Source: an uncultured Gemmatimonadales bacterium
GTDB lineage: Bacteria; Gemmatimonadota; Gemmatimonadetes; Gemmatimonadales; Gemmatimonadaceae
Assembly: GCA_963701965.1 (NCBI GenBank)
Contig: OY969695.1
Location: 160,001-224,000 of the forward strand
Reading direction: 5' to 3'
Length of the DNA: 64,000 nt
In this document: in pieces, positions 1 through 64,000 of the stretch
Layout: every line of letters begins with the position of its first letter
How positions within the stretch are numbered: the stretch's first letter is position 1
The notes under the pieces: model-generated
Databases searched by the model: none
The model's input: only the letters and a program-made list of their open reading frames with translations
What the model was told of the DNA's origin: nothing
Made by a program: the position numbers and the translations under genes

Positions 1-2491
1 GCGGCACGCGTTCGCCTGGTGCCAGGTTCATCTCGCTGCGCAGGTTGCGGCAGCTGCCGACGATCGCCTTCAGCCGCGCCATCCAGTCGTCGGCGACCGG
101 ATCGATGCGGTCGAGCTGCGCCTTCGGGTAGGGCGCGCGGACGATGCCGTGCTCCGTGCCGTCGACCTTGCGCCCGGCGACGACGGCGACCCGCTCCCAG
201 AGCTCGGCGGTGATGAACGGCGTGATCGGATGCATCAGCCGCAGCACCGTTTCGAGCACGCGCAGCAAGGTGCGCCGCGTCGCGCGCTGCTCGGCCTCGT
301 TCGTCGACTGCAGCTGGACCTTGGCGATCTCGAGGTACCAGTCGCAGTACTCGTCCCAGACGAACGAGTAGATCGCCTGCGCGACAGCGTCGAGCCGGTA
401 TTCGGCGAAGCCCTGCTCGACTGCGGCTTCAACGCGCTGCAGCTCGCCAGTGATCCAGCGGTCGGCTTGCGAGAAGACGAGGTATTTGTGGAACGGCTGA
501 CCCGGGGCGCACTCGGCCTTGGTGTGCTCGGCGAGGCCGCAGTCCTTGCCCTCGCAGTTCATGAGGACGAAGCGGGTCGCGTTCCAGAGCTTGTTGCAGA
601 AGTTGCGGTAGCCCTCGCAGCGCTTGGAATCGAAGTTGACGTTGCGGCCAAGGCTGGCGAGCGATGCGAAGGTGAAGCGCAGCGCGTCGGCGCCGAAGCC
701 GGGAATGCCGTTCGGGAATTCGGCGGCGGTGTCCTTGCGCACGCGCGGCGCTGTCTCCGGCCGACGCAGGCCGGTCGAGCGCTTCTCGAGCAGCGGCTCG
801 AGGGCGATGCCGTCGATCAGGTCGACCGGATCGAGCACGTTGCCCTCCGACTTGCTCATCCGCTTGCCTTGGGCATCGCGCACCAGGCCGTGGATGTAGA
901 CGTCGCGGAAGGGCACGCGGCCGGTGAAGTGCAGCGTCATCATGATCATCCGGGCGACCCAGAAGAAGATGATGTCGTAGCCGGTGACGAGCACCGACGA
1001 CGGCAGGAACAGCTCGAGCTCCTCGGTCTTCTTCGGCCAGCCGAGCGACGAGAACGGCACCAGCGCCGACGAATACCAGGTGTCGAGGACGTCGGGATCG
1101 CGCACCAGCGTGCCGCTGTAGCCGGCGGCCTCGGCCTTTGCCCGCGCCTCGTCTTCGCTGCGGGCGACGAATATCTGGCCGTCGTCGCCGTACCAGGCCG
1201 GGATCTGGTGTCCCCACCAGAGCTGGCGCGAGATCGTCCAGTCCTGGATGTTCCTCATCCACTGGTTGTAGGTGTTGACCCACTGCTCGGGAAAGAACTT
1301 GACCGCGCCGGTGTCGACCGCGTCGATCGCCTTGCCGGCGAGGCTGGTGCCGTCGGCGCCGGGCTTGGTCATCGCCACGAACCACTGGTCGGTGAGCATC
1401 GGCTCGACCACCTGGCCGGTGCGCTCGCACACTGGCACCGCGTGCTTGTGCGGCACCGCTTTCTCGAGGAAGTCCTGCGCCTCGAGGTCGCGCAGCACCG
1501 CCTTCCGCGCGTCGTAGCGATCGAGGCCCTGGTAGGCAGCGGGTCCGTTCTCGTTGATCTTCGCGTCGAGGGTGAAGATCGTGATCAGCGGAATGCCGTG
1601 ACGCAGCGCGCAGGCGTAGTCGTTGAAGTCGTGCGCGCCGGTGATCTTGACGCAGCCCGAGCCGAACTCGCGGTCGACGAAGTCGTCGGCGATGATCGGG
1701 ATCCGCCGATCGCAGAGCGGCAGGTCGACCAGCTTGCCGATCAGGTGCTTGTAGCGCTCGTCGTCGGGATGAACCGCGAGCGCGCCGTCGGCGAGCATCG
1801 TCTCGGGGCGGGTCGTCGCGATGTGCATGCCCTTCATCGGCGCGCCGTTCGCGTCGGGCTGCGGTCCGTCGCTGAACGGGTAGAGGATGTGCCACATCGT
1901 CCCGTCGCGCTCCTCGCTCTCGACCTCGAGGTCGGAGACCGCCGAGAGCAGCACCGGATCCCAGTTGACGAGGCGCTTGCCGCGATAGATCAGCCCTTCC
2001 TCGTAGAGCGAGACGAAGGTGTCGGTGACGACGGCCGATAGCCGCTCGTCCATGGTGAAGTACTCGTACTTCCACGCCACCGAGTCGCCCATGCGGCGCA
2101 TCTGGCGCGTGATCGTCGAGCCGCTCGTCTCCTTCCAGTCCCAGACCTGGTCGATGAATTTCTTGCGCCCGAGGTCGTGGCGGCCCAGGCCGGACTCCTG
2201 CAGCTGGCGCTCGACCACGATCTGGGTGGCGATGCCGGCGTGGTCGGTGCCCGGAACCCAGAGCGTGTTGTCGCCCTTCATGCGCTGATGGCGAATCAGT
2301 GCGTCCATGATCGTGTGCTGGAACGCGTGCCCCATGTGCAGCGTGCCGGTGACGTTGGGCGGCGGCAGCTGGATCGCGTACGACGCGCGCGTCGGGTCGA
2401 GGGTCGGCTCGTAGACGCCGCTTTCTTCCCAGAGCGGCCCCCAGTGCTCCTCGATGGCGGCGGGGTCGAATGACTTGGCGAGATCGGTCAT
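1..2491 (-). CDS. valS: Valine--tRNA ligase (3' end runs off the window)
   Basis: Manual translation from ATG 2491 gives [14 protein letters not shown]...[15 protein letters not shown]...[10 protein letters not shown]; the KMSKS-type motif [10 protein letters not shown] lies near 845-870. Confidence 0.97.
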
Positions 2492-2498
2492 CGTCCGC

Positions 2499-3476
2499 TC
2501 ACATCAGCAGATGCTCGCCGGCATTGTCGCCGCCGAGGATCACGTAGTTCACCTTGCGGATGTCGGCCAGACGGGTTCCGCCGGCGTACGAGATCGAGCT
2601 CTGCACGTCTTCCTTCATCTCGCGCAGCGTGTCCTCGAGCTTGCCCTTGATCGGCTCGAGGATGCGCTTGCCCTCGACGTGCTTGTACTCGCCCTTGTTG
2701 AAGTCGGAGGCCGAGCCGTAGTACTCCTTGAACAGCTTGCCGTCGACCTCGACCGTCTTGCCCGGCGACTCCTCGTGGCCGGCGAAGAGCGAGCCGATCA
2801 TCACCATGCTGGCGCCGAAGCGCACGCTCTTGGCGATGTCGCCATGGTCGCGGATGCCGCCGTCGGCGATGATCGGCTTGGTCGCGACCCGCGCGCACCA
2901 CTTGAGCGCCGAGAGCTGCCAGCCGCCGGTGCCGAAGCCGGTCTTGAGCTTGGTGATGCAGACCTTGCCCGGGCCGACACCGACCTTGGTCGCGTCGGCG
3001 CCCCAGTTCTCGAGGTCGATCACCGCCTCGGGCGTCGCGACGTTGCCGGCGATGACGAAGGCCTCGGGCAGCTTGGTCTTGATGTGCTCGATCATCCCGT
3101 GCACGGTGTCGGCGTGGCCGTGGGCGATGTCGATCGTGATGTAGTCGGCGCCGACACCGTCGCTCGCGAGGCGGTCGATCACCGCGTAGTCGGGCGGCTT
3201 GACCCCCGAGCTGAGCGAGACGTAGAGGTTCTTGGCCCGCATCCGCTTGGCGAAGGCGACGTTGTCGACGTCGAAGCGGTGCATGACGTAGAAGAAGCCG
3301 TTCGCCGCCAGCCACTCGACGATCGGCTCGTCGACGACGGTCTTCATGTTCGCGGGCACGACCGGCAGCTCGAAGCGGCGCGGCCCGAATTCCTGCGACG
3401 CGTCGCATTCCGAACGGCTCTCGACCCGGCACTTGCGCGGCAGCAGCAAGACGTTGTCGTAGTCGAAGATTTCCAT
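2499..3476 (-). CDS. guaC: GMP reductase
   Basis: 325-aa [19 protein letters not shown] with DIAHGH and [11 protein letters not shown] motifs. Confidence 0.95.
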
Positions 3477-3491
3477 GGTCTCGATCCAGCT

Positions 3492-3530
3492 AAAACGGGC
3501 GCCTCGAAGAGCGCCCGTGACGGCATTCTA
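3492..3530 (-). promoter_or_regulatory. guaC -10 box (TAGAAT) followed by a 5' leader hairpin and T-run
   Basis: Minus strand reads TAGAAT-gccgtc-ACGGGCGC-tcttcgag-GCGCCCGT-TTT. Confidence 0.55.
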
Positions 3531-3568
3531 CGGAAGGGGATGAAGGTCCTCGCTCCTAGAATGGACAA

Positions 3569-5980
<2,412 letters not shown>

Positions 5981-6074
5981 CGCTCGGGCGACCGAGGCAC
6001 GACGCTTGCCTCCTTCCGACAGACCGTGCGCCGCCACGCCGGCGACGATGTTTTCATCCGCAAGGAGAAACGAC

Positions 6075-6705
6075 ATGACTGCTTCGATCACGCCATCGCA
6101 GCGCGCGTTGCGCGGCGGCGCGATCGCCGCGCTCGTCGCGCTCGCCGGCTGTGCTTCGACCCAGCTCGACGCCGAGTGGCGCGACCCGCAGCTGAGCGCC
6201 GGGTCGTTGCGCGGTGCGCGCGTGCTCGTCGCCTGCGACGCGTTCGAGGTGGTCGTCGTCCAGCTGTGCCGCGACCAGATCGCGAGCGCGGTCGGGGCCC
6301 AGGGCGCGACCCCGGTGTTCGTGCCGACGAACTTCCCGATCTCGCCGGCACGCGCGATCGATCCGCAACTCCTGCTCGCGGCGCGCGACGCCGGCGCGAA
6401 GGCGATGACTGGTGGTGACCGTCGCGGTCGCCTCGAGCAATGTCAGCCAGGGCATGTCGATCGGCATCGGCGGCTTCGGCTTCGGCTCGAGCGGCGGCGC
6501 CGGCATCGGCGTGTCCGCGCCGGTCGGCGGCGGCAACCTGAGCTCGGGCTACACCGCCAACGGCCGCCTCACGGATGTCGCGAGCGAACGGCTGCTCTGG
6601 ACCGCGAAGGCGACGTGCGCCGCCCTCGAGCGACGTCAACGCGCAGATGGGCGAGCTCTCGAAGACGCTCGTTCGACGGCGGCAACCAAGGCCGGCGCGT
6701 TCTGA
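6075..6705 (+). CDS. Putative lipoprotein (frameshifted)
   Basis: AAGGAG RBS, lipobox LAGC, Gly-rich SIGIGGFGFG segment; frame changes near 6410 and about 6620-6680. Confidence 0.6.
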
Positions 6706-6737
6706 GCCCGGCCGGGCTCGACCGGGAGTCCCGCCGA

Positions 6738-8249
6738 TCAGGCCGCGATCGGGCCCGCGCGACCGGCGTCGACGACGAAGCGGGCCGCGGTCGTGACGGC
6801 GCTCTCCGGATCGAGTCGGCCGCTCGACCACCTGCAGCGCCGCGCGCAGCTGCTTCGCATCGAGCTCGAAGCTGCATGTAGCCGCGCTGGTCGCTGCGGC
6901 TGTAGTGGATGTGCGGGTTGAAGGGCCGCGCCGCGTCGAGGCGAGACTGCGGCAGCGAGAGGCTGGTGATCGAGGTGCCGCAGAACTCGCTCGCGACGAC
7001 CGGCGCCGCCGGGTCGTCGTAGTCGGGCTTGAGGTCGGCGACGTAGTTGCTGTGGACGTCGCCGCCGAGGACGACCACGCCGGGCACCTTCTTCGCCGCG
7101 ACCGTGCCGAGCAGGCGGTTGCGGGCCGGCGCGTAGCCGTCCCAGCCGTCGGTCCAGTAGACGCCGCCGCCGTCGGCCGGGTCGTGCCACGCGGCGCGCG
7201 CCATCAGCGTCTGCTGGCGCGACCAGATTCCACGGGCGCGCCAGGTCCCAGCCATCGGCAAGCCAGCGCTCCTGCTCGAATCCGAGCAGGGTTCGGGCCG
7301 GGTCGATGAGGCTCGGGCACTGCGCGAGCGCGACCGTGTTCGAGCCGCCACGGCCCGGCGCCGGGCAGACCTGCGGATCGCGGTACTGGCGGTCGTCGAG
7401 GAGATGGATCCGCGCCAGCGTGCCCCAATCGAGCCGGCCGACGATGCGCATGTCCGCGCCGGTCGGTCGCTGCGCCTTCGCGAACGGCATGTGCTCCCAG
7501 TAGGCGCGGTAGGCGGCGGCGCGGCGCGCGCGCATGTCGACCGCGAGGTCCTGGCCTTGCAGGTTGGCGTAGTCGTTCGAGACCTCGTGGTCGTCCCAGA
7601 CCAGCAGCCACGGCGCCGCAGCGTGCGCGGCCTGCAGCAGCGGATCGCTCTTGTGGGTCGCGTAGCGCGCGCGGTACTGCGCCAGCGTGAAGATCTCGCC
7701 GCCCTCGAGCGGGCGCACCGCGTCGCGGCGGGTCGCGTATTCGTAGATGTAGTCGCCGAGGAACAGCACCAGGTCGAGATTCGCGCCGGCGACGTGGCGC
7801 CACGCGGCGTAGTGGCCGACGTCGTAGCGCTGGCAGCTGGCGATCGCGAAGCGCAGCGTCGCCGCGGCGTCGGCGGCCGGCGCGGTGCGCGTCCGGCCGA
7901 CCGGGCTTTGCTGGCCGAGGGCGCTGAAGCGATAGAAGTACCAGCGATCCGGGGCCAGGCCGCGCGGCTCGGCATGGACGCTGTGCGCCCACTCGGCTTC
8001 GGCGCTCTCTTCGCCGCGAGCGACGACGCGCGCGAACTGCTCGTCGTCGGCCATCTCCCAGCGGACCGCGACGCGCTCGGGCAGCGCCGCGCCCATCAGC
8101 CGGGTCCAGAGCACCATGCCGTCGGCGCGCGGCTGGCCCGAGGCGATACCGAGCGCGAAGCGCGGCACGTCGGCGGCGCGCGGCCCGCTCGCCAACCAGG
8201 GCATCGCGACCAGGGCGGTCGCGCCGTTGACGAACCGCCTGCGCTTCAT
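6738..8249 (-). CDS. phoD: Alkaline phosphatase D family protein, Tat-exported (frameshifted)
   Basis: N-terminal KRRRF Tat-like motif, FLGDYIYE, WDDHEVSND; WDGY and GGDVHS in a second frame. Confidence 0.9.
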   Translation of the reverse strand: MKRRRFVNGATALVAMPWLASGPRAADVPRFALGIASGQPRADGMVLWTRLMGAALPERVAVRWEMADDEQFARVVARGEESAEAEWAHSVHAEPRGLAPDRWYFYRFSALGQQSPVGRTRTAPAADAAATLRFAIASCQRYDVGHYAAWRHVAGANLDLVLFLGDYIYEYATRRDAVRPLEGGEIFTLAQYRARYATHKSDPLLQAAHAAAPWLLVWDDHEVSNDYANLQGQDLAVDMRARRAAAYRAYWEHMPFAKAQRPTGADMRIVGRLDWGTLARIHLLDDRQYRDPQVCPAPGRGGSNTVALAQCPSLIDPARTLLGFEQERWLADGWDLARPWNLVAPADADGARRVARPGRRRRRLLDRRLGRLRAGPQPPARHGRGEEGARRGRPRRRRPQQLRRRPQARLRRPGGAGRRERVLRHLDHQPLAAAVSPRRGAALQPAHPLQPQRPARLHAASSSMRSSCARRCRWSSGRLDPESAVTTAARFVVDAGRAGPIAA

Positions 8250-8273
8250 GGGAGCCCGTGACGGCTCGTGACG

Positions 8274-8984
8274 TCAGACGCCGACTTCGTCGATCTCGCG
8301 GTAGACGTCGCGCAGCCACATCTTGACGCGCTGCCGGTCCATCAGGCCGAGACCGGTCGGGTCCCGGTCCGAGGCCTTCGCCTTCCAGAACGTGCTGCTC
8401 GCGCTGTCGATCTTCTGGATCGCGTGCTCGTTGAGCTTCTTGACCGAGACGACGTGCGCGCCCATGGCGATCGCGCGCGCCTGCTCGCCCGACTGCTCGA
8501 GGCCGCTGAAGTCGGCGCCGCGCACCTGGTTGCGAACCAGGACGTACGCCAGCCCGGTGCCGAAGCGATCGAGCAGGCGGCGCAGCAGGTCGACCGAGTC
8601 CTTGCCCGAGTCCATCACGTGCCAGTAGAAGAGCTTCATGCCGAGCTCGTCGGCCAGGCCGATGACGCCGGCGTCCTCCATCCAGGTGGCGAGCGGGTCG
8701 TGCGTCTGCGCGGCGAGGTCGACCAGGATGCGCCGGCCCGGCTGATCGACCGCCGCCTCGACGATCGCGTCGAGCGACTCGACCTTGTCGATCGCCACCG
8801 GCGACGCATAAGCCGAATAGAAGCGCATCAGCGCGCCGTGCGAGCGGTCGGTGTCGAAGCCGAGAAAGGGCAGCTCCTTGTCGATCAGGTACTGGGCCAG
8901 CACGCGGGCCATCAGGGATTTGCCGACGCCGCCTTTTTCGCCGCCGATGAAATGGATGTTGGTCGTCATCGAGGAAGGGTTCAT
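8274..8984 (-). CDS. ParA/MinD-like P-loop NTPase ('mobilization protein'-like)
   Basis: Deviant Walker A GGEKGGVGKS, DTD motif, LVDLAAQ Walker B region. Confidence 0.7.
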   Translation of the reverse strand: MNPSSMTTNIHFIGGEKGGVGKSLMARVLAQYLIDKELPFLGFDTDRSHGALMRFYSAYASPVAIDKVESLDAIVEAAVDQPGRRILVDLAAQTHDPLATWMEDAGVIGLADELGMKLFYWHVMDSGKDSVDLLRRLLDRFGTGLAYVLVRNQVRGADFSGLEQSGEQARAIAMGAHVVSVKKLNEHAIQKIDSASSTFWKAKASDRDPTGLGLMDRQRVKMWLRDVYREIDEVGV

Positions 8985-9220
8985 TTCGCGGGCGCCGCGG
9001 GCGCGCCGCTTGGAGTGACAAGATCGATCGTCTTCTCGACCGCCTTGCCGGCGACCTTGACGGTGCTGCTCACGACCGCGCCGCCGACCGAGACCACGGC
9101 ACCGGCGGCTGCGCCGGCGACGCTGACGACGGCGCAGCCGGGCAGCAGCAGCGCGGCGACGAGAACGGGAGCGACGAGAACGGCGCGCTCACGCCGGCAG
9201 GGGCGAAGGTTCGAGGCCAT
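8981..9220 (-). CDS. Small lipoprotein
   Basis: MASNLRP...LLLPGCAVVSVAGAAAGAVV: lipobox then an Ala/Val/Gly-rich helix; GACAAT 7 nt before the ATG. Confidence 0.7.
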   Translation of the reverse strand: MASNLRPCRRERAVLVAPVLVAALLLPGCAVVSVAGAAAGAVVSVGGAVVSSTVKVAGKAVEKTIDLVTPSGAPAAPAK

Positions 9221-9312
9221 GCCGAAGATTGTCGCCGAAGGCTCGCGCCGCGACGGCGCCTTTGCATCCGTTGGTGACGGCGCACCGGCCCAACTTCGTC
9301 GCGCGTCGGCGT

Positions 9313-10062
9313 TCAGCCGCGGCCGACGAAGGGCATCTTCGTCGCCATGATGGTCATGAACTGGACGTTGGCGTCGAGCGGCAGGCTGGCCATGTGAACG
9401 ACGGCGTCGGCGACGTGCTGGACGTTCATCGTCGGCTCGACCGCGAGCGAGCCGTCGGCCTGCGGCACGCCCTTCTTCATTCGCTCGGTCATCTCGGTGG
9501 CGGCGTTGCCGATGTCGATCTGGCCGCAGGCGATGTCGAAGGCGCGGCCGTCGAGCGCGGTCGCCTTGGTCAGGCCGGTGATCGCGTGCTTGGTCGCGGT
9601 GTAGGGCGAGCTGAACGGGCGCGGCGTGTGCGCCGAGATCGAGCCGTTGTTGATGATCCGGCCGCCGCGCGGCGACTGGCTCTTCATCAGCACGAACGCC
9701 TGCTGCGTGCACAGGAAGACGGCGGTCAGGTTGATGTCGACGACCGTGCGCCACTGCTCGACCGTCAGCTCCTCGAGCGGGATCGGCGGCGCGCCGGTGC
9801 CGGCGTTGTTGAACAGCACGTCGAGGCGGCCGAACGTCTCCTTGACCGCGCCGAACAGCGCCTTCACCGCCGCCGGATCGGTGGCGTCGGTCGGCACGAC
9901 CAGGGCGCGGTCGGCGGCGCCGACGGCGGCCGCGCGGGTCGCTTCGAGCGCGTCGGCGCGGCGGCCGGCGAGGGCGACGTGAAATCCGGCCTTGAGCAGG
10001 GCGAGCGCGGACGCGCGGCCGATGCCGCTGCCGGCGCCGGTGACGATGGCGACTTTCTTCAT
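9313..10062 (-). CDS. SDR family oxidoreductase
   Basis: [13 protein letters not shown] and YTATK catalytic motifs. Confidence 0.92.
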
Positions 10063-10903
10063 GGCGAGCCTTTCGGTGAGTGAGTCGGTCGTTCCGGAAT
10101 CGTCGCGCGGCGCGGCGACGTCGCTGTCCGGCGCGAAGCAATCGGCGAACGTGAACCAGAGGCTGGCGTAGTACACGGTCAGGAAGATCAGCGTCAGCGG
10201 CGTCGCGACGAGCGTGAAGCGCTGCGGCCCGAACAGGCCGACGCCGATGCTGACGACGGCGAACAGGATCAGCCAGAGCACGAGCCAGCCGAGGCCGTAG
10301 AGCGTGAACGCGCCCTTGTTGCGCCAGAGCGCGACGCTGCTGAAGAAGAGCGACTTGGCCCAGCCCTGGCCGCCCGCGTAGACGAGCGCCGGCGCCTGCC
10401 AGAACGGAACCGAGAGCGCGGCGGCGAAGGCCAGGCGCAGCAGGATGCCGAACTGCACGCGCGGATCGGCGACGTGCGTCGCCGCGGTCTCGGTCGTCGG
10501 TCTTGGCGTCGGGCAGCGACTCGAGGAAGGCCTCGAGCGCGCCGCCGTCGAGAACGCCGGCGAGCCAGAAGACGAAGAAGCTGGCCGCGGCGTAGGCGAT
10601 GCCGAGCTTGAGCAAGGCCACGAGGCGCGGCCGTCCGGCGTGCGCGAGCTCGACGATGGCGGCCGGGATCGGTGCCTTGCCTTCGGTCGCGAGCCGGGTC
10701 GCGATCATGAACAGGAGCGTGCCGGCCGGCGGCAGGACGAGCAGCAGGATCGTGCCGACGAACGGAATCAGGCCGAGCAGCAGGAACACGAACAGGCACG
10801 CGGCGAACAGCGCCGCGAAGCCGAGCGGCTGGCGCGCGAAGATCTGGAAGCCCTTCCTCACCCAGGCCAGGCCGCGCCGCGCTGGCACGAGCTGCAGCTT
10901 CAT
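10059..10903 (-). CDS. BPSS1780-like membrane protein (frameshifted)
   Basis: [28 protein letters not shown], multiple TM segments; usual position downstream of thrB. Confidence 0.75.
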
Positions 10904-11876
10904 GACGCCGCCGCTCCCGCCGGCCGCGGATGCCACGGCGTCTCGCGCCGCGCGCCGAGGACACGCTCGAAGTGGCCCGGATCGTGCGCGGTCAGGACGA
11001 CGGCGTCGCGCGGCAGGTGCATGTCCCAGACGCGCGAGAGCCAGAACCGGAACGCGGCCGCGCGCATCAAGGCCGGCAGCAGCCGCACCTCGGCGCTCTC
11101 GAGCGGACGCAGTGCCGCGTAGGCCGCCGACCAGCGCCTCGGCGCGGTCTTCGTCGAGCTCACCCGAGGCGAGGTCGATGCACCAGTCGTTGAGAGCGAC
11201 GGCGAGGTCGAAGAGCAGCGTGTCGACGCCGGCGAAATAGAAGTCGAACACGCCGGTAAGCGCGCCGTCCTGGAACATGACGTTGTCGCGGAACAGGTCG
11301 CCGTGGATGGCGCCGCGCGGCAGCGTCGCGTACGCCGGCGCCGCGGCCAGGTGGCGCTGGTAGGCGAGCTCGTCCTCCATCATCGCCGCGGCGGCCGGCT
11401 CGAGGCTGGCCGAGGACCACCGGCACGGTCGCGTTCCACCAGTCGAGGCCGCGCAGGTTCGGCTGCGCCGGAACGAAGTCGCGCGTCGCCAGGTGCATGC
11501 GCGCGAGCACGCGGCCGACGCTCGCGCAGTCGGCCGCGTCGGGCGCGAGATGGTGCTCGCCCGGCAGGCGGTCGACGACCGCGGCAGGCTTGCCCTTGAG
11601 CGCGAGCAGCAGCGAGCCGTCGCTGCCCGCATGCGGGCGCGGCACGGGCAGGGCGTGATCGGCGAGGTGCTTCATCAGCTGCAGGTAGAACGGCAGCTCG
11701 TCGGCGCCGAGCCGCTCGAACACGGTGAGCACGTAGCGGCCCGATGCCGTGTCGGCGAAGTAGTTGGTGTTCTCGATGCCGCCGGCGCACGGCGCGAGCG
11801 CCTGCAGGGCGCCGATTCCCAGGCCGTCGATCAGCGCTGCCGCCTCGTCGAACGACACCTCGGTGTAGACCGCCAT
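10900..11876 (-). CDS. thrB: Homoserine kinase type II (frameshifted)
   Basis: MAVYTEVS, GIENTNYF, IHGDLFRDNVMF, FDFYFAG and AAFRFWLSR across three frames. Confidence 0.9.
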
Positions 11877-11889
11877 CCGCCCGGGCAGG

Positions 11890-12285
11890 TCAGAAGCGTA
11901 GGAGGTTCCAGACGCTCTTGCCGGTCGCGCCGCGCGGCGTGCCGGGCCCTTCGCCGCCGGAATGGGCGCTGTCGCCGAGCAGGACCTCGTAGCCGGGGAC
12001 GTCGCCTCTCGGGCTGACGGTGACCTTCTGCAGCTGGCCGCGGACGCGCAGCTCGTCGATGCGCGCCGTGCGGTCCTCGATGACGGTGCGCTTGACCGCC
12101 GGCTCCGGGAAGCGGCTCGGCTTCGGCTCGGCGTCCTCGAGCGGCAGTGCCGCGCTCGCAGCCGTCGCGGCGGGCGCGGCCTGCGCTGGCGCGGGCAGCG
12201 CCGGCGGCGCGTCGGCGGCGCTTGCGAACGACGTCGCCAACGCCGCGGCGCAGGCGGCAATAGCGGCGACGAGAGTGCGTTTCAT
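11890..12285 (-). CDS. Exported protein, DUF2782-like
   Basis: Signal peptide, IDELRVRGQ, C-terminal SVWNLLRF; divergent from polA. Confidence 0.7.
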   Translation of the reverse strand: MKRTLVAAIAACAAALATSFASAADAPPALPAPAQAAPAATAASAALPLEDAEPKPSRFPEPAVKRTVIEDRTARIDELRVRGQLQKVTVSPRGDVPGYEVLLGDSAHSGGEGPGTPRGATGKSVWNLLRF

Positions 12286-12347
12286 GGCGCCGATTCTAGG
12301 CCGCCGGCCGCCGCGACGAGCGTGGCCCTTCCTTCACAATGGGCTGC

Positions 12348-15121
12348 ATGTCGGACCGGACCCTGTTGCTCGTCGACGGCTCGAGCTACCTCTATCGCGC
12401 CTATCACGCCCTGCCGGACCTGCGCGGCCCGGGCGGCGTTCCGACCGGAGCGATCCGCGGCGTCGTCTCGATGATGAAGCTGCTGCGCGAGCAGTACCCG
12501 GCGGCGCACGGCGCGTGCGTCTTCGACGACAAGGGCAAGACCTTTCGCGACGACTGGTACCCCGAATACAAGGCGACGCGAACGGCGATGCCCGACGACC
12601 TGGCGCTGCAGATCGAGCCGATTCACGAAGCCGTCAAGCTGCTCGGCTGGCCAGTGCTCACGGTGCCCGGCATCGAGGCCGACGACGCGATCGGCACGAT
12701 CTCGTGCATGGCCGCCAAGGGCGGCTTCCAGGTCGTGATCTCGACCGGCGACAAGGACCTGGCGCAGCTCGTCAACGAGAACGTCGTGCTGATCAACACG
12801 ATGAGCAACGAGCGGCTCGACGTCGAAGGCGTCGCCGCCAAGTTCGGCGTCGCGCCCGAGCGGATCGTCGACTACCTCGCCCTCATCGGCGACTCGGTCG
12901 ACAACATCCCGGGGGTCGAGAAGGTCGGTCCGAAGACGGCGGTGAAGTGGCTCGCCGAGCATGGCTCGCTCGAAGGCGTGATGGCCGCGGCCGGCGGGGA
13001 TCAAGGGCGTCGTCGGCGAGAACCTGAGGAAGGCGCTCGACTGGCTGCCGCAGGGACGGCGCCTGGTCACCGTCGCCACCGACTGCGACCTTTCCGGCCA
13101 CGTCATGGGCTGGCCCGAGTTCGACGGCCTCGCGCTGCGGCCGATCGAGGTCGATGCCTTGCTCGCGTTCTACGACCGCTACGGCTTCGCCTCGATGCGG
13201 AAGGAGCTCGAGGTCTCGCTCGGCCGCGCGCCGACCGCGGCGGCGCCGCCGGCGCGCGCGTCCGCGGCCGCGGCGACGATCGACGTTGCCGACGCCGTGC
13301 CCTCGGAAGACATCGTCAAGAACTACGAGACGGTGACGACGCTCGATGCGCTCGACGCCTGGGTCGCGCGCATCGAAGGCGCCGAGCTGACCGCGCTCGA
13401 CCTCGAGACCGACTCGCTCGATCCGATCCGCGCCCGCCTGATCGGCATCTCGCTCTCGGTGGCCGTCGGCGAGGCGTGCTACGTCCCGATCGGCCACAGC
13501 TACGCCGGTGCGCCCGATCAGTTGCCGCTCGAGACGGTGCTCGCGCGCCTCGGGCCCTGGCTCGAAAGCCCGGCCGCCGCCAAGGTCGGCCACAACACCA
13601 AGTACGACGCGCAGGTCCTCGCCGGCGCCGGCATCGCCGTGCGCGGCTACGCCCACGACACGATGCTCGAGAGCTACGTCTGGGAAGCGCACAAGGCGCA
13701 CACCCTCGAGAGCCTGGCGTTTCGCCATGTCGGCCGGACCGCGCTGACCTACGAGGACGTGTGCGGCAAGGGCGCGAACCAGATCCCGTTCGCGCAGGTC
13801 GAGGTCGGCCGCGCCGCCGCCTACTCGTGCGAGGACGCCGACATGGCGCTGCACGTGCATCAGTCGCTCTGGCCGCGGATCGAGGCCGACCCGGGCCTGG
13901 CCGACGTCTATCGCCGGATCGAGATGCCGACCTCGGAGGTGCTCGGCCGGATCGAGCGCACCGGCGTGCTGATCGATTCGGCGCAGCTCGCGGCGCAGAG
14001 CCAGGAACTCGCCGAGCGCATGGCCGCGCTCGAGCAGGAGGCGTTCGCGATCGCCGGCCAGCCGTTCAACCTCGGCAGCCCGAAGCAGATCGGCGAGATC
14101 CTGTTCGGCAAGCTCGGCCTGCCGGTCGGCCGAAAGACGGCGAGCGGCGCGCCGTCGACCGACGAGGACGTGCTGCAGGAGCTCGCCGCCGACTATCCGC
14201 TGCCCGGGAAGCTGCTCGAGCACCGCAGCCTGTCGAAGCTGAAGGGCACCTACACCGACAAGCTGCCGCTGATGGTGAACCCGGCGACCGGGCGCGTCCA
14301 CACCACGTACGCGCAGGCGGTGGCGGTGACCGGGCGGCTGTCGAGCAACGACCCGAACCTGCAGAACATCCCGATTCGCACGGTCGAAGGCCGGCGCATC
14401 CGCGAGGCGTTCGTCGCGCCCGAAGGGTCGGTGATCCTCTCGGCCGACTACTCGCAGATCGAGCTGCGCATCATGGCGCACATCTCCGCCGATGCCGGCC
14501 TGCTGAGCGCCTTCGGCGGCAACATCGACATCCATCGCGCGACCGCCGCCGAGGTCTTCGCGGGCGGCGATCTCGAAGCCGTGACCGCCGAGCAGCGGCG
14601 CTTCGCCAAGGTGATCAATTTCGGCCTGATCTACGGCATGAGCGCGTTCGGCCTGGCCGCCAATCTCGGCATCGAGCGCAGCGCCGCGACCGCCTACATC
14701 GAGCGCTATTTCGCGCGCTATCCGGCGGTCAAGCGCTACATGGACGAGACGCGCGCGTCGGCGGCCGAGAAGGGCTACGTCGCGACGCTGTTCGGCCGGC
14801 GCGTCTATCTGCCCGAGATCAACAAGCCCGGGCCGCGCAAGTCGGCCGCCGAGCGCCAGGCGATCAACGCGCCGATGCAGGGCACGGCGGCCGACCTGAT
14901 CAAGCTGGCGATGATCGCGGTGCAGGAGATGATCGACCGCGAGCAGCGCCGGACGCGGATGATCATGCAGGTCCACGACGAGCTCGTCTTCGAGGTGCCC
15001 GAAGGCGAGCTGGCGTGGGCGCAGCGAAGCGGTGCCGCGGGTGATGGCGAGCGTCGCGACGCTGGCGGTGCCGCTGGTCGCCGAGGTCGGCGTCGGCGCC
15101 AACTGGGACGAAGCGCACTAG
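12348..15121 (+). CDS. polA: DNA polymerase I (frameshifts near 12995 and 15025)
   Basis: LLVDGSSYLYRAYHA, EADD, ADYSQIELRIMAH, KVINFGLIYG, QVHDELVFE, ending NWDEAH*. Confidence 0.96.
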
Positions 15122-15251
15122 GTCGCGACAGGCGACCGGTCCAGCCCGGGGACAAACCCGGAGACCTAGGGCAAGACCTGTTCCATTCGGATCGGCGGCC
15201 CCTATGGTGCGGCATCGCATTTCCGGTCGCGCCCGGCGCCGCCGTCGCCTG

Positions 15252-16023
15252 ATGTCCGAACCGCTCCTCCTGGTCGAGAACGTGTCGGTCCGCTTCGGCG
15301 GCATCGTCGCGCTCGACCGGGTCTCGTTCGCCGTCGCGCGCGGCCACATCGTCGGCCTGATCGGCCCGAACGGCGCCGGCAAGACGACGATGTTCAACTG
15401 CCTGTCGCGCCTGTATGCCTTCAGCGAAGGCCGGATCGCGTTCGAGGGCCGGTCGCTGCTCGAGACGCCGCCGCACGGCATCGCCGCGCTCGGCATCGGC
15501 CGGACGTTCCAGAACCTGGCGCTGTTCCGGACCATGAGCGTGCGCCAGAACGTGCTGCTCGGCGGCCACGCGCGCAGCCGGAGCGGCTACGTCGCCAATG
15601 CCTTGCGCCTGCCGAGCGTGCGACGCGAGGAAGCGCGCCTCGGCAGCGCCGTCGATCGCCTGCTCGCGCTGCTCGACCTCGGCGCGCTCGCCGACGTGCC
15701 GGTGATGGACCTGCCGTTCGGCACCCAGAAGCGGGTCGAGCTCGGCCGCGCGCTGGCGAGCGAGCCGAAGCTGCTGCTGCTCGACGAGCCCGCGGGCGGC
15801 CTCAACCACGAGGAGGTCGAGACGCTGATGGAGCTGCTGCGCCGGATCCGCGTCCGAGCTCGACCTGACGATGCTGCTGGTCGAGCACCACATGAACATG
15901 GTGATGCGCATCTCCGACCGGGTCGTCGCGCTCGACTTCGGCAGGAAGATCGCCGACGGCACGCCGGCCGAGGTGCAGGCCAACGACGACGTCATCCGCG
16001 CCTATCTCGGGGCCGCCGCGTGA
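15252..16023 (+). CDS. livG: Branched-chain amino acid ABC transporter ATP-binding protein (LivG-like, frameshifted)
   Basis: [24 protein letters not shown] and VIRAYLG. Confidence 0.85.
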
Positions 16024-16748
16024 ACGCGCGGCGGTCCCGCTCCTCGACGTGCGCGGCCTGGCGGCGCAGTACGGGCCGACGCGGGTGCTGCACGGCATCG
16101 ACTTCGCCGTCGCGCGAGGGCGGCATCACGGCCATCCTCGGCGCCAACGGCGCCGGCAAGACGACGCTGCTGCGCGCCGTCTGCGACATGATCAGGACCA
16201 GCGGCGAGGTGCGCTTCGCCGGCACGCGGATCGACGGCCAGGCGACCGAGACGATCGTGCGCCTCGGCATCGCCCACGTTCCCGATGGCCGCGGCACGTT
16301 CATGAACCTGTCGGTCGAGGAGAACCTGCGCCTCGGCGCGCTACTCGCGCCGCGACCGGGCCGCGGTCGGCGTCGATTTCGAGCGCATGTACGCGCTACT
16401 TCCCGCGCCTGAAGGAGCGGCGCCGCCAGCAGGCCGGAACGCTCTCGGGCGGCGAGCAGCAGATGCTCGCGGTCTCGCGCGCGCTGATGCTGCAGGCCGC
16501 GCCTGCTGCTGCTCGACGAGCCGTCGTTCGGCCTGGCGCCGCTGATCGTGCAGCAGCTGTTCGAGATCCTGCGCGAGATCAACCAGAGCGAGAAGATCGG
16601 CATGCTGCTGGTCGAGCAGAACGCGGCGATGGCGCTCGCTCTCGCCGACACGGCCTACCTGCTCGAGACCGGCCGGGTCGTGATGTCGGGCCCGGCCGAG
16701 ACGATCCGCAGCGACGAGTCGGTGCGCCGCTCGTACCTCGGCTACTGA
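16020..16748 (+). CDS. livF: Branched-chain amino acid ABC transporter ATP-binding protein (LivF-like, several frameshifts)
   Basis: [32 protein letters not shown]. Confidence 0.85.
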
Positions 16749-16761
16749 ACGGCGCGCCGCG

Positions 16762-17631
16762 ATGGATCAGTTCCTGCACCAGGTCCTGTCGGGCCTCGCC
16801 ACCGGCGGCATCTACGCCAGCGTCGCGCTGGCGCTGGTGATGATCTACCAGGCGACGCACCTCGTGAACTTCGCGCAGGGCGAGATGGCGATGTTCACGA
16901 CCTATCTGGCCTGGGCCCTGCTGCAGGCCGGGGTGCCGTACTGGGGCGCGTTCGCGATCACCGTCGTCGGCGCGTTCGTGCTCGGCGTCGCGATCGAGCG
17001 GATCGTCATCCGACCGGTCGAGAACGCGCCGATCCTGGCCGTCGTCATCGTCTTCATCGGTCTCCTGGTGATCTTCAACAGCGTCGCCGGCTGGATCTTC
17101 AGCTACACGATCAAGCCGTTCCCGAGCCCGTTCCCGACCGAGCCGCTGTTCGGCAACTCGTACGTCTCGTCGCACGAGCTCGGCTCGACGGCGATCACGC
17201 TGGTCGTGCTGCTGCTGCTGTTCGCCTTCTTCCGCTTCACGCCGCTCGGCCTGGCGATGCGCGCGGCGGCGCAGAACCCGGTCTCGAGCCGGCTGGTCGG
17301 CATCCGCGTCGGCTGGATGCTGGCGCTCGGCTGGGGCCTGGCGGCGGCGATCGGCGCGATCGCCGGAATGATGGTCGCGCCGATCGTCTTCCTCGAGCCC
17401 AACATGATGGGCGGGATCCTGCTCTACGCCTTCGCCGGCGCGCTGCTCGGCGGCATCGACAGCCCGGGCGGCGCGGTCGTCGGCGGCTTCATCGTCGGCG
17501 TGCTCGAGAACGTCGTCGGCGCCTACGTCGGCACCGAGCTCAAGCTGACGCTGGCGCTGGTCGTGATCATCGGCGTGCTCGTGGTCCGGCCGTCGGGCAT
17601 GTTCGGCAAGGTCCACGTGGTGCGGGTATGA
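16762..17631 (+). CDS. livH: Branched-chain amino acid ABC transporter permease (LivH-like)
   Basis: [25 protein letters not shown]; intact 289 aa. Confidence 0.88.
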
Positions 17632-18656
17632 GGCAGCATCCGCATGCCGACCGTCAGGCTGCATCGGCGTCGCGCTGCTGCTGGTCGCCGCCTGCGCTGC
17701 TTGCCGTTCGTGCTCGGCAGCAACTACCGCGTCTTCCAGCTGACGCTGGTCCTGGTCTACGCGATCGCGCTCCTCGGGCTCAACATGCTGACCGGCTACA
17801 ACGGCCAGATCTCGCTCGGCCACGGCGCGTTCTACGCCATCGGCGCGTACAGCGCGGCGATCCTGATGGACAAGCTCGGCGTGCCCTATTGGGCGACGAT
17901 TCCGGTCGCCGGCGCGCTCTGCTTCGTCGCCGGCTTCCTGTTCGGCCTGCCGGCGCTGCGCCTCGAAGGCCTCTACCTCGCGCTGGCGACGTTCGCGCTC
18001 GGCGTCGCGATGCCGCAGATCCTGAAGCACGAAGCCCTCGACAAGTGGACCGGCGGCGTCGCAGGGCATCGTCATCGTCAAGCCCGACGCACCCGAATGG
18101 AGCGGCCTGTCGCAGGACCAGTGGCTCTACTTCTTCACCCTCGCGTGGGTCGTGATCTTCTTCGTGCTCGGCTGGAACCTCCTGCGCGGTCGGATCGGCC
18201 GGGCGCATGGTCGCGATCCGCGATCAACCCATTGCGGCCCAGGCGATGGGCGTCAATACTTCGCTGGTCAAGTCGCTGACCTTCGGCGTCACCGCCCTGT
18301 ACACCGGCGCGGCCGGCGCGCTCGGCGCGATCGCGGTCCAGTTCGTGGCGCCCGATTCGTTCGACATTTTCCTGTCGATCACCTTGCTGGTCGGCGTCGT
18401 CATCGGCGGGCTCGCGTCGATCTCGGGCGCGTTCTTCGGCGCCTTGTTCATCCAGTTCATCCCCAACATCGCCGATCAGATCTCGAAGGCGGCGCCCTGG
18501 GCGATCTACGGCGTCGTCCTGATCGCCTTCATGTACCTGATGCCGAGCGGCGTCGCCGGGCTCTTGCGTCTGGCGCGGGCGCGCTGGGCGCGCCGACGGC
18601 GGTCGGTGCGCCGCACCGATCCGGTTTCCCCAGTCACTCAACGGAGCGAGACATGA
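17628..18656 (+). CDS. livM: Branched-chain amino acid ABC transporter permease (LivM-like, frameshifted)
   Basis: GYNGQISLGHGAF, LRLEGLYLALAT, AIRDQPIAAQAMG. Confidence 0.85.
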
Positions 18657-19887
18657 ACCACACCTTCAACCGCATCACCCGTCGCGCCGCCTTGGCGCTG
18701 GCAATCGGCGCCGCATTGGCGGCGCAGGACGCGACGGCGCAGGCCGCCAAGTACGGGCCGGGCGCCTCGGCGACCGAGATCAAGCTCGGCCAGACGATGC
18801 CGTACAGCGGCCCGGCTTCGGCCTACGGCACGATCGGCAAGGTCGAGCAGGCCTACTTCAAGATGATCAACGACAACGGCGGCATCAACGGCCGCAAGAT
18901 CAACCTGATCAGCCTCGACGACGGCTACAGCCCGCCGAAGGCGGTCGAGCAGGTGCGCCGCCTGGTCGAGCAGGAGGAGGTGCTGGCGCTGTTCCAGACG
19001 CTCGGCACGCCGAGCAACTCGGCGATCCACAAGTACGTCAACGCCAAGAAGGTGCCGCAGCTCTTGCTCGCCACCGGCGCGACCAAGTGGGGCGACCCGA
19101 AGGACTTCCCGTGGACGATGGGCTTCAACCTGAGCTACCAGTCCGAGGGCCAGATCTACGCCAAGTGGCTGCTGAAGAACAAGCCCGACGCGAAGATCGC
19201 GGTCCTTTACCAGAACGACGACTACGGCAAGGACGTGCTGAAGGGCGTCAAGGACGGGCTCGGCGCCGCCGGCGCGAAGATGATCGTCAAGGAGGCGACC
19301 TACGAGGTCACCGACCCGACCATCGACTCGCAGATCCTGACGCTGCAGGGCTCGGGCGCCGACACCTTCATCAACATCACGACGCCCAAGTTCGGCGCCC
19401 AGGCGATCCGCAAGGCGTTCGACTCGGCTGGAAGCCGCTGCACTTCCTCAACAACGTCAGCGCCTCGATCGGCTCGGTGCTGGTGCCGGCGGGCGTCGAG
19501 AAGGCGGTCGGCGCGATCACCGTCGCCTACTACAAGGACCCGAACGACCCGCAGTGGAAGGACGACCCGGCGATGCTCGAATGGCGCGCCTTCATGGGCA
19601 GCTACTACCGCGAGGGCGACCCGAAGGACGCGAGCAACCTCTACGGCTACCTCGCGGCGCAGATCATGGTGCAGATCCTGAAGCAGTGCGGCAACGACCT
19701 GACGCGCGAGAACGTGATGCGCCAGGCCGCGAACCTGAAGAACTTCAAGCTGCCGCTGCTCCTGCCCGGGATGACGCTCAACACCAGCCCGACCGACTTC
19801 TTCCCGGTCCAGCAGGCGCAGCTGCAGAAGTTCACCGGAACGCAGTGGCAGCTCTTCGGCGAGCTGATGAGCACCGACGCGCGCTGA
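18653..19887 (+). CDS. ABC transporter substrate-binding protein, Leu/Ile/Val family (frameshift near 19425)
   Basis: Signal peptide, IKLGQTMPYSGPASAYG, GGINGRKI, DDGYSPPK. Confidence 0.88.
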
Positions 19888-19925
19888 GCGCGCGGGCGCC
19901 GGGGGTCGGCGGCGGCGCCGGACCC

Positions 19926-19960
19926 CTGTCATGAAGCTGTCGCGAAAAACATCCTAGACT
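19926..19960 (+). promoter_or_regulatory. Pho box plus -10 element upstream of ppk1
   Basis: CTGTCAT-gaag-CTGTCGC (19926-19943), then TAGACT at 19955-19960. Confidence 0.7.
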
Positions 19961-19967
19961 CGCAGGG

Positions 19968-22026
19968 ATGACTTCTTCAGTCGCCACGCCAGCCGTGGCG
20001 ATGCCGCGGCTTCTCAACCGCGAGCGCGCAATCCTCGAGTTCAACCGGCGCGTCCTGGCCCAGGCGCGCCGCGACGACGTACCGCTGCTCGAGCGGCTGC
20101 GCTACGTCTGCATCGTCTCGTCGAACCTCGACGAGTTCTTCGAGGTCCGCTTCGCCGACTGCCTCGAGGCCTCGCGCCAGCCCAATACCGGCACGACCGC
20201 GGCCGACATCGAGGCGCTCGCCGCGGCGGCGCACGCGCTGATCGACGACCAGTACGCGGTCTTCAACGACGAGGTGATGCCGGCGCTGGCCGCGAACGGC
20301 ATCCGGATCGTCAACCACGCCGACCGCGACGAGGCCGAGCGGCGCTGGGTCGGCCGCTTCTTCGAGACCCAGGTGCGGCCGCTGCTGGTGCCGGTCGGGC
20401 TCGATCCCTCGCATCCATTCCCGCAGGTCGCCAACAAGTCGCTCAACTTCATCGCCCGCCTCGCCGGCAAGGATGCCTTCGGCCGGCGCAACACGGTGGC
20501 CATCGTCAAGGTGCCGCGCGTCCTGCCCCGGGTGATCCAGTTGCCGCGCTCGCGCCGGCGCGGCGGCCAGTCGTTCGTGCTCCTGACGAGCGTGATCCGG
20601 GCCCATCTCGGCTCGCTCTTCCCGGGCCGCGAGGTCGAGGCGTTCTCGCAGTTCCGGATCACGCGCGACTCCGACCTCGAGGTCGACGCCGACGTCACCA
20701 ACCTGCGCCAGGCGCTGCGCCTCGGGCTGACGACGCGCCACTTCGGCCAGGCGGTCCGGCTCGAGGTCGTCAACACCTGCCCGAGCGAGCTGTCGCAGTT
20801 TCTGCTGCAGCAGTTCGGCCTCGCCGAGCCGGCGCTGTTTCGCGTCAACGGGCCGGTCAACCTGGTGCGCATGAACGAGCTGATCGACCTCGCCGTTGCG
20901 CCGGCCCTGCGCTTTGCGCCGTACACGCCGGCGTGGCCGGCGACGCTGTCGCGCCAGGAGACGATGTTCGAGCGCATCAGGAAGGGCGTGCTGCTGCTGC
21001 ATCAGCCATTCGAGTCGTTCGATCCGGTGATCGAATTCCTGCGCGAGGCCATGCTCGACCCGTCGGTGCTGGCGATCAAGCAGACGATCTATCGCGCCGG
21101 CAGCGTCTCGCCGCTGATGGATCTGCTGATCGAGGCGGCCAAGCGCGGCAAGGAAGTGATGGCCGTGGTCGAGCTGAAGGCGCGCTTCGACGAGGAGGCC
21201 AACATCAACTGGGCCGAGCGGCTCGAGGCGGTCGGCGCGCAGGTGGTCTACGGCGTGGTCGGCCTGAAGACGCACGCCAAGCTGCTGCTGGTGACGCGGC
21301 GCGAGCGCAACGGCCTGAAGCGCTACGCGCATCTCTCGACCGGCAACTACAACCAGAACACCGCCCGGCTCTACACCGACCTCGGCTACTTCAGCGACGA
21401 CGCCGACCTCACCGCCGACGTCGACGCCGTGTTCCAGCAGCTCGCCAGCCTCGGCCGCACCCGGCCGCTGAAGGCGCTGCTGCAGGCGCCGTTCACGCTG
21501 CACAAGCAGACGCTCGCCAGCGTCTCGCGCGTCGCCGAGGCCGCGGCGGCGGGCAAGACGGCGCGCATCGTCGTCAAGATCAATGCCTTGACCGACAACG
21601 CCCTCATCGAAGCGCTGGTTCGCGCCGGCCAGGCCGGTGCGCAGATCGACCTGATCGTGCGCGGCGCCTGCATGCTGCCGCCGGGAATCGAAGGCGTCAC
21701 CGATCGCATCCGGGTGCGCTCGATCGTCGGCCGCTTTCTCGAGCACTCGCGCGTCGCCTATTTCCGCTGGGGCGACGAGCGACGACGACGAGGCGGTCTA
21801 TCTGTCGAGCGCCGACTGGATGGGCCGCAACATGTTCGGCCGGATCGAGATCGCCTGGCCGGTGCCCGACCGGGCCCTGCGCCAGCGCATCATCGACGAA
21901 TGCCTGGTGCCGTATCTGCTCGACACCAAGGACGCCTGGTTGCTGCGCAGCGACGGCACTTACGAGCCGAGGACCGGCGGCGACCACTCGGCGCAGAAAT
22001 CGCTGATGGGCCTGTACGCGCACTAG
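19968..22026 (+). CDS. ppk1: Polyphosphate kinase 1 (frameshift near 21780)
   Basis: SSNLDEFFEVR, HPFPQ, ELKARFDEEANI, KTHAK, GRFLEHSR, SSADWMGRN. Confidence 0.95.
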
Positions 22027-22037
22027 GAGCCAGCAAC

Positions 22038-22500
22038 GTGGACCTCATCCTCTGGCGCCATGCCGAAGCCGAAGAAGCCGATTCCGGCGAAGACGACCTG
22101 AAGCGCTCGCTGACGAGCAAGGGCGGGCGCCAGGCCGAGCGCATGGCCGAGTGGCTGAACCATCGCCTCACGCACTCGACCCGCGTGCTCGTCAGTCCGG
22201 CGCTGCGCTGCCAGCAAACCGCGAAGGCGCTCGGGCGCAAGTTCCGCACCGCCGATCGCGATCGGCCCGGGCGCGAGCGCGGAAGAGCTGGTGGCGATCG
22301 CCGGCTGGCCCGACGCCAGCCAGCCGGTGCTGGTCGTCGGCCATCAGCCGACGCTCGGCATGGCCGCGGCCTTGCTCCTCGCTGGCGCGCCGCAACCCTG
22401 GGCGATGAAGAAGGGCGCGGTCTGGTGGCTGCGCCATCGGCCGCGCAGCGACGACGGCGACATCGTCCTGCAGGCGGTGCAGTCGCCGGACAGCCTCTAG
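22038..22500 (+). CDS. sixA: Phosphohistidine phosphatase SixA (frameshift near 22260)
   Basis: DLILWRHAEAE, SPALRC, VVGHQPTLG. Confidence 0.85.
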
Positions 22501-22524
22501 CGGCGGCTCTCGCCGCCGCAGCGA

Positions 22525-24053
22525 TCAGGCGGCAGCGAGCCGCGGTGCGAGCACGCCGGTCTTGGCCCAGGCGTCGATCTCGTCGCGCAGCAGGTGCAGC
22601 GCGCGCGGATGCGACTCGGCCCACGACGGCGCGAGCGTGACCGCCGGCGCGCCGCCCTCGCTGCGGAGCGCGATCGCCGAGCGATCGACGTCGTCGCGGG
22701 CGTGGCAGACGATCACCGCCAGGCGCAGGCAGAGCAGGTGCAGCGCGAAGCCCGTGCTTTGCAGCGACGTCTCCATCTTGCGCAGCCCGCCGCGCTGGCC
22801 GAGGACGAGTTCGCCGATGCGCCTGAGCTGGCTCTGCGAGAAGCCGGGAGCATCGACGTGGCCGAGCAGGTAGGCGCTGTGGCGGTGGTGGTCGTGGTGC
22901 GAGATCATCATCCCGGCCTCGTGCAGCGCCGCCGCCCAGGCGAGCTCGCGCGCAGCCTCGCGGCCGGTATCGGGACTGGCGCTGCGCAGCAGTGCAGCGG
23001 CGATGCGAGCGACGCGCTCGGCCTGCGCGACGTCGACCTGGAAGCGCCGCTGCAGCTCGCGCACCGAGGCTTCGCGCAGGTCCTCGCCGCCGGCGCGGCG
23101 CTCGGCCGCCTGGCGCGCGGCGAGGTCGAAGATCACGCCTTGGCGCAACGCGCCGCGCGCCGGCTTGAGCTCGGCGATGCCGAAGTGCGTCGCCAGTGTG
23201 TAGAGGATCGACAGGCCGCCGGCGATGACGACGCGGCGCTCGCTCTTCAGGCCGGGCAGGGCGAGGCGCTCGCGCTGCCGGCCTCGAGGCAGCGCTCCAT
23301 CAGCCAGCGCAGGCCGGCGGGCGTGATGCGGCCGTCGCTGACGCCGCTGGCGGCGAGCACGCTCGAGACCGCGCCGACCGTTCCCGACGAGCCGAGCGCT
23401 TCCTTCCAGTGGCTCGGCGCGAACGGCGCCAGGGCTTCCTCGAGCTCGGCGCCGGCGGCGATCTGGGCCTCGCGGAAGGCGCGCTCGCTGAAGCGGCCGT
23501 CGGGGAAGTACTTCATCGACAGGCTGACGCTGCCGACCTGGAACGATTCAGCCTGGCGCGGCCGCGTGCCGCGGCCGACGATCATCTCGGTCGAGCGGCC
23601 GCCGATGTCGATCACCAGGCGCGACACCGTCGATGGCTGGAGCCGGGCGACGCCGGCAAAGATCAGGCGCGCTTCCTCGCGTCCCGAGATGATCTCGATC
23701 GAGTGGCCGAGGACGGTCTGCGCGCGCAGCAGGAAGGCGTCACGATTGCGCGCCTCGCGCAGCGTCTGGGTCGCGACGGCGCGCACCTGCGTCGGCAGGA
23801 AGCCGTCGAGCCGGCGGGCGAAGCGCGCCAGGCAATCGAGGCCGCGCCCGGCCGCCTCCTCGCTCAGGAAGCCGGCGGCGTCGAGGCCGCCGCCGAGGCG
23901 AACGGTTTCCTTCAGGTAGTCGATGCGCCGGTAGCGTCCGCCGGCGAGCTGGCCGACCTCGAGGCGGAAGCTGTTCGAGCCCATGTCGACGGCGGCGAGC
24001 TGTCCGGGCCAGCGCGTTTCGACGGCGGCGCTTGGCGAGGAAGCAAGAGGCAT
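22525..24053 (-). CDS. ppx: Exopolyphosphatase Ppx/GppA (frameshift near 23260)
   Basis: AVDMGSNSFRL, GREEARL, DIGGRSTE, LHEAGMMISH. Confidence 0.92.
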
Positions 24054-24188
24054 GCGCCGATTGTCGCGGCACGCCGTCGCACTCGGGTCGGCGCGAAGCT
24101 TCCTAGAATGCCTGTCCGGCGCCCGCCGCTACGACTTTCGCGCCATGCCGCGTTCCGACCTCGACGCCGTCGCTTTCGCGTTCTCCGT

Positions 24189-24958
24189 GTGACGCTCGCC
24201 TGGATCGTCGTCGCCACCGGCGTCGGCGGCGTACTGTCGGTGCTGGTCGCCGCGGCGCTGACGCTGGCCGTGCTGTCGAAGGTCGTGCATCACCTGGTGA
24301 GCCTTTCGGCGGGCGTGCTGCTCGCGACCGCGCTGCTCGACATCCTGCCCGAGGCGTTCTCGGCCAAGGCGCCGCCGCAGGCGCTGTTCGCGACGCTGCT
24401 CGGCGGCCTGCTGTTCTTCTTCCTGCTCGAAAAGGCCGAGCTCTACCGCCACAGCCACCACCACGAGGGCGACGAGCACCACCATCATCACGGCTTCGAC
24501 CGGCAGCAGGCCGGGCGCGGCGGCTGGAGCGTGATCCTCGGCGACAGCATCCACAACTTCTGCGACGGCATCATCATCGCCGCCGCCTTCCTCGCCGACA
24601 CGCGGATCGGCATCGTCACCTCTCTGGCGATCATCGCCCACGAGATTCCGCAGGAGGTCGGCGACTACATCGTCCTTCTCAACGCGGGCTTCTCGCGCGC
24701 CCGGGCGCTGTTCTTCAACGCCGTCTCGGGCTGGCGGCGGTCGTCGGCGGCGTCATCGGCTACTACATCGTCGGCCCATGGCACGGCTACTTCCCGTACC
24801 TGCTCGTGATCGCCTCGAGCAGCTTCATCTATGTCGCCGTCGCCGACCTGATCCCGCAGCTGCAGCATCGATTGACGCTGGGCGAGACGGCGGCGCAGCT
24901 GTTCTGGCTCGCCGCTGGCCTGGCGATCGTCCTCGTCGCGACGACGCAGCTGCGCTAG
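24189..24958 (+). CDS. ZIP family metal transporter (frameshift near 24730)
   Basis: His-rich loop HSHHHEGDEHHHHH, HNFCDG, AHEIPQEVGD. Confidence 0.9.
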
Positions 24959-24963
24959 CCGTT

Positions 24964-25959
24964 TCAGCCGAGGCGCTCGCTCGGTCGCGCGGTAAGGAAC
25001 ATCATCTGCGGCGACGTGATGCCGCGCAGGAACTTGACCGCGCAGTCCTTGTGGATCCGGCTTTCGCCGAGCGTCTGGTGCAGCGCGTCGACCGAGTCGA
25101 TCAGCGCGCCGTCGACGCCGAGCAGGATGTCGCCCTGGCGCAATCCGGCGAGCGCGGCCGGGCTCTGCGGATCGATCGAGACGACGCGCACGCCGTGCGT
25201 CTGCTCGAGCCCGTGATGGACGACGACGCGGCGATCGAGCGCGACCGACTGGCCGCCGAGGCCGAGGTAGCCGCGCCGGACGCGGCCGTGGCGCAGCAGC
25301 TGCGGGATCACCCAGGCGGCGGTGTCGACCGCGACCGCGAAGCAGATCGACTGCGCGCCGCGGATGATCGCGGTGTTGACGCCGACGACCTCGCCGCGCG
25401 AATTGAGCAGCGGGCCGCCCGAGTTGCCGGGGTTGAGCGCGGCGTCGGTCTGGATCACGTCGGGGATGAGCCGGCCGGTGCTGGCGCGCATGCTGCGCCC
25501 GAGGGCGCTGACGATTCCCGCGGTCACGGTGTGCTCGAAGCCGAGCGGGTTGCCGATGGCGATCGCGATCTCGCCGCGCTTGAGCAAAGCCGAGCGACCG
25601 AGCAGCGCCGGCGCGAGGCTAAGGCGCGAGGCGTTGCCGATGCGCAGGAGCGCGAGGTCGGTGTCGGGGTCGTCGCCGACCCATTCGGCGGCCGACTCGG
25701 TGCCGTCGCCGAGCGCCACCGCGTAGCGCAGCGCCGGCCGCGTCGACGTCGGCGGCCGGCCGGCGCGAACCACGTGCGAGTTGGTGAGCAGGTAGCCGTC
25801 GGAGGTGAAGACGAAGCCCGAGCCGCTGCCGCCCTCGCCCTCGCTGACGTCGCCGCTGCCGCCGATCCGGACCGCGGCGACGCTCGGGCCGACGCGCTCG
25901 ACGATCGCGCTCACGGTCTGCGAGTACGCGTCGAGCAGAAACGAATCGGTCGCGCCCAT
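24964..25959 (-). CDS. HtrA/S1C trypsin-like serine protease with PDZ domain, no signal peptide
   Basis: GSGSGF, LTNSHVV, DLALL, QTDAALNPGNSGGPL. Confidence 0.9.
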   Translation of the reverse strand: MGATDSFLLDAYSQTVSAIVERVGPSVAAVRIGGSGDVSEGEGGSGSGFVFTSDGYLLTNSHVVRAGRPPTSTRPALRYAVALGDGTESAAEWVGDDPDTDLALLRIGNASRLSLAPALLGRSALLKRGEIAIAIGNPLGFEHTVTAGIVSALGRSMRASTGRLIPDVIQTDAALNPGNSGGPLLNSRGEVVGVNTAIIRGAQSICFAVAVDTAAWVIPQLLRHGRVRRGYLGLGGQSVALDRRVVVHHGLEQTHGVRVVSIDPQSPAALAGLRQGDILLGVDGALIDSVDALHQTLGESRIHKDCAVKFLRGITSPQMMFLTARPSERLG

Positions 25960-26064
25960 GGGATCTCCTGAGCACGCAGCTAAGGTCGCGCCAGGCCCGG
26001 CACAAGGCCGTGTGCCGGGCGACCCGGCCGATCGGCCAGGGAAGGGTGTCGGCCGCCGACGGCC

Positions 26065-26500
26065 TCAGCGCACGACGAGCACCGGCAGCGTCGTGTGCTT
26101 GAGCACGTCCTGGGTCTCGCTGCCGAGGAAGAGCGAGGCCAGGCCGCTCCGGCCGTGCGAGCCCATGACGAGCAGGTCGCAGCGCTGCTCGGCGGCGTGC
26201 GCGACGATCGCCTCCCACGGCTGCAGGCCCTCGATCGTCTGCGCGTGGCAGACGATGCCGGCAGCATCGCAGGCGGCGATCACGTGCGCCGACGTTCTTC
26301 GCCGCGGTGCGCTCCTGGGCATCGAAGAACTCCTGCGGCGGCGTCGGCTGCATCTCGGCGACCGCGCCGTAGGGGAACGGCTCCTTGACGCAGAGCGTGA
26401 AGATCTCGGCGCCGACCGCCTTGGCCAGGCCGAGCGCGGTGGCGACGGCGTGGCCGGTGATCTCGGAGCCGTCGGTCGGAACGAGGATTCGCTTGAACAT
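26065..26500 (-). CDS. Universal stress protein (frameshifted)
   Basis: MFKRILVPTDGS; DLLVMGSHGRSG...LGSET. Confidence 0.88.
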
Positions 26501-26571
26501 CGGGACACCTCCGCGGGTCGGCGCGATCTTCGCATCCGCGCCGCCTGCGCGGCAACCGGAATGTCGCGGAC

Positions 26572-27428
26572 TCAGCCGCGGGCGATCGGCCGATCCGGGT
26601 CGGCGGACCACTCGCTCCACGAGCCGGGGTAGAGCAGCGAGCCGTGCAGGCCGGCGTGCTCCATCGCCAGCAGGTTGTGGCACGCGGTGACGCCCGAGCC
26701 GCACGAGTGGATCACCTGGTCCGGCGTGCGGTCGCCGAGGGCGGCGACGAACTCGGCGCGCAGCTCGGCCGGCGACTTGAACGAGCCGCCGGCGTCGAGG
26801 TTGGCCTTGTGAAAGCGATTGAGCGCGCCTGGGATGTGCCCGGCGACCGCATCGATCGGCTCGACCTCGCCGCGAAAGCGCTCGCCGGCCCTCGCGTCGA
26901 GCAGCGCCTGGCGCGCGCGGCTCGGGTTGCGACGCCGACCGCGTCGACGGTCTGCGCGAGCGAGGGCCGCTCGGGATACGCCGGCCCGTTCGGCTGCGGC
27001 GTCGGCTCGTTCGTCAGCGCGCCGCCGGCGCTTTGCCACGCCTGCACGCCGCCGTCGAGGACGGCGACGTCGCCGTGGCCGAGCCAGCGCAGCATCCACC
27101 ACAGGCGCGCCGCGTAGACGCCGCCGTGCGCGTCGACGGCGACGACCTGGGTGCCGGGCGCGACGCCGAGCGCGCCGATCGTGCGCGCGAAGTCGGCGCG
27201 CGCCGGCAGCGGATGGCGGCCGTTGCGGCCGGTCTTGGCGCCGCTCAGGTCGCGGTCGAGGTGCAGGTAGTGGGCGCCGGGGAGATGCGCGTCGCGGTAG
27301 CGGCGCTCGCCGGCGGTGGTGTCGGCGAGGTCGAAGCCGACGTCGATCACGACCGGCGCGGCGGCGGTCGGCCTGCAGGGCCGCGAGCTCGGCGCCGTGA
27401 TCAGGGTCGTGTGCGCGGTCGGATTCAT
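26572..27428 (-). CDS. sseA: Two-domain rhodanese / 3-mercaptopyruvate sulfurtransferase (frameshifted)
   Basis: HLPGA, GRHPLP, ARLWWML, LDGG, CGSGVTAC, LYPGSWSEW. Confidence 0.85.
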
Positions 27429-27450
27429 CGCGGTCGGGCCTCGGCAACGC

Positions 27451-28576
27451 TCAGCGCATCGCCTTCTGGTACCACTCGTGGAACTGCTGCATGCCGTCTT
27501 CCATCGGGCTCTGGTACGGCCCGAAGTCGTCGTCGCCGCGTTCCATCAGGGCGCGTCGGCCGGCGTCCATGCGCAGCGCGATCTCGTCGTCTTCGGCGCA
27601 GGTTTCCCAGTACGCGGCCTGCTCGGCCTCGACGAACTCGCGCTCGAAGGCGTGGATGTCCTCGGGGTAGTAGAACTCGACCACGTTGAGCGTCTTCTGC
27701 GGCCCTTTGGGCACCAGCGTCGAGACCACCAGGACGTGCGGATACCACTCGACCATCGTCGCCGGGTAGTAGGTGAGCCAGATCGCGCCGTGGCGCGGCA
27801 CCGGGTCGGCGAAGCGACCTTCGCGGTAGGCGAGGACGGCGTCGTGCCACTTGCGGTACGCGGGCGACCCCGGCTTGGCGAGCTCGTTCTTCGGGCCGAC
27901 GGTCTGCACCGAGTGGTGCGGGCCGAACTCCCAGCGCAGGTCCTCGCAGGTGACGAACTGGCCGAGGCCGGGGTGGAACGGCGCGACGTGGTAGTCCTCG
28001 AGGTAGACCTCGATGAAGGTCTTCCAGTTGTAGTCGCACTCGTGCAGCTTGACGCTGTCGAAGACGTAGCCGGTGAAGTCGAGGTCGGCGCCCGGGCCGA
28101 TCCGCGCCAGCTCGGCGGCGACGTCCCGGCCGCCGCGCGCTGGCGCCGTCGAACAGCATGCCGTTCCAGGTCTGCAGCGGGTAGTTGGCGAGGTCGCGGC
28201 ACGGGTCGTCGGCGAAGTGCGGCGCACCGACGAGCTGGCCGCCCAGGTCGTAGGTCCAGCGGTGCAGCGGGCAGACGATCTGGCTGCCGGTGTTGCCGCG
28301 ACCACGCAGCATCACCGCCTGGCGATGGCGGCACACGTTCGAGACCACCTGCAGGCCGGCCGGCGTTCGCAGCAGGGCGCGGCCTTCGCCTTCCTGGGGC
28401 AGCGCGTAGTAGTCGCCGAGCTCAGGGACGGCGAGCTCGTGGCCGAGGTAGCGCGGGCCGCCTTTGAACAGCGTCGCCTGCTCGCGGGCGAAGAGGGTCG
28501 AATCGAAGTAGCTGCGAACCGGCAGCTGCGACAGCGCAGGCGCGAGCGCCTCGCGGGTAACTCGCAGGTCGGACAT
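27451..28576 (-). CDS. Rieske non-heme iron oxygenase alpha subunit (candidate putrescine 2-hydroxylase; frameshift near 28140)
   Basis: CRH...CPLH Rieske ligands; [13 protein letters not shown] mononuclear iron motif. Confidence 0.85.
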
Positions 28577-28804
28577 GGCTCGGGAAATCCTCCAAAGGGG
28601 GCGTCGGCCAGCGTGCGGGAATGGCTGGCGAGTGGCTCGCCCGCCGCGTCGATCGAAGGGTCGCGGATTGTACCCAGCAGGCCTCGGCAAACCGCCGGCC
28701 CGGTCCGCGCTGGCAAGGGCGGCGCCGGGCGGCGCTTCCGGGCTGCCAGCGCGCGAGAGATGGAGCTCGATCGGCTGACTACAATCAGCTCTTTTCAGCG
28801 TTCA

Positions 28805-29047
28805 ATGACGACCGACCCGAGTTCCGGCCAGCCAGCCTCAGCGCCCGCGAGCTACGAAGTGGCCCTGAGCGAGCTCGAAGCCTTGGTCGCTTCGATGGAA
28901 GCGGGGCAACTCCCGCTCGAAGGCCTGCTCGCGAGCTATCGCCGCGGCACCGAGCTGCTCCAGTACTGCCGCTCGCGGCTCGAGGCGGTCGAGCAGCAGG
29001 TCAAGGTGCTCGAAGGCGGCCAGCTGAAGGCCTGGCCGCAGACATGA
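28805..29047 (+). CDS. xseB: Exodeoxyribonuclease VII small subunit
   Basis: [24 protein letters not shown]...YRRG; precedes ispA-dxs. Confidence 0.9.
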
Positions 29048-29934
29048 AACGCGACGCTTTCGATACCTGGGCCTTGGCCGAGCTCGATCGGGTCGAGTCG
29101 GCGCTCGACGCCTGCGTTCCCGCCGACGCGCCGGCCGGCCTCGGCGACGCGATGCGCTACGCCGTTCTCGACGGCGGCAAGCGCCTGCGGCCGCTGCTCG
29201 TCCTCGCCGCCGCCGACGCGGTCCATGGCGACCACGGCGCGGCGCTCCGTGCCGCCTGCGCGGTCGAGCTGATCCACGCCTATTCGCTCGTCCACGACGA
29301 CCTGCCGTGCATGGACGACGACGTCCTCAGGCGCGGCAAGCCGACCGTCCACGTCCGCTTCGGCGTCGCCCAGGCGATGCTCGCGGGCGACGCGATGCAG
29401 GCGCTCGCGTTCGAGGTCCTGACGCCCGACGACGGCAGCGTCGCCCCGGCCCTGCAGGCACGCCTGTGCGGCCTGCTGGCGCGCGCCGCCGGCGGTGCCG
29501 GCATGGCCGGCGGCCAGGCGATCGACCTGGCGAGCGTCGGCCAGCCGCTCGACGAGCGCGCCCTGTCCGACATGCATCGGCGCAAGACCGGCGCCTTGCT
29601 GCGTGCCAGCGTCCTCATGGGCGCGGCGTGCGGCCGCACCAGCGAGCGCGAGTGGAGCGCGCTGGCCGAATACGGCGCCGCGATCGGCCTCGCGTTCCAG
29701 GTCGTCGACGACATCCTCGACGTCACCCAGGCCTCGGCCACGCTCGGCAAGACGGCCGGCAAGGATCTAGACAACAACAAGCCGACCTACGTCACCGTCC
29801 TCGGCCTCGCCGCCGCGCGCGCCCATGCCGAGGAGCTGCGGCGCGCCGCGCATGCGGCGCTCGACGGCAGCAGCATGGCCGACAGCGACCAGCTGCGCGA
29901 GCTCGCCGACCGTGTCGTCGAGCGCGACTCCTGA
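29044..29934 (+). CDS. ispA: Farnesyl diphosphate synthase
   Basis: [31 protein letters not shown]. Confidence 0.93.
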
Positions 29935-29946
29935 ACAAGCAACAAC

Positions 29947-31855
29947 ATGACCAAGCTGCTCGACAAGATCGATGTCCCCGCCGACGTGCGCCGCCTGTCG
30001 CGCAGCGAATTGCCGCAGCTCGCCAAGGAGCTGCGCGAGTTCGTGGTCCAGATGGTGTCGCAGACCGGCGGCCACTTCTCGTCGAACCTCGGCACGGTCG
30101 AGCTGACGATCGCGCTGCACTACGTCTTCGACACGCCGCACGACCGGCTGGTCTGGGACGTCGGCCACCAGACCTATCCGCACAAGATGATCACCGGCCG
30201 CAAGGACCGGATGGCCACCTTGCGCCAGCTCGGCGGCATCTCCGGCTTTCCGCGCCGCGACGAGAGCGAGTACGACACCTTCGGCACGGCGCACTCGTCG
30301 ACCTCGATCTCGGCCGCGCTCGGCATGGCGGTGGCGGCGAAGATGAAGGGCGAGAGCCGAAAGTGCGTCGCCATCATCGGCGACGGCGCGATGAGCGCCG
30401 GCATGGCGTTCGAGGCGCTCAACAACGCCGGCGTCTCGCTCGCCGACATGCTGGTCGTCCTCAACGACAACGACATGTCGATCTCGCCGCCGGTCGGCGC
30501 GCTGAACCGCTACCTGGCGCGCCTCATGAGCGGCAAGTTCTACGCCGCCGCGCGCGACACCGCCAAGACGGTGCTCAAGAACGCGCCGCCGCTGCTCGAG
30601 CTCGCCCGCCGCTTCGAGGAGCACGCCAAGGGCATGGTCGTTCCGGGAACGATCTTCGAGGAGTTCGGCTTCAACTACGTCGGCCCGATCGACGGCCACG
30701 ACCTCGACTCGCTGATCCCGACGCTCGAGAACCTGCGCGACCTGAAGGGCCCGCAGTTCCTGCACGTCGTCACCAAGAAGGGCTACGGCTACAAGCTGGC
30801 CGAGGCCGATCCGGTCGGCTACCACGCCGCCTCCGGCAAGTTCGATCCGGCGGTCGGCTTCGTCAAGCCGAGCGCGCCGGCGAAGACCACCTTCACGCAG
30901 GTGTTCGGCCAGTGGCTGTGCGACATGGCGGCCAAGGACGAGCGCCTGGTCGCGATCACGCCGGCGATGCGCGAGGGCTCGGGCATGGTCGAGTTCGAGA
31001 AGCGCTTCCCGAAGCGCTTCTTCGACGTCGGCATCGCCGAGCAGCACGCCGTCACCTTCGCCGCCGGCCTCGCCTGCGAGGGCCTGAAGCCGGTGGTCGC
31101 GATCTACTCGACCTTCCTGCAGCGCGCCTACGACCAGCTGATCCACGACGTCGCGATCCAGAACCTGCCGGTCGTGTTCGCGCTCGACCGCGGCGGCCTG
31201 GTCGGCGCCGACGGCGCGACCCACGCCGGCTCGTTCGACATCGCCTACCTGCGCTGCATCCCGAACGTCAGCGTGCTGACGCCGGCCGACGAGAACGAAT
31301 GCCGCCAGGCGCTGTACACCGCGTTCCTGCAGGACCACCCGGTCGCCGTGCGCTACCCGCGCGGCAGCCGGCGCCGGCGTCGCCCAGCAGGCCGAGATGA
31401 CGGCGATCCCGTTCGGCAGCGGCGAGATCCGGCGCGAGAGCAGGCGCACCGCGGCGCAGCCGGGCAGGCGCATCGCGATCCTGGCCTTCGGCACGCTCCT
31501 CTATCCGGCGCTCGCCGCGGCCGAGCGGCTCGACGCGACGGTCGCCAACATGCGCTTCGCCAAGCCGCTCGATGTCGCGCTGGTGACTGATCTGGCGCGC
31601 CGCCATGATGCAATCGTCACCGTGGAAGAAGGGACGATCCTGGGCGGCGCCGGCAGCGCGGTGCTCGAGGCGCTGGCCGAGGCGCGCATCGAGATCCCGG
31701 TGCTCACGCTCGGCCTGCCCGACGCGTTCATCGAGCACGGCGACCCGGCCAAGCTGCTGGCGCAGTGCGGCCTCGACGCCGCCGGCATCGAGCAGTCGAT
31801 CCAGCGCCGCTTCGGCGCGCCGCCGGCGCTGCTGCGCACCGCCGTCGGGCAATAG
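29947..31855 (+). CDS. dxs: 1-deoxy-D-xylulose-5-phosphate synthase (frameshift near 31365)
   Basis: [36 protein letters not shown]. Confidence 0.96.
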
Positions 31856-31955
31856 CGCCGGTCGTCGCGACAAGGCCGGTGGCCGCACGCGCGCGCCGGC
31901 ATCGGTTTGCTGGCATGCTTGCGGCGCTTTCCGGGAAGAGCAAGACGAACCACCA

Positions 31956-32748
31956 ATGACCAACCTGATCGACGCCCTCCACATCCCCGACACGCAATCG
32001 GCGCGCGACGATCGCCAGCTCGCGATCCAGCGCGTCGGCATTCGCGCCGTGCGCTATCCGCTGCAGCTGCGGATCGAAGGCGCAGTCGTGCCGACGGTCG
32101 CCGAGTGGGCGCTCGACGTCGCCCTGCCGGCCGAGCAGAAGGGCACGCACATGTCGCGCTTCGTCGCCTGGCTCGACGCCATCGACGCGCCGCTCGACAT
32201 CGCGACGCTGCGCGCGCGAGGCGGCGCGGATGCTGGCCCTGCTCGGCGCCGACGCCGGCCGCATCGAGGCCTCGTTCCCGTTCTTCCTGAGGAAGCGTGC
32301 GCCGGTCTCCGGCGTCGAGAGCCTGCTCGAGTACCAGGGCCGGCTGATCGCCGAGGCGAAGTGCCGGTGCGACGCACGGTCTGGCTCGAGGTCGTGGTTC
32401 CGGTCAAGTCGCTCTGCCCGTGCTCGAAGGAGATCTCCGACTACGGCGCGCACAACCAGCGCTCGCACGTGACGATCCGGGTCGAGGCGCTGGCCGAGCT
32501 GTCGTGGCGCGAGCTGGTGCGCTTCGCCGAAGACTCGGCGTCGGCCGAGATCTGGTCGTCGCTCAAGCGCGCCGACGAGAAATGGATCACCGAGCGCGCC
32601 TACGAGAATCCCGAAGTTCGTCGAGGACATGGTGCGCGACGTCGCGCTGCTGCTCAACGCCGATGCGCGGATCGGCCGTTACTGCGTCGACGTCGAGAAC
32701 TTCGAGTCGATTCACGCCCACAGCGCGGTCGCCCGCATCGAGCGCTGA
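31956..32748 (+). CDS. folE2: GTP cyclohydrolase FolE2 (frameshifted)
   Basis: [38 protein letters not shown]. Confidence 0.9.
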
Positions 32749-32928
32749 GCGCCGTTCGCCGCGGCGACGGCCGCTTGCCGAGGCGCAGGCCGAGGCGGAT
32801 CAGGCCACCCACAATCCGGGCGCGAAAAGGGGCGCGCGCCACCGAAGTGCGGCTCGAGCCGATCGGCGGGCCGGCCGGTCGCGCTCTGGCTGTCCTGGCG
32901 CCGGTACGAAAGAAAGAAGTCGGCGATC

Positions 32929-33132
32929 TCAGCGCTTGGTGCGCGTGGCCGTGGTCGTCGCCCGGCGTGCGCGCAGCGCGGCGCCGCCGTTGCGCGCGGC
33001 GATCGCGTCGCGCAGCAGGTACTCGACCTGCGCGTTGACGCTGCGCAGCTCGGCGGCGGCGAGACGCTCGATCTCGGTCCAGAGCGCCGGATCGACGCGC
33101 AGCAGGAACGACTTCTTGTCGGGGCTCGCCAT
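32929..33132 (-). CDS. Arc/ribbon-helix-helix DNA-binding protein
   Basis: KKSFLLRVDPALW...AAAELRSVNAQVEYLL pattern; directly downstream of the SPFH gene. Confidence 0.8.
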   Translation of the reverse strand: MASPDKKSFLLRVDPALWTEIERLAAAELRSVNAQVEYLLRDAIAARNGGAALRARRATTTATRTKR

Positions 33133-33154
33133 GCCGGCCGTTCGCTGCCCGGTC

Positions 33155-34051
33155 TCAGGCGTACAAGGTGCCCGTGTTGATCACCGGCGTCGCGTCGTGA
33201 TCGGAGCAGAGGACGACGAGCAGGTTGCTCACCATCGCCGCGCGCCGCTCGTCGTCGAGCTGCATCAGGCCGCGCTCGGCCAGCCCGTTCAGCGCCAGCT
33301 CGACCATGCCGACCGCGCCCTGGACGATCTTGGTCCGCGCCGCGATCACCGCCTCGGCCTGCTGCCGGCGCAGCATCGTCCCGGCGATCTCGGGCGCGTA
33401 GGCGAGGTGGGTGAGCTTGGCGTCGACGACGACCAGCCCGGCCTGGTCGAAGCGCTGCTGAAGCTCGCTCCGCAGCGCCTGCGAGACCTCCTCGGTGCCC
33501 GAGCGCAGCGTCACCTCGGTCTTGGCCGTCGCCGTCGCCGTCGACTCATCTAGGTTGTCGTAGGCGTAACTGAGCGCCAGATGGCGCAGCGCCGACTCGG
33601 CCTGGGTCAGCACATAGGCCTCGTAGTTCTCGACGTCGAAGGTGGCGCGCGCGGTGTCGTCGACGCGCCAGACAACGGTGGCGGCGATCTCGATCGGGTT
33701 GCCACGCAGGTCGTTGACCTTGAGCTTCTCGCTGTTGAAGTTGTGCGCCCGGACCGAGATCTTGTCCTTGGCGTAGAACGGATTGGCCCAGCGCAGACCG
33801 CTCTGGCGATCGGTGCCGCGGTAGCTGCCGAAGAAGAGCAGCAGCGCCGCCTGGTTCGGCTGCAGCATGTAGAGACCGCCCAGGCACCAGATCGCGACCA
33901 GCACGGCGGCGATGAACGCGACCAGGGTCGCGCCCATCGGCCGGTTGGCCAGGATCGCCCCGGCGCCGAGCAGGACGATGATGCCGACGGTGATGTAGAC
34001 GAAGCCGCTGCTCGTCGCCGCGGGCCGCTCTTCTGCGGGCTGGATGGCCAT
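33155..34051 (-). CDS. SPFH/band 7 domain membrane protein
   Basis: Two N-terminal TMs, [38 protein letters not shown] before ATG 34051. Confidence 0.88.
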
Positions 34052-34102
34052 GACACGCTCCCTGGTGAAGTTCGCCTCGACATCGGCCGGGTTTCGCCGG
34101 GA

Positions 34103-34121
34103 CGATGTCAAAGTGATATCA
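34103..34121. promoter_or_regulatory. Candidate RHH operator (tandem TGATATCA-like palindromes)
   Basis: CGATGTCA-aag-TGATATCA in an AT-rich patch upstream of the SPFH-RHH operon. Confidence 0.55.
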
Positions 34122-34167
34122 CATTAGTAGCATGCGCCGGCGCTGTCAAGGCCGCCAGTCGCGCTCG

Positions 34168-34809
34168 TCAGGCGCCTTCCTCGAGCGCCAGCCCGAGCAG
34201 CGCCGGGTCGCCGCGACCGAGGCGGACAACGACCGGCGTCTCGCCGCTCAGGTCGATCACGGTCGTCGGCGCCATCGGGCAGGCACCGCCGTCGACGATC
34301 GCCTGCACCGTCTTCTCGAAGCGCTCGCGGATCAGCGCCGGGTCGTTCATCGGCTCGCTCTCGCCCGGCGCGATCAGCGTCGTTGCCAGCAGCGGCTGGC
34401 CCATGAGCGCGAGCAGGGCGCTCGTCACCGGATGGTCGGGAACGCGCAGGCCGACGGTCCGTCGCGATGGATGCGAGACGCGCCGCGGCACTTCCTTGGT
34501 CGCCTCGAGGATGAAGGTGAACGGACCCGGCGTCGCGAGCTTGAGCAGCCGGTACTGCTTGTTGTCGACGCGCGCATAGCTCGCGAGCTCGGAGAGGTCG
34601 CGGCAGAGGAGGGTCAGGTGATGGCGCTCGTCGACGGCGCGGATCCGGCGCAGCTTCTCGGCCGCCGCCTTGTCGTCGAGGTGGCAGGCGAAGGCGTAGC
34701 TCGAGTCGGTCGGGATCGCGGCGATGCCGCCGTCCTCGAGGATCTGCGCCGCCTGCTTGAGGAGCCGCGGCTGCGGGTTGACCGGGTGGACTTCGAAGTA
34801 CTGGGACAT
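34168..34809 (-). CDS. Sua5/YciO/YrdC family protein
   Basis: MSQYFEVHPVNPQPRL, PTDSSYA, TPGPFTFIL, VGLRVPD. Confidence 0.88.
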   Translation of the reverse strand: MSQYFEVHPVNPQPRLLKQAAQILEDGGIAAIPTDSSYAFACHLDDKAAAEKLRRIRAVDERHHLTLLCRDLSELASYARVDNKQYRLLKLATPGPFTFILEATKEVPRRVSHPSRRTVGLRVPDHPVTSALLALMGQPLLATTLIAPGESEPMNDPALIRERFEKTVQAIVDGGACPMAPTTVIDLSGETPVVVRLGRGDPALLGLALEEGA

Positions 34810-34837
34810 GCGCCGATTGTCGGCGGGCGCACGAAAC

Positions 34838-35712
34838 TCAGCCGGGGCTGGTGGATTCGCGACCCGAGCGCGTCCCACACGGGAGTCAGTCCGGCCGGCA
34901 GCGGCGGCAGGCCGCCGAGGTCGATCCGGCTCTCGTCGGGGCTGTGGAAATCGCTGCCGCGCGAGGCGAGCAGGTCGTACTCGCGCGCCGCGTCGGCATA
35001 GCGGACGGCTTCGGCCGCGGTGTGGCTGCCGGTCACGACTTCGACGCCGCGCCCGCCGTGCGCCTTGAATTCGGTGAAGAGCGCGTACTCCTCGTTGGCG
35101 CTGAACTTGTAGCGCGCCGGATGGGCGATCACGGCGACGCCGCCGGCGGCGCCGATCCACGTGACCGCGTTCTTCAGCGTCGCCCAGCGGTGAGGCACGA
35201 AGCCCGGCTTGCCTTCGATCAGGAAACGCCGGAACACCTCCTGGGTATCGGCACAGACGCCACTTTCGACCAGGTGACGCGCGAAGTGGGTGCGCGAGAT
35301 CAGGTCGGGGTTGCCGACGAAGCGCAGCGCCCCTTCGTAGCAGCCGGCGATGCCGACCTTGGCCAGCTCGTCGGCCATCTCCCGGGCGCGCGCCTCGCGG
35401 CCGCCGCGCGTCGCCGCCAGGCCTTGCTTCAGCGCCTCATCGGTGCTGTCGATGCCGAGGCCGACGATGTGCACCGTCGTGTCAGCGAAGGTGACCGAGA
35501 TCTCGACGCCGGTGAGATACGGCAGGCCGGCGGCGTGCGCCGCGGCGCTCGCGCGCTCCTGGCCACCGAGCTCGTCATGATCGGTGAGCGCCCAGAGCTC
35601 GACGCCGTTGGCCTTGGCGCGCGCGGCGAGCGCTTCGGGCTCGAGCGTGCCGTCGGAGACGGACGAATGGCAGTGCAGGTCGGCGTTCCATGCGATGGCG
35701 ATGTCGCTGCAT
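34838..35712 (-). CDS. PHP-domain phosphatase (YciV/TrpH-like; both ends affected by indels)
   Basis: DLHCHSSVSDG, ALTDHD, GVEIS, AHPARY, GSDFH. Confidence 0.85.
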
Positions 35713-35795
35713 CATAGTGGCCTGCTCGTGTGCGCGCGGCCGCCTGACGTCAGCGGTTGCCGGCGCCGTGACGGCGTCCGCGAGAATCCCGGTCG

Positions 35796-36512
35796 ATGCG
35801 TCCCCGTCTTGTCTCCGTCCTGGCCGTCGTCGTCGCGCTGACCGCGCTCCTCGGTTCGTGCGCCGACTACTTCGACGCCCGCGCCGAGGGCGCGCTGCGC
35901 GAGGCGCTGGCTCGCGTCGTCGGTCCCGCGGCGTCGTACGAGGTCAGCGTCTCGGGCGCGAGCGTCGATGCGACGCGTTTCGAGCGCGTCCGCTTCGTCG
36001 GCACGCGGATCGTCCGCGAGCGCGCGCCAGTGCTCGACCGGCTCGAGCTTGAGCTGCGCGGCGTCGCCATCAACCGCCAGGAAAAGCGCCTCACCGCCCT
36101 CGCCGGAGCGAGCGGCGTGCTGCGCATCCGCGCCGACGACCTCGCCGACTATCTGCGCGAGCGTGGCTGGTTCGAAGACGCCCGCGTCGTCGTCGCGCCG
36201 CCCGATCGGATCACGATCAGCGGTGTGCCGAAGATCGGCGGCGCCGTGATCCAGGTGCGCGACGGCGCCGAGCTGCAAGGCCGGCTGGTCGCCCAGGGCG
36301 CACAGCTGCGCCTCGCCGTCGAGGCGGTTCGCATCGGCGAGCTGCAGGGGGCGCCGCTGGTTCGCACGCTGCTCGAGCGTGCCGTCAATCCGCTGCTCGA
36401 CGCCGGCGGCTTTCCGGTCGCGGCGCGCATCGACGCGGTCGCGGTCGAGGGCGACGCCGTCGTCATCACCGCCTCGGGGAGCCGACTCGACAGCGGGCTC
36501 GTCACGCCATAG
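35796..36512 (+). CDS. Putative lipoprotein, DUF2993/LmeA-like
   Basis: Lipobox LGSC; beta-rich body with DDLADYL and VNPLLD resembling DUF2993 proteins. Confidence 0.55.
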   Translation: MRPRLVSVLAVVVALTALLGSCADYFDARAEGALREALARVVGPAASYEVSVSGASVDATRFERVRFVGTRIVRERAPVLDRLELELRGVAINRQEKRLTALAGASGVLRIRADDLADYLRERGWFEDARVVVAPPDRITISGVPKIGGAVIQVRDGAELQGRLVAQGAQLRLAVEAVRIGELQGAPLVRTLLERAVNPLLDAGGFPVAARIDAVAVEGDAVVITASGSRLDSGLVTP

Positions 36513-38236
36513 CTTCGATCGCGACGACGATCATCTGCACCCGTTCGACGCCGTTGTAGGCGTCGAGGCCGAGCCGCCAGGCCATGCGCACGCGGCCTTC
36601 GACCGGGTCGCTCCGGCCGAACCAGATCGCGTCGCGGACGACGCCGCCGACGCGCACCGCGAGCTTCAGGTGCTTCTCGCCGACCAGGCGCTGCGAGACG
36701 ATCTCGACCACGTCGCTGAACACCGGCGCATCGAACGCGGCGCCCCAGACCTGGTCGTCGATCAGGCGCGCGGTCGCGGGTCGAAGAGCTCGGCTGCCGA
36801 GCGGGCCGTCGCTGAAGATCGTGCGCTCGGCGCCGCTCGCGCCGAGGCTTTCGACGGCGACCTGCTGCAGCGCGCCGCGGAAGGTCTCGAAGTCGGCCCG
36901 GGCGATCGTGCAGCCGGCCGCCATCGCATGGCCGCCGAAGCGCACCAGCAGTCCGGGATGGCGCTTGCTCACGAGGTCGAGCGCGTCGCGCAGGTGAAAG
37001 CCGTCGATCGAGCGGCCCGAGCCCTTGAGCGCGCCGTCCTGGCCGAGCGCGAACACGAAGCTCGGCCGATGCAGCCGGTCCTTCAGGCGCGCGGCGATGA
37101 TGCCGACGACGCCTTCGTGGAACGACGGATCGAATACCGCGAGCGCCGGCTCGATCTCGCCGGTGAGCGCGAACGCGCGGTCGACCTCGGCCTCGGCGTC
37201 CTCGCGCATGCCGGCCTCGAGCGCGCGCCGCTCGCGGTTGATCGTGTCGAGCAGGGTCGCGAGCTCGTTGGCTCGCGCGGGATCGTCGGTGAGCAAACAC
37301 TCGATGCCGAGCGTCATGTCGGCGAGCCGGCCGGCGGCGTTCAGGCGCGGCCCGATGGCGAAGCCGAAGTCGCCGGCGCTCGCCTGGCGCGGATCGCGTC
37401 CGGCGACCGCGAACAGCGCGGCGACGCCGGGCTGCATGCGACCGGCGCGGACGCGCTTCAGCCCTTGCGCCACCAGGCAGCGGTTGTTGCGGTCGAGGCG
37501 GACGACGTCGGCGACCGTGCCGAGCGCGACCAGGTCGAGCAGGGCGTCGAGCCGCGGCTGCTGGGCGACCTCGAACTCGCCGCGCGCGCGCAGCTCGGCG
37601 CGCAGGGCGAGCAGCACGTAGAAGGCGACGCCGACGCCGGCGAGGTGCTTGCTCGCGAAGCCGCAGTCCGGCTGGTTCGGATTGACGATCACGTCGGCGC
37701 TCGGGCAGCGCGACTTCGCCGTCGACCCGCACCGGCAGGTGGTGATCGGTGACGACGACCGCGAGTCCCGCCGCCTGCGCGTAGGCGACGCCTTCGAGGC
37801 TGGCGATGCCGTTGTCGACCGTCATCAGGATCTCGGCCGACTGGGCCAGCGCGAGGTCGACGATCTGCGGCGTCAGGCCGTAGCCGTGGACACGGCGGTC
37901 GGGGACGACGTAGCAGAGCGATTCGGGCGCCGCGCCGAGCAGGCGCAGGCCGCGCAGCGCCACCGCGCAGGCGGTCGCGCCGTCGCAGTCGTAGTCGGCG
38001 ACGACGCAGATGCGGCTGCCGGCGCCGATGGCATCGGCGAGCAGCGTCGCCGCGTCGGTCGCGCCGCGCAGTCCGGCCGGCGGCAGCAGGCGCGCCAGCG
38101 CGTCGTCGAGCTCGTCGGCCGAGCGCACGCCGCGTGCCGCAAACAGGCGCGCCAGCAGCGGATGCAGGCCGGCCTGCTCGAGGGCCCAGGCGGTGCGCGG
38201 CGGGACGTCGCGGGTGACGAAGCGGATCGGCGTCAT
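36502..38236 (-). CDS. recJ: Single-stranded-DNA exonuclease RecJ (frameshifted)
   Basis: DYDCDG, TVDNG, TDHH, LAGVGVAF, GPRLNAAGR, GGHAMAAG. Confidence 0.95.
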
Positions 38237-38241
38237 CGCGA

Positions 38242-39204
38242 TCAGAGCTCCGGCGAGCAGCTCGTGCGCCGCGCCCTTCGCGCCGGCGCCGCGCAGGCGC
38301 TGCCAGAGCGTGCGCGGCTGCAGCTCGAAGCGCGCCGCGCTGCGCTCGCCGCAGAGCGTCAGCGTGGTCGCGCCGCCGGCACGCGGCGTGCACGAGCAGG
38401 CGCGCGACGGCGTCGCGATCGAGGCCGTGCCAGGCCTCGGCCCACGCCGCCCAGTCGTTCGCCAGCAGCGGCGCGCGCAAGGCGGTCGCGATCTCGGGCG
38501 TCGCCGCTGCCTCGGCGGCCTGGCGTCGGCCGCAGCCGCTGAGCCAGAACGAGTTCACCGCGAGCGCGCCGCGCTCTTCGCGCGCCGCGTTGACGGCGTG
38601 GGTGTAGAAAACGAGCTGCGCTTCGCTCTGCAGGCGACGCAGCAGGCGTGCCACGGCGCGGCTGCCGTCGTCGCCGGCTGCGGCCGATTCGCGCAGCCAG
38701 CGGTCGACGCCGCGGCCGATGACGCGGTCGAGCGACGCGGTCGCGAAGCCCTGGAGATCGTCGCGCGCCGCATACCAGCGGTCGGCGCCGCCCCACGCGG
38801 TGGCGAAGCCTTCGCTCGCGAGCAGGGCCTCGGCGCTCGGCGAACAAGGCGCGCGATTCGGTCTCGCCGAGATCGAGCTGGCCGGGATCGAGCAGGACGA
38901 CGTCGTCGCGCCCGAGCTGCCAGTGGCTCGGCGTGAGCAGCGCCCAGGCGGCGTCGCCGGTGGCGATGCCGTCGGCGGCAGCGGCGTGGGCGGCGAACGG
39001 CAGCATGCCGTCGCCGCCGCGCCAGCCCCATGCTGCGGCCAGCGCGCGCTCGTGCGGCGGCGAGAAACTGAGGGCGTCGGCGGCGTCGCTGCCTGCCGGC
39101 GCGAGCAGGCCGAGCAGGCGTTCGAGGTTCGGCAGCGCCAGGTCATGCAGCACGTGCCGACAGGCCTCCGACGTGTCGGAAGCGAACGGTACGAGCAGGT
39201 GCAT
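38242..39204 (-). CDS. Conserved hypothetical protein upstream of recJ (phosphoglycerate-mutase-like; frameshifted)
   Basis: PHERALA, LTPSHW, RRLQSEAQ, VNSFWLSG; sits between lolE and recJ. Confidence 0.7.
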
Positions 39205-39269
39205 GCGGCGATTATCGGAGCGCCCTCGCGAGCGCGGTGGCGTGCCCCGTCGGGTAGCATCGCCCCGGC

Positions 39270-40519
39270 ATGAACTGGCCCTATGAACTGCAGATCGGCT
39301 GGCGCTACACGCGGGCCGGCCGGGCCGGGCGCAGGAACGGCTTCATCTCGTTCATCTCCGGCGTGTCGATGCTCGGCATCGCCCTCGGCGTCGCCGCGCT
39401 GATCATCGTCCTCTCGGTCATGAACGGCTTCCAGAAGGAAGTGCGCGACCGGATGCTTTCGGTGATCGCCCACGTCGAGCTGAGCGACGCCGGCGGCGCC
39501 GGCTTCGTCGACTGGCGCCGGATCGCCGAGCAGGCGCGGCGCAATCCCGAGGTCGTCGGCGCCGCGCCGTTCGTCGCCTCGCAGGCGCTGATCGCGCGCG
39601 GCGACGACATGCGCGGCATCATCGTCCGCGGCATCTCGCCGCAGGAAGAGGCGACCGTCACCGACCTCGCCGCCAAGCTGCGCGACACGACGCTGGCGCG
39701 GCTCGTCCCCGGCTCGTGGAGCGTCGTCCTCGGCCGCGAGCTGGCGCGCTCGCTCTCGGTCCGCGAGGGCGACAAGGTGACGATCATCCTGCCCGGCGGC
39801 CAGGTCACGCCGGCCGGCATCGTGCCGCGCCTGCGCACGCTCACCGTCGTCGGCACCTTCGACGCCGGCCACTACGAGTACGACAGCGGCCTGGCGCTGG
39901 TCGCGCTCGAGGACGCGGCCAAGCTCTTTCGCGTCGAAGGACCGACCGGCGTCCAGCTGCGCCTGAAGGACCTGAACCGCGCTCCAGCTCGTCGCCGCCG
40001 AGCTCGAGCAAACGCTCGGGCCGCAGGTCATGGTGCGCGACTGGACCAACACCAACCGCAACTGGTTCTCGGCGGTGCAGGTGGAAAAGCGCCTGATGTT
40101 CATCATCCTGACGCTGATCGTCGCCGTCGCCGCGTTCAACCTGGTCTCGACGCTGGTCATGACGGTCACCGACAAGCGCGCCGACATCGCCATCCTGCGC
40201 ACCCTCGGCGCGAGCCCGCGCTCGGTGATGGGAATCTTCATCGTCCAGGGCGCCGCATCGGGCGTGATCGGCACGCTCGCCGGCGTCGCGCTCGGCCTGG
40301 TCATCGCCTACAACATCGACGTCATCGTGCCGGCGATCGAAGGCCTGCTGCACATGAGCTTCCTGCCGAGCAGCGTCTACCTCATCAGCCGCATGCCGAG
40401 CGATCCGCAGCAGGGCGACATCGTTCCGGTGGCGATCATCTCGCTCGTGCTCGCCTTCCTGGCGACGCTCTATCCGAGCTGGCGCGCGAGCCGGCTGCAG
40501 CCGGCCGAGGCTCTGCGCT

Positions 40520-40523
<4 letters not shown>
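39270..40523 (+). CDS. lolE: Lipoprotein-releasing ABC transporter permease (frameshift near 39985)
   Basis: [37 protein letters not shown]. Confidence 0.9.
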
Positions 40524-41255
<732 letters not shown>

Positions 41256-41283
41256 TCCGCGCTGCGCCCGCGCGCTGAGACCG

Positions 41284-42780
41284 TCAGCGCCAGTCGATCG
41301 CGCCGAAGCGTTCCTGGCCGAGCAGCGTATAGAAGATGCCGATGGTGTTGCGCACCTGCTTGCCGGTCGGCGATCCGTCGAAGCTGGCGTCGCGGCGGTT
41401 GCCGAGGTAGCGGATCGAGATCGCGTGCTGGCGGTAGACGCGCACCGTGAGCGCGGCGTCGAGGCGCAGGATGTTGTCGTGGCCGCCGCTCGTTCCCGAG
41501 GCGACGCTGCTGACGAAGTACTCGCGCCCGGTCAGGTCGAGCGACGCCTTGTCGCTGTGCGTCAGGCGCAGCGCGAGCAGCGCCTGCGGCGTGACGCCGT
41601 AGTTGTAGTCGCGATCGCTCGCCGCGCTGTTGGCGGTGCCGACGGCGCTGTAGCCGAGCCCGCCGAGCGCCGTGCCTTCGAGCGAGAGATCTTTGTTGAG
41701 CCACCAGTGGCCGGTCGTTCCGAGCGAGAGACCGGTGGTCGAAATGCGGAAGGTCTGCGGCGAGATGTAGTCGTAGTTGCCGTAGATGCCCCAGACGCCG
41801 CGGTAGTCGGGGCCGGCGTCGTACGACTTGCCGACCAGCAGGCCGCGCGTCAGCACGTTCTCGAAGCCGTTCGCGCTCGACGCCGTCGCCTGGAAGTTGA
41901 AGTAGTCGAACGGCCGCGTGTACTGGTAGCCCGACTTGCCGGGCAGGCCGTAGTCGAGCGAGAAGTCGAGCTGCGCCTCGTTCGGCTGGAACTTGGTCGA
42001 CGTGATGCCGGTCTCCTCGCGCAGGCTGTGCACGTAGCCGAGCTGCATCCGGCTGTAGTAGGCCGCGTCGTGGCTCGAGAAGATGCCGCCGAAGCGCTCG
42101 GGGAAGACGAGCCGGTTGAAGCCGGCCGAGGGAGAGACCAGCGCCGCCGCCGCCTCGCGCCAGGGCCGCGACAGCCCGCCGCCCTGCTCGAGCAGCAGGT
42201 TCGACATCCGAAACAGCGCTTCGCCGAGGAAGGCGCCGCCGATGCCGCTCGCGACCTGGTCGTTGCGCGAGGGCTGGGTCGTCTCGCCGGCGATCTCCCA
42301 CACGGCGCTGCCGGCGAAGGTGTAGCCCGCCGACTCCCAGAAGTTGAAGCCGGCCGAGCGCGCGAAGCCGTGGTACATCGCGCCCTGGTACGGATGGCCG
42401 AGCTGGTTGATCTTGAACGGATCGTCGTCGGTGCCCCAGCTGCTGTGCAGGTTGCGCCGGATCGAGTCCATGGTGACCGCGTAGTCGTCGCGGCTGCTGC
42501 TGTCGCCGAACTTGTAGTTGAGGCGATTGACCAGGAAGTCGAAGCCGATGATCTCGGCCATCGGCAGCGCGTAGTCGCTCCAGCGCCGATCCGCTGCCGG
42601 CGAAGGCGGCGCGCTCGCGGCAACGCTCATGACCGGCGCGGCGGCGGCAGTCTCGTTGGCGTCGGCCGCGGCCGCAGCCAGCGGGATCGCAACCGCGCCG
42701 AGCAGCACCAGCCGCAGTGCGGTCGCGGCGCGGCGAAGGCGGGCAGCTCGAACGATCGAAGACGGCATGTCGGCTCGCAT
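41284..42780 (-). CDS. DUF3943-like outer-membrane beta-barrel protein
   Basis: Signal peptide, DDPFKINQLGHPYQG, WEIAGE, PSRNDQ, amphipathic beta strands at the C-terminus. Confidence 0.7.
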   Translation of the reverse strand: MRADMPSSIVRAARLRRAATALRLVLLGAVAIPLAAAAADANETAAAAPVMSVAASAPPSPAADRRWSDYALPMAEIIGFDFLVNRLNYKFGDSSSRDDYAVTMDSIRRNLHSSWGTDDDPFKINQLGHPYQGAMYHGFARSAGFNFWESAGYTFAGSAVWEIAGETTQPSRNDQVASGIGGAFLGEALFRMSNLLLEQGGGLSRPWREAAAALVSPSAGFNRLVFPERFGGIFSSHDAAYYSRMQLGYVHSLREETGITSTKFQPNEAQLDFSLDYGLPGKSGYQYTRPFDYFNFQATASSANGFENVLTRGLLVGKSYDAGPDYRGVWGIYGNYDYISPQTFRISTTGLSLGTTGHWWLNKDLSLEGTALGGLGYSAVGTANSAASDRDYNYGVTPQALLALRLTHSDKASLDLTGREYFVSSVASGTSGGHDNILRLDAALTVRVYRQHAISIRYLGNRRDASFDGSPTGKQVRNTIGIFYTLLGQERFGAIDWR

Positions 42781-42799
42781 AAAAGCGAGCGCAGCCTAG

Positions 42800-42835
42800 C
42801 CGCTCCGACGTTGCGCCTGCGCACCGTCGGAGCGG
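42800..42835. repeat. Long inverted repeat (terminator or attC relic)
   Basis: CCGCTCCGACG...CGTCGGAGCGG 11-bp arms plus inner TGCGC/GCGCA; followed on the minus strand by GCTAGGC. Confidence 0.6.
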
Positions 42836-42849
42836 GACGCGGCGCAGTC

Positions 42850-43143
42850 CTACGCGCCGACGTGCCGTTCGCGCGTCGTGCCGAAGCGCGCCGCCGAGCG
42901 CGCGCGTGCGCGCTCGGCCTCGACCTCCCGGTCGCGCGGCTCCGCGGTCGTGACCAGCGAATCGATGAGCGCTCGCGCCGCGCTCGCGACCTGCTCGACG
43001 GCGGCGTCGAACGCCTCCTGATTGGCCTTCGACGGCACGCTGAAGCCGCTCAGCTTGCGAACGAACTGGAGCGACGCGTCACGAATCTCGAGCTCGGTCG
43101 CCGGCGGCTCGAAGTTGAAGAGGGTCTTGATGTTCCTGCACAT
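42850..43143 (-). CDS. DUF2277 family protein
   Basis: MCRNIKTLFNFEPPAT...ASLQFVRKLSG. Confidence 0.85.
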   Translation of the reverse strand: MCRNIKTLFNFEPPATELEIRDASLQFVRKLSGFSVPSKANQEAFDAAVEQVASAARALIDSLVTTAEPRDREVEAERARARSAARFGTTRERHVGA

Positions 43144-43158
43144 CGCGGTACTGCTCCC

Positions 43159-43530
43159 TCAATCGGTCGGTGAATGGAGCGCGACCCGGTTGCCCTCGCT
43201 GTCGAGGACGATCGCGCGATAGCCGTGCGGGCCGATCTGATGCATCGCCTGGACGATGCGGCCGCCGTTCGCGGCGACGGCGCGCACGGCGTCGCCGAGG
43301 CGCCCGTCGGTATTGAGATAGACGAGCGGACCGCGCTCGCAGGGCGCGTTGTCGTCGTCGGGCGTGTAGAGGCAGCCGCCGACGTCGTCGTGGCTGTGGG
43401 AAAAGACGCCGAAGGCGAAGCCCGGGCCGCCTTCGCGCGTCACCGGGCCGTCGAGCACCGCCGAATAGAACCTGATCGCGCGATCGAGGTCATGCACCGG
43501 AATGTCGACCCAGACAAAGCTGTGGCTCAT
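43159..43530 (-). CDS. VOC/glyoxalase family protein
   Basis: VWVDIPVHDLDRAIRFY; DSEGNRVALHS. Confidence 0.88.
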   Translation of the reverse strand: MSHSFVWVDIPVHDLDRAIRFYSAVLDGPVTREGGPGFAFGVFSHSHDDVGGCLYTPDDDNAPCERGPLVYLNTDGRLGDAVRAVAANGGRIVQAMHQIGPHGYRAIVLDSEGNRVALHSPTD

Positions 43531-43542
43531 GGCGAATCGTCC

Positions 43543-44197
43543 TCAGTGTTGGGCGAGGCAGGTGCCGCTGCCGTGCGGCGCGGCGCGAAACTCGGGCAGT
43601 GTCTCGGCGTGTGCCGACCACTGCGCCAAGGCCGGACAGCGCCCGGCCGGAACCCGCTCGGCGATCGTCTGCTGAATGAAATGCCAAGCGACGGCCGCGC
43701 TCACGCCGTCCTGGCCGATGGTCGCGCTGTCGCCCGCCAGCGGCGCGCGCGCAACCAGGTCGGCCTCGAGCGCGTCGCAGGCGGCGATCAGCTGGCCGCT
43801 GACGCGCTCGATCCAGGCGTCATGCCGCTTCTCGGCCGGGCGCATGTTCTCGTAGATGATCTGAACGCTCTTCTCGCACGCGGCGAGGGCGAGGCCGATC
43901 GTGCCGCAGGGCGCGTCGGCGCGGCGCCAGCTCGGCCGGCAGCAGCCGCCGTGTGCCGGTCGCAAGGACCTCCGCGTACTCGAGGATGAGGCTCGAGTCC
44001 ATCAGCACCGTGCCGTCGTCGCAGACCAGGGTCGGCGCCTTGACGATCGGATTGATCGCGGCGAACTGCTCGAAGGTGCGAAACACCGAGAGCGGCTCGT
44101 GCACGAAGCGCAGGCCGAGCAGCTGCAGCGAGACGGCGACTCGCCGCACGTACGGTGAATCGAGCATGCCGATCAGTCGCATCGCGCTCTCTGCCAT
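43543..44197 (-). CDS. Glutathione S-transferase (frameshift near 43905)
   Basis: MRLIGMLDSPYVRRV, NPIVKAPTL, DSSLILEY. Confidence 0.85.
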
Positions 44198-44222
44198 GGC
44201 GAGGAGGATAGCGAAGATGGTC

Positions 44223-44651
44223 TCAGGGCGCGCTCGCGCCGAGATGGACCGCCGCGATCAGCCAGAGGAACACGAGCGCGAAGTTGCTCAGCGTGAACGC
44301 CGCGAGGCGATGGAGGACATGGTTGTAGGTGAGGTGGATCGCGCTGTGGATGACGCGCAGGGCGACATAGGCCGAGGCGATCCCGATCGTCAGCGAAGAG
44401 GCGCCGGCGGTGACGTAGAGCAGCAGGCAGACGACATAGAAGAGGATCGGCAGCTCGAGCAGGTTCATGTAGTTGCGATTCGGGATGCTGACGTACCCTG
44501 GCACCGCGGCCGACTCGCCGAGCTTGAAATCGTTGGGACGGATCTCGCGCTTGCGCACCGCGCGGACGCGCGCCATCGGTATGAGCAGCAGCACCACCAG
44601 CGTCCAGAACGCCAGGGCGAACATCGGATAGAGGATTGCCGGATTGCGCAT
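44223..44651 (-). CDS. MAPEG family membrane protein
   Basis: NYMNLLELPILFY, YVALRVIHS. Confidence 0.8.
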   Translation of the reverse strand: MRNPAILYPMFALAFWTLVVLLLIPMARVRAVRKREIRPNDFKLGESAAVPGYVSIPNRNYMNLLELPILFYVVCLLLYVTAGASSLTIGIASAYVALRVIHSAIHLTYNHVLHRLAAFTLSNFALVFLWLIAAVHLGASAP

Positions 44652-44657
44652 CGCGGC

Positions 44658-45074
44658 TCAACGCAGCTTGGTCCGGGCGAGCCGCTTGGCGTTGGCGACC
44701 GCCTTGCGATGAACCGGCGCGAGCCCCTTGCCGAAGACGCCGAGCGCGGCGTTGTGGAGCTCGACCGCGAGGGCGCTGGCGGCGGCCTTGTTGCTGCGCA
44801 GCGAGGGCGCGGTCCAGAGCGAGCGCGTGAGGGAGAGCGACAGCGCCTGGTGCGAGCGCATCGCCTGCAGCGCCATCGCGTTCCACGATTCGCTGAAGGC
44901 GCTGTTCTTCTCGGCCACCATGCGTGCGAACTCCTTGCGGTCACGCTCGGAAAGCTTCGGCCCTGCCAGCGCGATCCGCGTCATCCGGTGGGCCACGACC
45001 TGCGGCACCGCGGTCGCGAGCTCGCGCGCCTGGATCGCCAATTGGCGCGCGAGCCGCGAACGACGCGGGCTCAT
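44658..45074 (-). CDS. PHA granule-associated phasin-like protein
   Basis: AVPQVVAHR, EFARMVAEK, PVHRKAVANAKRL. Confidence 0.7.
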   Translation of the reverse strand: MSPRRSRLARQLAIQARELATAVPQVVAHRMTRIALAGPKLSERDRKEFARMVAEKNSAFSESWNAMALQAMRSHQALSLSLTRSLWTAPSLRSNKAAASALAVELHNAALGVFGKGLAPVHRKAVANAKRLARTKLR

Positions 45075-45283
45075 GACGCTACGGCGGCGCAGGTCGCGCA
45101 GACGCACGAAAAGCCGCCATCGAGCGCCGTCGCCCGCGCCAGGGCGGCCGAATCGAGGAGCGCGCTGACGCACCAGCACGGCGCCGCATCGTCGCCACCG
45201 CCCGATGCCATCACGCATCCGTTGGCGCGTTGGCAGAGCGGGCAGACGCTGCCGCGGACGATCGGCTCGGCCAACGCGCTCAT
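45071..45283 (-). CDS. Cysteine-rich CWC family protein
   Basis: CPLCQRANGC...PCWC...SCVCATC. Confidence 0.8.
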   Translation of the reverse strand: MSALAEPIVRGSVCPLCQRANGCVMASGGGDDAAPCWCVSALLDSAALARATALDGGFSCVCATCAAVAS

Positions 45284-45302
45284 CGGTCGGCGCCGCTCCG
45301 GA

Positions 45303-45668
45303 CTAGGCCTTGGGCACACGCTGGAACTCTCCCCACAACCCGCGGCACTGCCGGTCGAGCGGGCTCGAAGCGGGCGGCGCCGACGCCTTGGCCGCGCTTT
45401 TGGCGACGCGCTGACGCTCGCTCTTGTAGGCGGCGCCGGCACGTGTCTCGGCCAGGCGGGCGGCCGACTTCGCATCGGGCCTGATGCGCCAGAGGCTCAG
45501 ATAGGCTTCGTCGCGGTGCCCGGCCATCTCCGGATAGCGCGCCTCGCATTCGACATAGCTGACGTCGTAGTGCGCCAGCGATTTCGGGTCGTACGGATGG
45601 CTCTGCGCCAGCACCGGCGCGGTGGCGAGCGTGAGGACGACGGCGAGGAGAACAGGAGGGATGCGCAT
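45303..45668 (-). CDS. Small secreted protein with two cysteines
   Basis: Signal peptide MRIPPVLLAVVLTLATAPVLA; VEC...RQC. Confidence 0.65.
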   Translation of the reverse strand: MRIPPVLLAVVLTLATAPVLAQSHPYDPKSLAHYDVSYVECEARYPEMAGHRDEAYLSLWRIRPDAKSAARLAETRAGAAYKSERQRVAKSAAKASAPPASSPLDRQCRGLWGEFQRVPKA

Positions 45669-45833
45669 CGAGTGGACCGTTCGAAGTAGGAGAGCGGCAA
45701 CGAGCATATGGCCCGCGCCGGCTCGCGACAAGCCCGGAGTCTAGGCGGCGGCGGAACGAATGCGCACGATGATCGTCGCCCGGCTTCGTCCACCGGCCTG
45801 CCGTCGCCGGCGCGATCGCAGCACATGCGTCGA

Positions 45834-46247
45834 TCAGCCGAATTCCTGGTGTTGCGGCAGCCCGTCGACGATCTCGAACCACGGCGCCTTGGAGCCGACG
45901 AAGATGTGCGCGGATGGCCGGAGCGAGGGCGAATCGACCAGCGTGCCGAGGGTGACGTGGACGTAAGCGCCATCGCGAACGAGCGAGTACAGGAGCGAGC
46001 CGCAGACGGCGCAACGTGCATCGTGGGAGTTAGCGCTGCCGAAGAGCCGCAGACGGTCGCGGCCGTTGGCGATTTCGAGTCGATCGCGCTCGATGCCGGC
46101 GAACGGCTTGAACGCCGAGCCAGTGGCGCGGCGGCAGTTCGAGCAATGGCAGTTCAAGGCATAGCGGAAGTGGTCGTCGACCGTGTACTCGACCGCACCG
46201 CAGAGGCAGCGGCCGGCGAGCCGTCGCGCGGCGGAATGCGTCGGCAT
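45834..46247 (-). CDS. GFA (CENP-V) family protein
   Basis: GRCLCG, CHCSNCRR, CAVCGS, HIFVGSKAPW. Confidence 0.88.
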   Translation of the reverse strand: MPTHSAARRLAGRCLCGAVEYTVDDHFRYALNCHCSNCRRATGSAFKPFAGIERDRLEIANGRDRLRLFGSANSHDARCAVCGSLLYSLVRDGAYVHVTLGTLVDSPSLRPSAHIFVGSKAPWFEIVDGLPQHQEFG

Positions 46248-46632
46248 CAGCGACCGGCATAGTGCGCCGCCGCCATGACGAACGGAAGCACCAGTTCGGG
46301 GATCAGATAGCCGAGCCAGACCGCCGCGGGCCGGGGCAGCCCACCTTGCTGATCGAGAGCAGTCGGCCGCATCCGGCGAGCAGCACGCCGAGCGCGAGCA
46401 GGTAGACCAGCGTGTCCTGCTGGCGCACTGTGAGCCCGGCCCACAGGCAGATGACTCCGGTCCCGAGATAGACGCCGGCCATGAAGCGGTGGACGTTGTC
46501 GAGACGCGGCGAGGTATCGGGCTGGCCGAGGATCATCTGTAGCGAGCCGCCGAAGATCGCGATCGCGGCTGCGAGGAAAAGGCAGGCCTGGACGACGTGC
46601 TGGCTGAGCGTGAGTGGAAGGTCGGCGCTCAT
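46247..46632 (-). CDS. DUF4345-like membrane protein (frameshifted)
   Basis: LDNVHRFMAGVY, GRLLSI, YLIPELVLP in a second frame. Confidence 0.7.
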
Positions 46633-47039
46633 TCAGCGCCTTCGAGGACCAGCTGGGTTTGCGTGACGACGGCGCAGAGCTTGCCGTTGTCGTTCCTGAC
46701 CGAGGTCTGCCAGACCATCGTCGTGCGGCCGCGGTGCAGGGCGATGCACTCGCCCGTGACCGTCGTGTCCAGGCGCGCCCCGGCGATGAACTTGGTGCTC
46801 GAATCGGTGGTCGCCGTGCGCTTTCCCGGCTTCAGGTTGAGCAGCGTTCCGACCGCGCCCAGGGTATCGGCGAACGCCATGTAGGCGCCGCCGTGAAGGA
46901 TGCCGCCGGCGGTGCACAGGTCGGCGCGGACCTTCATCTCGGCGACGACCCGGTCGGGGGCGAGCTCGACCAGGCGCACGCCCATCAGGCCGGGGAAGAG
47001 CGGAGCGAGCAAGGTCTGGAGGGAAGCGAGTTCTGGCAT
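46629..47039 (-). CDS. PaaI family thioesterase
   Basis: GILHGGAYMAFADTLG hotdog-fold motif. Confidence 0.88.
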   Translation of the reverse strand: MPELASLQTLLAPLFPGLMGVRLVELAPDRVVAEMKVRADLCTAGGILHGGAYMAFADTLGAVGTLLNLKPGKRTATTDSSTKFIAGARLDTTVTGECIALHRGRTTMVWQTSVRNDNGKLCAVVTQTQLVLEGAE

Positions 47040-47091
47040 CGGGGGCTCCTCGCGGCGGAAAGCGTCGGATCCGCAGGTCGGTTTTCGGCCG

Positions 47092-47304
47092 TTACCTGGA
47101 CTTGCCGCCGAACGCCAGCAACAGGCCGCCGGCGACGACGGCGCCGACGCCGAGCCAGACCGGAACGTTGACCGTCTTCGTCTCCTTGACCGATAGCTCG
47201 AGCGGGCCGAGCTTGACCGCGGTCTTGTCGTCGGTGTAGCTGAAGCCGCCGTAGGCGAGCGCGAGCACGCCGAGGACGATCAGGACGACGGCGGCGATTT
47301 TCAT
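47092..47304 (-). CDS. Small two-TM membrane protein
   Basis: MKIAAVVLIVLGVLALAYGGFSYT...KLGPLEL...PVWLG; AAGGAG RBS. Confidence 0.75.
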   Translation of the reverse strand: MKIAAVVLIVLGVLALAYGGFSYTDDKTAVKLGPLELSVKETKTVNVPVWLGVGAVVAGGLLLAFGGKSR

Positions 47305-47351
47305 GAGGCTCCTTGGCAGCGGTGGCGCGATTCTGCCGTTGCCGTCGATCG

Positions 47352-47852
47352 TCAGGGCGAGGGGTTCCCGGCAAGGAGCTCGACCTCGGCCTCGACCTCG
47401 ACCGGGATGTCGAACGGCAGCTCGTACAGGCCGACGGCGCTGCGCGAATGCGCGCCGACCGAAGGGCCGTACAGCTCGACGATCAGCTCCGAGAAGCCGT
47501 TGATCACGCTCGGCTGTCGGTTGAACCCTGCCGCCGAGTTGACCATGCCAAGGACGCGGCACCAGGCCGCGACGCGATCGAGGTCGCCGATGGCGCGCTT
47601 CAGGCTGCCGAGCATCGACAACGCCACCAGGCGCGCGGCGGCATGGCCCTGCTCGAGCGACAACTCGCGACCGACCTTGCCGAGCGGCTCGGCAACCGAG
47701 CCGTCGACGTTCTGCGGACCGTGGCCGGAGATGAACGCGCGCGAGCCGACGATCCTGACGAACTGGAACGGCAGGACGACGCCGGGCGGCGGCTTGAGGG
47801 GTGCCGGCAACATGAGACCGAGCGCGGCGAGTTTGGCTTCGACAGCGGCCAT
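47352..47852 (-). CDS. RidA/YjgF family protein
   Basis: ISGHGP, GKVG, LGMVNS, INGFSEL, HSRSAVG, PVEVE. Confidence 0.88.
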   Translation of the reverse strand: MAAVEAKLAALGLMLPAPLKPPPGVVLPFQFVRIVGSRAFISGHGPQNVDGSVAEPLGKVGRELSLEQGHAAARLVALSMLGSLKRAIGDLDRVAAWCRVLGMVNSAAGFNRQPSVINGFSELIVELYGPSVGAHSRSAVGLYELPFDIPVEVEAEVELLAGNPSP

Positions 47853-47854
47853 GG

Positions 47855-48250
47855 TCAGACCTCCTTGTTGGTGACGGCACGGGTCAACGTGCCCGCGCCC
47901 AGAGTGACGTGGAGCATACGGCTCGGTGCGTGGACGCGGGCGGTGTGCCAGACGCCGCGCGGCACGACGACCGCGCCGCGCCCGGCAATGGCAAGCACGC
48001 GAACCCCGTCTTCGTGCTCGAGCAGCAAATCGATCGAGCCCGACAGCAGGTAGACGAACTCGTCGCCGTTCGGGTGCATTTCCCAGGTCGGCCAATCGGC
48101 GACGAACTCGTATTCGGACACGACCCAGTCGCTGCCGACGCGGTCTCGCTCGGCCTGCGCCAGCGACCAGAACGCGTCGCCTCCGGGCAGCGTCTCGGCG
48201 ACGCCGTCGGCGCCGAGGCGAACGTAGCTGTCTTGCGGATTCAAGAGCAT
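47855..48250 (-). CDS. Cupin domain protein
   Basis: WEMHPNGDEFVYLLSG; VVPRGVWH. Confidence 0.85.
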   Translation of the reverse strand: MLLNPQDSYVRLGADGVAETLPGGDAFWSLAQAERDRVGSDWVVSEYEFVADWPTWEMHPNGDEFVYLLSGSIDLLLEHEDGVRVLAIAGRGAVVVPRGVWHTARVHAPSRMLHVTLGAGTLTRAVTNKEV

Positions 48251-48924
48251 GGCGTATCGCCGCCGATCGGCGCTTCGAGCAGGCAACCGAACTCGCGCGC
48301 GAAGTCGACCGAGACCCGCGCGTGCACCGCGCCCTGCTGGTCGAAGAAGCGCTGGCTGCCGGCGAGGGCGAAGACGCCTTCGTGCCAGATGTCAGGATGG
48401 ATGTAGAGGCCTTGGGCGCCGGCGAATCGAAAGCAGACGAAGCGCTCCGGCGTGACGTCGTCGCCGGGCAGCGCCAACGGCACGTAGAACGGCCGCTGAT
48501 CGAGCGGAAAGAACAGCTGGCCGCCATCGGGGTGGTAGTTGGCGTGCCACAGGATCACGCGCCGCGGCGGATCGGCGTGATCGGTGCGCGCGAGCTCCGG
48601 CGCTTCGCCGTAGCCGAGGATGTAGTGGCCGCCGACGGCTTCGTTGCGGCCGTAGAGGATGTCGCCCTGCCATTCGCTCACGAACACGCCCTCGGTCGTG
48701 CCGCCCTGGTCGCCGGTATCGGCGTCGACCGGACGGCGGCCGCGCGCCGGCCAGCGAACGATCTCGACCCGGCACGCCGCGGGATCGTCGACCAGGCGCC
48801 CATAGCCGAGCAGGCTCTCGGGCGAGGCGTCGACGACCGGCATGCGCACGCGCTTCAGGCCCGCGGGCAGGTCGGGGAACAGGTAGTCGATCGGCGCCGC
48901 CGCGCTGCCGCGATCGCCGATCAC
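48241..48924 (-). CDS. Ureidoglycolate lyase-like cupin
   Basis: NYHPDGGQLFFP, GLYIHPDIWH. Confidence 0.7.
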   Translation of the reverse strand: MIGDRGSAAAPIDYLFPDLPAGLKRVRMPVVDASPESLLGYGRLVDDPAACRVEIVRWPARGRRPVDADTGDQGGTTEGVFVSEWQGDILYGRNEAVGGHYILGYGEAPELARTDHADPPRRVILWHANYHPDGGQLFFPLDQRPFYVPLALPGDDVTPERFVCFRFAGAQGLYIHPDIWHEGVFALAGSQRFFDQQGAVHARVSVDFAREFGCLLEAPIGGDTPCS

Positions 48925-49373
48925 GATCCGACTCCGCGCGCCATCAGGCTGGCGCACAGCGCCATCGCGAGCAGCAGGATCAGCTCGAAGCGCAGCATGA
49001 CCACGATCCGACGATGCTCCGTGCCCGAAACGACCGGTGCCAGACCTTGCTTCGTCCGTGCGCCCCACTTGATGAAGCGGATTGTCGGGTAGATCGACAG
49101 CAGGCCGACGCCGATGAACAGCGTCAGCTTGGCGCGAAAGAACGGGTTGGACATGTAGAACGCCTGGCCCTTCTCGAAGTAGTAGACGCGCAGGAAGCCG
49201 ACGACAAGGACCACCATGGCGAAGACGCCGAACCACCGGTCGGCGAGCTGGATGCGCCGCGCCTCGGCGAGCGTCGGCGCGCGGCTCATCGTCTGCCACT
49301 CGAGGAAGACGGTGGCGACGATCGCGAAGACCGCCAGGAAATGCAGGAACGCGAAGACGGCGCTGATCGTCAT
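48921..49373 (-). CDS. DUF2214 family membrane protein
   Basis: FLHFLA, YFEKG, KLTLF, LSIYPT, ASLMARGVG. Confidence 0.8.
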   Translation of the reverse strand: MTISAVFAFLHFLAVFAIVATVFLEWQTMSRAPTLAEARRIQLADRWFGVFAMVVLVVGFLRVYYFEKGQAFYMSNPFFRAKLTLFIGVGLLSIYPTIRFIKWGARTKQGLAPVVSGTEHRRIVVMLRFELILLLAMALCASLMARGVGS

Positions 49374-49384
49374 GGCGCAGAACG

Positions 49385-49735
49385 CTAGAGGCGGATGCCG
49401 AAGCGAGGCAACAGCCACAGCATCATCGCGTACGCGGCAGCGGTGGCCGCGCACGAAAGCGCCAGGCTCGGCCAGAAGCCAATGGCTGCGCGCAGCAACG
49501 CCGGGAACAGCGTGAACAGGACCAGCGAAGGCAGGACCAGCCAAAAGATGTTTTGCGAGAGCGCCGCGACGCGTTCCGCGCTCGCCGACTCGGCGTGCAG
49601 CCAGACGAAGGCGAGCAGCGACGTCAGCGGCAGCGATGCCAGCGCCGCAGCCCACAGCGAGTTGCGCTTGGCGAGCTCGGTGACGGCGACGATGACCAGC
49701 GCCGAGACGAGAACCTTGATGACGTAGTGGGTCAC
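49385..49735 (-). CDS. DUF3147 family membrane protein
   Basis: IKVLVSA...ELAKR...LASLPLTSLL...FWLVLPSL. Confidence 0.8.
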   Translation of the reverse strand: MTHYVIKVLVSALVIVAVTELAKRNSLWAAALASLPLTSLLAFVWLHAESASAERVAALSQNIFWLVLPSLVLFTLFPALLRAAIGFWPSLALSCAATAAAYAMMLWLLPRFGIRL

Positions 49736-49755
49736 GGCGTTCGCATTCCTTCATC

Positions 49756-50068
49756 TCAGCGACAGCTTTCTTCGACCCACCGGCCATAAGGCTCGGACAC
49801 CCGCTCGAGAGGCACGGCGTCGATCGCCGGCAACTCGTACTCGTGCAGCTCGCGAATCGCGCTTTCGACCGCCTGGTAGCGCTCGTCGGTCGTCTTGAAG
49901 AGGATCCGGAACTCCGGATCGTTTGCGATCTTCCCCTGCCAGCGCGTAGAAACTTTCGATCGCCGAGATTTCCGCGCACGCCGCCAATCGGCGCTCGACC
50001 AGCGTCCTGGCGACTCTTCGCGCGGACTCCAGGGTGGCCACGGTCGTGGTGACGGCGAGGAGCTTCAT
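49756..50068 (-). CDS. cutA: Divalent-cation tolerance protein CutA (frameshifted)
   Basis: LVERRLAAC, ELHEYELPAI, YGRW. Confidence 0.85.
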
Positions 50069-50139
50069 CTGCGCGTCGTGTGATCGGCCGGAAAGGATAA
50101 ACCCGCGGCGGCGCCGTTCCGATGGTGTGCTGCGCCGGT

Positions 50140-50638
50140 TCACCGGCAACCGACGGCTTCGGCCACGCCCATCTCCCCGGCGATCAAGGCGAAGTCTGCG
50201 GCCGGGATGTTGGATGTAGCCGAAGCGGAACGCCGCACCCCAGTGCGTCTTGTTCGTGATGAACGACAGGCGCTCCACGAGCGGCTTGATGGCCGCCTCC
50301 ACCGCCTCGCCGAAGAAGCCGATGTCGATGCGGTACGGCTCGAAGTCGTCGGCCATCTGTACCTGGTAGATCGTGCCGGTGGTAACGATGCCGATGGCCG
50401 TGAAGCGCTGCAGCGGCTGACCGTCCGGGTACGACGTTCGCGGCGAGTACATCACCAGCCCGTCGCCGGCATGCATGCGCCGCAGTGGCGCACGCTTGCC
50501 GTGGCTGAGCTGGATGAAGCCACCTTCGACGCCGACACGAACATGCTCGCGCGAGACGACGCCGACCCAGAATTGGCGTCGCGCCGTCGCCACTTCAAGC
50601 GTGGCGCCAGTTGTCGCCTTCCTGCGGGAGGTGCTCAC
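50140..50638 (-). CDS. EVE domain protein (frameshift near 50210)
   Basis: WVGVVSREHV...HGKRAPLRRM...YSPR...FTAIG...WGAAFRFG. Confidence 0.8.
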
Positions 50639-50652
50639 CTGTCGCCCCGCGC

Positions 50653-51447
50653 TCACCAGCGCCACACCTCGGACGGGTTCAGCCAGGGGACGCGCTGCTT
50701 CGCCGAGCTCAGCGCTTCTTCACCCGATTCGAACCGCAGCTCGGAGAACCTGTTCAGCGATTGCCAGCGACTGCTGCCGTCGAGCTCGCTGCGATATTGC
50801 TCGAAGCCGAAGGTGCCGTCCGCTCGCGCGAAGACATCGACGCACCGGGCACCGTCAGCGTCTTCGAACGAAGCGAGAACTTGGTCGTGCCCAGGCCACA
50901 TCGTCGCAACCCGCGAAAGGATGAATTGCGCCCTCGCCGACACCGGACCGCGCGGGACTTCGGCCAGGCGATAGCCCGCCGCTCGATACGCCGCCAGTTC
51001 GGCCTGGTGACCCGCGACGCCTTGTTCGTACGGGTGCCGCCTCTCGGCGTCGTTGACGTAGATCTCGGGCCAGGGCGCCGTGAAGAAGACGACCGGGTGG
51101 TAGCGATAGTCCGCGGCGGCCGCGACGAACGGCGCCTGCTCGATGGCGCTCAGTTCGTTCGCATGACCCAGGCATTCCGGGATGCCCCGGTCGAAGAACA
51201 CCGGCCGCGAGCGCTCGGCGACGGATTCGAACGCCCGGATGTATCCCGCCAGAAGGAGCTCCATGAACTTGCGATGGTCCTGCCAGGGTGTCGCGTCCCC
51301 GCCGGTCGCAAGCTGGCCGCGAACGACCTGCCGGCCGACTTCTTCGACGCACGGGTATCGAAGCGACGACAGCGCTGCGAGGATCGACGACTTGCCCGAG
51401 CCCGAGGCGCCGGTCAGGACGAAGAAGTTGCGGCGCTCGGTCGTCAT
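50653..51447 (-). CDS. AAA_28-like P-loop ATPase with an extra C-terminal domain
   Basis: [26 protein letters not shown]; second module RCVDVFARADGTFGFEQYR. Confidence 0.78.
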   Translation of the reverse strand: MTTERRNFFVLTGASGSGKSSILAALSSLRYPCVEEVGRQVVRGQLATGGDATPWQDHRKFMELLLAGYIRAFESVAERSRPVFFDRGIPECLGHANELSAIEQAPFVAAAADYRYHPVVFFTAPWPEIYVNDAERRHPYEQGVAGHQAELAAYRAAGYRLAEVPRGPVSARAQFILSRVATMWPGHDQVLASFEDADGARCVDVFARADGTFGFEQYRSELDGSSRWQSLNRFSELRFESGEEALSSAKQRVPWLNPSEVWRW

Positions 51448-51475
51448 GGTCGCGAAGCGGGCCCTCGCGCCCGGC

Positions 51476-52051
51476 TCACCGCCCTCGCGCCGGGCGCCAT
51501 TCGTCGCGAAGAAGGCCGTACATCTCGACGTCCTTGACTTCGCCCTTGGTCACCCAACGCTGGCGCAGCAGGCCTTCCTTGGTGAAGCCGAGTCTTTGCA
51601 GCAGGCGCGTAGACGGCCGGTTGCGCGGATCCACCTCCGCTTCGAGGCGGCGCAAGGCCAGGCCGGCGAACGCGCTGTCGATCAGGGCCTGAAGCGCTTC
51701 GTGCATCAGACCGGAACCCCAGTGGGGCCGCCCCAGCACATAGCCGAGCTCGGCGCGAGCGCTTCCTCCTTCGTACCGGAACAGCAGGCAGGTGCCGATC
51801 GCCAGGCCCGACGATTTGCTCACCACGACGAATTGAAGTGCCAGCCCGGTGGCCTGGATGCCTTCCATCCGCTTGAGCCATGCCTCGGCATCGGCCATCG
51901 ACTGCCACCTGGCATAGGGCAGCAACGCAGTGACTTCTTCGTTCGAGTTGACCTCGAGCAGCGCGGGCAAATCCGACCTGGCGACGAGTCGAACGACGAG
52001 GCGCTCGGACTCGATCGGACCCGGCGCGGCCAGTGCGAGGCCTGGGTTCAT
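51476..52051 (-). CDS. GNAT acetyltransferase (RimJ/RimL type)
   Basis: AELGYVL...HWGSG, DPRNRPS, LGFTKEGLLR. Confidence 0.88.
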   Translation of the reverse strand: MNPGLALAAPGPIESERLVVRLVARSDLPALLEVNSNEEVTALLPYARWQSMADAEAWLKRMEGIQATGLALQFVVVSKSSGLAIGTCLLFRYEGGSARAELGYVLGRPHWGSGLMHEALQALIDSAFAGLALRRLEAEVDPRNRPSTRLLQRLGFTKEGLLRQRWVTKGEVKDVEMYGLLRDEWRPARGR

Positions 52052-52434
52052 GGGGTCAGCTGGAGCAGCGTCGCCGCGCACTTCTCCTGCAGCACCGACA
52101 ACGGCGCAGCGGTCCATTGCTGAGAGATGGTGGCGATGACGGACTGGATGTCGCGTTCGAAAGGAACCCTGGTCCTCTCCGCGTCGGCGCGAAGAAACGC
52201 CTCCCCGGACGCCAGGCGGTCCTTGTTCGTCGCAAGCCAGGCGCGAAATGCCGGGTCGAACCGGGCCGAGTAGCCGGTGATGCGCTCGGAGCAGGCGGCC
52301 GCCTTCCTGGGCAAGACCTGCGAGTCCAGAAACAGCAGCGCGTCCTGCTCCGGGGTGGTGACGACCTGTGCCGATACGGGGGCTGAAGCCGCGATCCCGA
52401 GAGCGACCGCCAAGGCAAGCGAATTCCTGCGCAT
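52048..52434 (-). CDS. Small secreted protein with two cysteines
   Basis: Signal peptide MRRNSLALAVALGIAASAPVSA; AAC...EKC. Confidence 0.65.
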   Translation of the reverse strand: MRRNSLALAVALGIAASAPVSAQVVTTPEQDALLFLDSQVLPRKAAACSERITGYSARFDPAFRAWLATNKDRLASGEAFLRADAERTRVPFERDIQSVIATISQQWTAAPLSVLQEKCAATLLQLTP

Positions 52435-52483
52435 GGGTTCGATGATCCTATGGTGGTGAGATGCCTTTGTTGCGCAAGCGCCA

Positions 52484-52525
52484 GACCGAATGAAACGTCG
52501 TCATGCCGGCATTTCATTCGCGGTC
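52484..52525. repeat. Imperfect inverted repeat in a spacer
   Basis: GACCGAATGAAA...TTTCATTCG(CG)GTC. Confidence 0.55.
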
Positions 52526-52534
52526 GACGATAGC

Positions 52535-53013
52535 TCAGTAGGGCGTTCCGTCCTTGTGAATGAATCGCCGCTGGCCGTCGACGAGCACTCCCTGCAGACC
52601 GTCGTCCGGATAGCTGCCCTCGTCTCCCGGCGTTCTGTCACCGGCTTCGAGGTAAGTGACGTCTTGCGACGTCTGATTCAGGAGGCGGTGAGCATTTCCC
52701 GAGCCCGCCTTGAATCCCGCGCAGATGCCGGGCGCGAGCTGCACCTGACCTTCGTTGGTATAAAGCGTCGGGTTGCCGCGCAGATGTACACGAATTCATC
52801 TTGCATCGAGTGGGCATGGCGAAGGGTGGACACCGTGCCAGGCGCAAGTCGAGTGAGATTGACGCCGAAGCTCTTCAGGCCGAAGAGATCGCCGAGTGGT
52901 CGCTTTTCTCGGCCGGCCATCCAGGACGCGAACGGCTCCGGGTAGTTCGACGCGCGGGCCCGCACCGGGGCCTCGGCGGCGATGATTGCGTCAGGGTTGC
53001 GCGATTCGGGCAT
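52535..53013 (-). CDS. Cupin domain protein (frameshift near 52780)
   Basis: LGDLFGLKSFGVNL, HAHSMQDEFVY, GFKAGSGNAHRL. Confidence 0.85.
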
Positions 53014-53028
53014 GGCGTCTTCTCGGGT

Positions 53029-53424
53029 TCATTGCTCTGTCGCCGGCCAGAGGCCGGAGACCGCCACCGCTTCTTCGTCTCCCGGCCAGGGCGGCATGGT
53101 GACTCCAAGCGCCGCGACGGCCTCCGTATCCGACGCGCGGAACTGAAATTGCGTGCCAGCGGGAATCGTCAGGCAGACGCCTGGCTCCAACACGACCACC
53201 TCTTCGCGTTCGGCCTGCCGGCGCCACATTTCGCCGCGCCCGGACACGACGAACCAGATCTCCTCGACGCTGCGATGGCTGACGGCGCGAGAAACCATCC
53301 CGGCCTTCAGCTCGAAGTGCGCCATGCTGCCCGACGCCAATGCCAGCAGGACCCGGACGTCCGAGCCATCCGGCGCGATCACGGTGGGTTTCGAAGGGAG
53401 CGATGACGTGGCGAAGGCGGTCAT
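53029..53424 (-). CDS. Cupin domain protein
   Basis: APDGSDVR, HRSVEEIW, TMPPWPG. Confidence 0.85.
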   Translation of the reverse strand: MTAFATSSLPSKPTVIAPDGSDVRVLLALASGSMAHFELKAGMVSRAVSHRSVEEIWFVVSGRGEMWRRQAEREEVVVLEPGVCLTIPAGTQFQFRASDTEAVAALGVTMPPWPGDEEAVAVSGLWPATEQ

Positions 53425-53445
53425 GCATTCATGACGGTCGAGGCG

Positions 53446-53985
53446 TCAGGCGCCGAGCTGCAGCGCCTCGCTCGAGAGCAGAGACACCCGCGGGCCGAAG
53501 CTCGAGATGTTGCTCAGCGTGGCGTTGTGGTGCTGAATCACCTGGCGCGGCGAGATGTGCTCGTTGCCCTCGGTCGTGTGTGCGTCCGCCACCAGAGTGA
53601 CCGGATAACCGAGGGCGAGCGCCCTGCGCGTGGTCGTGTCGACACAGAACTCCGTATGCAGGCCGCAGATGATCAGGTCGGTGATGGCCCGCTCCTTCAG
53701 CACCGATTCGAGCGTGGTGTGCAAGAAGGAGTCCGGCGTGGTCTTGCGGATGCGCAGGTCGGAAGACTCGACATGCAATCCCCGCGCGAGCTGCCACCCG
53801 TGCGAGTCGTGCGCCAGGACTCCGGATCTCGACTCGTGCTGGATGAAGACGACCGGAACGTTCGCCGCGCGAGCCTTGCTCGAGACTTGATTGATTCGGC
53901 AAATGACTTCGGACGATTCGAAGGCCGCGTGCTCGCCCTCGCACAGACCTTGCTGAACGTCGATGACGAGAAGCGCCGTTGCCAT
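53446..53985 (-). CDS. Cysteine hydrolase (isochorismatase family)
   Basis: ALLVIDVQ, KTTPDSF, GLHTEFCVDTT, DAHTT. Confidence 0.9.
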   Translation of the reverse strand: MATALLVIDVQQGLCEGEHAAFESSEVICRINQVSSKARAANVPVVFIQHESRSGVLAHDSHGWQLARGLHVESSDLRIRKTTPDSFLHTTLESVLKERAITDLIICGLHTEFCVDTTTRRALALGYPVTLVADAHTTEGNEHISPRQVIQHHNATLSNISSFGPRVSLLSSEALQLGA

Positions 53986-54023
53986 GGCTGCAGATTTTGA
54001 GTCGTCGGAAAGAGGCGCCGCCA

Positions 54024-54470
54024 CTAGCCCGGAATCTCGGGCTCGACCAGCGTCGCCAGCTGCATCAGCGACTCCTGCCAGCCGAGATAGCACATCTCGA
54101 GGGGAATCGCCTCGGGGATGCCTTCCTGGAGCACCGACAGCTCGGTGCCGCACGTTACCGCCTCGAGGGTGACGGTCACCTGGAGCAGGCCGGGCAAGTT
54201 GGGATCGTCGAACTTGTCGGTATAGCGGATGAGCCGGTTCGGGACCAGCTCGACGTAGTCGCCGCCGAACGAGTGCGAGTTGCCGGTCGAGAAGTTCCGG
54301 AACGACATCTTGAATGTTCCGCCGACGACGGCCTGCAGGTGATGAACCGTGCAGGTGAAGCCATGCGGCGGCAGCCACTTCGCCATGGCGTCCGCTTCGA
54401 GAAAGGCGCGATAGACCTTCTCGGGCTTGGCTCGAAGGACTCGATGGAGGCGGACACTGCGGGACGACAT
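54024..54470 (-). CDS. SRPBCC/AHSA1 family protein
   Basis: LHRVLRAKPEKVYRAF, WLPPHGF, CYLGWQESL. Confidence 0.88.
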   Translation of the reverse strand: MSSRSVRLHRVLRAKPEKVYRAFLEADAMAKWLPPHGFTCTVHHLQAVVGGTFKMSFRNFSTGNSHSFGGDYVELVPNRLIRYTDKFDDPNLPGLLQVTVTLEAVTCGTELSVLQEGIPEAIPLEMCYLGWQESLMQLATLVEPEIPG

Positions 54471-54555
54471 GACGAATCTCCTTGGCGTGATGGGTGATGA
54501 GAGCGGGCGATCCTCGTTACGCGCGCGCGAACTGCAATTCGCATGGGGACGGCGG

Positions 54556-55005
54556 TCATCGAGGTTTGATGCCGAAGTAGGCCTAGGCCGCCGCGACTGC
54601 CAGGCCGAGCCAGGCCTGGCCGAGGTTGGTGAGCGGAGGGAGCTCCTTCGGGTGATACAGGCCGACGAAGAAGGCGGTCAGGCCCGCGCCCATCCGGGCG
54701 AGCACATAGACCGCGCTGACGATCTTGAGAATCGATTTGGTTCTGTCGGACGCATCGTCGGCAAGCGCCCGGGCGGCGGGCGCGTCGCCCGGCTTCGTGG
54801 CAGCGAGTTCGGCGATGACCAGCGCCGACACGAGCCCGCCCACGATCGCGAGCGCTTGCGCCATTCCGTCGTTGAAGTACCCCTGCGGATAGCTGGTGCA
54901 CCCCGGCCGCGTCGTGCAGCCCGCGACCAGGTAGGCGACGCGGATGAGATGCAGGTAGATGCCGAGCAGGATGACTGCGATGGCGCCGCCGAAGGTCGCT
55001 GGCAT
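54556..55005 (-). pseudogene. Four-TM membrane protein with an in-frame TAG near its end
   Basis: ...WLGLAVAAA*AYFGIKPR*: TAG at 54583-54585 interrupts a hydrophobic tail; GAGGAG RBS upstream. Confidence 0.55.
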
Positions 55006-55057
55006 GTACGGTCTCCTCGCGATGCACCAATGCTAGCGAAGCGCTCCGCCGTCTTCC

Positions 55058-55519
55058 TCAGAGCCAGCGGCGCACGCGTCGCCTGTAGTTCGCGTACTCC
55101 GCGCCGAACAACGCCGCCAGCGCCCGCTCTTCCGGCTTGATCTGGAAAAAAGTGATGTAGACAGCGAAGACGACGGGGCCGAGCACGGCGACCGCCGACG
55201 ATAGGGCAGCAGCCCATCCCAGAAGCACCAGCAACAGCCCGAGATACATCGGATTGCGGGAGAACTTGTAGGCGCCCGATTGCACCAGCGCAGACGATGC
55301 CTGTGGGCGAAGCGGGTTGCGCGTGGTCTTTGCCTGGCCGAACAGGACCGCGGCGGTACCGCTGAAGGCCACCCCCAGCAGGATGAGGATCGTCGCCAAC
55401 GCCACGCGCGCGGACAGCGGCATGGCCAGCGGGGACGTCGCGCGGGCCGCGAACCACATCGCGAGCGCGACGATCAGGGCAACCACGGGTGGCGGAACCT
55501 TGAGCTCGAGCGACGACAT
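55058..55519 (-). CDS. Isoprenylcysteine carboxyl methyltransferase family protein
   Basis: SRNPMYLG, QIKPEERAL, YRRRVRRWL. Confidence 0.88.
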   Translation of the reverse strand: MSSLELKVPPPVVALIVALAMWFAARATSPLAMPLSARVALATILILLGVAFSGTAAVLFGQAKTTRNPLRPQASSALVQSGAYKFSRNPMYLGLLLVLLGWAAALSSAVAVLGPVVFAVYITFFQIKPEERALAALFGAEYANYRRRVRRWL

Positions 55520-55534
55520 GGGGAGGGTGCGGCG

Positions 55535-55921
55535 TCAGGTGCGCGACGAGGATTTGACGGGCACCCGTTGCGCCGGGTCGTAGAAGAACTGCTCCTCTGC
55601 GATGCGCTCGCCCTCCCAGCGCTGATAGGCGAGCTCTTCCATGCGGGTTTTGCTGCCGTCGAGCCACTCGAACTCGAAGATCCAGCGGATGACGACCACG
55701 GAACCGTGGACGAGCACCGGCCGAATGCACTGAGAGCTCACCGACCTGGCGCGCGCCAGAAGCGTTCGTTCGCCGGCGACCAGATTGGATCGTCCGACAC
55801 GAGGGGGACCTTGGTTCTCCCGGATCGCGCCGCTTTCCAGGTAGAACTCCTCGATCGCCTCCGCGTGCGCGTTTTGCTCGACCCGCGCGATGAAGCGCTC
55901 CAGTGTGTCGCTTGAGGGCAT
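55535..55921 (-). CDS. SnoaL/NTF2-like protein
   Basis: AIEEFY, VVIRWIFEF, EELAYQRW, EQFFYDP. Confidence 0.8.
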   Translation of the reverse strand: MPSSDTLERFIARVEQNAHAEAIEEFYLESGAIRENQGPPRVGRSNLVAGERTLLARARSVSSQCIRPVLVHGSVVVIRWIFEFEWLDGSKTRMEELAYQRWEGERIAEEQFFYDPAQRVPVKSSSRT

Positions 55922-55949
55922 GCCTAAGCCTCCGCGTTGCCGACGTCGC

Positions 55950-56369
55950 CTAGCGCCTGCCGACCAGTGCGACGCCGACCGCGAGCAACAGGCACAGCGG
56001 CGAATACAGCAGCGTGTCGAGCCGGGCGAACTTGCTGTCGCGCACGCGCTTGAAGAAGCCGACGTACTTGAACTCGCCGATGGCGCGGGCCAGCAGGCCG
56101 AGCGCTAGGGCATCGCAGAGCCAGGACAGAACACGCACCGGGATGCCGATCTCCACGAGCCCGGCGGTGGCCCCGACAAGGCAGGCAAACAGGAGAAGCA
56201 CCACGCCGACCAGCCCGGTGGCCCATGGCGAGGGAACGAACAGCGGCTTGCCGCCCACGCTCGGGACCGCGCTGCTCGCGTCGGAGGTCGGCCAGAGCGC
56301 CATGCGCAAGTGCCAGAGCGCCAGGGTCACGAAGACAAGGCAGAGCACCGACGCCAGCGCGACGTTCAT
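55950..56369 (-). CDS. DUF3995-like membrane protein
   Basis: RAIGEFKYVGFFK, FARLDTLLYSPLC. Confidence 0.75.
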   Translation of the reverse strand: MNVALASVLCLVFVTLALWHLRMALWPTSDASSAVPSVGGKPLFVPSPWATGLVGVVLLLFACLVGATAGLVEIGIPVRVLSWLCDALALGLLARAIGEFKYVGFFKRVRDSKFARLDTLLYSPLCLLLAVGVALVGRR

Positions 56370-56396
56370 GGGTGGCTGGGCCGTCCGGCGCAAGGG

Positions 56397-56876
56397 TCAG
56401 AACTCACGGCGCTGCCTCATGCGAAGTCCGTTCAGCAAGGTCACAAGCTCTTCGGGATTCATGCCGTAGGACTCCGGCAGCGCGCCCTCGGCGCCGGCCA
56501 GCCGCGTCGCCAGCCTACGCGTTGAGGCGTGGGTCTTGTATCCCTCGCTGTACCTGAGGCCGACCATCGTCGTGGTCCCCATGCTGATCGGCAAGAATTC
56601 CGCCAGGTCGTTCCACGAATGAAACGTCTTGCGGAACATGGAGCACATCGTGAGCCCCCGGTCTTCCAGGAGGAGATACGAGCTGCCCGGCGGGAGATTG
56701 ATGATCGCGACGACCGCACCAAGACCGAAAAAGACGATCGCCGAATAGCCGGCCCAGGGCGAGTCGTGCCGTATGAAGATTCCGCCTGCGACGAATGCCA
56801 CGCAGCCAAGGAGAAGTCCCAGCGACCTCGTGCGCGCACCCTGAAGGCGTCGCGGAAGAGGCGGGGTTGCTTGCAT
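56397..56876 (-). CDS. Two-TM membrane protein with a PH-like domain (STM3941-like)
   Basis: Two TMs, then SYLLLEDRGL...SWNDL...LPESYGM. Confidence 0.6.
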   Translation of the reverse strand: MQATPPLPRRLQGARTRSLGLLLGCVAFVAGGIFIRHDSPWAGYSAIVFFGLGAVVAIINLPPGSSYLLLEDRGLTMCSMFRKTFHSWNDLAEFLPISMGTTTMVGLRYSEGYKTHASTRRLATRLAGAEGALPESYGMNPEELVTLLNGLRMRQRREF

Positions 56877-56885
56877 GGGTGGATT

Positions 56886-56903
56886 CTGCGGTTCGACATG
56901 CGC
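56886..56903 (-). repeat. attC-like relic (3' half)
   Basis: GCGCATGTCGAACCG ending about 15 nt before the next ATG; the core 10-mer is identical to 61807-61816. Confidence 0.5.
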
Positions 56904-56923
56904 GTTGCCAAAAGGCGCGTGCC

Positions 56924-57160
56924 TTATTTGACCGAGCGCCACGGCGCGGCCAACTTCGGCCAACCGAGCCGGCGAGCAAGGAACGCCACGCGCAGCCATG
57001 CAGCACCGTAGACGATGGCGACCGAGGCGAGCGCAGCCATGACCCAGCGCGAGTTCGCCAGTGCGATGTACAGCGCAGTGCACCCGGCCGACAACCATAC
57101 GGCAGACAGGCCTGCCGCCAGGAGCCGCTCGAAGCGGGAGAGCTTGCCATTCCTGCGCAT
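56924..57160 (-). CDS. Small two-TM membrane protein
   Basis: 78-aa hydrophobic ORF in array orientation. Confidence 0.55.
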   Translation of the reverse strand: MRRNGKLSRFERLLAAGLSAVWLSAGCTALYIALANSRWVMAALASVAIVYGAAWLRVAFLARRLGWPKLAAPWRSVK

Positions 57161-57199
57161 GATGCTGACTAGGCCGCGATGTCCTGGTTCATGGGTGCT

Positions 57200-57234
57200 C
57201 CCGGACCGGTTGAAGGGGGCTGGAGGGGTTAGAC
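57200..57234 (-). repeat. attC-like relic (5' half)
   Basis: GTCTAAC (RYYYAAC) containing the TAA stop of the upstream gene, followed by CCCTCC. Confidence 0.55.
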
Positions 57235-57705
57235 CTCACCGGGTTTGGGAACGACGCGCAGCGTGGCATTGAGGATCTCCCGGTCCTCCGGATCGGGAAG
57301 CGCCGCGATCAGCCGCTCGGCCTCGCGATAGCTGCTTGCATGGGCTTCCCGCTCGCCGGCTGCCGCCGCGACGCTGGCCTTGACAGCGAAGGCGCAAGCT
57401 CGTTCCCAAGGCTCGCAATCCTGTCCGAGGAAAAGCGGCTCGGACTGCGCCAGGTAGTGCTTGGCTGGATTCGGCAACTTCAGCAACGCGTAGACGTGCG
57501 CTACGAGTTGCGCCGCACGGGCCCGGTTTCCCGCGGTGCCGACGAGCTTCCAGAAGTACATCGACGCATGAGCCGCCTGAAGCATTTCCTCGTCCTCCTG
57601 CGGAGAGCGTTGCGACTCCGACAGTCGCCAGGCTCGATTGTTCGCCTGCGCGGCCAGTCGCCGCTGCCAGCGCGCGACTTCCTCGGGTGATGGGGAATCG
57701 GTCAT
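57229..57705 (-). CDS. Hypothetical helical protein
   Basis: 158-aa ORF, ANNRAW...MLQAAHASMYFW; flanked by R'-like and R''-like sites. Confidence 0.7.
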   Translation of the reverse strand: MTDSPSPEEVARWQRRLAAQANNRAWRLSESQRSPQEDEEMLQAAHASMYFWKLVGTAGNRARAAQLVAHVYALLKLPNPAKHYLAQSEPLFLGQDCEPWERACAFAVKASVAAAAGEREAHASSYREAERLIAALPDPEDREILNATLRVVPKPGEV

Positions 57706-57710
57706 AGGTG

Positions 57711-57747
57711 TTCCAACGGTGAGAAATCCGAGCCTGATGGATTAGAC
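57711..57747 (-). repeat. Collapsed attC-like site
   Basis: GTCTAAT (contains a stop)...CGTTGGAA, then ATG 5 nt later; only 37 bp long. Confidence 0.5.
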
Positions 57748-58304
57748 CTTGAGGTGCTTCGTGATGGCCGCATCGAGTTGCGCCACGGTGGGTTCAATCG
57801 CGAGCCCTCCGTTACCCGCGAGCTCTGGGCAAGCTTGTCTTGCATGAACGCCGACTCGGGCGACAAGCCCTCGGTGATCTGCGAGAGTTGTGCCTCGCGC
57901 GACATCGAACGTGCCGTCAGGCTCCTCGCGGCCCGGGCCCCGATGCGAACCTCTGCATAGAGGATGCGAGCCTGCACCGGGCCGCAGCCGCCGGCCCTGC
58001 AGGCATGGAAAGACATCACGTCGGCGGCCCTTCTCGGCACGCCCGACGTATTGCACGCGACGTCTTGAACTACCGACGCGCGCCGATAGTCGTCGGTATA
58101 GGGGCTTCCAACGCTTGACCAAAGCGGCTGGGGATGGCTCGCGCCGTTGACCACGGAGCCCTTTGGCGCGGGCCATCGGGTACCCACAGGATCGGTAAGG
58201 CTGAAGTCGCACAACAGTTCCATGTCGCGATCCGGGGCCACTGCGTCGACCAGCCACTCGGTCTTTGGGTTTCCGGAGAAAGAACCGTGATTCGCCATGG
58301 GCAT
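57742..58304 (-). pseudogene. DUF1353-like protein, degenerate
   Basis: W.APKGSVVNGASHP..LW..VGSPY..YRRASVVQD; the expected IP and HD appear as HP and QD; frameshift near 57815. Confidence 0.6.
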
Positions 58305-58321
58305 CTCCTCGACCTCACGTT

Positions 58322-58966
58322 GGCGCTTGATCACGCGGAAGGGATGCTCGACCCGCGCTCGCACCTGGCCTTGAGCGTCTCGCGCTTGTGGATTGCACGC
58401 ACTGGCGAGCGCCCCTCGGGCAGCTTGGCGCTGTCACTCGGCTTGCGCGGCGATGTGCCACCGCAGCTCCTCGCGCTCGGCCACGCTTATCTGCGCCGCT
58501 GTAGCCAGCATCGGCAAGCACCACTTCTTCCTTGCCGTGCAGCAGGTCATCGACTTGCTCGATGTCGGCTTCGTTGGCTGCCGTGGTGGTCACTGTGTGC
58601 ACCAGGCCCGAGTCGGCATCGACTCCGATGTGCGCCTTCATGCCGAAGTGCCACTGGTTGCCCTTCTTGGTCTGGTGCATCTCGGGGTCGCGCTCGCCGT
58701 CTGCGTTCTTGGTCGAGCTCGGCGCGGCGATGATGGTGGCGTCGACGATGCTGCCGCGCTTGAGCAGCAGGCCCTTGCGCGTCAGATGCGCGTTGACCCG
58801 CCTTGAGGATCTCCGGGGCCAGCTCGTTGGTTTCGAGCAGGTGACGGAAGTTCAGGATCGTCGTCTCGTCCGGGATCGGCTCGCCCAGCTTCAATCGCGC
58901 GAACGCGCGCAGCGAAGCAATCTCGTAGAGCGCTTCTTCCATCGACGGATCGCTCAGTGCGACCAG
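58322..58966 (-). mobile_element. IS5-family transposase remnant, truncated at both ends and frameshifted
   Basis: [68 protein letters not shown]. Confidence 0.9.
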
Positions 58967-59356
58967 CTAACGCTCGAACAGCATGCTCGTCCCCGTGGCC
59001 AGCACACCGATGCCGACGACGGCAGACACGGCGAGGAACAACGGGTCTTCCGACTGAAGATACAGGCCGACGAAGCCGACCAGCATCGCGGCGGGCATGA
59101 AGAAGCTCAGCGGATACAGAGCAGCGATGCGCAAGCGCACGATCTGGCCCACCAACGTTCCCATCGCCACGCTGAGCATGCCTACCCAACGAGGCATGAC
59201 GTTACCGTAGTCGGTGTTCGAGAGCATTGCCGCAAGCGCGACGCGCGGTGAAATCAGAAGCGCCAAGCCGCTGAGGACGAGGTAGCCCGCCACGTACCAA
59301 ATGCAAAGGCGGACTCGCCTTGCGGCTGATGCTTGATCCCGAGTTTCAAGCAGCAT
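58967..59356 (-). CDS. Four-TM membrane protein
   Basis: 129-aa ORF with four hydrophobic segments. Confidence 0.6.
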   Translation of the reverse strand: MLLETRDQASAARRVRLCIWYVAGYLVLSGLALLISPRVALAAMLSNTDYGNVMPRWVGMLSVAMGTLVGQIVRLRIAALYPLSFFMPAAMLVGFVGLYLQSEDPLFLAVSAVVGIGVLATGTSMLFER

Positions 59357-59371
59357 GCGAGCGCGCCCGCT

Positions 59372-60052
59372 CTATTCGGTTCGATCGCCCAGTTCCGGGA
59401 TCGGTCGGCCCTGGCTGCGGAGATAGCCCACCATCGCCATCACGACCGTCCTGAGCGCCGGCCGACCGATCATTCGCTCTCGCCAGGCGAGCAGATTCGA
59501 ATGGTCCGCAGTCATCGGTACCGTGTGGCGCGCCGCGAAGAACTGCGCCATGTAGAACGCGATGTCGGCGTAGCTGAATTGGTCCGCCAGGTATTCATGA
59601 CCTAGGAGCCGCTGGTCGATCCAAAGGTAGTGCGCCTCGATGGCTGCTCTTGCCGTTTTCCACTCGGGCGCGTCAACCGGATCGGGATTTCCGCGCAGGC
59701 CCATCAGTCGAATAACAGGAGGAAAGAAGATTTCGTCGGAATAAAGCTCCAGTTGCCGTGCCTCTGCTCGCGCGGCGACGGAGCGCGGCCACAGTGGCGG
59801 CTCCGGCCAACGATCTTCGAGGTATTCGAAGATCTGCGTCGAGTCGAAAACCTGGACGTCGCCATCAACGAGGACGGGCACTTGATGTTTGGGATTGATG
59901 CGCAGCACGTCAGGATGCTTCGGTGTGTAGCCGCGTTCGAAGTCGAACGGCACCATCACCAGATCGAACTCGATTCCCTTCTCGCGCGCGGCGATCTCGA
60001 CCTTCGCACCGAACATGCTCAGCGGACCGGAGTAGATCTGCAAGCGATCCAT
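59372..60052 (-). CDS. Glutathione S-transferase
   Basis: YSGPLSMFGAKV, INPKHQVPVL, DSTQIFEYLE, FSYADIA. Confidence 0.88.
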   Translation of the reverse strand: MDRLQIYSGPLSMFGAKVEIAAREKGIEFDLVMVPFDFERGYTPKHPDVLRINPKHQVPVLVDGDVQVFDSTQIFEYLEDRWPEPPLWPRSVAARAEARQLELYSDEIFFPPVIRLMGLRGNPDPVDAPEWKTARAAIEAHYLWIDQRLLGHEYLADQFSYADIAFYMAQFFAARHTVPMTADHSNLLAWRERMIGRPALRTVVMAMVGYLRSQGRPIPELGDRTE

Positions 60053-60098
60053 GGGAATTTCGCGAAGGGAGCCATTCACCGCTGCTGTCGCGCGGGCG

Positions 60099-60524
60099 TC
60101 ACTTCGGTGCGGCCGGAACCAGCCCGTAGCGGGCCATGACAGACACCAGCGCCGCCTTGTCCGGAGGGCCTCCGCCGTTGACCACGGCGGCGACGTCTTT
60201 GAAGTATTGCGCTCCAACATCGGGAGACATCACGATCAGGGCGCGAGCGGTCTCGCCGAATGGATTCGAGAAGGCATGGACGACGCCCTTCGGGGTGCTC
60301 ATGGTTTGGCCCGCCGTCAGGTCGCGGGTCTCGCCTCCGACCGAATAGCGAAGGGCGCCCGCGAGAACGTAAACGCATTCTTCGTTGTTCGAGTGGCTAT
60401 GTGGCGGAGGGACGTTCGAGCTAGGGGGAACCGTCAGCTCGAACATCCCGAGACTCTTCGTATCGGAGCCATCGACGATGTAGTTGATGCCGAGCTGGCC
60501 TACCGTGATTTCGTTGCTGTCCAT
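60099..60524 (-). CDS. Cupin domain protein
   Basis: PPPHSHSNNEECVYVLAG; PKGVVHAFSN. Confidence 0.85.
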   Translation of the reverse strand: MDSNEITVGQLGINYIVDGSDTKSLGMFELTVPPSSNVPPPHSHSNNEECVYVLAGALRYSVGGETRDLTAGQTMSTPKGVVHAFSNPFGETARALIVMSPDVGAQYFKDVAAVVNGGGPPDKAALVSVMARYGLVPAAPK

Positions 60525-61036
60525 GCGATTTGTTGGTCAGTTGAGGTACTTGTTGTGCGCGCGTGTCGCGCCGCTAGGAAGTCAACACATTCTTGGTTCT
60601 GCCAGAGCTTAGCAAGTTGCATCGGTTCCTGAGGTTGTTCCGCGAAGACAGCGACTCCTTCCGGAAACACCACCCACGGCTGGGCGCTTCGCGTCCAGAT
60701 ATGCGCGACGGGAGGGAACTGCGACGGATGGTCCAAGGTGCCGGGCTGAAGAACACGAATGGCCTGATTGAGCCGAGGCTCGCCCCAAAGGCGCGTGCCA
60801 CAGACTGCGCACAGCTGACCCCGCTTGACTCGGCCGTCCGCCAGCGTGGCGGAATAGGACGATGTGCTTCCATGCGTGACGACCAGGGCTTCAGCGGGAA
60901 CGATGAGCGAGAGGGCGAACGCGCTGCCCGTACGGCGCTGGCAGTCCGTGCAGTGACAGACGTAGCTGGTGAGCGGTTCCGCGCCCAGCCGGTAGCGAAC
61001 CGAACCGCACAAGCACCCGCCATCACAGGACTCCAT
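60500..61036 (-). CDS. GFA family protein (C-terminus runs into the next gene)
   Basis: GGCLCG, CHCTDCQRRTGSAF, CAVCGT, HIWTRSAQPW. Confidence 0.85.
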   Translation of the reverse strand: MESCDGGCLCGSVRYRLGAEPLTSYVCHCTDCQRRTGSAFALSLIVPAEALVVTHGSTSSYSATLADGRVKRGQLCAVCGTRLWGEPRLNQAIRVLQPGTLDHPSQFPPVAHIWTRSAQPWVVFPEGVAVFAEQPQEPMQLAKLWQNQECVDFLAARHARTTSTSTDQQIAWTATKSR

Positions 61037-61040
61037 GGGA

Positions 61041-61481
61041 TCACTCCCGCTGCGCCGGCCCAAGCAGATTGGCATCGCGGGCGAGCGACCAGCGGCCGCC
61101 CTGGCGACGAAAGACGGTCAACGTGTGGCCGCTGCGGCGCGTTGGCGTGCCGCCATCCGGTGGCGTCGCCAGCACCGTGAGCTTGCTCCACATGAACGCC
61201 CAGTCGCCTGAAACTTCGACTTCCTGAATATCGCTTGTGGCGTCGAACCTCGGCGTGCCGCCGCTTGCCTGAGAACGCAGCGCCGCGGCGAACTCGTCCT
61301 TGCGCATGGCGGCCCTGCCGGGGACGAGGAAAACGACGTCATCCGTCACGAGACTCAGGACGGCTTCGACATCGCCGGATCGGCTTGCCGCCACCCATGT
61401 GGACACCAACTTGCGAATCTGTTTCTCGTCGTCCTTCATTTGTCGCTCCATGTCTGCACGAGCCCGCAAGGCATTCCTCAT
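61041..61481 (-). CDS. SgcJ/EcaC-like NTF2-fold protein
   Basis: DDVVFLVPG, IQEVEVSGDWAF, W.LARDANLL. Confidence 0.8.
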   Translation of the reverse strand: MRNALRARADMERQMKDDEKQIRKLVSTWVAASRSGDVEAVLSLVTDDVVFLVPGRAAMRKDEFAAALRSQASGGTPRFDATSDIQEVEVSGDWAFMWSKLTVLATPPDGGTPTRRSGHTLTVFRRQGGRWSLARDANLLGPAQRE

Positions 61482-61789
61482 TCGGCATGCGAAGGGTCGT
61501 AGGGCAGACCGTCCACGCTGACGAACCGGGCGGAACTGAATTCCCTTCGAAGCGCAATGAGCCGTTGATAGTCAGAACCGTCGTAGAAATCATCAAGGGT
61601 TTGCCTGGACGGAAACTCCAGGATGCTGAGCCTCCGCGGCGACCAGTCGCCCTCATGGGTCTTGGGGACGCCGCCTCGCACAAGGTACTTCGCACCCGCA
61701 GCAGCGAGGAGTGGTCTCAACTGCACAGAGAAGTCTTTCCACCTCTCCGTGTCGCGAATCTCCACCTCAAAAATGACGTACGCGGGCAT
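61478..61789 (-). CDS. DUF1330 family protein
   Basis: MPAYVI, GAKYLVRGG, EGDW, ILEFPS, YQRL. Confidence 0.85.
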   Translation of the reverse strand: MPAYVIFEVEIRDTERWKDFSVQLRPLLAAAGAKYLVRGGVPKTHEGDWSPRRLSILEFPSRQTLDDFYDGSDYQRLIALRREFSSARFVSVDGLPYDPSHAE

Positions 61790-61800
61790 AGCGTCGCTCC

Positions 61801-61850
61801 GGATGCGTTCGACATGGAGTGGCCGCGAGCGGGCCGGAAGGGGGTCAGGC
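61801..61850 (-). repeat. attC-like relic with both ends recognisable
   Basis: GCCTGAC-CCCCTTCC...GGCCACTC-CATGTCGAACG, 12-18 nt before the DUF1330 ATG. Confidence 0.6.
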
Positions 61851-61883
61851 GTCACCGCTGGCTGGCGGCACTGGCTTCAAGGC

Positions 61884-62453
61884 TCAGCTCTCGTTGTGAG
61901 TAACGTTGATGCGCCGACGTGTTCGTGCGCCAACGTCGTAGATGTTGAAGTCGCTCATCGTGCGTCCGTAGAGGTGCAGGCTGACTGCCCGAGGCCGTTC
62001 CGACGGAACCCCGGTGACGTGAATGTGATCGGGGTTTGGAACGAAGCTCGTGACTGCGCCATGTCGCAGCAGCACGGTACCGCCGCGTGCAAGGTCGATA
62101 TCCGCGTCAGCGCCTCGGTCCGGCGAGAGTCGTACGTAGCTGCGCTCTTCCAGAACTCCTTCGATCACGCCGACCACGCCCCAACTTCCGTGATCGTGAA
62201 CAGGCGTCCATTGACCGGGAAGCCAGACGATCGAATACAGCGACAGGCTTTCGTCCGCAGCGTCGTAGACGAGGTTGCGCGTGTAGCTCTGAGGGTCGCT
62301 CCGGTAGTGTTGCGGCTTGAGAAAGGTACCGGCCTGTTCGATCAGATCGAGCATCAGTGGTGCGAGAGCGAGTACGCAGTCCGCGGGGTCGACCTGGGCG
62401 TGGCTTCGCGCGGCCGCTTGGGAAATGAAGCGCTCAAGAGCCGCGGAGATCAT
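61884..62453 (-). CDS. Cysteine dioxygenase family (thiol dioxygenase-like cupin)
   Basis: YTRNL, WLPGQWTPVHDHGSWG, DHIH, SLHLYG. Confidence 0.85.
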   Translation of the reverse strand: MISAALERFISQAAARSHAQVDPADCVLALAPLMLDLIEQAGTFLKPQHYRSDPQSYTRNLVYDAADESLSLYSIVWLPGQWTPVHDHGSWGVVGVIEGVLEERSYVRLSPDRGADADIDLARGGTVLLRHGAVTSFVPNPDHIHVTGVPSERPRAVSLHLYGRTMSDFNIYDVGARTRRRINVTHNES

Positions 62454-62460
62454 GGGCACG

Positions 62461-62507
62461 ATTGTGCTCGCAGACTCACGCGACGCGCGACGTGTGAGCA
62501 GTTAGGC
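62461..62507 (-). repeat. attC-like relic with hairpin and a -10-like CACAAT
   Basis: GCCTAAC, then a CTCAC...GTGAG hairpin, then CACAAT 7 nt before ATG 62453. Confidence 0.5.
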
Positions 62508-62525
62508 ATCAATGCGCCGCACGGC

Positions 62526-63012
62526 CTAGGTACGGACTTCCGCCTCGCACTCGATGATGACGGGTGCGTTGAGCGCCAACTCCGCGACGCCGACAACGGC
62601 ACGAGGACATAGGGCGATCTCCTCACCGTAGAGGGCGATGATCAAGTCTGTAAAGCCGTCGATGACTTGTGGCTGGGCGTGAAACCCCGGGGCCGAGTTC
62701 ACCATGCCGAAGACACGCACCCAACTGCCCACGCGGTCGAGATCCCCAGTTCGCGCTTTAGGTCAGCCAACACGGCAAGCGCCGTATTGCGCGCGGCAGC
62801 GTAGCCCTCCTCGATGGTCAGATCGGAGCCCACCTCGCCGGGCCTTCCAGCAAGGAGCCATCGGCCGCGCGTGGTCCGTGCCCCGCGATGACGGCGCGCG
62901 TGCCCAACAGGCGCACCTGCCGCCACTTGATGCGAAAACCCGGCGGAACCCTCATTTCGCCCGGAAGGACCAGCCTCATTTCGGACAACTTGGCTTCAAT
63001 TTGCACGATCAC
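62526..63012 (-). CDS. RidA/YjgF family protein (two frameshifts)
   Basis: IAGHGP, GEVGSDLT, FGMVNSAPGF, IDGFTDL, RAVVG. Confidence 0.8.
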
Positions 63013-63059
63013 CCCTTGATGACGCGAAGAGAGTCACGTGGAAGGCTGGAAGCAACCGG

Positions 63060-63195
63060 AGGGTAGGGTGTGCAGGAGGGACTGCGGCCCGGGCCGATCG
63101 AAGAGACAAACGGGTACTTCATCATGCGACTACGGGACCCTGACCAAACCCTGGTCGTGTTCGCGAGCGCCAAGAGGTCGTAGCCGTTCACACGC
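63060..63195 (-). pseudogene. Possible C-terminal fragment of an MBL-fold hydrolase
   Basis: ERLRPLGAREHDQGLVRVP*SHDE resembles the ERLR...V.CSHD tail of MBL-fold proteins. Confidence 0.3.
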
Positions 63196-63199
63196 ACCG

Positions 63200-63236
63200 G
63201 CCCCCGGGATTCGACGTTCGAGGGAGTGGTTCGGGC
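63200..63236 (-). repeat. attC-like relic with central deletion
   Basis: GCCCGAAC-CACTCCCTCGAAC-GTCGAAT directly after a stop codon. Confidence 0.4.
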
Positions 63237-63737
63237 TCACGGTTGCTTGCGGCTGCAATCGAAGGATCGGTCATCGCTGTAGAGGCGACACCACAGGCCA
63301 ATGATCTTGCTTTCTCGCTCGGGCGATGCGTCCGCAAGAAGTTTGAGCACCTCCGCTTTGGCTTGAATGATGTCAGGCCCGAACGCGGGAAGGTCGGTAG
63401 GGAACCGTCCGGAAAAATCGTCAGGCAACTGCTCTGGGAACAGCGCCTGCAGGGCGGCCGCGGACGCCCTGGCCTGGCCGACTGATTGCGCCGAAAGCAC
63501 GATTTCAGCGGCCTTCAGCTGGAACTGCGCGCGAGCTTGAAAGTTCTGACTTAGAACACCCGCGATCAGCGTGGCACCCGCGGCCGCCGCCGTGACGGCT
63601 ATGGAGATGGCCGTGTATTTCGCCTTCTTGGCCTCCAGCCTTTGCTTGACTCTCTCAAGCCGCGCCAGGCGCAACTGCAGCGCCAGCTTCTGACGTTCGA
63701 TCCGAAGTTTTTCGCGCTCAACGGACAATTGCAGCAT
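63237..63737 (-). CDS. Hypothetical protein: N-terminal coiled coil plus one TM
   Basis: GGAGGT RBS; EREKLRIERQKL heptads, then hydrophobic AISIAVTAAAAGATLIAGVL. Confidence 0.65.
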   Translation of the reverse strand: MLQLSVEREKLRIERQKLALQLRLARLERVKQRLEAKKAKYTAISIAVTAAAAGATLIAGVLSQNFQARAQFQLKAAEIVLSAQSVGQARASAAALQALFPEQLPDDFSGRFPTDLPAFGPDIIQAKAEVLKLLADASPERESKIIGLWCRLYSDDRSFDCSRKQP

Positions 63738-63754
63738 GACTACCTCCACGCAAG

Positions 63755-63830
63755 CACCGTGCTCCGCCGAGCGGCGGCCGCAAGCAAGCGAAGCTTGCTC
63801 GAGGACGTCCGCTCGACGGAAGGACTAGGG
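63755..63830 (-). repeat. Best-preserved attC-like hairpin
   Basis: CCCTAGT-CCTTCCGTCGAGCGGACGTCC-TCG-AGCAAGC-TTC-GCTTGCT-TGC-GGCCGCCGCTCGGCGGA; begins at the upstream gene's stop codon. Confidence 0.7.
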
Positions 63831-64000
63831 GACACGGAAGAACCGACGCAGCACAATAAGCATGCCGGCGAAGAGCGTCAGCAAGAACACCGCCAGGACG
63901 GCGATGAAGGGAGCTTGCTCCAGCCGCGGCGGATGCCCGATGTTGGCATGCACGACGAACCAGTGCGTGAAGCAGAGCACGCCGAGCGTTGCATAGGCCG
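63825..64000 (-). CDS. Membrane protein, C-terminal part (starts beyond the window)
   Basis: ...AYATLGVLCFTHWFVV...FIAVLAVFLLTLFAGMLIVLRRFFRVP*. Confidence 0.6.
   Translation of the reverse strand, partial: AYATLGVLCFTHWFVVHANIGHPPRLEQAPFIAVLAVFLLTLFAGMLIVLRRFFRVP

Follow-up and report, generated by a model that had tools for sequence, protein, structure and literature searches.

Integrons take up new cassettes at the intI end of the array, and Vibrio and Xanthomonas provide examples of the sedentary chromosomal type. One account (PMC8618304) describes sedentary chromosomal integrons as occupying a fixed locus and having a long array with a homogeneous attC family, in which the cassettes lie opposite to intI; their genes are mostly small, and the functions are either general or unknown. 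Two further published statements concern the fate of cassettes: very degenerate attC arrays were proposed to be an intermediate toward definitive gene stabilization (Cury et al. 2016, PMC4889954), and cassettes at attG sites could be domesticated because a folded attC is easily deleted by replication slippage (bioRxiv 10.1101/2022.09.11.507474).

We analyzed a 64,000-nt stretch of DNA (the window) that carries, from 42.85 to 64 kb, 43 short co-oriented genes with stop codons and the remnant of an IS5-type element. We are confident that these genes make up the far half of a chromosomal integron array running from lolD to intI-dnaE2, and that most of the 43 genes are likely former cassettes fixed by deletion of attC. 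In the genus, the locus has a full-length intI, attC sites, co-oriented cassettes and a shared position, and it resembles sedentary chromosomal integrons in its fixed place, long array, homogeneous attC family, cassettes opposite to intI and predominance of small genes with general or unknown functions. It is unlike them in that half of the array has no recognizable attC; the genome at hand (G000) has a truncated intI, and no attI could be located, so that neither the full-length intI nor the attI of a complete integron was found. Relative to the degenerate-array proposal, the decay seen here is polar within one array, occurs also beside an intact intI in congeners, and reaches ~21 kb past the last detectable attC. 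The attG statement fits the half-sites and short spacers described below and could account for solitary homologues at other places in the chromosomes of congeners, although it deals with single cassettes outside arrays, whereas here the far end of an array is concerned. The element is of a known kind and an unusually well replicated example of cassette stabilization by attC decay. In the literature that we searched (mostly open-access journals, main texts), no account of a positional erosion gradient or of the lolD-dnaE2 locus was found, nor any paper linking integrons to dnaE2 or describing an integron in this genus.

The bearer of the integron is a Caldimonas-like bacterium. The window appears to lie in a ~328-kb Burkholderiales segment misjoined to the genome of another lineage, and a reference assembly that, as it appears, includes ~328 kb of another lineage's chromosome would misassign the integron. 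A first set of "relatives" of G000 was rejected, since the contig is chimeric and they come from its other lineage; a 5.5-kb lolD-dnaE2 interval in those genomes derived from paralogues and was dropped. Among sequencing runs, no RNA run was listed as containing this DNA (best shares, 0.21 to 0.28).

The left border of the locus is formed by the 3' part of lolE and lolD on the plus strand (40030..41255; Pfam FtsX and ABC_tran), a border also found in congeners. Between lolD, which is frameshifted in this assembly, and the array lies a minus-strand DUF3943 gene (41284..42780) that occurs in one congener subgroup; none of its 10 homologues is followed by attC, and a cassette origin is not supported for it. 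From there to the window edge, the initial annotation had described about 45 short, co-oriented minus-strand genes. Orientation, strand and size hold (median length, 142 amino acids), but the count is 43; a codon-model gene caller placed no plus-strand gene in 42.8 to 64 kb, and the same-strand run that holds these genes comprises 48 called genes, the next longest in the 328-kb segment having 18. The gene families that had been named agree with our Pfam search. The most distal array gene, DUF2277 (42850..43143, minus strand), lacks attC. It is followed by an attC-free block of 16 minus-strand genes (43159..50068), which encode, in order, VOC, GST, MAPEG, a hypothetical protein, CWC, a hypothetical protein, GFA and DUF4345, then a thioesterase, a small membrane protein, RidA, a cupin, a ureidoglycolate-lyase-like protein, DUF2214, a hypothetical protein and CutA; its spacers have a median of 15 nt, there are four overlaps, and no left-end attC remnant scores above controls. 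Left-end profile scores reveal sparse attC remnants among the next 14 minus-strand genes (50140..57160: EVE, AAA_28, GNAT, cupins, isochorismatase, AHSA1/SRPBCC, PEMT, SnoaL, DUF3995 and hypotheticals) and more frequent ones among the last 12 (57229..64000, minus strand: DUF1353, GST, cupin, GFA, SnoaL, DUF1330, cysteine dioxygenase, RidA and hypotheticals). The gene at the 64000 edge has only its 3' part in the window and starts 310 nt beyond it. A fragmented minus-strand IS5-type transposase remnant (58315..58960; Pfam DDE_Tnp_1 and DUF772) lies within this last block.

At the genus locus, attC sites have RYYYAAC/GTTRRRY ends around an imperfect hairpin; the consensus fold of 21 sites contains 22 pairs, seven of them with compensatory changes. 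Two motifs that had been noticed in the window spacers proved to be the two ends of this 78-nt attC. All eight motif positions that were checked are in the sequence, among them GTCTAAC at 57234, GCCTGAC at 61850, CCCTAGT at 63830, GCCTAAC at 62507 and GTCTAAT at 57747, with TTCTGAC displaced by 2 nt (56402 rather than 56400). The sequence CATGTCGAAC occurs at 56891-56900 and 61807-61816, 15 and 18 nt ahead of ATGs; seven of its eight exact copies in the 328-kb segment are in the array on the cassette strand, these two among them.

Four minus-strand features are what is left of attC sites. Motif counts and the profile identify 56891..56900 as a 10-nt attC right-end (L'-R') remnant. A 13-nt left-end (R''-L'') remnant at 57222..57234 includes the stop codon of the 57229-57705 gene and scores 18.9, compared to a control maximum of 8.9; an 86% identical homologue of that gene ends in the same bases and then continues into a complete attC. 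By sequence and motif counts, 61806..61850 is an internally deleted attC of ~45 nt that keeps both ends and has no significant hairpin (fold z +1.2). The sole attC profile match within the window (40.8 bits, model positions 3-62) is a near-complete site at 63753..63830 that has lost its R' end and forms a hairpin (fold z -3.6); this stretch had been under-called.

Scored after stop codons, the left-end profile surpassed the 95th percentile set by 189 control genes at seven of the 42 window genes that lie below 63.7 kb (p 0.019, Fisher test). Such remnants follow 0/17 genes at 42.8-50 kb, 3/14 at 50-57 kb and 5/12 at 57-64 kb. The left-end profile is enriched and CATGTCGAAC is concentrated in the array, but the bare heptamer in stop-codon register is not enriched (6/43 window genes versus 18/189 controls, p 0.27), nor are the right-end motifs ahead of start codons, which two profiles found not to be enriched window-wide (p 0.70 and 0.27). 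Given the latter result, CTTAGGC-ATG and CGTTGGAA, put forward as R'-like, are indistinguishable from chance. An Rfam scan of the window gave no match, and a direct-repeat search of 42-64 kb returned GC-rich chance repeats and no attC family. No window gene is followed by a complete attC and one by a near-complete site (43 genes); these genes are at most former cassettes, not present-day gene cassettes.

The whole array measures 42 kb. At 2-24 kb beyond the right edge of the window are intact 78-nt attC sites and, next to dnaE2, a truncated intI. When the 328-kb segment was searched with an attC model built from relatives' sites only, it yielded 20 sites, which extend from 63.7 to 84.5 kb and without exception lie on the cassette strand. 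Intact sites had been predicted there, as had a possible failure of attC-based tools on the tail: with only one of the 20 sites inside the window, detection of this kind would stop at ~63.7 kb. Single-ORF cassettes are co-oriented and opposite to intI, the exception being one inverted proximal cupin ORF. As anticipated, intI lies to the right, on the strand opposite to the cassettes and ~3 kb from the first attC, but in this assembly of G000 it is a remnant consisting of the 5' 93 codons joined to dnaE2, with no complete intI, and the attI expected with it was not found: a search at the expected place, allowing up to two mismatches, did not recover the site conserved in congeners G042, G046, G051, G077 and G088. 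The nearest close-strain contig ends 6 nt short of the intI-dnaE2 join. With intI truncated and attI not found, the integron in this assembly looks inactive in cis, judging from sequence features. A CALIN has two or more attC sites and no integron integrase nearby; with 20 profile sites and no complete intI, though with the 5' remnant close by, the array would likely be called one. A candidate attI at G000 245085-245170 was dropped and re-read as attC. A LexA-like box at G000 245983-245998, which may belong to intI or to an IS1595-type element, was left unused; in the close-strain contig it is followed by different letters, with no intron.

Several properties change along the array. With distance from intI, the 78-nt attC hairpins are at first intact, then reduced to half-sites and finally absent, and spacers shrink below the length of an attC; the attC sites said to have decayed were mostly deleted rather than only mutated. 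The attC score correlates with position in G000 (rho 0.45, p 1e-4) and weakly within the window alone (rho 0.30, p 0.058). Spacer medians from lolD to intI are 15, 28, 48 and 67 nt (rho 0.47). GC3 in the same direction falls through 0.87, 0.83, 0.74, 0.72 and 0.66 (rho -0.82, n=70; core mean, 0.92), so that array genes drift toward the codon composition of the host with distance from intI. Window genes with a congener homologue of at least 55% identity have dN/dS values of 0.06 to 0.47 (simple counting under strong GC bias), indicating protein-level conservation. Since new cassettes enter at the intI end, distance from intI would track cassette age. Cassettes would then shed attC, the hairpin being likely lost by slippage-type deletion as the published statement suggests, while spacers would shrink and codon usage would shift to that of the host; a gene without flanking attC would presumably no longer be excisable by IntI.

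Congeners carry the same locus. IntI scored above the TIGR02249 cutoff in 19 of 49 genus genomes, and a full-length intI lies beside dnaE2 in G042, G046, G077 and G088. A single contig spans intI to lolD in G046, G051 and G088 (also in G000, with its intI-dnaE2 join) and lolD to dnaE2 in G069. In all nine congeners examined, which were selected for long contigs and separately assembled, attC-free tails of 5-36 kb adjoin lolD; 10/11 to 62/62 of their genes are co-oriented, and GC3 rises along them (rho 0.55-0.86). These tails bear on the possibility that decay merely followed the loss of intI in G000, leaving the entire array frozen and rotting. The truncated intI of G000 and the failure to find attI there would fit, as would the split intI of G051 and that of G069, of which a 3' piece is left. 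Yet attC sites adjoining the dead intI are still intact, and the distal block, being common to several species, likely predates the intI deletion; moreover, G046 and G088 combine full-length intI with attC-free tails of 18-19 kb, which largely refutes this explanation and leaves it very improbable. An assembly artefact, with the pattern degraded or simulated by indel errors and contig chimerism, is less probable still. Frameshifts do affect lolE, lolD and recJ, for which reason those in array genes were not taken as pseudogenization, and the contig does join two lineages. The join lies ~100 kb past the window's right edge, however, the gradient recurs in 9/9 separately assembled congeners, and indel errors would neither raise GC3 nor strip 78-nt sites in a polar fashion. 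Nor is erosion an inevitable outcome of distance, because G406 retains attC (258 matches) through to the far end, with flat GC.

For 10 of the 43 window genes, homologues with 45-86% identity occur elsewhere as attC cassettes. In a 1.45-Mb pool at 45% identity or more, cassette-form homologues were found for 9/43 window, 5/28 proximal and 0/103 control genes, 34 of the 103 controls having any match. They comprise VOC (68%), MAPEG (50%), the 47092 gene (76%) and a cupin (60%) in 43159..50068; PEMT (62% and 55%) and a cupin (45%) in 50140..57160; and the 57229 gene (86%), DUF1330 (81% and 59%) and the 63825 gene (57%, partial attC) in 57229..64000. The tenth is DUF2277, for which L380 has a homologue with 64% identity in the form of an intact cassette. 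Of the window genes, 30/43 had no cassette-form homologue in the pool and 3/43 had them only at 24-36% identity; a cassette origin is supported for only 10/43 genes. For the 44658 gene, 17 homologues turned up in 301 genomes of the order, and attC follows none of them; one query from outside the array (2OG oxygenase) had a 27% match followed by attC.

An unlikely alternative is that the eroded array is confined to the part right of ~50 kb and that the last 7 kb was an ordinary accessory cluster by lolD, never cassettes in this lineage, against which the integron grew. The lack of attC remnants there (0/17 genes) would fit, as would the near-core status of DUF2277, which is present in 42/49 genomes of the genus. 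In 11 congener loci, chosen for their position away from the array, homologues of the ureidoglycolate-lyase-like, DUF2214, RidA, AHSA1 and GST genes also occupy ordinary mixed-strand neighborhoods. Gene order, too, is conserved within one subgroup: the last ~5 kb of the array is partly syntenic there, and tail order is kept in the DUF3943 subgroup. The initial annotation had weighed conserved order across related genera against an integron; over a Kendall tau range of -0.8 to 1.0, order is kept in that one genus subgroup and shuffled in other congeners, where the same genes recur differently arranged, and the shared order of the oldest block is likely due to vertical descent. Further, for five of the 17 genes, homologues with 50-76% identity are intact cassettes, and the GC3 and spacer gradients continue without a step through the 7 kb. 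Among 80 Burkholderiales lolE loci, array genes stand behind lolD only in the closest (L037), and some loci end soon after lolD.

The preferred reading, that the distal half consists largely of former cassettes, leads to a broader proposal, which we hold somewhat better than even: the lolD-dnaE2 integron would act as a conveyor belt for the production of permanent genes, through entry at one end, attC deletion, operon-like packing, host codon usage and vertical inheritance. At least one near-core gene, DUF2277, would have arisen so, array position would be a usable clock, and 5-36 kb of ex-cassettes per genome would be invisible to attC-based tools. Array sizes and counts of integron-derived genes in the genus would then often be much underestimated (by about half in G000). 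Ten genomes share one far border and a graded series that begins with intact cassettes and ends with attC-free genes, and with matched intact-cassette homologues and the uneroded G406 as a contrast at hand, the rate and mechanism of attC loss are testable.

The congener integrase is related to, yet distinct from, those of class 1 and class 3 mobile integrons, and its locus is chromosomal: G088 IntI shares 63.7% identity with IntI3 and 64.6% with a plasmid integrase of Aquabacterium, the highest value among the best 5000 plasmid records, 4976 of which fall below 60%. With six candidates scored per genome and fragmented assemblies losing attC-rich DNA, we did not use as a gradient the genus-wide match counts, which were 48/49 genomes for the distal 20 kb and 34/49 for 14 kb beyond the right edge of the window.

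From 42850 to the window edge lie 43 short genes (median, 142 aa) and an IS5-type remnant, every one on the minus strand; the same-strand gene run counts 48, and the next longest in the 328-kb segment counts 18. The initial annotation read these genes as an eroded integron-like cassette array, with intI and attI to the right of the window. A TIGR02249 search detected an N-terminal intI match on the plus strand at 248005 of the source assembly, G000, 24 kb past the window, and between the two lies a family of repeats, each ~78 nt long and bounded by RYYYAAC and GTTRRRY. The motif coordinates of that annotation proved correct wherever they were checked against the sequence: its first spacer motif represents the left end of this attC family, and CATGTCGAAC, from its second, belongs to the right end.

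The window spans G000:C1:160001-224000, and positions beyond 64000 are G000 positions minus 160000. An attC profile built solely from 40 sites of relatives gave 20 matches in the contig's first 328 kb, all on the cassette strand at 63769-84498 and 10 of them full length; in the common hairpin fold of 21 attC sites, 7 of 22 pairs carry compensatory changes. Positions 64888-85068 hold 28 further array genes and three insertion elements, two of IS110 type and one of IS3 type. The first attC of the array (85085-85170) is 86 nt long and of a different sequence family. Next, at about 85460-87924, come the remnant of an IS1595-type element and a reverse transcriptase element of group II intron type, its putative intron ends placed by motif, and then the 5' 93 codons of intI, fused directly into dnaE2 (87948-88229, plus strand). 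The predicted head is thus present as an intI remnant and intact attC sites, while the attI of five congeners was not found in G000. Since intI appears reduced to 93 codons and this attI was not found, the integron looks inactive in cis in this assembly.

The listed G000 relatives match at 2.25-2.28 Mb of G000, not at the window. Positions 1 to about 328000 of the contig (G000:C1), window included, have a tetranucleotide profile unlike that of the remainder, which holds second copies, 35-53% identical, of valS, trpS, purD, purN, rsfS, rlmH, prfB, polA, dxs, ftsK, rarA, and recJ. The LolE of the segment is 91% identical to that of a Caldimonas MAG (locus L037). Given the composition shift, the duplicated housekeeping genes, and the LolE match, the contig appears to be a misjoin, its first ~328 kb coming from another lineage. 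The genus of L037's genome (G041) was taken as the true relatives; tallies over its 49 genomes include the unpublished genome G052, and apart from these tallies and the one below with G012, no conclusion depends on either genome. The contig's main lineage looks like Gemmatimonadota; among its relatives (G006-G040), IntI exceeded the cut-off in 21 of 41 genomes searched, G012 included, and is unrelated to this array.

Toward lolD, the full attC sites of the intI side give way to partial ones and then to none. Genes whose left-end remnant behind the stop codon outscored the control genes numbered 14 of 27 beyond 64 kb, 5 of 12 between 57 and 64 kb, 3 of 14 between 50 and 57 kb, and none of the 17 below 50 kb. 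Right-end remnants were enriched beyond 63.75 kb; over the whole window they were not, two exact 10-mers nonetheless standing out, and the enrichment test for the bare heptamer was negative. Toward lolD the median spacer falls from 67 nt to 15 nt, and distal spacers are shorter than an attC, so any former sites there have been deleted. GC3 rises in the same direction from 0.66 to 0.87, close to the core mean of 0.92.

Homologues were sought in a pool of 1.45 Mb with 714 attC hits, which combined congener loci with other arrays of the family and loci from metagenomes. A homologue at least 45% identical and followed by an attC was present for 9 of 43 window genes, 5 of 28 proximal genes, and 0 of 103 small control genes, 34 of which had any hit at all. 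The gene at 57229 and its 86% homologue share the same terminal bases, and their alignment shows the exchange directly: the homologue continues into a full attC, whereas in G000 the attC breaks off after 13 nt. None of the 36 pool hits to DUF2277, the most distal array gene, carries an attC, but among 301 genomes of the order one of its 19 matches is an intact cassette, and the array around it has four attC repeats. Several results count against a cassette origin: no cassette-form homologue was found for 30 window genes, nor among 17 further matches to the 44658 gene, and five gene types lie in ordinary neighbourhoods in some congeners. A ureidoglycolate-lyase-like gene (L331-L334, L341, L342) occupies at least four distinct ordinary neighbourhoods in congeners and is array-borne in others; it either inserted several times elsewhere in the chromosome or was captured by the array.

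Among the 49 genus genomes, 19 have IntI above the cut-off and 42 have DUF2277. In G046, G051, and G088, the array lies between intI-dnaE2 and lolD, all on one contig. An attC-free tail of 5-36 kb, with short co-oriented genes and GC3 rising toward lolD, was present in nine of nine congeners, which were picked for long contigs and, being kin, are not independent trials. Full-length intI persists in G046 and G088, so integrase loss is not needed for erosion. Nor is erosion automatic, since G406, a family member outside the genus set with the same intI-dnaE2-2OG head, keeps attC to the far end of a 154-kb array (G406:C1 about 5039000-5194000, L311-L319; 258 attC hits); GC there is flat (0.56-0.58), and we infer recent array expansion. 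Gene order is conserved in part: congeners bearing DUF3943 keep much of the G000 order (DUF2277, VOC, GST, MAPEG, and onward), and others have an overlapping gene set in different orders, which fits shuffling first and freezing later. The dN/dS values of 0.06-0.47, from a simple method, indicate probable purifying selection on window genes.

The locus displays polar attC loss, compaction, compositional drift, protein conservation, and subgroup-common order. Across the genus it is a sedentary chromosomal integron; G000 alone fails complete-integron tests and is CALIN-like. bioRxiv 10.1101/2022.09.11.507474 describes cassette insertion at attI, in first position, and gives attC deletion via replication slippage as a possibility. 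New first-position cassettes push older ones away from intI, and array position would then reflect age order. Replication slippage may remove attC sites; genes lacking them would lose excisability, and tail genes may be expressed as in an operon. Degenerate arrays are proposed as a step to stabilisation by Cury et al. (PMC4889954). In the literature covered, with most subscription journals outside it, we found no account of a positional erosion gradient or of this locus. The kind of locus is unsurprising; the well replicated natural series makes cassette domestication testable.

In all seven relatives with both genes mapped (L052:2-2883; L119, L127, L131, L135, L136; G406), intI lies directly upstream of dnaE2, which encodes an error-prone polymerase, in the same direction. 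In congeners intI is preceded by a LexA-like box, and SOS co-regulation of the two genes is possible; no paper linking integrons to dnaE2 was found in the literature searched. In several relatives (L059, L064, L065, L088, L144, L146, L148, and L160), a second lolE copy lies near the first. On the upstream side of lolE, some other Burkholderiales (L068, L073, L082, L115) have a recJ-lolE interval that is larger by several kb or contains array-like GST or GNAT genes.

Within the proximal array, two attC sites (L008:10506 and L008:16668) are broken at an identical position by one 104-nt end sequence, followed at the latter by an IS110-family transposase; the arrangement resembles that of attC-targeting IS1111 elements. 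An IS3-family element splits a third attC, at L008:19900. One cupin ORF (L008:11918-12325, plus strand) is inverted relative to the array, with intact attC sites on either side. An intact cassette with its own 68-nt attC (L009:2302-2538; G000 242302-242538, minus strand) encodes a dihydrofolate reductase of type II that shares 94.9% identity with DfrB10. Burkholderiales are named as the original dfrB hosts in PMC11662351, which focuses on copies without integron markers. The G088 array carries a gene 90% identical to this reductase.

Follow-up and report, generated by a model that had tools for sequence, protein, structure and literature searches.

The window (the whole stretch of DNA analysed, 64,000 nucleotides) very probably contains the distal part of a sedentary chromosomal integron, a part without attC, in which once-mobile cassettes likely became fixed when their attC sites were deleted and then likely drifted to host composition, the oldest lying farthest out. 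The integron is a 42-kb single-strand array of which the window covers the far half, and the intact attC sites and a broken integrase gene lie outside the window, to its right (Table 1), which supports entry of the array from that side. Families encoded in the tail include, by Pfam, DUF2277, VOC, GST, MAPEG, GFA, 4HBT, cupins, GNAT, AHSA1, SnoaL and DUF1330.

The integrase remnant comprises 93 codons only: positions 1-85 of TIGR02249 match at genome 248005-248265, truncated and below the cut-off, and no above-cut-off match to a functional IntI was found anywhere in the genome. The gene is also broken in the relatives G060 and G069; in G077 it is full-length and stop-free at the same locus. The 13 attC sites of the near half score 42-93 bits with the covariance model, with a weak dependence on position (rho 0.44, p 0.06); covariation within the attC family points to a hairpin (two-sided change in 78 cells; 0 of 500 shuffles), and three near-half sites fold with z of -1.5 to -3.3. 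A core-like site, the candidate attI, precedes the first cassette in this genome, G043, G069 and G077, and the intI promoter of the same four genomes matches the pattern that we take to be the LexA-box consensus, G044 being without a match to it. The complete lolCD-array-intI-dnaE2 locus is found in this genome, G060, G069 and G077, and is thus a fixed, vertically inherited chromosomal platform. With an adjoining divergent intI gene, a co-oriented attC array, a fixed locus and a LexA box, the array belongs with the sedentary chromosomal integrons; it is not a CALIN, defined by having no integrase gene nearby, as just 3.5 kb separate the first attC from what is left of intI. The genes at 42850-63737 are without the downstream attC of their own that makes a gene cassette, according to the covariance model and a stub scan, and, judged by homology, they are former cassettes, not current ones. 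A repeat finder run on the sequence returned nothing but chance GC-rich repeats, and PADLOC on 16 proteins gave two weak P-loop matches only.

Table 1. Features of the array and its surroundings (window coordinates unless marked as genome).
Feature	Position	Strand	Remarks
lolC-lolD-like host genes	39270..41278	+	anchor the array's far end in relatives
DUF3943 gene, far boundary of array	41284..42780	-	same gene at same place in 7 relatives
attC-less tail of integron array	42850..63737	-	~40 short co-oriented genes; gene calls, Pfam, covariance model without attC, gradients
VOC gene	43159..43530	-	GC3 0.88, 15-nt spacer; homologue L237 68% identical
70-aa gene with CAGAAT box 47330-47335	47092..47335	-	76% identical cassette homologues L263/L326 have CAAAAT at same place
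Cupin gene	47855..48250	-	60% identical cassette homologue in L217, attC intact
Leftmost candidate 5' attC stub	53438..53450	-	p 0.012, weak; 45 genes tested
PEMT-like methyltransferase gene	55058..55519	-	cassette homologue in L254, 55% identical
5' attC stub over stop	56392..56401	-	p 0.008
3' attC stub	56884..56904	-	p 0.004; overlaps sole minus-strand sigma-70-like match
5' attC stub over TAA stop	57221..57233	-	p<0.001
DUF1353 gene	57702-58364		Pfam-bearing frame
IS5-type transposase relic	58315..58942	-	
Cupin gene	60099..60570	-	81% identical to cassette L270
GFA gene	60500-61075		Pfam-bearing frame
Internally deleted attC, 5' stub + 3' stub	61805..61849	-	5' stub p 0.018; 3' stub by eye
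5' attC stub beside CACAAT box 62461-62466	62496..62506	-	p 0.012
5' attC stub, 17 nt	63218..63234	-	p<0.001
Last recognisable attC	63757..63828	-	48 bits; 5' core and stems kept, 3' core lost; bottom strand folds, z -4.0
DUF1648 gene, 3' part	63825..64000	-	window edge cuts gene
attC-bearing half of array	genome 224.3-245.1 kb		past window; 13 further sites; IS110 and IS3 insertions
Candidate attI	genome 245085-245110		
LexA-box-like site	genome 245983-245998		
Group II intron	genome about 246001-247930		
Truncated intI	genome 247948-248229	+	adjoins array, divergent from it
dnaE2	genome, starts 248229		

Across 37 window genes GC3 climbs leftwards from 0.75 to 0.89 (rho with position -0.76, p 5e-8), bearing out the monotonic trend that an earlier note on this DNA had proposed, and a CAI-like index behaves in the same way (rho -0.80). 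Mean GC3 is 0.89, 0.84 and 0.75 at 42.8-50, 50-57.2 and 57.2-63.8 kb, respectively, and 0.91 in the host genes flanking the array on both sides, so that the left end is host-like in GC, and its spacers are tight, as that note had described. Its spot counts of 28/60 G+C (59701-59760) and 40/60 (43201-43260) were reproduced, as were all three 4-nt overlaps of start and stop codons (45071-45074, 46629-46632, 48921-48924). Among 41 curated spacers, some with approximate ends where genes are frameshifted, length increases to the right (rho +0.50, p 9e-4; medians 11.5, 28 and 49 nt from left to right); the long spacers claimed for the right end are thus longer than those on the left but modest within the window. 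Spacer GC is up from 0.63 to 0.71. The GC3 trend persists within the attC-free zone, both here (rho -0.74, n=40) and in G078 (-0.79, n=79).

From 61 DUF2277 matches in 201 genomes, 38 loci were fetched: 22 arrays, which entered the comparison, 14 loci with DUF2277 in a different context, G088 among them, and 2 of insufficient length. Nothing stated here depends on the unpublished genomes G012 and G088. In these genomes, which are kin selected through their DUF2277 and lolC matches, the gradient is repeated at the lolD-array-intI-dnaE2 locus of Caldimonas-like relatives in 14 of 22, and the GC3 trend is significant in 15 of 23 arrays overall, including all 12 of the 23 that reach an attC. Pooled by distance past the last attC, GC3 runs through 0.70, 0.73, 0.80, 0.845, 0.86 and 0.88 up to 0.92, and GC keeps climbing 20-40 kb past the front of attC loss. 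The tail might instead have been fixed in bursts, as a small number of blocks of several genes each, for instance while intI was inactive, with each block from a different period or donor and age recorded by block and not by gene; we regard this as unlikely, though the strongest competitor, and it is partly compatible with our preferred explanation. A three-level staircase, with two steps, describes GC3 best in the window (AICc -237 vs -232 for a line) and ties with the line over the whole array, and the integrase is broken here and in two relatives. A single step, however, is rejected over the whole array, being 11 AICc units worse than the line, the pooled curve and the long arrays rise smoothly, and individual tail genes have homologues that are single cassettes, and their interleaving varies among relatives.

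Composition also varies with place within families. Where a family has both an attC-bearing and an attC-less copy, GC3 is higher in the latter in 15 of 15 cases (+0.12), and SnoaL3 copies that are 89% identical have GC3 of 0.69 or 0.83-0.87 depending on where they lie. GC3 of at least 0.85 occurs in 0 of 82 attC-bearing cassettes, and GC3 of at least 0.88 in 175 of the 245 genes of the last 6 kb. These results argue against a filter that would leave composition unchanged and preferentially keep high-GC cassettes, or ones drawn from an older GC-rich pool, an explanation that we consider improbable; in its favour, polarised substitutions show no net surplus of AT-to-GC changes (20:32 and 22:86) in a test biased by its GC-rich outgroup, and the homologue pairs are just 50-90% identical, so their donors could differ.

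For 5 of 36 attC-less window genes, homologues followed by an attC were found elsewhere, whereas among 2159 host genes 4 had one (odds ratio 87, p 1e-7). The rate among the far genes equals that of the near half (3 of 18-21); the other 31 window genes, including DUF2277, GST, MAPEG and 4HBT, had none in the 135 loci searched. The VOC homologue L237 is a cassette with an intact attC over its stop and a GC3 of 0.58, and the cupin gene at 60099..60570 keeps the cassette-side flank at both junctions, the attC hairpin being absent. On sequence grounds, then, cassette derivation of the far genes as a class is supported. It is quite improbable, in our judgement, that those farthest left are ordinary host or island genes beside the integron, some of them the source of cassettes rather than their fossils: traces of attC are absent left of 53 kb, 14 of the 38 loci fetched have DUF2277 in a place without such an array, and the 70-aa gene's cassette form is placed among the tail copies in protein trees that such short genes resolve poorly, but the 87-fold enrichment, the cassette-like gene length all along the array and the rarity of such genes after lolD at other lolC loci (6 of 79) all speak against it. 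A regional effect on GC, such as terminus proximity or strand bias, or chance, is hardly credible, because although the array is near the inferred terminus, the GC-rich host genes on both sides largely refute it, of 5031 other 21-kb windows of the genome just 0.36% have a 1-kb GC trend this strong, and in all relatives with attC the polarity of the gradient goes with that of intI. The array's GC3 trend of -0.81 is the strongest of the 25 longest same-strand gene runs (next largest 0.42).

Between 20000 and 64000 of the window the covariance model finds a sole attC, at the right edge. The recognisable attC relics that had been claimed for the right end therefore come down to this one site, together with short stubs reaching to about 53 kb: to the right of 53 kb, 7 of 21 genes are followed by a 5' stub at p<0.02, vs 1 of 24 to the left, where the lone stub sits at a frameshift stop. 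A stub at 57742 (p 0.03) and a context at 60574 were discarded as stop-linked relics, since the ORFs 57742-58257 and 60574-61041 are in the wrong frame. The RYY-TGA-C contexts taken for relics at the left end are at chance level, since RYY-stop-C ends 4.7% of 4081 host genes and its counts at 42.8-50 kb (1 of 16 genes, p 0.54) and at 50-57 kb (2 of 12, p 0.11) do not differ significantly from that, and the context at 47352 reads CCC-TGA-C, outside the pattern. attC vanishes through deletion, over a front that spans a few kb, not through slow drift.

Close relatives have the attC-less tail in common, as the earlier note had expected of the left-hand genes. G070 and G078 share 55 of 60 tail genes in the same order (tau 1.0) and 0 of 23 genes in the attC zone, and omega is below 0.5 in 55 of 55 shared tail genes, indicating purifying selection. 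Conservation of gene order tracks lolCD identity (rho 0.75, 47 pairs), and sharing with relatives drops towards attI (rho -0.46). Relatives were found via lolC; G001-G040 are distant (lolC 34-36% in three of five same-genus genomes), and no synteny was seen in them. Because sub-clades differ in gene order and SnoaL3 does not track the host tree, position is a local and not a universal clock. The proposal that position records age thus gains from the gradient, the sharing and the collinear order, but is qualified by the local nature of the clock and by a staircase that fits as well as or better than a line.

Four -10-like hexamers, which had been read as promoters gained by ageing cassettes, are present where the earlier note placed them, but gain with age is not supported, since such boxes arrive with the cassette where this can be tested. 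Among 29 families with a cassette-form leader, the box was gained in 0, inherited in 2 and lost in 2; the motif clusters by family (chi 130 vs 50), and a sigma-70 scan gave 2 sites vs 1.8 expected. The motif's frequency is 13-24% in tails, 22% for families downstream of a full attC and 41% for divergent host genes, and 8 of 10 tail copies of the 70-aa gene have a like box. As far as a test is possible, promoter-like boxes come in with some cassettes and are not gained later. Nor are pseudogenes supported as a right-end feature, frameshifts being present at the left end also (GST, DUF4345, CutA). Pseudogene calls are untrustworthy because the assembly is indel-rich: over a 1.3-kb stretch of host sequence past dnaE2, similar contigs from other runs depart from it by eight indels of 1-2 nt; frameshifts are found in 5 of 18 core orthologues tested, at 0.41 per kb.

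IntI inserts new cassettes at attI, and older ones are pushed outward. On the platform seen past the window, new arrivals would displace older cassettes in this way, and deletion of attC sites at the front would lock these in. A gene without flanking attC would no longer be excisable and would be inherited vertically in the fixed order that relatives share; useful genes would be retained by the purifying selection observed between them, spacers would shorten to overlapping start-stop codons, and GC3, codon use and spacer GC would climb to host level, if the observed trend has this direction. Acquired genes reportedly drift to host GC3 and codon use, the amelioration of Lawrence and Ochman, which the tail resembles, with the difference that chromosomal order here likely gives relative age directly. 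As the integrase is broken in this genome, the whole array is likely frozen. It lies about 15-60 kb from the inferred terminus, which makes the replication strand assignment in this genome uncertain; no dif-like site was found with the patterns searched.

As far as the cited passages go, the closest known systems are the sedentary chromosomal integrons of Xanthomonas at the ilvD locus (Loot et al. 2017, PMC5371416; bioRxiv 10.1101/2025.06.18.660453), which likewise have a clade-wide fixed locus, frequent intI inactivation and an attC bottom strand on the lagging-strand template. This orientation was found in 5 of 30 such integrons, all in Xanthomonas (PMC5371416), and the authors tie it speculatively to erosion. 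Xanthomonas arrays, however, are counted by attC and have at most 22 cassettes, compared with 31 attC and about 79 attC-less genes in G078, and those passages describe no graded, vertically inherited attC-less tail. Cury et al. (2016; PMC4889954), in the part cited, proposed very degenerate attC arrays as an intermediate to definitive stabilisation of captured genes; this attC decay resembles ours, but it is a hypothesis on integrase-less clusters, whereas here a positional series runs through one array, past detectable attC, and in G077 a 19-kb attC-less tail stands beside an intact intI. Replication slippage may easily delete folded attC and so domesticate cassettes (bioRxiv 10.1101/2022.09.11.507474), although that work, in the part cited, concerns cassettes at secondary sites, without a natural series. 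Our literature search found the domestication idea in print only as speculation, and did not find the positional series.

The chromosome thus likely records mobile genes becoming permanent, in age order. We tentatively extend this, at somewhat less than an even chance, to the integron of this Burkholderiales clade as a one-way conveyor for permanent genes, in which an unusual lagging-strand orientation deletes attC at a moving front and leaves tails where as many as 80 genes are kept in order and under selection; such tails would represent a widespread and neglected origin of small-gene operons in bacteria and a clock for GC gain. Integrons are viewed as stores that can be drawn on reversibly, with the distal cassettes held in silent reserve; the distal part here is irreversible, conserved and host-like, and because this attC-less part is often longer than the attC-bearing part, attC-based surveys undercount the contributions of integrons to genomes. 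If the reading is right, such tails are invisible to attC-based tools, and as position is likely relative age within a lineage, they allow gene-by-gene timing of attC loss, spacer shrinkage and GC amelioration. Fossil tails would then be a built-in clock for the speed and force of the shift of foreign DNA to host GC and, with spacer GC rising as well, could tell biased gene conversion from selection as the driver of GC once a gene is population-wide.

The run of short minus-strand genes that starts at window position 42850 lies in a single 5.1-Mb contig, of which the window covers positions 160001–224000, and extends ~21 kb beyond the window edge. There, its near half carries one homogeneous family of 75-nt attC sites (13 further sites, 42–93 bits), whose hairpin shows covariation in a covariation test. 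Because the run continues into this family, a candidate attI and a cut intI, the genes in the window belong to a chromosomal integron array, of which they form the far half.

Features of the integron array and its flanks (L-numbers, fetched loci)
Feature	Coordinates	Remark
Candidate attI	genome 245085–245110	after 13 attC sites
IS relic		between candidate attI and LexA-box-like site
LexA-box-like site	genome 245983–245998	intI promoter
Group II intron	about genome 246001–247930	L009:7983–9930 = genome 245983–247930, including LexA-box-like site
intI	genome 247948–248229	shortened to 93 codons; abuts dnaE2
IS110-family element	genome 240614–241700 (L009:2614–3700)	within an attC
End of same IS110-family element	genome 234453–234590 (L008:12453–12590)	left at second attC
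IS3 element	near genome 243.9 kb	splits a further attC
GFA-family genes (5)	window 45834–46247, 60500–61075; L008:3450–3890, 8441–8893, 13357–13731	in array
RidA-like pair	window 47352–47852, 62526–63012	different depths of one array
Cupin pair	window 52535–53013; L008:11589–12068	different depths of one array
recJ, lolD, dnaE2	window 36149–38236, 40520–41278; genome 248229–250952	appear split or shortened

The group II intron starts 2 nt past the LexA-box-like site, with the IS relic directly on the other side, and puts 1.9 kb between that site and intI, an uncommon insertion site for an intron linked to an integron. The IS110-family element resembles IS1111 elements that target attC. The RidA-like and cupin pairs may each stem from one family having been captured more than once, at separate times, and the broken look of recJ, lolD and dnaE2 most likely reflects assembly indel errors. 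The title of a 2026 preprint (10.64898/2026.10.07.757220) refers to Gfa, a fosfomycin resistance family borne on integrons.

What the earlier note observed was confirmed in part. With position in the window, third-codon GC (GC3) and a CAI-like index fall (rho −0.76 and −0.80) and spacer length rises (rho +0.50), a change exceeding that in other long same-strand runs and in 99.6% of other genome windows. Within the window, AICc was −232 for a line, −230 for a single step and −237 for two steps; for the array as a whole, the three values were −372, −361 and −374, so the trend is monotonic, though it may be stepped. The window holds only one recognisable attC, and short attC stubs reach about 53 kb (7/21 genes there at p<0.02 vs 1/24 farther left). 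In this genome, the RYY-TGA-C stop contexts that the earlier note saw at the far left are no more frequent than chance predicts; when relatives are pooled, an excess is seen only among partly ameliorated genes (18% and 12% vs 4.7%), and the share falls to 3–5% in fully host-like ones. Nor are frameshifts a right-end feature; core genes have them too.

Among 135 metagenome loci chosen by an intact attC pattern (80 fetched with flanks), homologues directly followed by attC were found for 5 of 36 window genes and 3 of 18–21 near-half genes, vs 4 of 2159 host genes matched for size; one of the five is the VOC gene (68%), next to last at the far end. At a cupin gene with an 81%-identical cassette, the cassette flank persists at both junctions and the hairpin is absent from both. 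Context suggests a cassette origin for the other 31 window genes.

From 61 DUF2277 matches in 201 genomes, 38 loci were fetched and 22 arrays kept, all from kin that serve as replicates of the pattern and not as independent trials; four genomes, counting this one, have the complete lolCD-array-intI-dnaE2 locus. Of the 23 arrays, 15 show GC3 declining towards intI, among them all 12 in which an attC is reached; the other 8 have no trend and are contigs spanning the far end only. Arrays reaching an attC pass from an attC zone through a transition of broken sites to an attC-free tail of 5–46 kb and, aligned on the last attC, GC3 runs 0.70, 0.73, 0.80, 0.845, 0.86 and 0.88 to about 0.92 while median spacers shrink from >100 to 10–50 nt. 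In one relative (G044, L207:339–6557), an intact intI adjoins dnaE2; the 6.9 kb upstream give no attC match, and several genes there share the strand of intI. The host lies near genomes labelled Caldimonas sp. (lolC 90–91% over the best segment), and the relatives that the search tool offers for it are remote (lolC about 35%); its taxonomy label may be wrong.

In families with both forms, GC3 is higher in the attC-less copy (15/15). None of 82 attC-bearing cassettes reaches a GC3 of 0.85, a value of 0.88 is attained by 175 of 245 terminal genes, and spacer GC rises as well; a direct polarity test of substitutions, biased by its GC-rich outgroup, did not show the expected AT-to-GC excess.

The four −10 hexamers read earlier as acquired promoters are present, but such boxes are equally frequent after intact attC and in tails, none was gained among 29 testable families, and that of a 70-aa gene already exists in the cassette form. 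Their conservation in some families hints that these may be functional. At window 56883–56911, the only minus-strand sigma-70-like match overlaps a 3′ attC stub (chance expectation 1.8 per region), possibly a promoter that a deletion created where it joined the two ends.

Judging by dnaA at 2.64–2.72 Mb and a flip of KOPS-like motifs near 260–300 kb, the cassette genes would lie on the lagging strand. The motif counts in relatives point the same way, with 10 on the strand of the cassettes and 41 on the other. We infer that attC sites may have been lost through slippage deletion, which one sentence of a preprint also suggests (10.1101/2022.09.11.507474). Loss of intI is not required for an attC-less tail, since one relative (G077) combines a stop-free intI with a 19-kb tail.

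The idea of stabilised cassettes appears as a hypothesis in PMC4889954. A full-text literature search, with most subscription papers outside its reach, found no positional series, nor did passages of PMC3607928, PMC11023631 and 10.1101/2025.06.18.660453. Promoter gain aside, the earlier interpretation was largely right, and the integron-tail reading is well supported across the clade.

Two relatives with 97% identical lolCD (G070 and G078) have 55 of 60 tail genes in common, arranged in the same order, and share 0 of 23 genes in the attC zone, which contig ends cut in both. Omega is <0.5 in all 55 common tail genes (median 0.17) and in 9 of 11 between this genome and another relative (G041). 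Because order agreement drops as host distance grows (rho 0.75) and tails group by sub-clade, each lineage has likely drawn on a common gene pool and fixed its genes in part independently, with SnoaL3 as a case in point.
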